The notes under the pieces were generated by a model. The model was given only the letters and a program-made list of their open reading frames with translations, did no database searches and had not been told where the DNA came from. A stretch of DNA of 64,000 bases. Source: Seison nebaliae. Lineage: Eukaryota. Each line of letters starts with the position of its first letter. The stretch's first letter is position 1. This document shows, one piece after another, positions 1-64,000 of this stretch. Where the stretch lies: NCBI GenBank assembly GCA_023231475.1, contig JALJEE010000927.1, positions 62,001 through 126,000 of the forward strand. Reading direction: 5' to 3'. Position numbers and translations under genes: made by a program.

Positions 1-388
1 TTGAGTTACGAGAGTTGGAGAACTACTAAAACAATGAGCGGCTGTCAACACTAAATTTACTGAATCAATATTTACACGTTATCTTGATTTATCTTAAAGA
101 AAACTTCCGATTGCAGTTCCTCCACAGAACCCAAGAGTACTATAGTCCATTCCACCAAATGAAAGATAGAAATTGAAAGTGACATAACCATTCATCAATT
201 CATAAATTCGATGATGCTCCTCATTTGACAAAATTGAATGAATGGATAAACCTGTTGAAATTGATGAAATATTTTAGAGAAATTCTGATAAAATAAACAA
301 AACCGTCAGATATTCGTTTATTGATATTCCTGTTCGATGTTAGTCTTATGATGAGAAGCATCAACATTATCAGGATAAGTTTCTTCAT
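1..388 (-). CDS. Trypsin-like (S1) serine protease, secreted zymogen; runs off the window start
   Basis: Exons 388-304, 251-105, 59-1 (introns 303-252 and 104-60, both GTT..AG) splice to MKKLILIMLMLLIIRLTSNRNINKR-ISDG...FCGGTAIGINLVLTAAHCF: signal peptide, activation site, CGG motif and catalytic-His motif LTAAHC. Absent from the ORF track. Confidence 0.85.
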
Positions 389-1626
389 CGAAATCAATTT
401 CCAATGTATTATTTACTTTTCATTTTTTGTCGAAGAAGAGAAAGATGATTTCAATTGAAAATATGAAGAAGAATAATAGAGTCATATAATTCTCATACGA
501 AAGTAAACAATTTCTTCCAATGAAGTCATGAGGGGAGTACAATACTTCGCTATTTATCGTCGTCATTGTCAGCCATCTTATTCTACTTATAATCATGCGA
601 ATCAAATCGGTGCCATCTCTGATGATGATGATAATAATAATGAGAGTGACAATATCGTCGTTAATTATACTTATTATTTCTGATGGAATTAAAAGTAGAT
701 TTTGAAGAGTCGAAATGAATACTTCACCGTAATCTGATACAAATAATTCGTTTCGCCTCGACCATCTTCATGGGATAGACGAAACAATACGAACAATCTA
801 ACGAATACCAAATGACATGTTTTCAATTTGATGATTGTCGTCCAGTTATTCTTCAAATTCTTCTTTTTTTCTTCCTTTTTCCATTCCATACGTACGAGTC
901 TGCTAATAGTCAATTTTTCCACGAGAGAATGATGAATAACTAAAATGATATTTACGAACGAGAAATTCTTTTATCTTTCCTCTTCTCGTCGCCAGAAGAA
1001 GAGAGTTGAGAGAGAGAATATAAATAAAAGGTTTTTCTCTTGTCAGTACCCGAATTCTGAAATTGTCAGTAGATTAATAAGAACAACAAAAATATTAAGA
1101 AGAAGAAGAAAGTGTAAGACGGAATTGAAGTCAATATCGAGTTTTCGCACCTATTCTCAGTGAATGGAACCAACGATAGAAAATTAATATTTATCAGGTT
1201 CTTCCAAAAAACGAATAGCGTTCGCCATTTATCTGACGACGTTGTCGATGACGATGACGATTCGTCTCACAATGAAGCGTGAGTTCTCCGTAACCAAATC
1301 CAGTGTTGCAATGAAGCATTTCATTCTTTGAATTAAGTTGACGATAGACGATAAATTTAGTGGATCACATTATGCTAAATATATTCTTTCATTATTCATT
1401 TATTTAATTTCTTTTCCGTTTTATTTTGTCGTTGTCAAAACTTATCAATTCTCTGATATTTATATTCTTTACGTTTCCTAATTCCAATAGACGTATAAAC
1501 AGTCAAATCTCGTCAAATATCAACAAGTGAATAGCTTCTACGATAAGAATAGATAAGAATTATGTGATTCATTTCGTGAATTCTATGAAACGTTTTGTAA
1601 CTCTCTCTTTATTGTTTAATTTCCTT

Positions 1627-1668
1627 CAACAACAACAACAACAACAACAAGAACAACAACGACGACGA
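1627..1668. repeat. (CAA)n/(CGA)n microsatellite
   Basis: caacaacaac... run grading into gacgac. Confidence 0.9.
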
Positions 1669-4600
1669 TAAAAAGCAGAGATAAAATAAAGAATAGTTCA
1701 ACTCTCGAAAAAAAAAAGGAAAACAGAACCTGTTGACGAAATAGAAAGTAAACGAATAATCATTTACTATCTCTACTTGATTTTAAATAGTTGTTTCATA
1801 AAAGAAGTAAAATTATGTATCGTAATAACATTATCATCTTCAGCTAACGTTCATTTTATCATCAACAACATAATTCTTCTTTCTGCCATCAGCATGATCT
1901 GGTAGACATATCACGATGTGAACATAAACAATTTTCGACGACGATAGATAAGTCCCATCATGTCATATACGTGTGAAGCTCATTCTGCGATTTCGACAAG
2001 TGCCGAACTGTGTGGACGATTGATGAAGATGTGCCTATCGTAAATCACGTATAATCACGTTCAAATAACTAATGTTCCTAGTTTACTCCACTCTCACTTT
2101 ATTTATATATTGATAGTCCTCCCAACGACTGCTATTTATCAACCATCAATTTCTCCATCGAACGTCATACCATCCATCTCCTATAAAACTATCTATTACT
2201 TTATAATCTCTAATCATCGTTCAAGTATCGTTTATTTATGGTTGATCGATGGAAATCGTCCCGATTAGTTTTAGTTTCTCTTGTATTAAAAAAAATTTTA
2301 TCTGAAAAATTTTATAGAAAAATCATTTGAACTTACGTTCTATTTAACTGGTTAAGAGGGTTCGGCTTCTGAAAAAAGCCAAAGTATTTTAAGACGTAAA
2401 AAAAATCTACAGTTTCTTCTAATTCGTTTCTTTTCTAACGAATCCTCCATATTCAATACCTAAAAATTAGTAAGATATAACGAAAATTTCCAATGTCTGA
2501 TTTGAAAATATCGAAAAAGTTTCTCGTTCGCCTCATTGATTTCACAAAAGCACAAAGAGAATTGGTAGATTTAAAGTATATTGAACAATTCCATCAAAAA
2601 AACTCTATTTCGAGACAATGCATAGTATCGCTACATTAAGACCATGTCTATCTGCTTCAATTCCAAAATGATGTGTTCCTGAAACTCCTATTATTGTCGT
2701 CGTATGCTTAGTTTGGTGATGATTCTTATGAGGGATGTGTGAATTGAATGGTGGGTCGTCGTGCAAATCTCATAAAAGTCATAAAATCGCTCGACTATTA
2801 AATGTGAAATGTGTCAGAAAAGAAACAGTTCAATTTCATCATTTCGCTTATTTCTAAAAATTTATCGTTCTCATCATTTTCATTCTTTAACTGGACCGAT
2901 AAACGACTGACTAATCAAAATTTTCTATTTGGTGCTTTTATTCAATAATTCTAATTATTTCTAATTCCGAATAATTTTCTTTAACATTTCCTTATTAATA
3001 ATTTGATTTTTCTTGAGACAAAGTGTTATTTCCTGAGAATTTCGATAATTGTTATCAGTATTCGAAGTAGCAAGTGTAGTAGTGGATGTTGACGAAGTTA
3101 CTTAAGTTCTTTCTATTTCTTCTATATATTTTAATTTTGGTGTCAAATAATAATTGATAGTACCATCTGGCAAGGGTCGATGGCACATTAAAATAGGAGA
3201 AGTGAAACGTCATCGTATTTATTTTCTCGTTCAATGCATAATCGTTAAAAAAAGATTGAATAGAAAATATAATATTTTCCATTTCAACTCTCATGGTCTT
3301 CACTTATTCATAGTCTTCACAAGTTGTAGAATGAACGAATGAGCAAATTGAATGAGAAAAATATATTAGAACATAATCGAAGAGAAGGAACAGTTGTCGC
3401 CAAATCGAACACTTCGATATGTCTTCTTTTTTTTCCTTACCAACTAATTCGACAATCTTTTACTCATTCTCGACAATCATCATCATCATCATCACTATCA
3501 TGATGATAATCATGACGATCATCATCAAACGCAGCAGTAGCAAACTACTTTTATTTTATGTTTTCCATATATCATTCCATATTGTGGATGACAGTTTCAT
3601 TAAAAGAGAAAACTATATTATTCGTCTCACTTTTTTATCGTTTTATAATTCAGTTAAATATCGGTAGTTCGAGGAAGAACATGGTAAATAAACACCAAAT
3701 AAATAGACACCAATATATGTATATTTAAATTATCGATATCCTTCCAATTAATAATTGATAAGAAAACTTTCAAATCATCAAATAATTTAATTCTTTCTTC
3801 ATTTTCTTCCTCTACGTAATCTTAAATTGCTCTCAAAAGAATTTATATCATATTTCTTCCCATCATACGTTAAATATATTTCGAAAAAAAATGAGAAAAA
3901 CGTAAGAAGTGAGAGGCGAGAATCAAAACGGTTTTTCCTTCTTTCCTGTTACTTAACTTTCCAGTTCTTCTTTCTTCCATTTCAGTCGTCTTCTTTCGGC
4001 AGTAAGCGACAGGAATACACAAAAACAAGAAAAAGAATATGCAACCAACTATCTGACGAATGGAAAGGGAGCAGCTGTTGCAAAATTGAAATTGCGACGG
4101 CAAATACGAATCATAGTAGACTGTTCGAACAAATAGTTCGATTAATTCCCAATTATAAAGTGTACACGATGTTTGAGAGAGTTGAGTTCCGTATATTTGC
4201 CGTAGGAGAAACATATAGAAAATCGATATCAATAAAGTCGGTTCAAAATATTGACTATTTAAAAGATGCGCACCAACACTTTATTTCAAGCATTATTCAT
4301 CCTCCAACAATCTCATTTGAAAAGTACTTCTCAATTCACTCGAATTAGTTTAGTTCAACTAATTTCTAGTTTTGTTAAAGAATATTTCGTTTCCTCTATC
4401 GTCGTCATCATCATGAGACTTCGTCATCGAGGAAGGTGAACATTTGAAAAAGGACATGCTTTCCTTATAATCCTGTTTATAGTAAATTTACAGTTATTAG
4501 ATTGGAATTTTGTCCTAACTATTCTTATCTCTAACACAGTAGAAGAGAGGAAGAGTAAAGAAATAAAGTAAAGAAACTTTATTTTCCAGAGACTGACTAT

Positions 4601-5194
4601 ATTTGTACGTCGTTCAATTTTTTATGAAAAACGAAAATCGAGTGTTCTCACTTATATCCAATTTTATTGATAGGAAACTGTTGATTGTTGAATTACCGTT
4701 ATTCTTCGTTTACATCGCTACAACTCTCCTCCATTCTCACACGATATCTGAAGAAGTGAAGAGAATTCTATATATCGTTGTCTTTAGTGTCAATGAACAG
4801 ATCTTGTTTTTCTCAGCCTACCGACTTTTTTCTTTCTTATCACAACTTTGTCATATGTGCATGTGACTGTATAACTTTTATTTGTTTGACTCCGTTTATT
4901 CTCTACATTTCTCCTCTCTAGAAGTCGTCATAATATAAATGATGTCGGCGAATTGAACACAGAACCGTGCCTCGACTGTTGTTTCGTTGAATTATTTAAA
5001 ATCATTATTATTTAGAAGAGATAAGAAAAGGAGTTGTGATCAGAAAACATCATCAGATCAGAAAGAAAGATTTCATTCATTATATATTTTTATTTTGAAA
5101 AAAATAAAAAATTTTGGAGAAAATTCTTCTACAACACAATTCTTCCAATAACAATTGCCCCTTCATCAATTGTTCGTGTTGGTCATTGATAAAA

Positions 5195-7498
5195 ATGGAA
5201 ATATCGACACAACCGATGCAACATCAACAAAGTAATTTAATGGTGGAAAGTAACGAGAGAATGAATGAAGAGAGATTGAAAGAGAAATTGCGAGAAAGTT
5301 CCGATTCGACAATAAACCAATCGGAAAGGGAAATTCTCCCACGAGAATATTCTCCACAATCGTCAACTTATTCAATGGAAATCGAGCATTCTATGACAAA
5401 TATTCCACAAACCGTTAATGATTTATCTTTACAACAAATACCGATGATCGATAAAGAGAATATTATTGGCGATATACAAAAATCGGGAGTGAAGAGAAAA
5501 AGACCATTTTCTGATATTCGTTCGAAAATTTCGAAAATAACGGCGAATGATGTTAGTAAGAAAAATGTGTTGTGTGGAAGGAATAGTCATTCGAATCCAC
5601 CAATCATCACACGAAGTTGGGAAGAAGCCGGAAAAGTAGCTTGGGATGTAAGAAATTGTTTAAAAAATCCATCAGACGTCTCATCTGACGATACCGATAA
5701 TCAATTGACAGATGAAACTTCTTCAATCAGTTTGATTATTTTAATTATTTCTTTTTAATTTTTATTCAAATTAGATGAAGCGAAAGGTGGATCAATTATA
5801 ATCGAATGTCCAAACATTTGTTTGTTAGACAGTGAAGATTTTTGGAAGAATGGCGCTCCACCAATGGAGATTACTCGTAGAGAGAAAATTGCAAAAGAAC
5901 TAATTCAAAACGGTTACGAAAAGAAGATTTGGTTACCAGTGATTGAAGTGGAATGTCATGAAACGAAAGCGTTATTACATAAAAGTAAATTTGGTTCTGG
6001 TGGTCGTGGCAAATGTATTGAAGTGAATAATCAATTAATGACACCGAATGAATTCGAAGAATTTGCTGGACGAGCAACTAGTAAAGATTGGAAACGAAGT
6101 ATTCGATGTGGTGGGAAACCATTAATTAAATTGATCGATTGTGGAGTGATGACTTGTCATGCTGTTTCGTGCACATGTTCCGCATGCAGTAACGATTCGT
6201 ATAGTACGGAGAAGATTCGATATTTTATTCGAGTACGTCGAAAAGTTCGTGTTAAACCGGAAGTAACCATAAAGAATTTAGATGGAAATTTTATTGAAAA
6301 TTTCATGGCTAATTCCCAAATGTCAACTCCATCACCGATTAATAATATTCCATTGAGCACACCCGAATCTCACTCATTCGATAATAATAGTAGTATGGAG
6401 AGTGGATTGTCACATTCTTTATTGTTGAATAATATGTCGTCAATGAACAATACGATCAAGAGTGAACCAGAACTATTGAATAATAATCAAGATATTAGTA
6501 ACGATAATCTTTATCAATCATCAAATGACGAACGAATAAATTCGAATTTGAATCGAATGAAAGATCCAAATAATAACAGTAAATTAACCAATTCTCAACA
6601 ATGTGATCCGGAGAACATAATAAATGCAATATTGAAAGTTCTCTCTCAAAACAATGGAAATAAAATTAATAATAATAATAATTTTAAGAATAATAATAAC
6701 AGAAGAAAAGATACGACGCGTTATGGGAAAAATATAATAATCGATGAATCGAATGGTGATATTGTCAATTCATCCAATGTCACAGAAAATAATGATAATC
6801 GTAAAATTGCTGAAGCTGTTCGAAATAATTTATTAAATAGTTCGAACATCCTTCCTAATAACAATAATAACAATTCTACAAAGAAATTTAATTTCCAAAA
6901 TTCTACTAATGATTTGGAGCAATTCAGTCGAACTTTTATGACACCAAATTCTCAAAATGTTCAAAATCGGATACAACCATCACCTACATCGCCATCTCAA
7001 AACAATCCGAATTTATGGAATATTTTATTAATTAATTTATTCCAAATCTTAAATCAACAACAACAAAATCATTTAAATAATACGAATGATAATTTTCATA
7101 CACAACAACAACAACAATCACCAAATAATGATAATGATATTAAACGTATAATAAATTTTCTTCAACGGAATGACAATGGAAACAGCTGGCAAAATAATCG
7201 TCGACAACAACAAACAGAAAATTTGAAAGGAAAAGAGATCGTTGAAAATATCACCACCGTTCGTCAACAACTCCAATCATCGTTGACAGTTAATTTCAAT
7301 TCTTCTTTCGTATTTTCTTCATTAATCTTCTCTTCTTTTCCTTTTCAGAGTTTGCAGACGACAATCGAATATGGTGTGAAAATGATGACAGAAATGAAGC
7401 AAATGTACGATCAATCTCAAGTAATTTATGATTCGGTGATAGGTATCGAGAGTAAACTAAATAATTTCATTCCAAAAATTCTTTCATTTGATGAATAA
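5195..7498 (+). CDS. DEAF1: DEAF1-like SAND-domain transcription factor (no MYND finger seen)
   Basis: SAND domain KFGSGGRGKCI...TPNEFEEFAGRATSKDWKRSIR...HAVSCTCSAC is DEAF1-type. Introns 5730-5774 and 7289-7348 join ORFs 5114 and 5822 in frame. N/Q-rich middle and C-terminal coiled coil. Start ATG 5195 is inferred. Confidence 0.75.
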
Positions 7499-7817
7499 TA
7501 AGAATTTTTTGAAAACGAGCAAAAAAACGAGAAAAATTAATCCAAAAATTTCTTCCAACATTTTTCCTTCCACTCTCCTAATATTCCATATTATCTCAAT
7601 ATCATTTCCTTCTACCTTAATTCTTTCTTTCCCATTTATTCGCTCATAACATGTTCATACACAGTGCAGTCAAATGAATCCGTTGGCCCAAACTAAAACA
7701 TCTAAAATTATTTTTATCGTTCCAATAATTACAAATTTTTTCAATTCGAATAAATTTGATTTTAAATAAAATAATAAAATTTTACTTCTGCTTCTTCCAA
7801 AATTCCAGATGTTCTCC

Positions 7818-7841
7818 ATATATATATATATATATATATAT
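7818..7841. repeat. (AT)n microsatellite
   Basis: Perfect atatat... run. Confidence 0.9.
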
Positions 7842-8812
7842 TTCGCAATTGATATAAGATGATCGAACGCAAAGCACGTGTAATTCATGAATAATAAATA
7901 GACAGAAAAAAATTAAATTTAGAATATTGTTCGTGGGAACTCTCAGAGCAAATATAAGCTAAATATTCCAATTTTCTTAATGTGTTGATGATGTGTAGCA
8001 GATTGTTAGGAAATGACATCAGTTGAGATATTGGATCCATGTCACGTCAGTGGGTGAAGATTAGTATAAATTGTGAAACGTGAAAGAAGAAATGAGAGTT
8101 TCTTTTAAGAATAACGGTTGTTACAATGTTGAATATTATTTCATAATTTCCATTTCCCACGCACCCAGAAAATTTGTTTTACTTCTTTCCATTCTGTCTA
8201 TTGTCATTATAATGTCTAATTTTCTTTATAAAATAAATATTTTGTTTTTTAAGGGAATAATTTTCTCTCGGCATTTTTCAAGTGAAGTTGTTAGTTTGTG
8301 TTGTTATTGCTCATATAAATTGAAAATGAATTTGAAGGAAAAAAAAAGTAGAGAAATTTTCATTTTCATTTGATTCGAACAAATATTTTGAACGTACCAA
8401 ATTTAGTCGAATATTTTTCGTGCTGTTTGACTGTAAAAATCGTTCGGACTTTCCCCAATTTAGTTGAGAGAGAAAAATTTTTTCACTAACTCTTACACGA
8501 TTAATTCCACATTTTTCTTTTTCTAAAAATTTTATAGAAGAATTTTTTCCTTTCGACAACAACAGAAACCTTTTCGATATTCATTTCGTCACAATTGCAT
8601 CTTTCAAGGATAAAGTAATTGGTCAACTGCAAGTTAATCGTTAATTTGTTGAATGAAATAATTGAATTCTCTTCCAAATAATTAAATTCTCTTCCAAATA
8701 ATAAATTTTTTTCATTCGTTAACGTTGTAGTATCAGCAGTTATTAGAAGGTACTAATTGGAGGGAGAAATTTATGACTATTAAGCGAAAAGGAAAAAAAT
8801 TGGTGAAATATC

Positions 8813-10435
8813 ATGGGATCGAATTCAATAATGATAAACGTTAATCGTGAGATCGATGATGCATATTATCGATATAAGATGCCAAAGATCCAGGCGAAAA
8901 TCGAAGGTAATGGCAATGGAATAAAAACCGTCATTGTCAATATGTCTGCGATTGCGAAAGCTCTCAATTGTTCACCAGCATATACCACCAAGTTTTTCGG
9001 CCAAGAACTCGGTGCTCAAACGCAAATAATGCCAGAAAATGATCGGTGGATAATCAATGGAGTTCATGACGCTAATAGATTACAAGAAGTGCTTGATGTC
9101 TTCATTCGTGCATATGTTCTCTGTAAGTTCTGCAAAAATCCAGAAACTCAATTGATTGTGAGTACGAAAACAATTCGACAGAAATGTGCAGCCTGTGGTG
9201 AAATTGGACCTGTTGATATGAAACATCGAATTGCTAAATATATATGTAACCAAGCACCAAAAGTACCAAAGAAATCGAAAGTTGATAATAAATCAACTGT
9301 AGAAGTAAAGAAATCGGACGTTGAGAAGAAAGTTGGGAAGGAAACGAAAAAAACAACAAAGAAGACTGAAGTGAAATGGATAAGTGACATATCGAAAGAA
9401 GCACAACAACAACGTCTCAATGAGAATTTGAGTGGAATGGCACAACGATTAACGATTGATACATCTCATGCGAATGCATCTGAACAACAACGTTTAGAAA
9501 TATTTGATAAGGAATTGAGGTAAATAATTTATTTTTCTTTTAAATTAAATTTAATTAATAATAATTTATAATTATCTTTAGATCTAAATGTTCAAAGAAG
9601 AATTCTGATGGTTATTATGATTATTTATTGGAGACGAATACAGTAAAAGACATTGCTAATCGAATTGATGATTTGTCGGTGGAAGAGAAATCTCCATATG
9701 TCTTTGTTGAGATCATGTTCTCTGACAATATCAAAGAAGAATTGATGAAATATTCGACGTTGTTGAAATCAGTTATTTTTCTTAACTTTTTAAAAAATTA
9801 ATAGAATTATTAATCTGCATATTATTTCTAGTTATGCGCTGAACAGAAAACTCAACGTAATTTATTATTGTGCTTAGAGAAAATAATTTATGACAATGAA
9901 GAGAAGTTGATGAATCGAGTGGAAGTAAGTATGATATTGAAGAGTCTCTATGATGAAGATATCGTTGATGATGATGTGTTCATTGAATGGCAAAAGAAAG
10001 TTATCTTTTGATTCAATAATTTCGATTCAAATATCTCTTTCATTTCAGCCTCGAAAGAAGACGGTTTCAAAGGAAATTTCAAAGAAAATTCATGATCTCG
10101 CCAATGATTTCGTCAATTGGCTTGAGGAATCGGATAGTGAAGATGATGAAGAAAGTGAAGAAGAGAAAATAGAGGAAAAAGAAGAAACGAATGGGGAAGT
10201 GCCAGAGAAGAAACATACAAAATTCTCGGAAGAAAAATCAAATGGTGACGTTGTGAATGAGACGAATGATGTCGATGATAAAATTTATAAAATTCCTCAA
10301 GTTAACATTCATTATGTTCTCATGAAATAATTATGTTGTTTTTAGTCGAATTTATTGGGAAATCACGAGATGACAAATGGAAATTCGAATGAGGAGGAAG
10401 ACGACGACGACGATTTCAACATTGACGACATATAA
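8813..10435 (+). CDS. EIF5: Eukaryotic translation initiation factor 5
   Basis: N-terminal YRYKMPKIQAKIEGNGNGIKTV and C4 zinc ribbon; W2 domain (LKSLYDEDIV..EW..FVNWLEE); ends DDDFNIDDI*. Introns 9520-9581, 9772-9831, 10000-10048 and 10301-10345 keep the frame. Confidence 0.95.
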
Positions 10436-10572
10436 ATCGTCAAACATAATTTAAAAAAAAAACATTTTTAACTATTAGTGTGAATTCTAATAAGACAGAA
10501 ATGTCGTAATTTGTCCTGAACTGTTTTAATTTTCCGTTTTATTTCAATACAAAAATTCCATTAACTAAAAAA

Positions 10573-12033
10573 TTAAAATTTTTTCTTTTTTGAATTTTCC
10601 ATATAATTTGAAGGAATAGAATTGCGTTGGAAGAATTGTTTGATGAATAAATAGAAAGGATGAGGCCAATCGTACGAGTGGGGAACTCTAAAATGTATAT
10701 CCGATTCGAAATAAGTGAATAAAGGAAATGCCATTCGTAAACGTTTCTTATTTTGATTTTGTCTCGTATTTGCCATTGCATGATAATAGAGAAATAATCG
10801 TGAAGCGATATAATAAGCGACGAAAACATCGATGGAATAATGTTCGTGTGCAGCTAAAGTGCAAAATATACCAACTCCAGTTAACGACCAGCAAATGGTA
10901 TGAAGTAGATAGAATGAGGAGGGAGTGTATTCGGTTATGAAGAATGTTAAGAGAGTTAATATTGTTGTATGACCACTAAACATATAGTCACCACAAGTTT
11001 TCACCCCGTGAAGTGTCATGCCTAAATGTGTTATTATTCTCCATGCTCTTAATAAATGATCATTCCAATTCTCCAACATCTAATTGGAAAATGATTAAAA
11101 GTTTCTTTAATTTTTTGTTAATATGAATTAACCAGTTTTTCGCAAGACAAATGGGTACCAGGAACTGAAAGTGAAGTGATTAGCATAGTAATAGATCGAA
11201 GTAGAAAGATTGTTCCACTAAGAGAAAATAATCTTCTCAAAATGATAAAACGATATCGATGGAAGAAGAACAATATACTGAATGCAATCATCATACACAT
11301 AATGATGACTTCACTCAATAGAAATGCTCCATTGATCACAGGAAAATTATCCAGAAATATGTCAGGTAGTGGTGGATATTTCGTCATATCCGGAACTCTT
11401 TCGTGGACAAAAGTCAACACTAAAGACGACCAGAAAACGGTGAGAAGAATATATAGAAATCCAACAGTTAATCTTCGAATATTTGCTGTCAAATTCTAAT
11501 AATCATTTTTAAGCACATTCAAATTCCTCGAAATATTTATGTCACTAACCAAAAGTGGAACAACTGGATGTTGATCGAAGCTTAAGATATTTGACTGAAA
11601 AGATTCATAAGACTCCGTTGCACGACTCATTCTTGGAGTGCCGTCCTCTCCATGATTTCTTACTTTCTTTTTATTATTGTTAGTTTTATTAAGAAGAAGA
11701 ATTGATTCACATGAACTGTCACTAGAAATATCACAATCCTCTATAGCTCTCCCATTACCCTTGAATTAGAAGATGGAAATTATCCATTTCATCCAAAAGA
11801 ATAACCTTGTTCAATTTACTTAACGACTGAACAATATGTGTAACGGCACCGAAATTTTGTATAGATATCGGACTCCCGATTAAACGGTTTAAAGTCAAAT
11901 ATTTGATAGACTTCCCGTCACATCCATGTTCATCCACCAACAATTTTACATATTTTTCAGAAATATTTTCATCTAATAAATAATTTTCTAATTCTTTGGA
12001 TGACCAATTTTCATAAGGATGGATTACCGACAT
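10573..12033 (-). CDS. SAMD8: Sphingomyelin synthase-related protein (SAM + PAP2-like domain)
   Basis: N-terminal SAM-like exon; motifs [37 protein letters not shown]. Introns 11805-11760, 11549-11496, 11132-11080. Confidence 0.92.
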
Positions 12034-13831
12034 TTTTATCAAATCTATTCATCACTCAATATTCCATAATTTATTCGTTTAATCCTTAAATTTTAATGAT
12101 CTTCTCTTACTGTAAGATTTAGATAAGTTTAATTCGTTTTTCTAAATTTTAGCTGAATTAACCAAACTATATACGAAAAATAATTTATTCATATAAATGT
12201 CTTTCTCTTAACTCATTAGGCTACAGTGATTCATAAGATAATTCATTAGACTTAAGCAAATTTTATTAAGTTATGGCAGTTTTAGGGGACCGAATGCCCC
12301 TTTTGATTACACCAAAAATTCAATAAGGTCCTGTAAATTGTTTATACGTTTTTTTCCTTTTAATTTGATGTTCCCTTGTTAGTGTTTTTAGATTTTCTAT
12401 ATAACAATTTTATCTCAAAATTTTTAACAATTTACTTTTAAAAAATTAAAGCTTTCCAAATTAAAATATTTCAAAAATCCATGCTAAATAACTTATTAAA
12501 AAAATTAAAGTTAATCTAATTGTTCTAATTCAATTAGAAACTATACAAAAACATAAAACCTAATTTCAGCATAGTTTTCGGGAACAAATGGTTGTCTTTG
12601 GAATATATCGAGGAAAGTGACCATCATCCTTCACCTGAAGGAAAAAGTAAAACGAAACAATGAAAAGTAAATAATCCACAAATAATTTCACCAAATTCTT
12701 CCATTATTCAATCGCCACTTTCATCTTCTATAATTCTATATCTCGTCACATCCGTTTTAAAGACAAAAACGATGTAGCAGACGTTCACATCCGTCAATCA
12801 TTAATTCGGTTTCGAATGGAAAAATCGGTATTTTCAGTATTGTAAGACATGCACATGAAGGACGACAGTTGTCCTTACGGAAATACTGGAATTATCTGTA
12901 ATGAAAAGAACATTACACCGAGTACGTATTTGAAATGATAACAATATTCCCAATCAACAGAATAAAGATGAAAAGAAGAATTCTTTTAGATCAACAGGAA
13001 CTTTCTTTTATGTTCTTCTTTCAGATAAGAAACCTGATATAATGTATGCAATTTCTTACAATCTCTCAATGTGGCTCCTCAGAGTATATTCACCAATTTT
13101 TATCGATTTATTAATTTATCTTTTACCAATGACATCTGAGAACAATAATGGTTTCCGACAATCATTTGGAGAAAATTCAACGGATGTTTTGAAATCTCCT
13201 CGCAAATTAAGAAAAATTTAATGGTGACGTGCTCAAAAATAAAATCTACAATAAGAAAAAACTACAGTTATTTCTAGCATAAGAAATAAAATGCAAAGAT
13301 AGAAAGAAAATGAGGTTATTCAACTTATCCTCAATTTTTTTGCAAAGATTTATTTGCTGCATCTTTTTCAATTAATTCCATTCATTTCATGTTCCACTTC
13401 ATCCTATATCATGTCATTTTCATCCTATACTAATATCTAATGATATTCCATTAAACATAGTGGAAACAATACTATCGGAATATATGTCTCCTACGAAGTT
13501 CCCATCTGTCCAATTAGTTAAATAGGGAGAAAATTCAAACCGTTATAAAAGAGCGTTTGTTGATCACTTTTATGACTTATAATTTACCTAATGTCCCGAA
13601 AAATTACATATTATACTTTTATATTGCAATATAATGTATACTACTATGTAAAATAAACTAATAATTATTTTGCAGTAGGCGTAGCAGTCTGTTCTTCTTG
13701 GTTGAATTAATATATCTCTAAATATTTTTATGAACAGAATAATATGCTTTAGTAATAGTGCAAAATATTTACTGAAAAAATTAGTGTGTTCAAAAAATAG
13801 TTTAAATGTTTAGTCTTAATGTTTAATATAA

Positions 13832-14872
13832 ATGTTGCACGTGTGTTCACATTGTTCCAAGAGCTTCAATCGACCGTACTTGTTAAACGAGCATGTTTTA
13901 CACTTACATGAAAATAAAGTTTCACATTCTAAAATTTTCCAATATTTCATTTGAATTTTTATTCGATAGCGTGCTTTCCAATGTACGTATCCACAATGTT
14001 GTAAAAGTTATCGGAGACAGAAAGATTTGTATCAGCATGAAAGGACGTTCCATATAAGTGAAGATGAGACGGCATCGAACAAGGAGATGGTAGAGAGTTG
14101 TGGAATTAAAAAGAAAAGGAGAGCTCGATCATACAAATGTTATATACCTAATTGTAAAGAAATTTTTAAAACGAAAATTGATTTCCGGAAACATGTAAAC
14201 GAGAAGCATAATGATGAAGAGATTCCTCTTTCTGATATGAATGATCAACGAGAAGAGATTGAATCTGTAAAGTTAAAGAAAAGTTATGAATGTGACCGTT
14301 GTGAAAAGAAGTTCGTTAGTCTTTCTAAATGGAGTAGACATCGAGCAATTCATCACAATAAGATTTGTGAGCATTGTAAACACACTTTCAATTCCATCAA
14401 ATTACTCACCAAACATTTGAAAAAAGAACATGGAAGAATTGTTGAATGTAAAGATTGCGATAAAAAATTTCTTTCTAGTACATATCTCAAATCACATCAG
14501 AAACAAATTCATGAGAAAAATTCAAAATTCGTATGTGATAAATGTCAGCAAAAATTCAGTACTAGATCCGGATTAACGTCGCACGAACGATTTAAACATT
14601 CTCCGTTACTTAAATGTAATTTTAAAAGTTGTCCGGAAACTTTTTTAACTGAAAAATTATTAACAAATCATTTGACTAATCATCATTCTGATGAAAAATC
14701 GAACAATATATATCGATGTGTGATAGAAGATTGTGGTGCGAAATATTCTCATCGGTCTCAATTGAGTCTTCATGAAAGTTTCTTCTCATTTTTAACAATT
14801 TCAATAAATTCTTTATTATTTAAAGCCAAACATAAAAATGAGGAAAAGAAAGATTTAGAAAGTGCCAATTAA
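13832..14872 (+). CDS. C2H2 zinc-finger protein with nine fingers, TFIIIA-like
   Basis: Exon 1 (13832-13918, MLHVCSHCSKSFNRPYLLNEH) joins through intron 13919-13969. Removing intron 14778-14825 completes the ninth finger (H-E-T-K-H). Confidence 0.8.
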
Positions 14873-14875
14873 AAT

Positions 14876-15373
14876 TTAGGTAAATCGATGATATTGATAA
14901 GCCTTCTTCAGTTTATACCGATGATTCTGGAACCATATCTTTACTTGAGATGGATGAAGATCGATTTTTTTGGCAAGAACATCTCTCTCATTTGAGTTGA
15001 GATATTTCCGTTTTTCGAATTCAGTTTCCAATATCGAAATTTGTTGTTTTGTAAATAAAATTCTTCTTTTCTTATTCTTTTTCATAAGATCATTTTCATC
15101 ATTACAATCTCGTTTCAATTTATTTTTTTTCTCACTCAATTCTTCTTTCGAAACATCTTCTTCACTTTGATGATGATCGGTTGAAATAGATAGAGATGAA
15201 TTATTCGATTTCGACATTCTTCCATCATGATCAATCAAAATTTCGAATTGTTGTAAAAGTGACTCGTATAATTTATTCAAATAAATTTTATAGTCAATTA
15301 TCATCATTGATTTGTCAACTTTGTTATTAGGTTGGGGAGATTTCAGTAGATCATCGATTAAGAAAGTGCCCAT
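14876..15373 (-). CDS. NK2-class homeobox protein (NK2.1/2.2-like), single exon
   Basis: eh1/TN-like motif FLIDDLL; homeodomain KKRRILFTKQQ...QVKIWFQNHRYKLKK with the NK2-diagnostic Tyr54 (HRY). Confidence 0.9.
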   Translation of the reverse strand: MGTFLIDDLLKSPQPNNKVDKSMMIIDYKIYLNKLYESLLQQFEILIDHDGRMSKSNNSSLSISTDHHQSEEDVSKEELSEKKNKLKRDCNDENDLMKKNKKRRILFTKQQISILETEFEKRKYLNSNERDVLAKKIDLHPSQVKIWFQNHRYKLKKAYQYHRFT

Positions 15374-16622
15374 ATCAAATTAATTGACTTTTAACGAGGA
15401 TTATGTTACTTGAGAAATATGATTATCGAAGAAAGTTTCGATACATTTCTTACGTTTCTTCATTGATCAAATATTTTTCCTCAAAACACTACAACCAGAG
15501 ACGTTTAGAGAACTTTAATCATTCGAATAACTTAAGGGGAAATTCCAATTCTCCTTTAGGTGATATTCCAATGTTGTTTAATGATGAAATAATTCAAAAT
15601 TGCGATAATTCGACTTATGATGTCATGAAATTTCTTCAAAATTTTTCCCTCCTCAAGGAATCTACTTCTCACTCAAAATTATGTTTATTGTTTTTTCTTC
15701 TCCAATCAATCAACTCATTAATTTCCTGAAAAATACCATGTCAAACTAAAAGTTAACTATTTGACAGTTAACTCATAATTAAATACTAATGATTGGAAAA
15801 ACTTACAAATTTCAACATATATAAGAGACTTGATTATTTACCAATTATTTTTTAACAATTTCGATTCCTCGTCAATTGATAGTATCTTTATTGTAGAACA
15901 TTTTGATAAGAAATTAAGCTATAATAATGTGTTTCTCGTAAAATTTTCCTGAGGTTCAACTTGAATTTTGATTTCAAAAATTTTTATTCTATTTAAAACT
16001 TCTTTAAAATAATTTTGAAAATTTTAAAATTGAAAAATTGAAACTTATTAACTGTCAAAAAGTTTATGTAGGTATGAGGAAGTAGTGTTTGAAGAAGTTG
16101 TGTCGGTATTATTCTTTTCAATTAAAGCCAATGAAATAATAGTTTATTCTTTATTCTATTGTACACGTACATACAACCTTTTAACAGCAAATATAGTTTT
16201 GGAAACAATTATTTTCATCAACACTTACGAATAACAAATTCACATAGAAATTCCTCCAATTTTAGGAAATAGTACAGTGTACCGCTTTTGCCACTCCTTC
16301 TACATACATTTATGTACATGTACAATAATCGCCATATGTGTGGAAATTATCGGTTTTTTTGGAAGATGTAACATAATAAGCTAAGAAAGTAATGGAAAGC
16401 TTAAAATTTAAAAGGAAGAATGAAGGATATTATTGAGAGAATTATTGTGGAACAAATTCTTTAAACATTATTACGACGAATAAATGTACGATCTATGTTC
16501 GATCTTTTATTATGTTTTTATGTTCATTTCCCCTTTCCTCTAGTACTTCTCCTCATTTTTATAAATTCATTATTGGCAAATAATTTTCTTTACCATTTAA
16601 CTCTATTAGAATTCATTGTTAG

Positions 16623-17042
<420 letters not shown>

Positions 17043-17501
17043 ATAACAAAAATATAATATGTTTTTCAATTTAAAATTCCAAACATAAATATTTTACTTG
17101 ATGATTTGGAACATTTCTGTAATTTTCTTATGAATAATCTTACAATTAAAAATTTTTTTTCTTTGTAATTTGTGTCTATATTTTAATTTCATTAGTATAA
17201 AAAAAACAAAAAATTTATTTTCTTTTTCTTTGCCTTTTACACTAATTGTTTTCTTCCTGATCTCCAAGTAAAATCTTTCTCTTTTCTTTTTAATTAAACG
17301 AAATCAACATTTTTTCTCAAACAAAATTTATTTAAACTTACAAATTATATTAAACTAAAATAACTTAGTATTTTGGAATTTAATGACTACGAACAGAATG
17401 ATTGAATAATGCTTTACATGAGAATAAGGTGAGAAAGAAAGTTTAATAAATTTTATAATTATTTATTTTTAATGAAACGGTCACAAATAGTCAAATAGAG
17501 A

Positions 17502-18844
17502 TTATGTTGAAAAGATCGATTTCTTTTGTTTGACAACAGTTTCAGCATGTGGATTCAATTTGTATAGAATATTTTTCTTCTTTAATGGATTTCTCTTTGC
17601 TACTTTTCGTTTCTGAATTCTAATAGGTGCTCGAAGTACTGATTGGATCTCATCCGAATTCAATAATTTGCTCAAATCAGTACAATCCATCTTTGGACGA
17701 ATTAATCTGTAAAAATTGGAATAAGTAAAATAAATAAATGTGTTGAGGGAAAAGAACTTGTAATTTTTCTTTTGACTTGTATTCTCTTTTGGAGTTCCAT
17801 ATAATTCATCCAATTTCTTTGCAGCATTTTCTGTCCAAATCACAAATCGTCCAACGTGACCACCTGGAGCCAATTTCAAAATGTTTAATCTGTCAACAGA
17901 AATGACAGATACACCAGGAATATTGCGGAAAGCTTTCACAATACCCGAATTCTTTTCATAGACGACTAATGGTCCTTTCTTCATTAACCAACGACGATTT
18001 CGATATTTACCTTTACCTGGTCGCATACGCTTTGTTAAGATTGCTCGTTTGACATCTCGGAAAGCTTGTAATTTTCTCAATAATTGAACAGCTTCTTTCG
18101 TTTTCGTCATTTCTTCAACTGAATTGTCGACTACTAAAGGCATTTCTGGTATTTTTTCGATACGATGTCCTTTCGCCAAAACTAATGACGGTACGGCCGA
18201 TGCTGAAATCGCTGATGTGATTGCATGACGTCGTTGATCGACATTAATTCTACGATGCCATCGTCTCCATGTTCTAGTTGGTGCGAACATTCTTCCACCA
18301 CGACACATGTTTCCATAAGCTGCTTGACCGGAACGATGAGTTCCACCTCCTCGAACACGTGGAATACGTGCAACAGCACGTCCAGTTCCCCAAGATTCTG
18401 CGCTTGTCTGATGACCTTTAAAAAGAAAAAAAAAGAATTACAAATGAGGATTTGGAGGAGAGATAAAATGGAAGATAATAAAAGTAGAAATATAATCAGA
18501 AGTGGTACAGGTTTTCGTCATAACATAATTCAGTAACACGGACCAAAAAAATCATCATATATTTAATGAAAGAGAAGATTGATAAGAGTATGTGAGAACC
18601 TGCTTTCTTGCTGACTGCGTACGGTTGTCTCGTATTCTTCATAACTTCCCAATGAACGAATTGAACAATATCAGTTCGGATCGGCGTTTTGAAAACGCCT
18701 GGCATCTCAATTGAATTCTCATTGAGTAGCCCCGTCTTATTATAGACTCCAACATATGCTTTTGTCGCCTTATTAAAGATACAAGAATATTTGGAGAAAG
18801 ATACAATATAGAAATAACTCAAAAGATTTAGAATTACTAACCAT
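17502..18844 (-). CDS. RPL4: 60S ribosomal protein L4 (uL4), 344 aa
   Basis: ATG-only exon 18844-18842; introns 18841-18769, 18599-18416, 17757-17707; motifs [22 protein letters not shown] and [11 protein letters not shown]. Confidence 0.96.
18488..18564 (-). ncRNA. SNORD18: Box C/D snoRNA, U18/SNORD18 family, in RPL4 intron 2
   Basis: Minus strand: stem AAATAT, box C ATGATGA (18558-18552), guide TTGGTCCGTGTT-A, D' CTGA (18533-18530), C' ATGACGA, D CTGA (18499-18496), closing ATATTT. The guide is complementary to the conserved LSU rRNA sequence AACACGGACCAA. Confidence 0.88.
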
Positions 18845-21800
18845 CTCCCTTGAAATAGTAGGAAAACTCTTGTTGTTTAACTACACGATATGTAAGTAAA
18901 CTTTTCAAATTGAAATTTAATTTATATCATATCTTACATCAAGTATAATTTCTTTACAAAAAATAGTTCACAATATACAATTAAATTTTAGGCGTTATCA
19001 TGGAAATCAAAATTCAAATTTCATATAATTTTTATGTTATTTTAATGAAAACTATTTTAAATTGTGTAATGTCTAAATTTGTTCAAATTTTTCTTCTTCT
19101 GTTCAATATTAAATTTTGGCTCTATTTTAAAAAATGTTGAGTTTACCTTAAATTCTGTTTAACGTTCGATATAGATGTATAAGATATACGATATTTAACT
19201 ATTAAAAATGAATAATGATTTATGTAAATTATTAATTGTTTGGAAATTCCATATGATTCCTCCAACGTCAAATTGATATGTGAATAAAGGATCAGATATT
19301 TTCAGTTTTTGATGACCCTTCGAGAATATAGAATGAAACTATCATAATTTATTCAATAAATCAAATGGTAAGGACATGTAAAGTCGTGATACATGACTGT
19401 ATAATGTCTAGTATTGATATTTTTAATTATTAAATTGTCATAAGGTCAACGGAAAGGAAGAGAAATGGTAGAACGAATAAAAAATATCGATGAACTACAT
19501 TTTCATGATAACCGATGAATGTTCAATTGTTAACCGGTTGCTACGTAGTCAGTTAAAGGAAGAATGAAGGAATTAGAGGGAATTCTTAAGTTTCAAACGG
19601 AGAAGTTAATTATTGTTTTGATCTGTGATAGGAATGATTATGTTAAAAATTGCTTGTCAATACCAAATGCCAGTTAATGATGTCGTTAGGAATGATCGAG
19701 AAATGTTTCTCTCAGAATTCTTTATATTTAGTTAAACAGCTAACGGAAATAAATTGGAATTTGACATTTACTTCCAGAATTTGATATTTAATTAATTTTT
19801 CTGCTATTTCAAATGAAACTTTGTTGGATTGACCATTTTCATTCATGACTTTTCAAGATGTCACTTGAAGTTGAAATAACGAAATTTGATAATAAACTAT
19901 TTGCTAATTGAAATCTGAATAAAAACGTACGATAAGAACATATTTTCTTCCCATAAAAGATGATATATTTCTCATTTGATTCAAATTGATATTTATCATA
20001 AATTTTCTATTTCTCTGATAAGAGATGTTGTTGTTCTTAATAGGAACTTCTTCTTTTAATGATAGATGGAAAGAATGATGATTCATCATTGATGAAGATT
20101 CAAATAACGATTATTTCTCAATTAATCTGAATTGATGCATGAACTATATCGTTATGATGATCTTATTGATCGATATTCCCATATAGCAATAGTTAAACAT
20201 TACAAACAAGAATAACAATAACATTAACAGAAATAATTATTTCGTCATTGTGGAGAATTTCCAATTTTGCTCTATTTAATTTTTTTAGTTATATTTTCTG
20301 CTTATATACATTAGCCATATGTAACGTATGAAAGTATGGCAATTCTCTCAATATAGTTTTATTATTTGAAAATATTCCTTTTGAAGAACATTGTTCTTTT
20401 GAGAAAATATTGGAAATAGAAAAGAATGTTCCTTCCGAAGAAATATTAAGAAGTAAAGAATATTGTCAAAGAATATTTTTCGTATACGAATATTCTTCAT
20501 AAAGAAAAAAAATGTTCTATCGAAACAATATGAAAAAGTAAATGTTATAGGAAAGAAATCGATAATCGATTTTTATTCTTTTGATTGTTTCTTCAGTTAG
20601 GGAATATTATACAAAGAATTATAACCGTTAACTTGAGAAGAATTTAAATGACGATTTCTATATTAACCTATCGATATTAGTAGTAGTAGTTAAGTAGAGA
20701 ATGTATCTTTGTAAAACCTGACCGGAAATCGATGGGAAAAAGAAGAGAATTATATATGAAAATATTTATTCAGTACTTCTTCCTCTTTCACGTACTGTAC
20801 ATATGTATAATTTTTCCATTAGAAAAGAATGTATAATATACATTGTATATATTGATCAATTCATTTTCTTCGTACCAGTTTGTCACCTGACATTATGGTA
20901 CTGCTACGTCTACAATATTAATTAAAATTGTGGGATTTTCATCTCATATTGTTTGCTTAACTTCAACTATTATTGATATTAAATTTCGTATTCTGACAGG
21001 TTTTTTTTCTTCTCCCATTTCTTCTGGTTCTTTCGAGAAACCGCTAATAGTTTAACTTTTCATTCTATCTCTATAAATTAATGATTTCACGCAAGAAATC
21101 TTTTTATAATCAGGTACGATGGTTAGATTTAATTTGAAAGTAAATAGCATCTAATGATGTCATTAACATCTTATTCTTAATCATTCAAGACATTTAATTT
21201 AATTTCTCCCAACTATAAAACAATTGTTTTTATACCACAATGTTTATAGTATTTTTTCATTCAATCATTCCATAATTGTTAGAAATTATATGACGGAGAA
21301 AAAAGATCTTGATTCGAACTGATTGTAAATCAAGAAAGTAAAGGAACGAGTTAAATAACTTGTGTTTGGACTTGTGTGGAAATTCTCAATATTTGAAGAA
21401 TTTCTCCTTGATTTATCAAATAAATGTCTACATCGATTCAATCGATTCCATATCCAACGTTTATGTGTTGTTGTCTTTTTTTCTTTTTCTTTTGCCATAA
21501 TACGTCGTAGTTTAGTTAGGAGGTCGTTTATGAAATAGTACTAAATAATAGTAGTAGTAATAATGAGAGTGGAAGGATGAAATTAGTTCTCGCCACCGAA
21601 AAATGTTGACAATGGAATTAAATGTAATTATCCGTCTCTTATCATCTCGTCTATTATCTTCATTCTTGATATATTAATGTGATTGAAAAAAAGATATAAC
21701 ATTAATCTCTTGAATGGTGATGGTTGTGGAGAAATATTTCGATAAAGAAAATTTTTGCCTTTCCACCAAATTTGTTAGTTTTTTAACTCCACCGTCATCT

Positions 21801-22124
21801 CACGTAACTAACGTTAATTCTACTCATTATTAACAAACAGAGAATCGCATTTTTCACAGATACATTTGTTAATTCATTCTTATCTTGTTATAAATTAAGA
21901 TACAATACTAATTTAAACGGTTAGAAAACCGATAGAAAGTTTGGATGTAAATAAATTATGATTATTTGAACGATTTTTATTTATTTTCCAGTTTATTTTA
22001 CAATTAATTATTTTAATAATATTCACGTTGGACGTAATCAATTATGGATAGAAAACTTTTTTGAGAAAAACAAACATTCATGTAGTCTTCCATTAACTGT
22101 ACTCGTGAAATAATTAAATAAAAT

Positions 22125-25100
22125 ATGTGGTCGAAATTTATGAGAATTGGACAGACAGCTGTGAAATACACATTTGTTGTCACGGTAACCTCATTAGAAT
22201 TGGAATTGAATGACGTCAAATGGTTTCCTTTCTTCAATTCATTCGATATTATTTATTTGTTCTTCTCATTCATTCCATATTCACATCTGGTACATTAGTT
22301 CGTCACATCTGTTTAGTAATCAAGAGAATCATATTGAAATCATTTGGAAAAGAAATCATCGACGAATAATCGCTGAGTCTTCTTTACTCAATGGAGAATT
22401 GAAAGAATGTATTTATTGTTTTGAAAATTTTCCCAAAATTATATTCGAAACTGAAGTTACTCTATACAAATCATCATCTGGAACAAACGGTTTTCATTTT
22501 ACGACAGCTCGATGAACTGTAAAATATGTTCATTTCAGAATATTCCGACAAAATCTGGTCGCTTGTTATCGAACATGTTAATGAAAAAAGAAAACCGATA
22601 GCAGTCGGAGAGTTAAATTTAGGTGCAATCGTCAATAAAATGAAAGAATTGAATATGAAAGAATTGGAAGATCAATTAAATGAATATGAATCCATCAATG
22701 ATATACCAGATGATGTTGCTGATCGAATTGAAAGTTAGTTATAAATTTTCCTTTAAATTTTCTTCCGTCACATATCTTGTTTACATTCTCATCTCTATTA
22801 CAGACACTCTGTAACATAAACAGATAATTAATTATTTGAGGAAATTAGTTGAATTATTTATCAAAAAATTTCTATGGAACATTGTTTAAAATAGAAGTTC
22901 TTGAACTAATTTCTTCATCTACTTTTTTATACATGTTCCAATTATAATCTTTTCATTTTTTATCGATTTTTAAAACATGTCTTGGTAATTTTTGTTGAAC
23001 AGATTCATTGAATAATTTGAAGGACCAGAATATTTCATTAAAATCGTTGTCATCGAAAATCAAATGCGGAAATCTTTCTTATGACATTTCTTACGAAAAG
23101 ATAAAAGAAGGAAGTGTATTGTTTGTCGTTATTTCTTGGCAATTGAATAATTTATCTTTTTTGAATTTTTGATTCAATTTCCTCCAATTGACAAATGTGA
23201 TTGTTGATTATACGTACAGCGATTTTATTAGTCTGTCAAGTGAAATATCAGAAAAATTAGATGGGAATCAGTCAGACTACGATACAACATCATTGAATCG
23301 TTACCAGGTAACAGATCAACAAACGATTTCATCATACGTCGACAAGAAATTAGATTCGAGATCAATTCCTAAAGTGTATGATGGAGGTAGTGAAGAGGTG
23401 ATTGAGGATAAAATGGGGAAAAATTCATCTGAAATAAATAGAATTGCAAAATTAAAATATGAGATTCACAAGAGAAATTTTATTTCAGCGAATCATCCTC
23501 TTTCTGTCATCAAGCCAGATGTCAGTATTCATTCAGATTCTGGTTTGGATGTTACAAAATTAACTGATGATATTTCACCTCATCCATCCTCCATTTCACC
23601 AAATGATCGTCCGAATATTCTAAATGAATTTAATAGTAAATATACAATCGAATCAGAAGAAATTTCACCACCTACTTCAATTGATCGTTACAATCGAACC
23701 ACTCACCATCACTACAACAACAACAATAATAATAACATCATATACAACAACAACATCATGAACAATAACAACAACATCACAAAGGACATCGACGAGAAAA
23801 AGAAAGATCAACATTTGAAAGAAATGAATTCGCATCATCAAATTGGAATAAATTCGGAGAATCATCGAGAAATTGATGAGTTATATGCGAAACCATATTT
23901 TCGTTTCGATTCATTGACATATACTCAACTGCGAAAGGATAAGGAACTGGAAGTTCGTCATAGAAGACAATTGAAGTCTTTAAAAGAGAAAGAAGAAGAA
24001 TTGTCACAAGAATTGAAAGAAGTGAGAGAGAAGGGAAGAGAGGAAAAAGAGAAAATAGAAATTTATGAAACTTTTAAACAAATAAGAATAAACGATGTGA
24101 ACGTTGAACCGCTTATCCTTACCTTCAACGATGGATTGAACTCAAATGAAAAGAATAGCCCCTCCGTCTATCTTAGTGCGAGTGAAGAGAAAAAGGAAAT
24201 GAATGAAAAATTAACTCATGAGGAGAAAGAAGATGATGAAAGTAAATTATTATTGTCATTCAGATCTCTAGATACTGAAAATATATCAGATTTCGAAACG
24301 ATTTATGCTGAGACATCTGAATGTGATTCATTTAAAGTTTTAGAAAAGAAACAAAAAAGGAAAGAAATTCCGAAAATCACAAAGCGTAGATTAGCACCCA
24401 AACCACCAACTCCATTTACTCCAACTCCATCTCCATCTCCATCCCCAGCTACCTATTTAAGAAATCGTCTTCAATTACCTCCTCCTACACAAAAAACTGA
24501 AATAGTTGAATCGCAGAAACGATTGACAGACAGTCATAGAGCTCAATCGATAGCGTCATCCAGAAATTCGATTCTGAATAATAAACTTTGCAGAGAACCG
24601 AGAATTTTAAGGAAGAAAATGAATTTTGATGAATTAGACTCGTTTGACGAACGAAGTCAGAATTATCGAGCATTATTATTGGAATGGTGTAAAAATCGAA
24701 CAAAAAATCGGAAGAATATTTTACTCGTCGACTTTACCAATTCATGGCATAATGGTTTGGCATTATGTGCCATTGTCTTATCGGCCCATCCTGACCTTTA
24801 TTCTTATGAAAATTTGAAGAATGATGAAATCGAAGAAAATTTCGATTTAGCTCATCAAATCATTTCTAAAATTTATCGAATCAAAATTAATATATTCGAC
24901 AAAAATGGTCAATTTTCATCTGAACGACTCATAAGATTATTATCCGAATTAAGAACTTCTATCATAATGGAAGAGGAAGAGAAGAAGATAGATAAAGAAC
25001 GGGAAAAAGCGCTTCTACAAGATTTCCCCTCATATATTAATCCAGTTTTGAAACCGAGTCGATCACCATCAATCCAACTACCAAAGAGACCTGCTCCACC

Positions 25101-26288
25101 ACCACCTGTACCCATACCACCGCCATCAGTTCCAATTGAGTCATCAAATACCAATCAGACATCGGATACTCCAACAATCCTCAAATTTCCTGTAGTGCCG
25201 AAACTATCAGAAGTATATACGGAAACGATAAAACCTGAAAAAACGAGTAAAAAGAAATTCCTTTACAAAAAAGTAGATGAGACAAATGAAGATATCTCTA
25301 CAACAACAAGCGAAGTTAGTGTTCAACAAAAAACTTTTTTATTCAAAATTCCCTTTTTTCTAACATCACAATGGAAAAGATTGACTTTCTTTTAATGTTA
25401 AATGGCATAGTCCAAGTAACTTTACACAAAAATGATGCAGCCATCACTGGAATAATTTCCCGTACACATTCTTCGCTCTTCTCCTGTCTGGTCCTTAGGC
25501 AGAATGTTGAGATAATAAATACTTTTTAATATTTCGATTTCCTTAATTTCTCATATATTGCTTCGAACAAATTTCGTGCTATCACTCAATTCATTTGATT
25601 CAAATCTGAACTATTAAAAATATTGAATTGGTTAATTTCTTTTATTATTCTTTAGTTGGTCAATATTTGGGGAACGGTTATTACCAAAGTGATGATGTTA
25701 TCACCGAAAGAAATTCGTCCAATACTTCAACGAATTACATTATTCGAGGACAAAATGGAAGAAACTTACCAATATATTCGTTATTTATATTCCATATTTT
25801 TCAAATGTTCATTGGCGTTTTTTAGTTGATAATGTTCGAACATTAAACCATTCGGATAAGAAGAAAATTAGAAATGTCTTAGCGAAAAAATTTACTAGTT
25901 AACTTCTTCTTTGATCGATCCTTTTAAAGATTTATAAATTTAGAGAAAATGAGCAGTAGAAATATCAAAGCGTATAATATGATATCAAAAAAGGCTGAAA
26001 TCGAATATTCGAAAACATTAAAAAATGTCATATATGAATTGGAGTTTAGTCCTTTCTTTTCTTATTAAATTTTTATTTAATTTAGATCGCAAGTAACATC
26101 GATACGTATTCAATTAGATACAACAGAGGAAGAAGATTTTAGTGAAGATAAGATGAAGCGTCAAGAATTAATGTTGAACGAAACATCGGAGATGTTGAAA
26201 GCATATAAAGACTTACAGTTCTTTTTTTCTTGTTAATTTTTTTACAAATTTCTTTTTGTTTAGACATTTTTTTTCTGGTTCTTCCTAA
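22125..26288 (+). CDS. EHBP1: EHBP1-like protein (NT-C2, calponin-homology, C-terminal bMERB-like coiled coil)
   Basis: Starts MWSKFMRIGQTAVKYTF; EYSDKIWSLVIE; CH domain LLEWCK..FTNSWHNGLALCAIV. About 9 GTT..AG introns (e.g. 22490-22538, 22734-23002, 23121-23219, 25315-25655) give a continuous frame. The 3' exons are less certain. Confidence 0.8.
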
Positions 26289-27337
26289 TCCCTATAGTAG
26301 TAATCAGTTTACATCGTATTAACATGTATATCCGGTTTCGTTTGGCAAAACGTAATTATTCTCCGATTTCATTTTTCTTCCGATAAATACATCCATAACC
26401 TTACACCTTTAAAAGTAGTTAAAATTTTAAATTTATTTATTCTTCTCGATCTTGTTTTCATACTTGTAAGTCATCGTCTATAATATAACAACCAACATTT
26501 TAAAATACATATAAACATGTCATGTGCAACATGGAATGTGACGACAAGAAAATTTGCTTTATTAACATTTCTTTCAACGATTCTTACAGGAAGATGTCTG
26601 AAAGAAGAAGAAATGGATGAAAAATATTATAGTTGCGATTATTATCAACTAGTTCATATCCCTTTGGGAAAAATAAAAGTCAGTCGTTTGTTCTTATTTG
26701 AAAATTGAAAATAAGATGAACGATTTCTATAGAGACGTAATTCGGATTGTAATTGTTTGTCTAACTCTTGACAAGGAAATAACCTAATACGTTCTAAACT
26801 CCAAAAAAACCGAGTATAATTACATGTTGGTCACTATACACTGTGTTTCATAAATTGTGGAACATAGGAAATCCCAGGAAAATAAACTTCAAAAAAAATT
26901 TCATAAATTGTGAGTTAATATATCTTTATGCAATTATCTGACTGCTTGGCTTTAATCTGTAGACAGTAATTGTCTTTATCTGTAAAGTCAAATTTATTGA
27001 GAACATTGACTGGGCCAGTTTTCTAATGATAAATTGTAACAGTTTCCTCTTCCTACTCTTCAAATAATTATAGACTAATTTCTGGTGAACATCAATTTTT
27101 AATATGAGCTAAAACAAGGTTAAAATGAAAACTTGTACTATGTTAAGGAAATTTGTGCGGTTTTAATAAATGGGTTTGGGTTCAATTTGTATGTACAAAA
27201 TTAATAATTTATAATAAGTTATATTTAAGGTTTTATAATTTAAGGAATAAAATTTTAAGTTAGAATAAAATACTACAAATAAATGTTTCATATTTGTATA
27301 TAATTTACTAGTAGAAGAATATAATGTACCAATATTA

Positions 27338-28275
27338 TCAATTAACGAGCGGTTCAGCTTTTTCCTTAAGATGTCTTCCCGATGTCTTCTTTTGTAATGG
27401 GTTTAAAGCTGTTGATGTATCTTTTATAGCCGCTGTACTGTGGAGGTCTATTAAAAGAAAGAAGAGTGATTACAAAGTATTGATAATTTCTTCGTATTGG
27501 GCAAATATTGATAGCACATTATTAACGATTATTAATTGTGATATTTAATTTGATAATTCTATTGACTATCTAATAGTAATTATATATAACTAACTCTTTC
27601 TTCTATAAGATGCAAGAAGGTAATAAGCTATAATCAAGGCAGTGCAAAGCAGAATTACCGCAACGGCTATTGTTATGATGGCGCTCATATATGATGGTTT
27701 TTCTAAAGGATTGCTATAACTAATAGTGATTTTTGTACCCCCTTTTTTCATATGAAAAGATTAGTCTTAATTATTATTAAATATAACTTGATTCTATAAA
27801 GACTGAAGATGGTTCTAAAGACGTGAACATATCAGCAATACCTCTTTCGTTTATTATTGTCTTTGGATCTTTGAAAAATATTTCGGCTATATCTGTGGGG
27901 AGTTCACTCATCGAAAAACGTATAATGTAGTGTACGAAATATCCATGCTTTTCAAATACGGTGACGTTAAATTCTCCATCATCTATATCAATTCCCAGTA
28001 ATCGTTGGAAAGTTGTTTTTGTCACATTAATTACCTAAATCTGGTTAATAGTAGTGGTAAAAAATGGTTAACTAAATCATTGGCATCAGTCATATCGGCA
28101 TTTCCAAAGTTTAAAGTTTGTTCTATTCGAACATCAGATTTCATAGTTAAACCTTCCATTGCTGATTCCTCCGAAGCCAATACCAATGTTATTACAGTAT
28201 GAAAGCAAACAAATAATAAATCTGTTTCTCATTGAATTAAGGAAGGGTTGAGAAGAAAAGTTCCTAACTTTTCAT
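27338..28275 (-). CDS. Orphan type I single-pass membrane protein (~219 aa)
   Basis: Five exons (introns 28268-28222, 28072-28035, 27787-27742, 27594-27448) give signal peptide MKNLLFVCFHTVITLVLA, an ectodomain, TM AIITIAVAVILLCTALIIAYYLLA, stop-transfer YRRK and a short tail. Confidence 0.75.
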
Positions 28276-28517
28276 GGTATGGAAAACTAATTGTGATAAA
28301 GAAAAAAGAATTAAATCGAAAAAATATAAAAATGATTCTTGTTCAACTGAATGTTGAATTTAAAATTTTTCCCTTTATATCTGATTCTTTTTCCTGCCTC
28401 ATATTAAACAATTCAACTACTACAATAATTGAAAAGTGAAATGATAATTTGTCTCTCCTGAACCTTAATACTACTCTCTCTTTCACACTATTTTTTGAAA
28501 AAAAAAACTTTTTCGGC

Positions 28518-29090
28518 ATGTCGAAAGCTAAAAATATTGTTTGTGCTGAAGACGAGAAAATGGAAAATCGCGACGCATCGCAACGGCCTATCTCGCCTAA
28601 CAGTGATACTACCATAGCGATGATAATGGCACTTTGAAATGGCTTCGAGAGAAAACGGTCAAGGAGAAAAAGATGTTCCAAAAAAAAACCACCAAACGGA
28701 ACAGAACGAAGTCGATTGTCTCTGGAGCCAACTCTGAATCTCGAAGAGGGAAAACTCCAACTACGAAGACAATTAATATCTCCTGCAAGGACGCCATCAA
28801 TGATGCTGACGAATTGAAAAAATCAACAAGAGGACGTACCTGTCCTCCAACCGATCCAAAAATCCACGTAGTAGTCTTGTGATCCACCCGTCAGTTCAAG
28901 TTACGTCGACGTTTTAATGGAGAGACTAGAAACTCTTGGTAAAGAGCATACTATCGGGTTGAATCGAATAGCGGAAATCAACCACAAATTACAAAACATG
29001 TTCAATACTGTCAATGGAATGAGAGACGAAATAACCGGACTAAAAAAACAATTAGGAAATAACGAATACGAACAAAGAGCGCAATCTTGA
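28518..29090 (+). pseudogene. Frame-disrupted coding-like segment, possibly a decayed gene or retroelement ORF1/gag
   Basis: Locally higher GC; several overlapping short open frames broken by stops; a coiled-coil-like piece (VLMERLETLGKE...MRDEITGLKK); no clear introns. Confidence 0.3.
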
Positions 29091-29599
29091 GAAAGTGTCG
29101 TCGCGATCTAACACTATCGAGTTATGGCTCGAGTATATTATAATATGAAGTTAAGATGGTAATATGAGATAAATCTCCGACCTAATAATCATTCGGTATT
29201 TTCGCATACCGTTCATTATCACGAGTTATCGCGTGAGATTAAAATTGAGGATTTTAGAGATTTCACTTTTTCCAATGATCCCGCAGTTTCTCCAATCGAT
29301 ATGGATTCTGTCACTGAATTACACCGATTAATCAATATCGGCGAAAATCAAATTTTTTTTTCACTTTTTTCTAATTTATCCCGACGGGAATTTAATCACT
29401 AAATAATAATAATAATACTAGGTATTATTACTGTTATATGTTTCTCATCAGATAGAGAATTGTCGATTAAAATGAAGAAAACTTTGAAATGGACATTAGT
29501 TTTTTGAATGGTGCTGATTTTGTTATTTTATGACAATTGTTATTATTTTTATGATTTCATATTTATTTAATTATTCAATAATATATAATGAAATAATGT

Positions 29600-32500
29600 T
29601 TAATTAAAAATTTCTTTGTCAATTAATTGCCACAAATAATCAACAGTTAAACTTTGTCCTAAATTTGAAAAAATTATAATTTAAAAAATATAAGAGTGAT
29701 GAATAAATTTAACCTTTAGGAATTCCATAATTTCTACATAAACCATCCGGATTGGACGGAGTCCTTATATCATCATTAGTGTCTTTTCTTAAACATCGAT
29801 CGATTTCCACTGAGGAGAAACATGCGATACTCTAATCGATGAAAAGTATAAAAGTTTAAGTTAACAAAATGATTAAACTATCGGTATTTCATTTATTTTC
29901 AATCGTTCAATTAACATACTTCGTGTCAACAAATTGCCTATATTCAATATCATAGCCATTCGATAACTAGATTAGAAGATGATGAGAGAAGAGAGTTCGA
30001 ATTAAAGTGAAACATTGAAGAATTGGGAACGATAAATCGAATCTCATCGTGGATCGATATCATAAAACGATAATCGATTGAGAAATATTTGCAAAGAATT
30101 GAAATGGTTGACAAGAAAACATGAAGGAAATCAACCGCCGAACTTTGTACTGTCCAATTGATTCGACTGTTGAGAAATGCAGATTTCTGTAAATTTCTTC
30201 CTTTCATTCCATCACTAATGGAACTGAATAAAAATGGAGTTCTTGCAGATGTGGCTAATGCAATTCGTTCTAATCTATTGAACATTTCCGATTCAATTCC
30301 ATCCGTCCATTGATTATTAATCTTCTCTCCTTTCGTTCGTAAATATAACAACGATGCTTTTTCTTTCGCTTCCATCATCGAAAAATTCCATTGACGGAAT
30401 TGTTTAACGGCGAATTCTTGAGATGCTCCATAAATTCTTGCATAATTCAATAGTTTTGCTCGATTTCGATCGATATTAACCTCTTTCGCTACTTTCGAAT
30501 GAAGATCAGTTCCATCATTCTTTCTACCACTCAATGACATCCATCCGATAGGAGTGGAACCAACGATAGAGGTGCAACTTCCATCAGCAATAGTTGCTGC
30601 AATCCATAATTCTTGTGCATCGATATCGGCACCAACAAATGAATAAGAGAATGGAGATGAAACTAAAGATTTCAATTCACTTCCAATTCGATTTTGTTGA
30701 GGATTACTCGCCGTTAACCAAGTGGATTCTGTTGCCCGTCTCGTCACCGTTCCATGAACTACTAGTTTTGGTGTAATAAATCCAACTTTCTCATTTGAAT
30801 TAATTTCCTCATCATTCTCTAATTTGTCTGGTATAATACGTTGTGATGATATTCTCTTTTCATTATTTGTCCAATATGATAACAAGACAGCCGATTTACG
30901 TATATCTGATAAAATTGGAGCATCTAAAAGACGATTAATAATTGACGAATTATATTTCATTTTCAAACTACCTAATTCATTCTTATCTTCATATAAACTG
31001 GTTGATAATGGATTTCCAATATTTAAACCAAATCCATTTTGATGTGCCAATTGAACAAAAATTGGCCATTTTCCAATATCATCAATTCCAGTGTTGGGAA
31101 ACCGTTCAAAAACTATATCATTCTTTCTCTTCTTTCTCCATTCAATTCTTCCCCAACCATATTTCGTCAAAAATGCCAATGGACTCTCATTCCACATTAA
31201 TCGTAAAATCTTTGGAACAATCCGATTCTTTATCGTAAAATTCGGTTTAAACCACAAATGAATGGGAGTTGAATAATAGTCGGTCGACGTATCTAAATCT
31301 AATAAATCTACAAACCATTGTGGATAACAGATAGATGAATTATTTATTAATCTTTTCGGAATTAAATATTGTGACTCTTCAATATCATCTTCAATCGAAT
31401 TATCAGAATCTTTTTCCACTTTTTTTCCGAATGAAAAAATTTCATAATATTTTGAATTATTTTCCCTTTCTTTCTTTCTTTTCTTCTTTAATAATTTCAC
31501 AGAGCGTTTACTCCAATCCAGATCGAAGAAATGTTCATCCTTTTCTCGATTCTCCAAAGAAATATTCTTCATCAAATATCGATAAATTATCTTATAAATA
31601 AATTGTTCATAATCATCAGCTGTCTGATAACAAAGATTTACATATTTCCTCCAATTGTCTATATTAACGGGTAAAATACTCGTCGATAATTCCAAAGCAC
31701 CAAACAAAGAAAATGGTGATGGGAAATTTTCTAAATATTTCGGCCAAATTTCCCCAAAAATTTCCTTCGTCATCTTCACATCATTTGCACAATACGACAT
31801 TAAATTCTGTAAGAAAAAAAATATAACAAAATGGTGACGATTTTAACATTATTTATTCATAACTTGGAAATCATTTTTAATATCATCAAATTCTCCTACA
31901 ACGAAAATATTTCTTGTTTGTTTTTTTACTGAACGTTTCGTAACAAAGAAATTGTCGATATAACGAAAGAGAATATTCTTGTCATTCATATTATTCTCCT
32001 TCAGAAACTTTACATGATAATTATAAACATCTTCTAAATTATTTGGCGAGACAAATCTCATCCAATTATTCGATTTATCGAATCTTATGGAATTCATCTT
32101 TAATTTCTTCTCATATTCGTTCATTTCTTCGCTATCCATTATCGATTTAATTCTTGATTTGGCTTGATTATATAATAATCGTTGTTGTGATGTCATTCCA
32201 TTAATGGAGATATGAATACTCATCGTATCTAAAAATCGAATTTTCGAATTCTTAACAAAAGTTCAATTATTCGTAAAAAAGAAACAATTTCAAATTCAAT
32301 TTCAAGAAACTTTCAAATTATAGACGGAAGACAACATTGATCTATCGAATGTAACATTGTGACCGATGATCAATTGTTTCCTTTCTTGTTCGATTCCACC
32401 AATTAAATCTGATTTTGTAATTTGACTCGAAATAGTTTTCCTTCGTTTAAATCGCGGCGATTTCCAACTATACCTTCAAGTATAAATTGTTATCAATTAA

Positions 32501-33104
32501 ATATAATGCATAATAATCATAGAAAAATCATACCAGCAATTCCGACCAAGAGCCGTTGCTAAAATTGGAATATTATTTTCTTTCACTAACGTCTCCACAT
32601 CAATGAAGAAGATATCCTCATTAATGAAATCGATTGAATATGATTCATTGCCAATATATCTATCTAATTGGAAATGGAAATAATAGAATAGAATTTACTT
32701 GTTAAAAAGGAAAACTTTGTCCATCCAATCTCTTCAGACCAAGTTGTTGGAATTATTGGTAATTCATCTTGAGAAATTGCGAATAGATTTGCGGAATGTA
32801 AATAATCAGAAATCTCCTTTTCTATTTCAATTTCATATCGATTAAATAATGATTCTTCACTCCATTGAAACGGCAAAAATTTGAGAAATTTCTCCAATGA
32901 CTTTTCGTCAATCTCATTTGACTCTTCATTCGAAATTAATTTCCATTTTTGAATGTTCTTCAAATTGTTTTTTAAAATTTTTTCATTATCTTTCTGTTCG
33001 TCAATAGAATTATTTAATAAAATTTTTTTTGTCGCATTTTTATCGAATATTTTAATTCCGAAACAATTTTTCACTTTCACAAAACTTTTATAATTCAATT
33101 TCAT
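29600..33104 (-). CDS. POLG: Mitochondrial DNA polymerase gamma catalytic subunit
   Basis: Exo I FIDVET, Exo [12 protein letters not shown], Exo III YCANDV; Pol [15 protein letters not shown], Pol [14 protein letters not shown], Pol [10 protein letters not shown]; seven short introns; ends KEIFN* at 29600. Confidence 0.95.
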
Positions 33105-34155
33105 CGTAACACAGATAACTCGACGAAATATAGAAGTGAAAGAGGAAAAGCTAAACTCAATATTTAAAGTAAATGTTTTTGAAAAACATTCCAATTTCAC
33201 AATTTTAAATTCTCAACTGTTTTTTATCCATATTATTGTAGATTTATTATAATATATAACTTATTCAAAATTTACCGATTATTATGAAAACGTAAGAAAA
33301 GATATTTTATTCTCAAAAAAAGATATATAGGAAGATAAAGGGTAGTTCTTAACATGACAAATGATTGAATGATATTTCTTGGTAATTTTTACATTTCCGT
33401 TGCTGAAGCTCAATTCATATTGTTCCTATTGTTAGAAGATTTTTCATTATTTTTGGAAAAACTTTTTAAAGTAATTCTTACAAAATTTTCTCTAGTCGAA
33501 TATTTGTCGTGTTTTTTTCTGTATTCTCTGTGACATTTCTCACATTCTTCTTCTATTCCAGGGATTCACTCATTTTGCTCAGATACGAAATTTTTTCTGA
33601 TAATGTCCTTATGAATATTTCTGCTAGTTGAAATATTTCATAGTGATTTACTGTCGCGTTTTGGTGTTTTATTCCAACTTCCATAATAGCCATTATAATC
33701 GTTCATAATCGTCACAACGATCACTTAATTTGGTTGAAAGAAGGATTGAAGCTAATGCTGTTATTCTTTAGCTGATCCGAAAGTTTGGTAGATTACTAAG
33801 AATTGTCTTTGTTGATGATCCGAATTTTGTCTGATCGTCATGTTATGTGTCCATTTGATGTTATTAATAAGATGTTAGATTGTCAGAATTGATGAAGTAT
33901 ATGATATGAAATTTAATGAAATGAGATTTAATTCGTCAAGCTAAATGATTGAAAGGTTTTCTATCAAATACTACAATTGTCCATTATTACTCCTTCGATT
34001 CATTATTCAATTGGCATAGCTTGAAATTTTTATTATAAAAGTCCAAAATCTTAACATCTTCTTGTTGTTGACAATAACAATTGTGATGTAATAGTTCATG
34101 TGATACGAGATAAACAAATTGGATTTGAAAATTAGAGAAGCTGAAGAAATTAGAA

Positions 34156-36009
34156 ATGAGAAATTTATTATCAATTTTATTATGTTTCGTTTTTGTCCAA
34201 TCTCTCTGGTGTTTGTTGGATGACCCGAAGAAGAGTGTGGGTGAACCATGGCCATTACCACAAACATATTGGAAAGGAGAAAATAAACTCATAATTTCTC
34301 CCGAACGGTTTCGTGTTCGTCTCTCCGTCGGTTCTTATGAATGTGCTACTTTATTAGATGGGATAAATCGATTATATGGAACTATATTCATTCCAACTGA
34401 TTATGTCCGAAGTAATTATGGATTAGATGGGAAATATTTGAAGAATAAATTAACGAATTATTTTAGTAATATGAAGAATGATGGAAATAATGATGGATCT
34501 GTGGATTTGTTGGAAGTGAATTTAAAGAAAGAATGTGAATACTTACCATCATTAAATATGGATGAATCGTATCAATTGAATGTAAAAGGAAATAGTGGAA
34601 GTTTAAACTCATCATCTATCTGGGGAATATTGAGAGGTTTGATGACATTCTCTCAATTAGTCCATTCCAATTTTACCACTAACGAATTATTAATAAATGA
34701 AGTAACAATTCAAGATTTCCCTCGTTTTCCTCATCGTGGTGTTCTAATTGATACAGCGAGACATTTTCTTAGTATGAAAGTTTTAATGAAAAATATCGAA
34801 GCATTGGCACAATCCAAATTTAATGTATTTCATTGGCATATTGTCGACTCGCAGTCATTTCCTTATTCGAGTCAAACATTCCCCGCATTGAGTGAGAAAG
34901 GAGCATATAATCCAACGACGCACGTTTATTCTCCATATGACGTACAAACAGTGATGGAGCAATGTCGTCTTCGTGGAATTAGATTAGTACCTGAATTTGA
35001 TACACCAGGACATACCGATTCATGGATTGGTGCCACACCAGATTTTCTCACTAAATGTTATAGTGAAGGTAAACCGAATGGGAAATATGGTCCAATAGAT
35101 CCATCGAGAGATGATAATTTCCAATTTCTCAAATCATTTTTCATGGAAATTTATACCATTTTCTTGGATGATTATGTTCATCTGGGTGGAGATGAAGTAT
35201 CTTTTGCATGCTGGTTCTTCACCTTCTTCCTACAATTTTAAATAATTCTTCTTTAGGGAATCTAATCCTGATATTGAAGAATTTATGAAGAAACATTCAT
35301 TCGGAACTGATTATTCGAAATTGGAACAATTCTACATGGAAAAACTCTTATCAATTATTCACAATTTACCAACAACACATGACAATTTCTATATAATTTG
35401 GCAAGATGTGATAGATAATCATGTCGTCGTTAATAATGAAACCATCGTTCAAGTATGGCTAGGTGTCTGGCAGGAAAAATTACGTGAAATTACAGGAAAG
35501 GGATATCGAACATTATTATCATCTCCATGGTATTTAGATCATATTCATTTTGGAACAGATTGGACTGATTATTATAAAGTTGAACCTTTAGCATTTCCAG
35601 GTTAAAATTTTAATTAGTAATTATGACAACTTCATACTATCATAGGTACAAGCGAACAAAAGAAATTAGTTATCGGAGGAGAAGCTTGTTTATGGGGCGA
35701 ATTTGCTGATAATACGAATTTTGTAAGTCGTTTATGGTTTGTGTTGAGTTTATATATTTTTTTCTCATAATTTTGTTAATAGGCCAAGAGCATCTGCAAT
35801 TGCCGAAAGATTATGGAGTTCTAAAGAGACTACAAATTTAGCTGATGCTGAATTAAGATTAAACGAACATCGATGTCGATTAGTTAAGTTAATATTACAT
35901 TTTATTTACAATAATGCAGCAATAACCAATATAATTCGCATTTAGAAATGGTATAGGCGCTGAGACTGTAAGTGGCCCAGGTTTCTGTCAAATTGAATAT
36001 GAAGAATAA
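34156..36009 (+). CDS. Beta-hexosaminidase (GH20), HEXA/HEXB-like
   Basis: Signal peptide; [24 protein letters not shown]; catalytic [29 protein letters not shown]. Introns 35214-35256, 35601-35645, 35737-35782, 35888-35945. Confidence 0.94.
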
Positions 36010-36927
36010 GAATACGGTAGCAACAGAAATCGACATACAATTCCATCAATCGATTAACCTTTCTTCAAATTTTTTTCTTTCTTGGACATTCTTTTCATAT
36101 CTTTTTCTATTTTAAATTATTTAGAGATCTATCGTAATTCGACAATAGCCAAAAGTTAACAATTGAATTTAATAGTTGAAAGAAACTTACAATTTAAATC
36201 GTTAATTTATATCAAATATTTAAACAAACATATTTGTTAACGTAAAAAAATAAATCAAAGAAAATAAATATAATACGAATAAATTCGTAAGTGTTTGATT
36301 CCATAAAATAATGTCCAGGTTTTGAATATGATTTACTCACATTCCAATTACCAAACTTAAATTGATTTCTTATTTACTCTTTGTTAAATAAAATAATTTA
36401 ACGAATAATGACGACCCATATAAAATTAGGAATAATTCATAATGAAAAATTTATATTATACATTTTATAGTATCATATATATAAGAATGTATTGGTCATA
36501 AGCGGCATAGATGCTAATCAAAATGATAACGAAGATTGTTTACATGTAGATGTCAACAAAGAAAAAATGCACAATTTATGCATAATCTTTTTTAATAATA
36601 CTTAGATAACAACAAGAGATGTATAATGGATGTAACACCATATATGTATTACATAATTTACATGTAGTTACAGACAGTTCCGTTAAACAGATGAAATGTG
36701 ATATGTTAAGAAACTGTTAGAAAAAAGAGATCGTGACAAATGATAAATAAGACCAACCATTTATCGGATTAGAAATAAGACAAAATTTAACAGAAATTTT
36801 ACATTGTTAGTTGAGGAATCGGTAGTCGAAAAGTTAAGATAAATACCAAACGAAATAATATATAGGAAGTTTATTTGAAAATTTTCTTTTTTCTAATTCG
36901 TTTCGTTTGGACCAAAATTTCTGTGAC

Positions 36928-39062
36928 ATGATTCTCAAAATTTATCCGTTTATCAAGTTCATTTATTATCGTCCTTCTTAGATTCTTATCAATTTCTAGT
37001 ATTCATTTCTTTTGTTTTTTATGCTTATCATTTTTCAATCAAATAACATCTTTCAATTTCCGACTACGTGATTATGCCAAAAGAACAAATGTGGAACATC
37101 TTCCATTGCATCGAGCTTCTAAAGCGTTAACTCGTTTGTCTGCTAATTGGAAAGGACCTGATTTGGAAGCATTTCGAATTGAACCATTGTGTGACGTAGA
37201 CCTCATATCAAAATGGTTTGATATTATTAAACTGCCATTTAAACTTCCAAAATCAGCAAATCAATTGACCATTGTTAAGTTTTTAAGAATTGTTATTGAA
37301 ATCATATTTGAAATAAATAGACGGCATTAGTTGAAACTTATAATGGTTATAAATTACGTTTCAAGAAAATGACCGATGACAAATGGACGTTCGGTTATAA
37401 AATAGGTTTTCAAAAATATTCTACCGAATTATTAATCGATTGAACAATATTTCCAGTTGCTAACTATAGTGATGAGATTGTCGTTCTATCGAATATCGGC
37501 AAGGCATTCGCTAAATATCCATTGCATTGCCATATAAATTACGACACTACTTATCTATCTAAATCTTCTGGTCACAGTAAAACTCAACAAACTTATTTAA
37601 GTTATTTTTGGAAATTTTTTAAATAAACTCAAAATATTTTTGTTGTTTAGGAGAATTTCCGAAATTATATTATAGTACATTCCATGGATCGTTTTGTCTT
37701 ACCCAATTATCAAAAAATGATTACGATCAAAAACTTCAAAATTTTCCTGATTTGAATTCAACGAAAGGATTTCTAGCATTCTTTTTATTTATACTGCGTC
37801 AAATACAAATTCTACATTTCTCACTAAATGAGAATGCTGTTTACGATACTTTGTTTAGTAGTGAAACTTATGCCAATGCACATAACCATGTTAATATTCA
37901 GAATATGAAAATGACTAAATCGAGACGGTATCTTCATGATGTTCCATTTCTCACCAATGGAGGTAGTAGTATATCGAAATTCTTCAACTCGGAAGAAGAT
38001 GTGTATAGTCATGTCTACAATCAATTATTGAGAAGTGAATTAAAAGCCAATTCGAATTCTCATGTTGGAAAAAATCGATTGTTTAACTATTGGCAAAATA
38101 TGGATTTCTGTAAAAGTTTGATAGTGATCATTGAAGCATTCATTTCAACACCAACACATTATGATGGTGAGAATACGTTTATTTGTAAACGTTTAAGATC
38201 CAATTTACAAAATTTCAAGAAGACACCAATACTACGTCATTTACCTGTAACTACTACAATTAAACAACCCATTTTATTTCCCTTAATTTATTTGTTATTA
38301 GATGGAGTTCAATTCTTTTCTAATTATGAAACTTGGATTCAACTTACTAAATTCTTATCAACAACAGAATATAATTCAGAAATATCAGAAGAATATAAAA
38401 CTCCTCCTCGACCTTCAACAATCGAAAAAGATGATATGCATACACCACCCGATGCTGTTGCTAAAGTCAAATATACCATCTCTTTAAAACGTCTTCAAAA
38501 TCCATATAAGAATAAAAAAAAAGTTATATTAGAGAAATTAAATGATGAAGAAAAAAGTCCGGAACTAAAAGAAAGACCTCCAGTCCATCTCGGAGATAAC
38601 ACACCGATTATTGAACCGAAACCTTATATTAGTAGTGAATCATCAGATTCAAGTGTCGAATTTAAAAGCAACATCAAGAAAAGTCTTTGTAGAAAAAAGA
38701 AGTGTAAAACTGGAACATTAGAAATTCCATTGAAAAACCCTCCAATAAATATTGACTTACAATTGAACGCAATGGAAAAAGATCCATTTGAAGATAGACC
38801 ACATCCATCAGATACATTTAAGAGTCCGGAAAAACATTTAGTAAGAAGGAAAAGTACGAAACGTCAATCAATATTCGAAGAGATCGATTCCGTTCCAGTC
38901 GACAAAATAAGACAAATGGCAAAAAGATTTAAAAATTTAAAAGAAAAGTGCGCAAATTGTCCGCCTCAGGAAAGTTCTTCAGAAGAAAGCTCTTCAGCAG
39001 AAAGTTCATCAGAAAATGAGTTGACACCAAGAACTAGTTCTGCTGATGAAGCATTGAGATAA
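36928..39062 (+). CDS. Orphan, probably secreted protein with charged/Ser-rich C-terminus
   Basis: Four GTT..AG introns link a hydrophobic N-terminus (IHFFCFLCLSFF) through ORF 37091 into the 436-aa ORF 37752 in frame. No recognised domain. Confidence 0.6.
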
Positions 39063-39239
39063 AAGAAAATGCAGTTAAAAAATGTTTTTATTAATTTAAT
39101 ATTTGTCTTAATAAAAAAAAATCGGAAGATATATTTGGAATCAACTTTGTTTTTTTTTAATATGAAATAATTGAAATTATAAGAAATGATTAAATTAATT
39201 GTTAAATGAAGACATGAATATATCGTTTTCAATCTAATC

Positions 39240-39872
39240 TTATTGAGAATAATCACGTTGTACTTTTCCTGGTTCATAATTTCTATCGATCACCGGTTCT
39301 TGTAAGAATATATGCAATGATCTCTCATTCTGTGCAAGTGGATGACCGGCAACTCTATACAAAACAATTTATAATAATTTATCATTTATAATTTCCAATT
39401 AACTTGTTAATGAAATTCTCTAAATCTTTTCTTCTTTTCTCGATAAATTCAGGTTCGAATATTCCGTCGTCACTTCGGAATGGCAATTGTTTCGTCCATG
39501 CTTTCCCAGGTAACGTAGGAACGACAATCTATTAGAAATTGAATGAAACTATCAAAAAAAAAAAACAATTCAAACTTTACTATCACGTTCCAATTCATTT
39601 CGTAACCATTGGAAATCACTATATCGACGTCGGACACTTGAAGATTTCATTCGGAAAATTGGTAAATTCGTCTAACAATTGTAAGAGATAATATGTGGAG
39701 AAGATGAATGAAAAAATAAAACTGTCATTGATACCTCGAAATCGGTATATCGTCGTCCACCAAATCCATGTGTTTCAGGATTCCTCACATCGATCTCTAA
39801 GAAATTAGCAGGAGGTAAATATGCTGTATCAAGATTCTGTTGTTTCTGGTCGATTCGCTTTGTCGATGTCAT
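39240..39872 (-). CDS. SNX3: Sorting nexin 3/12 (PX-only)
   Basis: AYLPPANFLEIDV, RRRYSDFQWLRNELERDSK, VVPTLPGKA, GHPLAQNERSLHIFLQ across four exons. Confidence 0.93.
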
Positions 39873-40614
39873 ATTGCAAATCAGATGATTACGAACGACT
39901 ACGACGACAGAATAAGAAATACTTTTAACATTTTATTAGAATTTTTTAAAGATAATTCCATCACAATCTCGAACGTTATGAGTTGATGAGAAAAGATGAG
40001 TTTAAAGCTTTAATCACAAGGAACGTTCTAGTCGAATTCATCTAATTGATGACTTTGTAAATAGTCTGCCAATTTCTCTTTACATAAACATTAACGAACT
40101 TTGTCCTTTCTCTCTACCTGATACATCATTAAATTGAAGAAACATCGTTCGAATTCATCGTGATAATTTTACAATTTTTTCATCAAGTATTTATATTAAA
40201 ATTAAATATTTCTCTCTGATAATCTCATAGAGTGTCTGAGAAAGATTCTTTTTCCAAAGACAAAATCGGTTTAAACAAATAAAAAATTTATTTTTATTCT
40301 TATTTTTCTGTAGAAAAGAAAAGAATTAGATTAAATTCGTCTAAAAGAAAGAAAAGACATTATCACAAGTGAGACAGGAGAATTATTCATTAATCGACTT
40401 GGCATATCAAATTAAATTGTTAATTATTTGTTTGAAAGAGAAGAATTTAGTTCTCTTCTTCATCTTTACAAAGACGTAAAATTCAAAAGTTAAGCTTAGA
40501 AATAAATTTTATTTTTTCTACCCAAATTTTGTACACCTCAAAAAATATACATTCCATTTATCTTATCAAGAAAATTTAATAATCATATCTTCAATTCATC
40601 AAAACAACTTTCGA

Positions 40615-42840
40615 ATGTGGACTAATAAGCCAAAAACAGCAACTTCTTTCGTTCCGTCAATGGCGAGAAAAACGGAAGAAGATGATGAATGGGAAACCGA
40701 CCCAGATTTTAAAGTTTTGTTTCCAATTAAATTTGTAACGACATTACTCGTTAATAAAAGAATGAGACGAATGAAAAGGAACAACGATGGGGAGCTAAAA
40801 CGATAAAAAATTCAGGTAAACAGGAAAATATAAAGTTCTTCTTTAATTGTCAAAAGATGAAGAATAATGTTGAAGTATGGAGAAGTTGAGAGAGGAGATA
40901 ACTGAAGTTAATTTAACCAAAGAAAAAAAGAAAAAAAACGATCAAGCATTCGGTTATGGTGGAGAGTTTGGTGTGCAAGAAGACCGTTTTGATGATTGTG
41001 CCGTATCGGCAGCTTATCTACCACAATCTGAGAAACATTCCTCACAAACTGGTAATTTATTTCACTATATTAAAATTTGCTTTTATTCGATTAACTAACG
41101 ACATTGTTGGAAAAACAATTGAATGAAAATAGATTATGCTAAAGGATTTGGGGGAAAGTTCGGTATTGATGAGAATGGAAAAGATAAAAATGCTGAAAAT
41201 TTCGATTATATTCCCAAATTGAATGTACATGCGTCACAGAAAGGTTATTTGATCATTTAGGAAATTGGGAATGGATTTAATTGTTGAAGATTATGCGTTT
41301 GGTTTTGGAGGGAAGTTCGGTGTGCAGAAAGATCGTGTTGATCGTTCAGCTTGTTCATATGATGAAAGAACGAAATTAAATTTACATCCATCTCAAAAAG
41401 GTTCAATTTAATCAATGGTCGAAATTCAAATATTCATTTTACAATTATAATTGTTAGATCATAAGAAAGGTTTTGGTGGAAAATTTGGAGTTGAGAAGAA
41501 TGATGAATCAACGAAAGATGTGAGAAATATTGCTCCATTGAGTACTCATTCATCACAGAAAGATTATAGTAAAGGATTTGGTGGGAAATATGGTGTAGAA
41601 AGTGACAGAAGAGATAAATGCGCTGAAGGCTTCGATTATCAAAGTCGATTACATCAGCATGATTCACAAAAATGTTTTTAAAATTTCTTCTATTTATTTA
41701 ATTCTTATCGATTCTTCTCATTTTTTTTATAATTTCTTTAATTTTTTTTTTTCTTTTTCATTCTTACATTTAGCCAAGATAGGAGAATTGTCGTCGAATA
41801 ATGTGGGTGAAAAGAAAGAAAAATTTTTGAGAAATTTACAAGAAACAAATAATAAAAACCGTGAGGAACCATTAAGAGTGAAAGGGAAATCGATTGAACA
41901 GAAAATGAAGGAATTCAATGTCGGACAAAATACGAGAACTGAAGAAACTGTTAATCAAAAGGAGAGTATTCAATCAGAAATTGATAATTTGAAATGTTCA
42001 ATAAATCAACGAAGAAAAGAGTTTTTTTTATTTCTTTTCCAAATGTTTCATTTTATTTACCACAGATTCGAAATGAATATTAATGTACACGATGAGAAAT
42101 CATCATCAAATAACCATTCGAATGGAATAATTTCACAAAACGGTTTTAACAAGCCAATTATTGTGAAAGAGAAAATTGCAGAAATTTCAAATCACCTCAG
42201 AAAACCGATTGAAGAATGTGTTGATAAAACACCAGAAATTCTCAACAACATAAAAGAATCAGAAATCATAAAAAACGAAGCACAAACGGAAACTTCACAA
42301 AGCTTAAAAGAATCAGAAATCATTAAAGATGAAACTGAAGAGAAACCTTCAAAAACTGTAACTGTACCGGAAATTTCGAGAACTATGAAAGAGAATAAAA
42401 TTTCAGAAAAACAGTCTGAGATTGCGAAAGAAATTGAAAGGAATTTTGAAGAGATATCGTCATCTGGTAAGCATATTTATGTTAATGATCTTCCATCGTT
42501 AATTTCAAATGAAACAAAAAATAAAGAAGAAAATATTTATATGAATCTCTCACAAATTGAGAAGAAGAATTCGATTGATAATAACGAAGAAGAAAAGAAG
42601 GAAGATAGCGATGTAATATCAGAGTTCGAAGTTCGAGCACTTTATGAATTTAATGGACGAGAAGAAGATGAATTGACGTTCAAAGAAAATGATATTATCA
42701 CCAATGTAATAGAAGTTTATTTTCAATTGAACATTTGTAAATTCATAAAAATTGATTTAAAGATAGATGAGGGTTGGTGGCGAGGTCAATGTAATGGAAT
42801 AGCCGGTTTATTCCCAGCAAACTACGTAACAAAATTATAA
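40615..42840 (+). CDS. CTTN: Cortactin
   Basis: N-terminal acidic [10 protein letters not shown]; five cortactin repeats ([15 protein letters not shown]), mostly one per exon; C-terminal SH3 ([18 protein letters not shown]) completed by removing intron 42715-42762. Confidence 0.93.
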
Positions 42841-43700
42841 AATTATTTATTTATTTCTTTCTCCCATAAACATTCCATTTTTAAACGTTTTGCATTTTCA
42901 TTATAGCACGATTAAGTTCATTATATACATTCCCTTTAAATAAAATTTACGAAAAACGTAAAAAAAATGTGAGAAATTCTTTCGGTTTTTTCTCGTTGTT
43001 TTGAATTTTGTTTGAATAAGTTTTAGATGGAAATGATTTGAAGTTCAAATAAAATGTAAAGAAGAAAAATGAAACTTTTAAGTCTCCTCAGTTGGAAGAA
43101 GTTGACAACTAAAATTTTCTTTTTTCTTTCTTATTTTCTCCTTTTCGATTACTACTACTGCGTTTTCTTCAACTATACTCTCTAATTATGTATCGGAACT
43201 TCATTCTATTCTATATCTATTTAAACTGTTTCATTTTTATTTCATTCTTAACTAAAACTTATCCTAGGCTTTTCTAAAACTTTTAGTGGTTACTCGTTTG
43301 ATCCTATAGAATCTTTCATTTTTCTGGCATTTTTCCTTTAGAAACTAGCGTTTACCGAATAATTCGAGGTAAAGTTTATAATTAGATGATTTTTTTAAAA
43401 ATGAAATGTTTTAGGTAAAAGAGATGTGGAAAAATTAAATACTACCGATAAATCATGGGAAAGAAAGTCGTTTGACAAAGGTTTCTTTTTAAAATTCAAA
43501 CAATTTGTTTATTTCCTTAAGAAATTGTTAAATTGATAAAAAATGCGGAAATTAAAACGGAACGAAGTTTTTTTCCTTTCCATTTAGTGATTCTGTTAAT
43601 TTTCAATAATCAAAGATAATGATAAGAAAAAATTAGACGAATTGTTGAAGCGTTAAATTTCTTAATATACTCCATTCTTATACTTCCTCACTTTCCTCAG

Positions 43701-44358
43701 TTCCCAAGAATAAATATGACAAACATGGAAATCTTTTACTCATTCCAACAGAATTAGTTAAACGACTTGATAAATATCGGGAACAACTTTCTATGAATCG
43801 AATGTTGTTTTATGCTGAAAAATCGACATTGAATAATATTAAAACTCGAATTCTCAAGGAAGAGAAAAGTCGAAATTTGCATAACTATCGGTCGAAAATT
43901 TTGGGCTCTGCGTTGGTAGATGAAGTTCCATTTTCTCCATTTTCCACACATTCTACCTTTGTTAAGGATGTGAATAAAATGAAAAATAAAGCATCCGAAA
44001 GACATCGTGTTGATAATCTTAAACAGAAATTACATGACGAGAATCTCAAACTCAACAATTCTAATGAATTGATCAAGAAAGATTTACATAACTTAAAACT
44101 TGAAACGGGAATCGTCGGTAAGAGATTAGCTGCGATCAACACTTACACGAAATATATTAATAAAATTCAAGAAATATTAAACTTATATGGACGAAATCTG
44201 GAGAATCAAGGATTCTTTAACAAGTTAACTATTTGAAAAAAGATTGTAATAAAAGAATCATTTGAAGAACAAATGAAAAAACAAAAGAATTTTCTAAAAC
44301 TATAAATAATCGAGTTGAAGATGCCACGAGATACACTCTATCAATACTGAAAAGTTGA
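43701..44358 (+). CDS. Orphan coiled-coil protein, 5' end unresolved
   Basis: Open frame from an acceptor at 43700 through ORF 43793; intron 44224-44267 adds a last exon ending ILKS*. Confidence 0.45.
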
Positions 44359-44438
44359 TCTTCTATCAAATCTCAATTTCTCGAATAATTTAATGGAAAT
44401 TTGAGAGTTTCGTTAAGTTTTTTAGTTGTTAATAAATT

Positions 44439-45322
44439 TTATTGAGGTAAAATTATCTGTCGAAGGAATATATCAGAACCGTTCATAATTTTTTTTTCTT
44501 TGTCCACCACTTCCTTTATGGTTCGATTCCCATAAGTGGTCAGATCAATCTCATCTTCAGTGTATAGGACGAATCCGTTCAAATCAACTTTAAACTCTTC
44601 ACACAACTTTGATCGGACATGATTTATTGTCCAATAATTCGGGAAGAACATGTCGACTGTTTCCCTCATTTTTCCATCGATGTCTAATGAACAATGTAAA
44701 TAAATTTTGATATTTTCATCGATATTATTTGTAATTTTCCCACTACTGTTGATAAAACAACTTTTCGCTTTCGATTTGAGTCGCATCAAAGCTACTTTAA
44801 TTCCCAACGAATTCTTCTTCTTATTCTCTCGAATCTTCTTTTCAATTTTCGAATGAATATTCTTATTTTGAAGTTCCATCACTTTTTCTTTGTCATTCTT
44901 AATTTTCTCGACAGATTTCTTCATACAATCATGATCACCTGAATGACGATGTCTATAATAATGGAAGATGTCATAAACAATGAAAATTGGAGAATAATAA
45001 AATATTGGACTTGATACAAAACAATTGGGAACAATCGTGACAAGGATCAGATGTCAAATAAACTTTTCCTTTGCAATCAATTTCAGCACATCGTTCATCT
45101 CGATAAATATTCTCAATTTTTCCTTTTTCTTCATCTGATAATTCATCTTCGTATTTCCCACAACTTTCTTGGTGAATGGCAAAACAATTTTTACTAAACA
45201 AACAAATTCATCGTTTTGAGATCGTAAATAAAATTTTACCAGAATTTTTTTATACAATATTGACAATTGATGGGAAGAAAGTCTAATGTTTGACATTTCT
45301 CACAATGCTTTCCGATATCCAT
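44439..45322 (-). CDS. ZFAND1: AN1-type zinc finger protein 1
   Basis: MDIGKHCEKCQTLDFLPINCQYCIKKFC; second AN1 finger ...FCIKHRHSGDHDC; KVALMRLKSKAK and a C-terminal ubiquitin-like region; two introns. Confidence 0.88.
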
Positions 45323-45487
45323 AATTAAAGAAATTATTTTAAATTAAATTAAAAAGTTTATTAACGAATGCTGTAAAATCAAACAGAAGTGAAATTTAAT
45401 GAGAATATTTCCGGTTTTTTTTTTGAATAATGAATCCATTTGAAATGAAATCATTGTCTGACCGTTTGTCAACTAAAATCTATAAAG

Positions 45488-46282
45488 TCAATTGGAATTG
45501 TTTGTTGAATGACGTGAAATGATCGAGTTGCCTTTCTTCGATGTTTCTCCAACTGATTCGGATGTGGATGAATGAGAATAATCATATAACAATTGCTCAT
45601 AATCGGTATTGCGAACACGTTCCCTACAACGAATCATCCAATCAGGTAATGCTTCTCCATCATTATCACCCGCCCAACATCGTTGATGACGATCTTTCTC
45701 CTCATTATTATTGAGAGTATCATTATATGCATATTTACCTTTTTCCGAATGTCGTTTTCCATGAGCTTTATGATCATGTGTTCCTGTCACTCCACTTCTT
45801 TTTGTCGAATATTTCTTATCACATTTCAATTGTCCATGAGATCTCAATGTTCGTTGATTATGATTAATTCTTCTCAATTGATCGATTGTTGGAATAGGAA
45901 TTTTGTTAGCTTCACGAAATTCATGACAATCATTCGTTCGACGACAATCATTTGTCTGAGTGGAACAAACTTGTGTGAACTTCTTTCTCTCCTTCATAAA
46001 TTCCGAATCACATATCGACTGAATAGTAATCAGATGACCAAATTGCTGCTCCACTTTACTTGTCTTCTTCTCGTCGACTTTCATCGATTTCTTCTCTTCA
46101 TTCTTTTGACCTTTAGATGATTTCTTCGTTTTTTGAATAGACGCAATCGACTTCGTCATCTTCTCTTTCCTTTGTCTCTTTTTTCCAATTTGTATATCGT
46201 TCGTCATAATTCTATAAAAATTTCTCCCAAACAACTGATTTGGAGAGATGGTGTGAAGAATGAATAATTTCCTACCAGGCAA
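45488..46282 (-). CDS. Hypothetical hydrophilic protein
   Basis: 264-codon open frame in very AT-rich DNA; start uncertain; no recognised domain. Confidence 0.45.
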   Translation of the reverse strand: MPGRKLFILHTISPNQLFGRNFYRIMTNDIQIGKKRQRKEKMTKSIASIQKTKKSSKGQKNEEKKSMKVDEKKTSKVEQQFGHLITIQSICDSEFMKERKKFTQVCSTQTNDCRRTNDCHEFREANKIPIPTIDQLRRINHNQRTLRSHGQLKCDKKYSTKRSGVTGTHDHKAHGKRHSEKGKYAYNDTLNNNEEKDRHQRCWAGDNDGEALPDWMIRCRERVRNTDYEQLLYDYSHSSTSESVGETSKKGNSIISRHSTNNSN

Positions 46283-46703
46283 ACTAATGATTTAACTTAA
46301 CGAAATATAAAGTGAACAAAATTCCTTTCTTAGTTCTAATTTTCGGTTTAAACGCACTTTGAGCTTGTTCGAATTCAAGTGCGCTTAATTATCTCGAATT
46401 AGGCGGACAATAATACGGGTATTTAATTCTCGTTTATTTATCAAATGAAATACGAATGACAAATTTTAATTTTCTTTACTTTTAATTTTTTCTCATTTTT
46501 ATTTTCTTCGAGTACTAAATCTCATCTTTTCTTATCGTCATATTTCCTTGACTGATTGATATTTATCAAACAAATGAATAATCTCTTCACATTCATTATA
46601 ATTACTTGTTAGATCTCAATTACTAATTACTATTGTTTTTATTATTTTTTTTAGATCTTTCTTTGGGAAGTTGAAAATTTCTCTTCTTTTTTAAACTCTT
46701 TAG

Positions 46704-47412
46704 ATCACTTATTTTAGAACTAACCACTGCATATCTTCTACCTAAACCAACTCCAAAAGTTCCGCGGAAAAAGTTTTAATTTTAGATAAACAAAACAATA
46801 TTTCGATATTATTTTAGTCAATACAATAATTCAATTAACAATGAAATAGGAATTGAAGGAAGTATAAAAAATGAAGAGAATGAACAATTAGAAAATGTTA
46901 TACTCAATCAATTATCGGAAGGAAATGATCTCATTATCGATCCTGCAACACTTATTGAGAAAATCTTTGAACAATTTGACGATATTCATGATAATTTAGA
47001 TAGTGACATTATTACACAAAACAGTCCGATAAACGAAGACAGATATTATGTAATAAATCCAAATATAAATAATCAGATCGGTCACATGGACCTGTCAGAA
47101 AATTTGGAATCAGATACAGAGGAGCTTTCTAATAATTTGGAAGAAGCGGATATCATTGAATTTAGAAATGGAGTTTCTGATGAACCAAAAGTTCCAAATA
47201 AACGGAACATTCTCCATAAATTAAAAAATGCAAAAATCGATAATTCGAAAGAAAATAAAAAGTTTTCGAAACCTCAGAAGAAAAAAGTTCAGAAGAAGAA
47301 AATTTCAAAAAAGCATATTCAAAAGAAAAAAAATTCGAAGAAACAACATCAGAACAAGATGACACATTTAAAGTTAAAAATACAGACGACCAACACCATA
47401 ACTTTCATTTAA
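46704..47412 (+). CDS. Hypothetical acidic then Lys-rich protein, 5' end unresolved
   Basis: Frame open from 46818 to 47412; joins upstream in phase through intron 46773-46817 (GTTTTA..TAG). Confidence 0.35.
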
Positions 47413-47599
47413 TATTTTCCGTATTTAATGTTTCTGAAATAAAACGTTAATTTTTTTTATAAAATCCAAAAAATATTTTATTCATTTTTTTTAAATTTAG
47501 ACATATCATTTTACAAGAAAAAAAAAATTTCAGTAAATTTATTTGTTTATCGTTAAATTAAAAAAAATTCAGTTCACAATTGTCTTCATTCACAAAAAA

Positions 47600-47748
47600 A
47601 AGAATTCGGTCAACCCTTTTTTCCCCAATCAGAAAGTAGTCAACTCATTTTGTCAAAAATAAGAAAGTAGTAAACCCATTTTTTGTCAAAAATAAGAATG
47701 AAGTTAACCCATTTCGTCTAAAAATGAATGAAGTCAACCCACCATTTT
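47600..47748. repeat. Degenerate ~30-bp tandem repeat, about 5 copies
   Basis: Units resembling AGAAAGTAGTCAACCCATTTTGTCAAAAATA repeated with variation. Confidence 0.75.
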
Positions 47749-50700
47749 CATATAACTAAACGAAACTTTATTTTTTTAGAAGAAAAAAAATCGTCTTATT
47801 ATTTGTTCAATGTTGAAGAATGGAATCAAAGAATTTTAAATTTTAAATTTGTATATTTTTTTTAGCCACATCGAATCCGCTTTTCATTAATATCGTTGGA
47901 ACCCGGAGCAATCTTGTGTTGTCTATTTCTTGTCCATCAAATTTCCTATACTCTTTGACGACAATGCTCCCTCTTTATAGGATTCCGTTGACCAAACATT
48001 GACATTGAGTATTCTTGTATCTAAATCAATAACGAGAGTACTAACCACTTCTCTCCCATTCATAAGATTAATATAAATATATAAATAATAAATAATATCA
48101 ATATAAAAAATTAAAAGATGAACGATTATGTATAATGGTGGCGAACGATAAACATTCAAATGCAAAATATTCATAAACAACGAAAGAAGGAAATCTTATA
48201 AAAATTTGGCTTGGATTCGTTAATATGTTCTAAAAATCCCAAATAAAATGATTTCCGTAATTCAAAAAAAGAATTAACATGAAGAACATGGTGAAACTTC
48301 AATTTTTCTTTAGTGGTCAATTGATTTCATAAAGCTTATACGAATATAAAATAGAAACTATACCGTACATTAACAGAATGAGTAAAATCACAATTCTACA
48401 TATACCTTTTTGCTTGATAATTTTATCGATATAAATTCGAGATAAATTTAAAAAAATGACATCGATGATAAAAAAAAAGTAATTATCTGTCAAACTTATG
48501 TTGGAACTTCATATTGATAATACACGAACGTATTTACTTAGTCTCTCACGATTTGTATAAATTACGAATATAAATTTTTGTTTTTTTTTCAAAGGTAATA
48601 TATTAAAAAAAAATGAAAATCATTTTTTAAAATCAATAACATAGTATTGATTTAATATTGATTAACAAATAATTGATCACGATTAAATTTGAAAAAAGAA
48701 GGACGAGAAATGAAAAATGATATTCAATTTGGAAATATATTTCAAATAAAGTTTTGCGGTGAATAACAGGTTTTGTAGAAAGAATTAAAAAATTGATACA
48801 AACTTTTAAAAAAACGACCAGTCTTCTGAACATCGATATGTTTCTTGTTGATTTACGAGGAATGATTCCTATTTTTTAACGTTGTTGTTGTGAATGGATT
48901 ATTTGAGGCAGCTAATTTACATGATTCTCTCTTAATGATTTATGAATTGCAATGTCAAATCCACGATATATTCAATAAAAATGCTTCTTTTATATTTGTA
49001 TTTTTCTATCACTTAGTGACAACACGTTGGTTCGAAGATTGGGTTAAAATGAATACGAATTGACGAATGTTAACGAACAAATAAATTATGAAGTATATCA
49101 GGAAATTCGTGAAACGCATTAATAATAGGAATAAACTGTTTATACTCTTCTCATCCATCGATGGAGAAGGTGTAGTGAAAGGAAACTAGTGATTATTGAG
49201 GAAAATTGGAAATAATTTAAAATAATTTAAATACACTTGCACGAACAAATAGGTATAGTTGATGAAAAATCGATGAAATTGGAACGAAACTTGTTAGATT
49301 ATTGAGAACTCAAATGAGACGTCGTTATTCAATGAAACGGTACAGAACTGAATATTATTTTTATATGCATCAGTAGTATTCTTTGAGGATGTAATTGAAC
49401 TATTATTAAAATGGATCTTCTTATTGTACAATTAAAATTCAATCAATTGACATATGGCTTCATAATTTCAATATTTCTATTTCTCATCATTTCAACATAA
49501 ATATTATTCGTATTAAATTCAACAACCACCATAATATAGATATCAGAAATTATTGATGAGATCGATGAGTGCAAAAGGAAAAGACTTTCGATAGAAATTC
49601 AAAGAATATTTCTAATAAAATCGTAATTCCATTAACGAACTAAGGAATGATTTAGAAGACGTTCTTATCTAATACCAATCAAATCTAACCAACAATTGCA
49701 TAATCCATCAAAATTAACTGACTGATGTCTTGGTCATACAAAATCCTTTTTTTAAATTTTATCGCCCAAATTTTTTTTGTTAAATCATTTGTCATATTAT
49801 ATTACAAAAGTTGAAGATATGCAAAAAAACCTTTAGAACCAGCGTAGAGAAACCATTTTTAATAAAAATAGTATTCCTTTTTGTAAATTATTCTAATTGT
49901 AATTATTAGTTGCGTCATATATTGTATAGAATTGATTAGAGATGTAACGTATTATAATTTCATATGTGGAGAATTTTTTGAAAAAACTTTTCAAAAGGTA
50001 TCACTATTTACCAGAATTCCTTACCAAATCCGATCACAAAAATTATTTTTACGAATTCCTTATCAGATTGTTTAAAACATTCCTTATTCGAAGTCGAATA
50101 TTAAATTACGATTTCAGTGACTTATTTTGGTGGGAAAGATTATGTTTGAGATTCTCAAATTTTACTTCGTTTCATGAACATATTTTTAGACATGGTGTCA
50201 CAGTCGCACATAGAACATTAAATGAAAGTTTTACAAATATAAAATAAAATGAATAACTTACCGTAACTAACTTACTTCATAACTAACTTAACATATTAAG
50301 GAATAACTTAATTTTGAGAGATGTGAGAAGAGAACTAATATAGTAAAACGAATTGATCACTTGGGAATTAATCGAACAAATAAAAATAATTAGTTGACCT
50401 GAATAATGATAATGATAATGGGAAATAATGATTAGAATTAAGAAAAGGGATTTATACTAAATCTTCTTCTATTAGACCTTCTACTCTTCTATTATATTAA
50501 TGATAAAGTTAAGTAGGAATAGTGCAGGAAATTAGATATATCTTCTTATCTTCTACAAGTAGATTAAATTGTTATTGGAATTATATTTATTGGATTATAG
50601 TACGATATTCACAGTAGATTACAGTTACAGGATAGTCGTGCGATTTTGTTTTTGTTAATAATAAGAATAAAATTTAGAAAGATCTGAAGAATTTCTGATA

Positions 50701-53486
50701 TTAGCTGAATTGAAAGGAACACAAATGGCGTCCACACCATCTCACCACAACAAATGTTGACATTAATTTTCACCAAGGAAAGGAAAAGAATATCGAATAT
50801 GCTTGCTTCCATCGTGAAAAGAGAATATGTGTATGATCTGATAATACAATTGAATATAAGACTTTTGAGATTATGAAGAAGACGAGAACCATTAGATGAG
50901 AGGAGAAACCAATAGGAAAATGTAATAATTCCACAAAATGAAAATTAGAATAGAAATGTTCTCGATGCTGATGATGTACAGACGTTATTATTTTTTACAG
51001 CGATTCTTGTGACAACATAGAATCACAATGAGGAATAAATGAAGAAACAATAAATCTCCACAATAACATTCACTACTAATTCCTGAGAATTGTGAAAATT
51101 GAAGATAGTACGTAGAAATGGATGACAGGGAACCTTTTCAAATAATCTGGTGAAAGATCGGTGGAAGTAAATCCCGTATATAAGGACAATTGACGATTAA
51201 TTCATATAACACGACAAACGGTGAAATGTGTTCTTTTGATGATATTCTCTTTAATACCATTCTATGAAGATTTGAAACTTATGGAAATATTGTTGACGGT
51301 ATCATCTTGCGACATAAAAACAACTTCACTTATTTTTTCACTTATTTTCTTTTAGCTTTTATCGAAACTTTTATCGAAACTTCAATTAACTGGTAAACAA
51401 CAAAATTTAGACTGGTTCGTTTTCATCACGTTTTCGTAAAATTTCACTTTCATAACAGAACGATTAAGGATTATCAACTTATAACTTCAAAAAAAGATTT
51501 GCATATTGTTAAGAAATAGAACAGAAGACATCCAGAAATTCATCATCCAAATTATCCCAAAATTGTCATTACCCAAAAATGTGTCCGTTTAAATAATCAC
51601 ACCATTAATTTCCGAAGTCAGATACATATTATCCTTTTAACATTTTTTGTATTATTCTACTGTTTTATCTTCTTTTATTCACCGATTCTCTACCATTCAC
51701 CCAATTAAAATGAAACCATAAAGACATTATTGACAAATATATTTTGTTCAACACCAAATCATAATTTTGATGATGTCAACGCTAATCATGGAACTTCGTC
51801 AATATCCGGAATACATAATGTTGTATATAAAGAGATGGAATGACGTTCATTGGAATATTTCAATAACCACAAAACATTTCATCACATTCTTCTTAATTTA
51901 ATTCAGATAACAGTCAACTGTTCGTCAGTTAGTTCATACAACTCTTTTGTATATAACCATATAACATATAACCAACAGGTTAGGAAAATGGGAATTTGAT
52001 GGAATAGTATTATATATAGAAAACTGGAATATAGATAACATCGATTGTACGGTTCTATTTAGGTTCTGCAATTCTTTGGACATGTATCAACTGTAATGTC
52101 ATTGGAATTCTTATTAAAATAAATATGCGTTGATTTCAAAGATGGAGAAATCTTATTGGAAAATCCCAAAAATGTGACGATATTCTTCTTATCGTTAAAG
52201 ATGGTAGTAATTTAATTTAGGATGCCTGTTAACTAATTAACATCAGTAGTGAAATTGAAATCTTATGAGATACATTCTTATGTTTCATTTCCAAACCGAT
52301 ATCATATTTTGATCGATATTTCGTATTCTCTTGTATGGACGGACTGATGAAATGACGAATGAAATTTTGAAGACACTCTATCTATCTATCTATTTTTTAC
52401 AATACTTTTCTCCCATCGTTCTCGAACATCATTCTTCACAACCATTATATTTTCAACTTTTTTCTAAATACCACAACATTTTTATACGCGAAGACAACCA
52501 TCAGAAATTTTATATACCATGTGATTTCATTATTACTTTAGGAATGATGTTATATAATTCGAATTGTATCCTCAGAAGGTCGAATCTAATTCAAAATTCT
52601 TCTTTCCCTTTTACTCGATATTTCACTTAATAATTTTTGGTTTGTTTTGTCAAATTTAAAAGTGTCTTCACATTCAAATATTAATAATTGGAATTTCATC
52701 GATACTGATGGGAAAAAACCATATATGACGGTAAATCTTTCCCCACATGAAAACAAGATAAGAACTCAATTTTTTGATAACCTGTTGATGTTTGTGGGAA
52801 AAAAGAAAATTTGATAATGATAGAGAATAATCGATTTATGGATTATTCACCGCAAAACAATATTTGTACATATTTCCAAAATTGAATATCATAAAAGAAA
52901 GAGAATGGACAAGAAAAATAAGAGAATTTTTTTTATAATAATTTCAACATACAAAAAAGATGATTTGAAAAGAAAAATCAGGAGAACAAAATTCAATGAG
53001 CACAAATATATATTGATTAGATAAATCTTATATGATATGCACACACATGAATTTAATGGAATTGAAAACTATAAAGTAATTAATGAAGAGGATAGATGAA
53101 ATTAAGAAGAATCCATTATGATAATTAGATCATCGTTTGCAATTCAATAATTTCTTTGATTAAAAAATAAATTACACAATCAAATGAAAAGTATATTTTT
53201 CTTACCAGAAAAATTTCATAATAATTCAATAAAAATTGAAGGATTATTGACGAGACTGGAAGAATGAAGAGCAAAAATAATAAGAGAAATAATTGTAATA
53301 AGAGAAATGACTTCGGATATAAATAGAACAGAGTGGAGAAATGATGAAGATGATATAGAACGATAATATAATTTGTTATTGTTTCCATATATATATATTA
53401 TGATATATTTATAGGTGTGCGCGTTTGTATGCAAGATAATGACGGTGATAATGAAATTAGATGAGATATAGATGAGATATATGAGT

Positions 53487-56163
53487 CTAATAATTTGGGG
53501 GTCGATGCATCATTGGACGAGACATCATTGATGGAGGCAATTGTGCAATCAATTCATACCCATCATCTGGCTGCTGCATCATCATTCCATTATGGAACGA
53601 TTTACGATCCACATGTGCCACGTTCATTGGAGGCATGTCCATCGGATTATTACTAATAGAACTCATCAAATGAGTAGGAACTTCGTTTGATGGTGGAGGC
53701 ATCGGATTATTTCTATTTGGCATCTCGCAAAATGGTCGAACGGTAGCATTTCTATTCATCATAGCGAATGCATCTTCATTCATCATTCGCTGAACAAAAA
53801 AAGTATATGGAGAAGAATTATTATTCGTTTCGTTCAAAAATTATTTCTTTTCAAAATCTCACTCACACATTAACTCGTACTGGATTTAATTTTCAATTAT
53901 CACAATTCAAACTTTAATTTTCTTAGACTTATTATTGCTATCTAATTTATCCTCTTAATTCACTCTCATTCAGAATAAACAAATGAAACATTTTATATCA
54001 TGTTTCTTAATGATCATAGAGATATCGATCATAAAATGAATGTGAATTCGAAACGTTCAAACCAATTTCTATTTAAAGTCTTTAATTGAAAAATGAACTT
54101 TCAAAAGATTTCAATAGAATTGATTGAACGAAATTATAAATTGTGATTCGAATTATCAATTATTTTCAATTATCGATAATTTGATAAAACTCCAAAAAAA
54201 ACTTCTTATTACTAAAATGATATAGGAATTATTCACATTAAAATATGTGATATCTCCTTCTCCTCTGAATATATAAGTAGAAAGTCTTAATCAATCAAAA
54301 TATTCCGTTGATGATTGCAATGAACATCATAGATATATTAATTAATCGTGAAGAACATATTAATTTCGATAATAAATCGAATAGAATCTTCTTGTTTAAA
54401 TACTTAACAGAATATTTCATACACACTCAAATACTTTCTTATTTTCATAATTGAATGAACTTATTATCCACAACTGGAATTCACACAATAATCAAATGAA
54501 AAATAACCCCGTCCATTGGCATTGAATTGTTCACCATATCGAATGGTTGATATTGATTATTACCATTATCCATTGAATGCATCATCTCTTCAATATTCTG
54601 TTTGGAATTCCTTGAAAAAAGAAAAAATAAATAAAATTGAAATAAAAGTAGAATTACAAACTTTAATATTTCACTTGTCTTATTCACTTCATGTCCTTGT
54701 TGTAAATCTCTTAATTGATCTTCTTTCTTCTTCAACTCTTTTCTCAACATTTTAGTATGATGATTCATTATCAATTCAGTCATTTCCATCTCTAATGCAT
54801 TCCTCTCCAATTCGATATGTTTCTTCACACGATCAATCATCGATTTTTCATCGTTATCCAACTTTCGCCATCTAGCAGCAATTTTAAATTCTAGACTATT
54901 CATCCCAGCAAATCGAGGTGATTGTTCTCGATCCTTCTCAAATTCAGGTGTTCGATCGATCATTTTTTCAGAATAACCATCTTCGAATTCAGACATATCA
55001 TATTTCTCCACTTGTACTGGCCGAGTGGAATTAGTTAAGAGAAAGAATCCTTCCGTACATTTCCTTATTGCTTGAGTACATGAACTTTTCTTGTCAAATT
55101 CGACAATTCCTTCACCAATTGATTTTCCTTTATCGTCCACTTTCACTATAGCTCGTTCCACTTCCCCAAACATACTAAACGCTTCTTTCAAATATTCTTT
55201 TGAAACGGAAACTGATAAATTCTTTACCAAAATCGACGTGGAAGATAATGCGAATCTGACTGTTAACGTTCTTCCTTTAAACATACAACCATCCATTACA
55301 TCGATGGCCGTTTCAGCTTCTTCTCTTGTTCGCAGTTTGATGAATCCATATCCCTTCGAACTGTTGAGATAAGCTTCTCCCAAATCACCAAATGGTGCAA
55401 ATAACGCTTTGAATTCATCTTCGGTGACATTACTCGATAATCCGCCAATAAACAATCGATATCTATTAGAAAAATATCGTTCTTCTGATGCATCATTGGA
55501 TGATGTTCGTTTCATTAATTTAACATCTAATTCCTTTCCATTTTGTGTGATGAATTGATAATTATTAATTCCATTCATCAATTTCTTATGATCCATCTTC
55601 TTATTATTTCCATTTTTCATATGTGTATTTCCCGATGATTCCACTTTTAATTTCTTCAGAGGAATTATTCCATTATTCTCGTCTCGTCCATTCGATTGAA
55701 TATCCTTCTCACTCTGAATATTATCGCTACTCCCATTCTTCTGATGTTTCTTACCATTCATCTTCTGATGCTTATTGATACTATTTTGACGAGTTTGTTC
55801 TTCATTATTCTTGTTAGTCTTATTATTTCCATTGATAGCTTGATAACTAGTATTAAAAGATGTTGCCGCTGGTGGAAACGAATCACGTTTACGCATCGAT
55901 TCCGTCGAATTAACAAACCGGAATCCTTGTACTCCAGGAAACGCACGATTCTCTCCTAAATGTCCATACATATCTACACAATGTATTATAAATACGCTAT
56001 TCTCTCAAAATGAAATGAAGAAATCGAAAAATATCAAATGTACAAAAACGAATTTTCTATTTGTATAAAGCAGAGAAGTAAGTTATCCGTACGTTAGTAT
56101 CTCGTGGATAAACATGGATCACGTATTTCTTATTGACTTCTTTCCAGTTGCCAATGCATTCAT
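53487..56163 (-). CDS. DBHS-family RNA-binding protein (NonO/PSPC1/Hrp65-like)
   Basis: Tandem RRMs (RLFIGGL..KGYGFIKL; VKNLS..FGEVERAIVKVDDKGKSIGEGIVEF), NOPS (FFLLTNSTRPVQVE..PRFA), coiled coil and an M/P-rich last exon 53789-53487. First exon 56163-56092 is inferred. Confidence 0.9.
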
Positions 56164-56504
56164 TTGCTCAAAAATCATAAACAAATTCTAAGCCTATTTA
56201 TCCACCCGATGTGCATGTACGTTTCGTCATCAAAACTATTTCACATAGATGATTCATTGATTGAACTTCATCAAGTTCCTTCAAATAAGAATCTGGTTAA
56301 ATATTAAAAATATTTGAAATTAAAAGTTTAAAAGTTAAGCTTCTAAAAAATTGATATATAAATAACACAAATTAAAATTTTGATAAATTATCATGAAATT
56401 TGAAATTGAACCTAAATTGTTAATTGGAAAAACTTGTTGTCAATCAATTTAAGATTAGGTGAATATAGAAAAGTTGTTTTTAATTATTTCAATTAAAAAT
56501 TTAA

Positions 56505-56594
56505 TGCCCCGGGTGAGGATCGAACTCACGACCTTCAGATAGCTTATATTTTTGATTATGAGACTGACGCGCTAACCAACTGCGCTACCGAGGC
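56505..56594 (-). tRNA. Elongator tRNA-Met(CAT) with a 16-nt intron
   Basis: GCCTCGGTAGCGCAGTTGGTTAGCGCGTCAGTCTCATA[ATCAAAAATATAAGCT]ATCTGAAGGTCGTGAGTTCGATCCTCACCCGGGGCA; acceptor stem pairs; A and B boxes; intron 56556-56541 at position 37/38; T-run terminator just downstream. Confidence 0.95.
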
Positions 56595-57083
56595 GATAAT
56601 TTAATGTAGAAATTCGTACTAAATAGTTAATTATTCAAAATCGAATACTAATATAACACATCCGAAATTATTAATAGTTCATAATTAATAATTTTTTCTT
56701 TATCCTGGCGGAAATTTTAATAATAAATAATATAATAAATTGCTTTTAAATTAATTAGACAAATTTACAACTCAATATAAAATATTCAATGGAGTTGAGA
56801 TGAATGAATGATAAAGCAGCGTTAGAGTTGTGATTGATGCTAAATTAAATTATAAATTTGTATAAAAAAAAGAATGAAAATTTTTTTATTTTCAATTCTC
56901 TTTCACTTTCCACTTTCGTATGGTTTCGAAATCGAACATTTAATGACTTCATTTGAACATTTATAGGGAATTGACTAAACATCTCTTCTAAACTGTTATA
57001 TTTCACAACTAACATCTAAAATATCAGAACGGTTGATTGAGAATTCTTTACAGAAACTGGCGAGCGCATTCAAAAGGTTTGTT

Positions 57084-58148
57084 ATGGGAAGTAACACTTC
57101 CCATGACTCGAAAGGGTCAGTGGAACTATTTTTTCAGAAGAAATTAGAAACAATGAAAAAAGATTTTGAAGAGATTTGGATGAAAGATCAATGTTCTAGA
57201 GAAAGTTTGAGAAGTTTCGAACCGTTAAGAACGATTGGTGCTGGTTCGTTTGGAAGAGTGGTTTTAGCTAGGCACAAAGAGAACAATATATTTTATGCTC
57301 TGAAAATGATGGATAAAGAGAAGGTTGTAAAAAGAAAACAAATTGAACATACTTTAACCGAAAAGAATATTCTTTCTGCTATAAAAATGGATTTCATTGT
57401 TACCCTTCATTATTGTATGCAGGATAGTACGACTTTATATTTCGTCCTCTCTTATATACCAGGTGGAGATATGTTTAACTATCTTCAGAAAGTAGGTAGA
57501 TTAAATGAAGATAATGCTAAATTTTACGCATGTCAGATACTTTTCGCTCTAGAATATTTACACACACTCCAAATCTTATACAGAGATCTTAAACCGGAGA
57601 ACGTCATGTTAGATAAGAACGGTTATATTCGTTTAACTGACTTAGGTTTTGCTAAGCAAGTTACTGAACGTACTTGGACTTTATGTGGTACACCAGAATA
57701 TTTAGCTCCGGAAGTTATTCTCTCGAAAGGTTATGGCAAATGTGTTGATTGGTGGGCATTCGGTGTGTACATTTACGAGATGACTGCTGGATATGCACCA
57801 TTCGTTTCTGATGAACCTATACAAATTTATGAGAAAATTGTTTCTGGAAAAGTAACTTATCCCACACATTTCTCCACTAAACTCATTCATTTACTTTGCG
57901 GTCTTTTGGAAGTGGATGTAACAAGAAGATTAGGTAATACTCATCCAGGTGTAGCTGCTATTCGGGGTAACAAATGGTTCCGTAAAGTTGAATGGATTAA
58001 AATTTATCAACAACAAATACCACCTCCATATGTTCCATTAATAACTTCAGAAACAGACACATCGAATTTTGAGAAATTTGCAGAAAAAGAAATGACAAAT
58101 GCGACTACTTCCAATAAAGATTATAAAACTATTTTTGCCAATTTTTAA
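57084..58148 (+). CDS. cAMP-dependent protein kinase catalytic subunit, intronless
   Basis: MGSNTS myristoylation-type start, GAGSFGRV, YRDLKPEN, RTWTLCGTPEYLAPE, DTSNF and C-terminal FxxF (FANF). Confidence 0.92.
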   Translation: MGSNTSHDSKGSVELFFQKKLETMKKDFEEIWMKDQCSRESLRSFEPLRTIGAGSFGRVVLARHKENNIFYALKMMDKEKVVKRKQIEHTLTEKNILSAIKMDFIVTLHYCMQDSTTLYFVLSYIPGGDMFNYLQKVGRLNEDNAKFYACQILFALEYLHTLQILYRDLKPENVMLDKNGYIRLTDLGFAKQVTERTWTLCGTPEYLAPEVILSKGYGKCVDWWAFGVYIYEMTAGYAPFVSDEPIQIYEKIVSGKVTYPTHFSTKLIHLLCGLLEVDVTRRLGNTHPGVAAIRGNKWFRKVEWIKIYQQQIPPPYVPLITSETDTSNFEKFAEKEMTNATTSNKDYKTIFANF

Positions 58149-58371
58149 GTTCATAAAATATCAAATTATCACTCGGATACCTTCCTAATCATTTCAATTC
58201 TTTCCCGTAAATTTTTTATTTTCACAACTTAATGTCATTAGTCCAAAGATCATCTTCAAATTGTTTATTTATTTTTATCTCTTTTATAATTTCAGGTTAC
58301 TTTTATTTCTTATTATTATTATTTTATTTTCATTCATTGAACATTCACACGAACAATAGTAATCGGTCGAA

Positions 58372-59166
58372 ATGATAAAAACGGTTTTGATTTTCAATCG
58401 TCATGGGAATATACGCTTCTTCAAAACATTCACACCTATCGTTAGTTCATTGATAGATTTATTATGTAAAAGTTAAATGTGAAAAGGATGTAAAAAATCG
58501 AACAAAATTGAAACAATATTTATATCTTGAAATCAATAAAAGAACGAGAGACAATCCTTTATTTTTTCATATACCCAGGTTATTATTCTAAATATTTTAT
58601 GTTCTGACTCTAGAATTTTTCAGTTCTGAATTTTATGAAGAAGAAGAAGAAGTATTGACTGTTATTTATCGAAAATTTGCTACATTATATTTCGTATTCA
58701 TTTGTGACGATTCTGAGAATATATTATCCGTCATCGATTTCATACATGTTTTTGTTGAAGTTTTGGATAATTATTTTAATAACGTCTGTGAATTGGATAT
58801 CGTATTTCATTTCAATGAAGTTCATAATATTTTTCTTTGTTTATAATATATTTCTTATTCTTCACTTTATTCTTCTCAGGTACATGATATATTTAAAGAG
58901 ATTGTTCATAATGGAATAGTTATTGATACATCGGTATCTAATATATTGGAGAATATAACAGAAGAGAAAAATAAGGCGGCGAATGAAGTTACTTTTTCTT
59001 TCGAAATTTTTTAATGTATTTATCATAAATTTAGTCATCATTAATGATATATGGGAAAGATAAAATTGATAAAAATCAATCAATACGGAAATTTATTGAA
59101 CATTCTCCTTATCAGGTGGAAAAGAATTATGCATCAATAGTTCGTAAAATTCGAAGTAAATTGTAA
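58372..59166 (+). CDS. AP3S1: AP-3 complex sigma subunit
   Basis: MIKTVLIFNRHG, YRKFATLYFVFICD, NVCELDIVFH, VHDIFKEIVHNGIVIDT across five exons with GTT..AG introns. Confidence 0.82.
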
Positions 59167-59443
59167 AATAAAATAATACTTAATTTCAGTTTTATTTAAA
59201 CAATTAAGAAAAAAACGTAAAATTAAATTTCTGTTAATTTTATAAGTTTTTATATATCTGTAAAATGTTTTTATTTTTTTTTCTATTGTAATTAAGCTTC
59301 AGATTGAAAAAGAGAAAAAACGTAATATAAACATATAATATCAGAGAGCTGATGAGAGAGAAAAGAATAATTTAATTTTAATTGAATTGAAGCTTTAGAA
59401 ATAAGAAGTTCGATAATTTTCTATTTATCCTAGTTTTCTCTTA

Positions 59444-61186
59444 ATGTACCAAAGTAAATATAATGACATGTTCAATTATCAAGATAATTTTCGTAAATCG
59501 CAGCGTAGTTGCATTGATCCTTTTCCGCGACCTCCAGAATATTACAAGAAAGTTACTCCACCTATGAACAAACCAATGGTGCAATCTGGTTACAATTTCA
59601 ATGTTGAAAGTTTCCATCGGAATTGGTCGGATTGTCTTTATCATAAGAAATCATTTGGTAATGGCGAAGAAGAAGATGATGATCTGGAAGAATATGTTTT
59701 GGAAAGTAAAAAGTTAAAATTGAAGGAAAAATTGAAAATAATTTTGTTATTGACTCTCAAATATTTGTTGATATTATTATCAATTCTATTCATTTTATTG
59801 TCGCAAGTCATCTATCTCAATATTGGTTTAAGGAAATCGTCGTCAGATAAATCGATGTCTTCAATTCAACATTATGGTAATAATTTTTGTTCAACTGATG
59901 AACGTGCATGTTGTACTCAATATTTACAATTACTTAAGACGTATAAGAAATATGGAGAATTTAATGAAATTATTAATTTGTGTAAAAATAATCAACTTTC
60001 CAAATGGAGTATCGAAATCGTTCACCATAGAACTCAATTTTTATTAATAACAATAATTCTCCTAATAATTTATTCGATGGAATTGTCCCATATTATATGG
60101 TATGAATGGAAGATTGTCAAATTTAACACGATTACTCTATCCACATTACAATTGAGTTTAATTATCATATTTGAGTTGTTTTTAATGATTTCCCAAATAT
60201 TTATATTCCAATATATTATTCTAATCAATAATCGTTATTTATTCGAATTGATAATTTTTCAATTATCGTTTCTGATCCTCATTGATTATCTTTATCGATT
60301 ATTGATTAAATATTTATCAACTAATAAATATTCATTCGAATTCACAACTATACGATGTAATGATGGTTTTTCGAGAAAATTTACGATAAGTCATTATCCG
60401 GATAATATGAAACAATTACGAAATTTAATTTTAAACAATTATTCAAAGAAATTTTCGAAATTAAATCCATCTTCACTACATTTACTACCAACAGATTGTG
60501 ATATCATCAACATTTTCCTTCGTAGTATTTTAACATCGAAAATCCCATCATATTCTCCCCCAACCACCAATTCTACAGTTCCATGGAATGAGACAAATTC
60601 GTCTATCGAATCTGCTTCAACAACAACAACACCGGGGACGAAAATCCTAAAATTGGATGGAGAAGATAAATCGAAGAATTCAAATGGAATTTTTCTCGGT
60701 ATTGGAGATTTATGGGGGAATTTAGTAATGAATATGGAGCAAAGAAATTTAATTGCTACATCTTTCACTTATATTTCTTCTTCGTTTAGTATGTGGACGA
60801 AAACGATAAAGTGTGTGGAAGAATCGGGTAATATTTATCAAGCAACATATGACGAATTAGCACAATTAGTTGTGGGATGTCTATCGAACATTAACATCAG
60901 TTATGTTATTAGTCGAGAAGATAAATTGCAATTAATTAATCAAATTGCTTCCTGTATACGTTGGGAATGTAAATTCAAGCAATCTAATTTCATTCCAAAC
61001 GATACCATCGAAAATTCGAATAATCATTCCTTTCAGGATTTAAATGAAAAATTTGATTATTCATATTATTCATCGAAATCCGATCAAAATCTCTATTATT
61101 TCTATATCAATTCATTCTCCAATTCACATAAAATACGTTTACTTACTGTCATTCGACGAATTTTAAAGGAAAAATGGGCAAAATAA
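59444..61186 (+). CDS. Orphan multi-pass membrane protein (580 aa, intronless)
   Basis: Long ORF with about 4 hydrophobic segments in the N-terminal half and a Cys-rich loop. Confidence 0.7.
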   Translation: MYQSKYNDMFNYQDNFRKSQRSCIDPFPRPPEYYKKVTPPMNKPMVQSGYNFNVESFHRNWSDCLYHKKSFGNGEEEDDDLEEYVLESKKLKLKEKLKIILLLTLKYLLILLSILFILLSQVIYLNIGLRKSSSDKSMSSIQHYGNNFCSTDERACCTQYLQLLKTYKKYGEFNEIINLCKNNQLSKWSIEIVHHRTQFLLITIILLIIYSMELSHIIWYEWKIVKFNTITLSTLQLSLIIIFELFLMISQIFIFQYIILINNRYLFELIIFQLSFLILIDYLYRLLIKYLSTNKYSFEFTTIRCNDGFSRKFTISHYPDNMKQLRNLILNNYSKKFSKLNPSSLHLLPTDCDIINIFLRSILTSKIPSYSPPTTNSTVPWNETNSSIESASTTTTPGTKILKLDGEDKSKNSNGIFLGIGDLWGNLVMNMEQRNLIATSFTYISSSFSMWTKTIKCVEESGNIYQATYDELAQLVVGCLSNINISYVISREDKLQLINQIASCIRWECKFKQSNFIPNDTIENSNNHSFQDLNEKFDYSYYSSKSDQNLYYFYINSFSNSHKIRLLTVIRRILKEKWAK

Positions 61187-61580
61187 TTTTCTGAGATATC
61201 TCTCTATTAATTATAAATATAAATGTTTTTTTTTCTTCAACAATTTTCCCTTATCCCATTCCTCTTATTTGCCCCATTAAAATTTTTTTGTTTTTCAATT
61301 AAAAAATTATTGAAATGAAATTTTTCGTAAAAAGATTTTTGTTGAGAATTTCATTATTCGAATTGGAAAAAAAGATATAAGAATAAATAATAATAATCTA
61401 AGTAACTTATGCTTATCAATTAAATTAAAAATGTTTTCATCTCTAATTATTGAAAGTTTGAATTGAATGAAAAATTTATTTTCACGTTTTTCTTTCAGTC
61501 TTTTTATACAATATCATATCATTGAATATGACAAATACAAATCTTTTATTCTAGTAAAGAAAAAGACAGAATTAAAGATA

Positions 61581-63200
61581 ATGTATTCGTGTTATGGTGA
61601 TGATGAAGATGATGAGATGATGGAGACATCACAATGTTTTTTATGTGAAGAGGAGTTTGGAAACGCTTTGAAATTCTGGAGTCATTTTGTGGATAGACAT
61701 TGTGAGTCAAAAGAAGAATTTTCTGAGATATTTTCTATGTTTGATGCTGATCAATATAATTATTTGAGATTTGTCAATTATATGAGATCAGTAGAAAAGA
61801 AGAAGTTATTGAAGGAAGATGAAAATAGTAGATTGAATTTAAATTTTATTCGGTCAACTATTGGAGAATGGAAAGGAAAGAATGAATATCTTCGACCGAA
61901 GATCATGAATGATATTCTCCTTCAATTTGATATTGTTGATGATATTGGAGATTTATCTTCATTATTCGATCTGGTTAAATTGCATGAAATTTCAACCGAT
62001 TCAAATAACGTCCAAATGAAATTGATGAGTCAAATTCAATCATTGACGAAAGAGAATGAAAAACTTGTTGGGAAATTAAAGAAGTTTTATCAAATCGATC
62101 CAATGACTCATATCGATAATATTGATCGATTAAACAATTTGGAAGAAGATATAAAAGATATTGATAATATCAGTTCAGTTTGTCGATTGACTGAAAATGA
62201 TGACAATAATTATATTTGTAGTTACGAGCAATTGGCAATGCATGAAACGATGATTAATGATAAATCGCGAACTTCTTCTTATTTGAAAGCGATAGAAGAG
62301 AATATGAGAATTCTTTTAGAAAAACAAACAGAAATTAATGTTCTCGATGTTGGTAGTGGAAGTGGAATTTTGTCAATGTTTGCAGCAAAATCAGGTGCAA
62401 CGAAAGTCATCGGAGTTGAGATGGCACCGTCAATTGGGAAGGTTTCTGAGTCATTAATAAAGAAGAATAATTTGAATAATAAATGTCAAATCGTTCATGG
62501 GAAATTGGAGGATAATTTAGAGTTGATAGAAAAGTCGATCGATGGGAAGAAATTCGATATGATCATTTCTGAATGGATGGGTTACTGTCTCGTATTTGAG
62601 GGTATGTTGGACTCGGTTTTATTTGCAAGAGATCGATTAATGAAAGAAAATGGAATTATATTACCGAATAAAGCTAATATTCATGTGGTTTTATTAGACG
62701 ATGAAGAATTATATGAAAAAGAAATTGGTAGTTGGTATAATAAATATGATTTGGATTTATCAATATTTGCGGAAAATAATTTGTCAATTGGAAATGAATA
62801 TATTGCAGATGAAAAAACAATAATTTCTCAATCTAATAGTATTGGAGAGATTGATATAATGAAAGTAAATTCACCAGCTCCTTCTTCAACTAATCAAATT
62901 ATTTACGATATGGATTCTACAAACGATTATTTAATTACAACAGATGGCGTTCTTCGACAAATTTGTCTTTATTTCGATGTTCAATTCGAACCTTCAACTA
63001 TCGTCTTATCAACATCACCAGCCAATGTGTCAACTCATTGGAAGCAGATCGTCTTATTTGTGAAGACTCCAATTAATGTGAAAAGAGATGAATTAGTCAA
63101 ATTAAGAATAAAATTGGTGAGACCAAAAGATAATGTTCGTTCGGTTGATATTCATGTTGAATTGAACAATAAAGTTAAAGATATTTATGAATTAAGATGA
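61581..63200 (+). CDS. PRMT3: Protein arginine N-methyltransferase 3, intronless
   Basis: N-terminal C2H2 finger (CFLC..HFVDRH), YNYLRFVNYMR, VLDVGSGSGILSMFAA, ISEWMGY and THWKQ. Confidence 0.9.
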   Translation: MYSCYGDDEDDEMMETSQCFLCEEEFGNALKFWSHFVDRHCESKEEFSEIFSMFDADQYNYLRFVNYMRSVEKKKLLKEDENSRLNLNFIRSTIGEWKGKNEYLRPKIMNDILLQFDIVDDIGDLSSLFDLVKLHEISTDSNNVQMKLMSQIQSLTKENEKLVGKLKKFYQIDPMTHIDNIDRLNNLEEDIKDIDNISSVCRLTENDDNNYICSYEQLAMHETMINDKSRTSSYLKAIEENMRILLEKQTEINVLDVGSGSGILSMFAAKSGATKVIGVEMAPSIGKVSESLIKKNNLNNKCQIVHGKLEDNLELIEKSIDGKKFDMIISEWMGYCLVFEGMLDSVLFARDRLMKENGIILPNKANIHVVLLDDEELYEKEIGSWYNKYDLDLSIFAENNLSIGNEYIADEKTIISQSNSIGEIDIMKVNSPAPSSTNQIIYDMDSTNDYLITTDGVLRQICLYFDVQFEPSTIVLSTSPANVSTHWKQIVLFVKTPINVKRDELVKLRIKLVRPKDNVRSVDIHVELNNKVKDIYELR

Positions 63201-63433
63201 ATATAATTCTCATAATTATCATTCTTATTCAATTTCTTTATAATTATATAAATATAATATTTTTATTTTTCTATACAAAATTATTAAATAAATTTATATT
63301 ATTTTCTTTTATTGTAAATAAACTTTTAAGCAGTTGACAATTGAATTATTCAGATTGACATGGTGACTCGATTTAACTTGACTTCTCAATTATCAATTGT
63401 TGGCTTGATACTTGTGAGATGTTTTGTTAATTA

Positions 63434-64000
63434 ATGAAGAGATTATCAGTTGTTGAATATATGAAACGATGTGGGAGAGAAACTTCATTTGATGATCATT
63501 CTTTAAACATGAGTTTCCCTCGACGTCACAATGGGAACAATGAAAAAAAAGAGCTGATGAATAAACAAAAATTGAGATGTGAATTGAATGAAAATAAAAT
63601 TGAAGGATTTATGAAGAATAATAAGAAATCAAAAAGAGTTTCTTATAAAATTATTTTAATCACCTCGATGACTGTTTGGTTCTTATTAGAATTGACGAAA
63701 AAAAATAAATCGGTTAATGATTTTTCAATTATATCAAAGGAAATTCGGAAAGATTTCCAAAATTTCTTCTATGAACGAAAAGATCGTTCGTTCCTTTTAG
63801 AAGATGAGAAGCGTTTTATTAAAAAATTAGAAACAATCTTCAAATCTTATTATAATGAGAAGATTCTGAAACGGAACCAGATGAATGCACCATTCACTTT
63901 GATAATTTATACAAATAAGACAAATGAGATTAATTTAAAGAAAGTGGGAAGAAGAATAGAGCGAATCTTTCAGAAACAATTCCATAAACGTCAGAAATAT
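63434..64000 (+). CDS. Partial ORF, probable type II membrane protein, runs off the window end
   Basis: Open from ATG 63434 to the window end with one hydrophobic segment (IILITSMTVWFLL). Not in the ORF track because the stop lies outside the window. Confidence 0.6.
   Translation, partial: MKRLSVVEYMKRCGRETSFDDHSLNMSFPRRHNGNNEKKELMNKQKLRCELNENKIEGFMKNNKKSKRVSYKIILITSMTVWFLLELTKKNKSVNDFSIISKEIRKDFQNFFYERKDRSFLLEDEKRFIKKLETIFKSYYNEKILKRNQMNAPFTLIIYTNKTNEINLKKVGRRIERIFQKQFHKRQKY

Follow-up and report, generated by a model that had tools for sequence, protein, structure and literature searches.

Most predicted introns of the Seison window begin with GTT

Animal introns usually begin with GTA or GTG. 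A preliminary description of a 64,000-nucleotide stretch of the genome of Seison nebaliae (Seisonidea, Rotifera), a tiny marine wheel animal, had claimed that about 90% of about 64 introns, spread over 16 genes of both strands, begin with GTT. This raises the question of whether the bias is real and, if so, what reads these intron starts. We re-annotated the whole stretch (the window) independently on both strands, counting gene-model introns, and found GTT at 56 of 63 predicted intron starts in 16 genes (89%, 95% CI 79–95%), in agreement with that claim. The six donors that had been quoted as examples (5730, 9772, 10000, 13919, 35214 and 58441) carry exactly the letters given. The remaining donors comprise six GTA, one GTC and no GTG; the earlier tally was right on the last two and one short on GTA. 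A purine at +3, typical of the animal GTR donor, is present in only 6/63 introns. GTRAG is found once in 63, which leaves the GURAG class almost gone, and G at +5 is indeed rare, at 12/63 (19%) rather than the quarter estimated before. A low-confidence 64th intron (36948, GTT) was excluded from the count, and the +3/+4 comparison and the base-depletion, register and hexamer tests were run on a set of 60 donors, 53 of them GTT.

Several sources of gene models place the same donors. Deposited gene models have GTT at 20 of 22 donors, the deposited proteins being matched by exact, unique parses in which GC donors were permitted and none was used. A gene finder whose scoring ignores +3 to +8 returned GTT at 28/33 donors. 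Profile HMMs built from non-Seison proteins ranked the called donor first in 16/16 introns, seven of which have a competing GTA or GTG site. In SNEBB_004275, our calls for eight donors predate retrieval of the deposited model, which has every one of them. The GTT bias in the Seison window is thus confirmed. A literature search did not find a report of GTT donors for Seison.

Gene models and intron placement

Three genes were parsed from deposited proteins, whose exact fit places the window in S. nebaliae. RPL4 (SNEBB_004274, minus strand, 17707..18841; P0001, also placed by a non-Seison HMM) has donors at 18841, 18599 and 17757, all GTT. The CH-domain gene SNEBB_004275 (plus strand, 22223..26263), which we take to be EHBP1-like, has two deposited isoforms (P0391 and P0407) with exact, unique parses that define a cassette exon at 25380–25505; its ten distinct donors (22223, 22490, 22734, 23121, 25315, 25506, 25780, 25898, 26044 and 26218) are all GTT. 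Cortactin (SNEBB_004281, plus strand, 40714..42762), placed by an exact, unique parse of P0147 and by a non-Seison HMM, contains nine introns, seven GTT and two GTA (41052 and 42467, both with G at −1), and diverged contigs align across donors 41052 and 41674.

Eight further genes have Pfam matches or, in one case, a PDB alignment. In the beta-hexosaminidase gene (plus strand, 35214..35945; PF00728; donors 35214, 35601, 35737 and 35888, all GTT) a non-Seison HMM puts every called donor first. The sorting nexin 3/12 gene (minus strand, 39355..39722) has GTT at 39722, 39575 and 39403; an in-frame GAG|GTATCA lies 12 nt upstream of the first of these and is read through, as a PDB alignment continues across the codons beyond it. 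GTT donors alone were also found in the SAND-domain gene (plus strand, 5730..7348; PF01342; introns 5730–5774 and 7289–7348), the C2H2 zinc-finger gene (plus strand, 13919..14825; PF00096; donors 13919 and 14778), the NONO/PSF-like gene (minus strand, 54611..54661; PF00076 and PF08075; intron 54661–54611) and the adaptor-complex sigma subunit gene (plus strand, 58441..59115; PF01217; donors 58441, 58579, 58820 and 58988). The eIF5-like gene (plus strand, 9520..10345; PF01873) has a GTA donor with G at −1 at 9520 and GTT at 9772, 10000 and 10301. The DNA polymerase gamma-like gene (minus strand, 29659..32715; PF00476 and a weak PF18136 match) has seven introns, with GTT at 32715, 32310, 31863, 30013, 29878 and 29713 and GTA, again after G, at 32533.

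Continuity of the reading frame or of a motif placed the rest. The partial gene at 60..303 (minus strand; introns 303–252 and 104–60, both GTT) presumably encodes a trypsin-like protease, judging from an LTAAHC motif; a Pfam search with one of its exons returned no match. GTT begins all three introns (11805, 11549 and 11132) of a minus-strand gene at 11080..11805 that we regard as sphingomyelin-synthase-like. Two unnamed plus-strand genes were placed by frame continuity only: 36948..37650 (GTT at 37274, 37406 and 37601) and 43369..43700 (GTA with G at −1 at 43369; GTT at 43481, 43567 and 43652). The minus-strand gene at 44953..45239, presumably AN1 zinc-finger-like and placed by Cys/His motif continuity, carries a GTA donor with G at −1 (45239) and the single GTC (45010).

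Excluded for want of support were 26560–26760 (a candidate GTC donor around 26679), the 3′ end of the 45491–46291 gene (candidate GTC donors 45513 and 45462), a putative final NONO intron (GTG at 54534 or GTT at 54507), 46600–46800, 43200–43340, and the degraded-looking stretches 2000–2700 and 12540–13400. Counting the excluded GTC and GTG donors would cut the GTT share by a few points. A looser ab initio run (41 T, 8 A, 4 G and 4 C at +3 among 57) was discarded because it fused neighbouring genes and placed introns inside a single-exon H3 gene. Contigs from three sequencing runs (X1, X2 and X3) were continuous genomic DNA, with no joints of intron size, and a fourth run (X6) gave none; this is neutral as to expression.

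The bias is specific to position +3

The preliminary description had reasoned that AT-richness would favour A as much as T at +3. This was not quite right, since T (0.48) outweighs A (0.31) in intron bodies. T follows GT at 41.8% of sites across the window, at 37/67 sites (55%) inside intron bodies and at 104/211 decoy GTs near donors. Against the 55% background, 56/63 has p=7e-9, and T occupies +3 in 53/60 donors versus 24/60 (40%) at +4 (p=4e-8). With backgrounds of 42–55% T and only 40% T at +4, the bias is position-specific. C is depleted at +3 (1/60, p=0.004 against the intron body), which favours an A over a G as the partner of this nucleotide, and A lies under its intron-body frequency (p=1e-4).

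The introns are short (median about 50 nt), and all 63 run from GT to AG and would restore the reading frame on removal, as expected of the U2 type; none of the 60 donor hexamers is a U12-type RTATCC, and the branch-point motif YTRAY is not enriched (25/60 introns vs 28.8 in shuffles). The donor pattern can be written (A/C)AR|GTTW, with +3 nearly fixed and +4 to +6 close to degenerate. There are 32 different hexamers among the 60 donors, and GTTAGT, the GUUAGU consensus implied by the preliminary description, is rare (4/60); the constraint lies at +3 only. Two features of the context are new here. Exon ends read A-A-R: −1 is A in 32/63 and G in 23/63, −2 is A in 37/63, and A is enriched at each of −3, −2 and −1 (30, 32 and 30 vs about 20 expected), including −1 A in 30/53 GTT donors (19.8 expected). 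Furthermore, G at −1 accompanies 6/6 GTA donors vs 17/56 GTT donors (p=0.0016). A T-rich run occupies +7 to +9 (32, 33 and 36 vs 25.2). The suggestion that 5′ splice-site recognition has changed in this lineage is supported by the position specificity of the bias, its excess far above composition and the coupling of the GTA minority to G at −1; the Seison splicing machinery likely reads intron starts differently.

Candidate mechanisms of donor recognition

Based on the donors, our preferred though tentative reading is that the major spliceosome pairs U at +3 with an adenosine at the U1 5′ end, most simply through a U-to-A change at nucleotide 6. With A at this position, U would be the sole Watson–Crick partner at +3 and both G and C would be disfavoured. 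An A at +3 would mismatch, and a G−1:C9 pair could compensate; G at −1 in all GTA donors would be expected from such a mismatch. Holding the A-A-R exon end would fall to U5, through its U-rich loop 1. Little would be expected of the U6 ACAGA box, given G at +5 in 19%. Residual signal among the 53 GTT donors lies in this register (A at +4, 23 vs 16.8 expected; G at +5, 8 vs 4.0), and the discriminating in-register positions together give 83 vs 71.1 (p=0.04). Of 33 single U1 changes ranked by hydrogen-bond count, the one at nucleotide 6 came first (AUC 0.777 vs 0.671), whereas ranking by folding energy reversed the order (A6 0.679, canonical 0.713, best change nucleotide 2 U to A 0.814) and speaks against it; the ranking thus depends on the scoring, and the AUC gain of the favoured change is largely circular. 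The donors forced by frame, with T at +3 in 20/26, and the 41/57 of the looser finder run, evident false introns included, also count against this explanation. A search of the window for snRNAs found no U1, no U6 and one tRNA only. A metagenome scan for U1 with A at nucleotide 6, in a collection that may not include Seison, gave 13 stretches with 0 Rfam matches at the gathering score; we read these as chance matches, none of them a U1.

A canonical U1 might instead pair one base out of step, shifted by +1 or with a bulge at +2/+3, so that U+3 meets A7 and A−1 meets U10 while the G|GTA minority pairs in the normal register. Such registers have been validated in human cells (PMC4856993), and the bulged form scores nearly as well as the nucleotide 6 change (AUC 0.749). 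This reading accounts for the −1 A excess as well as the G before every GTA, and the T excess at +7 and +9, which fits a +1 shift and counts against the nucleotide 6 change, comes chiefly from donors with A at −1 (21 vs 14.2 at each position, p=0.01); the shifted positions together reach 99 vs 87.9 (p=0.07). However, the strongest shifted pair is missing (G at +6, 5 vs 4.0 expected), A reaches 15 vs 16.8 at +5, neither A at +8 nor C at −2 is enriched, T is in excess at +8 also, which may make the run a plain U tract, and the human +2/+3 bulge classes described in PMC4856993 comprise only tens of sites. Within the displaced core A+4, A+5, G+6, U+7, only +4 A and +7 T are mildly enriched, and 53 donors do not separate the registers. 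We consider an out-of-step register unlikely. Selection of U+3 at a later step or by proteins, with canonical U1 and register, is a somewhat better but still doubtful prospect. Possible routes are wobble with U6 G44, a change in the ACAGA box there, altered U1C, LUC7, PRP8 or SNRNP27K, or a U-rich binder of the TIA-1/Nam8 type, with U5 loop 1 holding A-A-R. Position +3 lies opposite U6 G44, normally a weak interaction (PMC11732430), the Entamoeba donor GUUUGU was noted to permit more U6 pairing, and canonical U1 is kept in most lineages with atypical donors, as far as the portion of that survey drawn on here extends (10.1101/2022.06.08.495308); the enrichment of A at each of the last three exon positions and the T run at +7 to +9 also fit. 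Yet an unchanged G44 should take C at least as readily as U, and C+3 is found in 1/63; nor does the weak +5 G point to an obviously strong U6 helix.

Finally, the machinery may be unchanged, the pattern arising from T-skewed introns, relaxed selection and an annotator's preference for GTT. The T content of the intron bodies and the 55% T after GT within them lend this some weight, as does the fact that every counted intron, deposited ones included, is a gene-model intron; 18/53 GTT calls have a frame-compatible GTA or GTG alternative, for a worst case of 35/60. We nonetheless hold it very improbable. T falls sharply from +3 to +4, the depletion of A at +3 runs counter to what decay of a GTA consensus would leave, the finder blind to +3, the HMMs from foreign proteins and the deposited models concur, and eight SNEBB_004275 donors were set in advance of their confirmation.

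Comparison with known systems

The closest known case is Entamoeba, where GUUUGU(U) donors have a co-evolved U1 ACAAAC (Roy and Bowser, 10.1101/2022.06.08.495308), a precedent for a compensatory U1. In the portion of that survey used here it is the one +3U lineage described, and unchanged U1 despite atypical donors is reported for Giardia, Trichomonas, 69 Saccharomycotina, Thecamonas and Mamiellales, which weighs against a changed nucleotide 6 in Seison. Entamoeba and Seison share AT-richness, some 90% U at position +3 of their major-class donors (56/63 here) and a U excess near +7. In Entamoeba, a protist poor in introns, the six-mer is strict (GUUUGU in 88–90%), whereas in the animal Seison the intron-bearing genes of the window have about four introns each and alternative isoforms occur, with +3 alone constrained (GTTTGT 2/60), G at +5 in 19%, A-A-R exon ends and a G|GTA minority. 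Human shifted or bulged U1 registers likewise read GUU-starting donors through a U+3–A7 pair; those described are rare and keep the displaced AAG core (PMC4856993), whereas GTT predominates in Seison, where neither A at +5 nor G at +6 is enriched. The U5-loop-1-dependent AG//GUNNN class resembles Seison in its exon-side information and in how poorly +4/+5 fit the ACAGA box of U6 but, as reported, has G at −1 and a free +3 (PMC11732430); in Seison A exceeds G at −1 and +3 is a near-fixed U. Assemblies are publicly available for Seison, bdelloids, monogononts and one acanthocephalan, and PMC8351084 describes mRNA-seq of S. nebaliae and a second lineage of the species. Donor data for bdelloids, monogononts and acanthocephalans were not found in the literature, and the portion of PMC3464624 consulted gives only a GGT junction motif.

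Implications

To our knowledge, nearly all animals are taken to have a purine at +3, and spliced aligners have this rule built in: minimap2 and miniprot favour GTR (PMC12766944). GTT at about 90% of the donors of an animal violates it. How splice signals co-evolve with the machinery that reads them is an open question (10.1101/2022.06.08.495308), on which Seison bears as an intron-rich genome with weak signals, compared with the intron-poor Entamoeba with strict ones. With some reserve, we propose that Seison may be the first animal with a rewritten recognition end of its main U1, which would have evolved together with tens of thousands of introns, degenerate and alternatively spliced, as these moved from GTR to GTT. 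Because Seison is intron-rich and its signals are weak, a genome-wide switch would need a phase in which both donor types were functional, and the G|GTA minority may be a trace of that phase.

T at the third intron position dominates the donors

Manual curation of the gene models yielded 62 introns, of which 60 were kept (tier A/B) and two low-confidence GTT introns were set aside. With one of these two and two more donors from the deposited model, the set comprised 63 curated introns, in which the base at +3 is T in 56, A in six, C in one and G in none. The four lines of evidence for this GTT bias differ in their independence. For the junctions of POLG, eIF5, the adaptor subunit, the AN1 finger and the protease, known motifs and frame served to assess continuity. 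A blind gene finder, which used GT/AG, codon usage, intron composition and length and gave zero score to donor positions +3 to +8, placed T at +3 in 22/26 and then 28/33 short introns; a looser run, with fused genes and invented introns, gave 41/57.

The deposited Seison proteins P0001 (RPL4), P0147 (cortactin) and P0391 and P0407 (two isoforms of a CH-domain gene) each have a single exact spliced parse, and their 22 distinct donors are 20 GTT and two GTA (p=3e-4 against 55%). Because the curated cortactin introns were copied from the deposited model, they are not a second opinion. For the CH-domain gene SNEBB_004275, eight donors were fixed before the deposited model was consulted and all eight matched, with one acceptor differing. 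The cassette exon 25380–25505 (+; region 25315–25655) of this gene occurs in one of its two isoforms, which suggests that the deposited models may rest on transcript evidence.

HMMs were also built from non-Seison homologues (60 RPL4, 60 cortactin and 52 hexosaminidase sequences, all subsets of the matches and the last two length-filtered). The called donor ranked top among frame-compatible alternatives within 30 nt in 16/16 introns (14 GTT), seven of which had a GTA or GTG competitor, with margins of 1.9 to 60 bits. A sorting nexin aligns with solved SNX12 through the codons past an in-frame GAG|GTATCA site as far as the GTT donor. Agreement among the blind finder, the deposited models and the foreign-protein HMMs bears out the preliminary description, which had counted about 58 of 64 introns as GTT and none as GTG.

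At cortactin, contigs of sequencing run X2 at about one-tenth of main depth and ~86% identity align to the exons (40976–41226, 41563–41676). They are replaced inside intron 41052–41132, and their alignments end with GTAATTT at 41058 and, to the base, with GTT at 41676. These contigs, from a second, diverged lineage or a paralogue, support two cortactin introns, and one site hints that GTT may be common to a diverged lineage.

The bias exceeds composition

We consider it very improbable that an artefact lies behind the GTT pattern. Only a single frame-compatible donor exists in 26/60 introns (20 GTT, 6 GTA). A GTA or GTG alternative exists for 18 of the 53 GTT calls, and the share would fall to 35/60 were all of these wrong; GTT was favoured in the seven HMM-tested cases with such a competitor and in the SNX3 case. 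The true share is probably 77–90%. The bias holds on both strands (35/39 and 18/21) and in 15 of the 16 genes.

T follows GT at 41.8% of window sites, 37/67 intron-body sites and 104/211 decoys, and 56/63 departs from a 55% background at p=7e-9. T is also more frequent at +3 (53/60) than at +4 (24/60, p=4e-8), and A at +3 is rarer than in the intron body. The earlier argument that AT-richness does not explain the bias therefore stands in its outcome, but its assumed A/T symmetry was loose because intron bodies are T-skewed.

Anatomy of donors and introns

The introns are short (median 49.5 nt) and GT-AG. On the exon side of the 63 donors, -3 is A in 32 and C in 15, -2 is A in 37, and -1 is A in 32 and G in 23; on the intron side, +4 is A in 29, T in 25 and G in one, +5 is G in 12, and +7 to +9 are T-rich. 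Outside GT, information is highest at +3 (0.52 bits), followed by 0.43 at -1 and 0.08 at +5. About half of human donors belong to the GURAG class (PMC11732430); here 1/63 does. All six GTA donors have G-1, versus 17/56 GTT donors (p=0.0016), and GTT donors have A-1 in 30 cases versus 19.8 expected from codon position. Both couplings are new.

Acceptor -3 in the 60 introns is T in 50%, A in 25% and C in 23%, and several acceptors have no pyrimidine tract (e.g., cortactin 40760, 40875, 41132 and 42526); with AAG in a quarter of cases, the 3' signal is therefore weak too. No branch-point motif was in excess in the introns.

Genes and other features

The epizoic rotifer S. nebaliae has a compact genome, ~46 Mb in size (PMC8351084). 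An RPL4 exon had S. nebaliae SNEBB_004274 as its top match, followed by matches at ~62%; the cortactin and CH-domain genes are SNEBB_004281 and SNEBB_004275, both at 100%. The annotation places the three genes on a contig of 132,873 bases. The cassette-exon donor, GTTGAG, is the sole one of the 63 with G at +4. An intronless H3.3-like gene (16629–17039, +; 137 aa) has an extra glycine in its N-terminal tail (STGGGVKK). Long intronless genes on the + strand adjoin intron-dense ones: a protein kinase (57084–58148), an unknown gene (59468–61183) and an arginine methyltransferase (61581–63200). Coding-like pieces at 2000–2700 (-) and 12540–13400 (-), interrupted by stops and frame changes, are possible degraded genes or transposon remnants. 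In three runs, region 28500–29400 shows higher depth together with variants and broken contigs; it is likely a repeat or element remnant.

A tRNA with a CAT anticodon (56505–56594, -; elongator Met by eye) scored 56.7 bits with the Rfam tRNA model and had no ARAGORN assignment. It carries a ~17-nt insert directly after the anticodon, at 37/38, where tRNA introns usually lie; an intron in tRNA-Met is typically a plant feature, not an animal one. No snRNA was found within the 64-kb window.

A possible partner for U at +3

In established models, the base at +3 first lies opposite nt 6 of U1 and then opposite G44 of U6, and U1 nt 9–11 and U5 loop 1 pair with the end of the exon (PMC11732430; PMC4856993). 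A +3 selector that accepts U and refuses C indicates an adenosine partner or a protein rather than unchanged G44. A change of U1 nt 6 to A would supply the simplest adenosine partner, on the pattern of Entamoeba, whose U1 ACAAAC matches its GUUUGU donors (10.1101/2022.06.08.495308). Such a change would predict the G-1 dependence of GTA donors and the absence of GTG. We hold a changed U1, as previously proposed, to be the likeliest of the explanations, though a tentative one. An in-silico ranking of U1 changes favoured A6 by hydrogen-bond count, not by folding energy. A metagenome scan for U1 with A at nt 6 gave 13 matches, judged to be chance.

The Entamoeba study shows that atypical donors often occur alongside canonical U1, though mostly with changes at +4 (10.1101/2022.06.08.495308). 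A U6 or protein change that selects U+3 seems somewhat unlikely. Less likely still is pairing of U+3 with A7 of canonical U1 in a shifted or bulged register, a mode described in PMC4856993. Under this pairing, A-1 and T at +7/+9 are expected and are observed, but G+6 and A+5 are expected too and are not. At the register-separating positions, p was 0.04 for in-register and 0.07 for shifted pairing, so the 53 donors do not separate the two.

Relation to known donor codes

Nematodes have a sizeable minority of GTT donors. Our literature search, which covered text rather than figures such as logos and few subscription journals, turned up no description of GTT donors in any animal, Seison included. 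In the Seison genome paper "splic" occurs once, in an unrelated place; it is absent from the two supplements and from the main text of a 2025 syndermatan paper. The GTT donor code of Seison is apparently undescribed so far. As seen in gene-model introns, it is a real donor code in an intron-rich animal, which works like the Entamoeba +3U system, yet is not a member of it.
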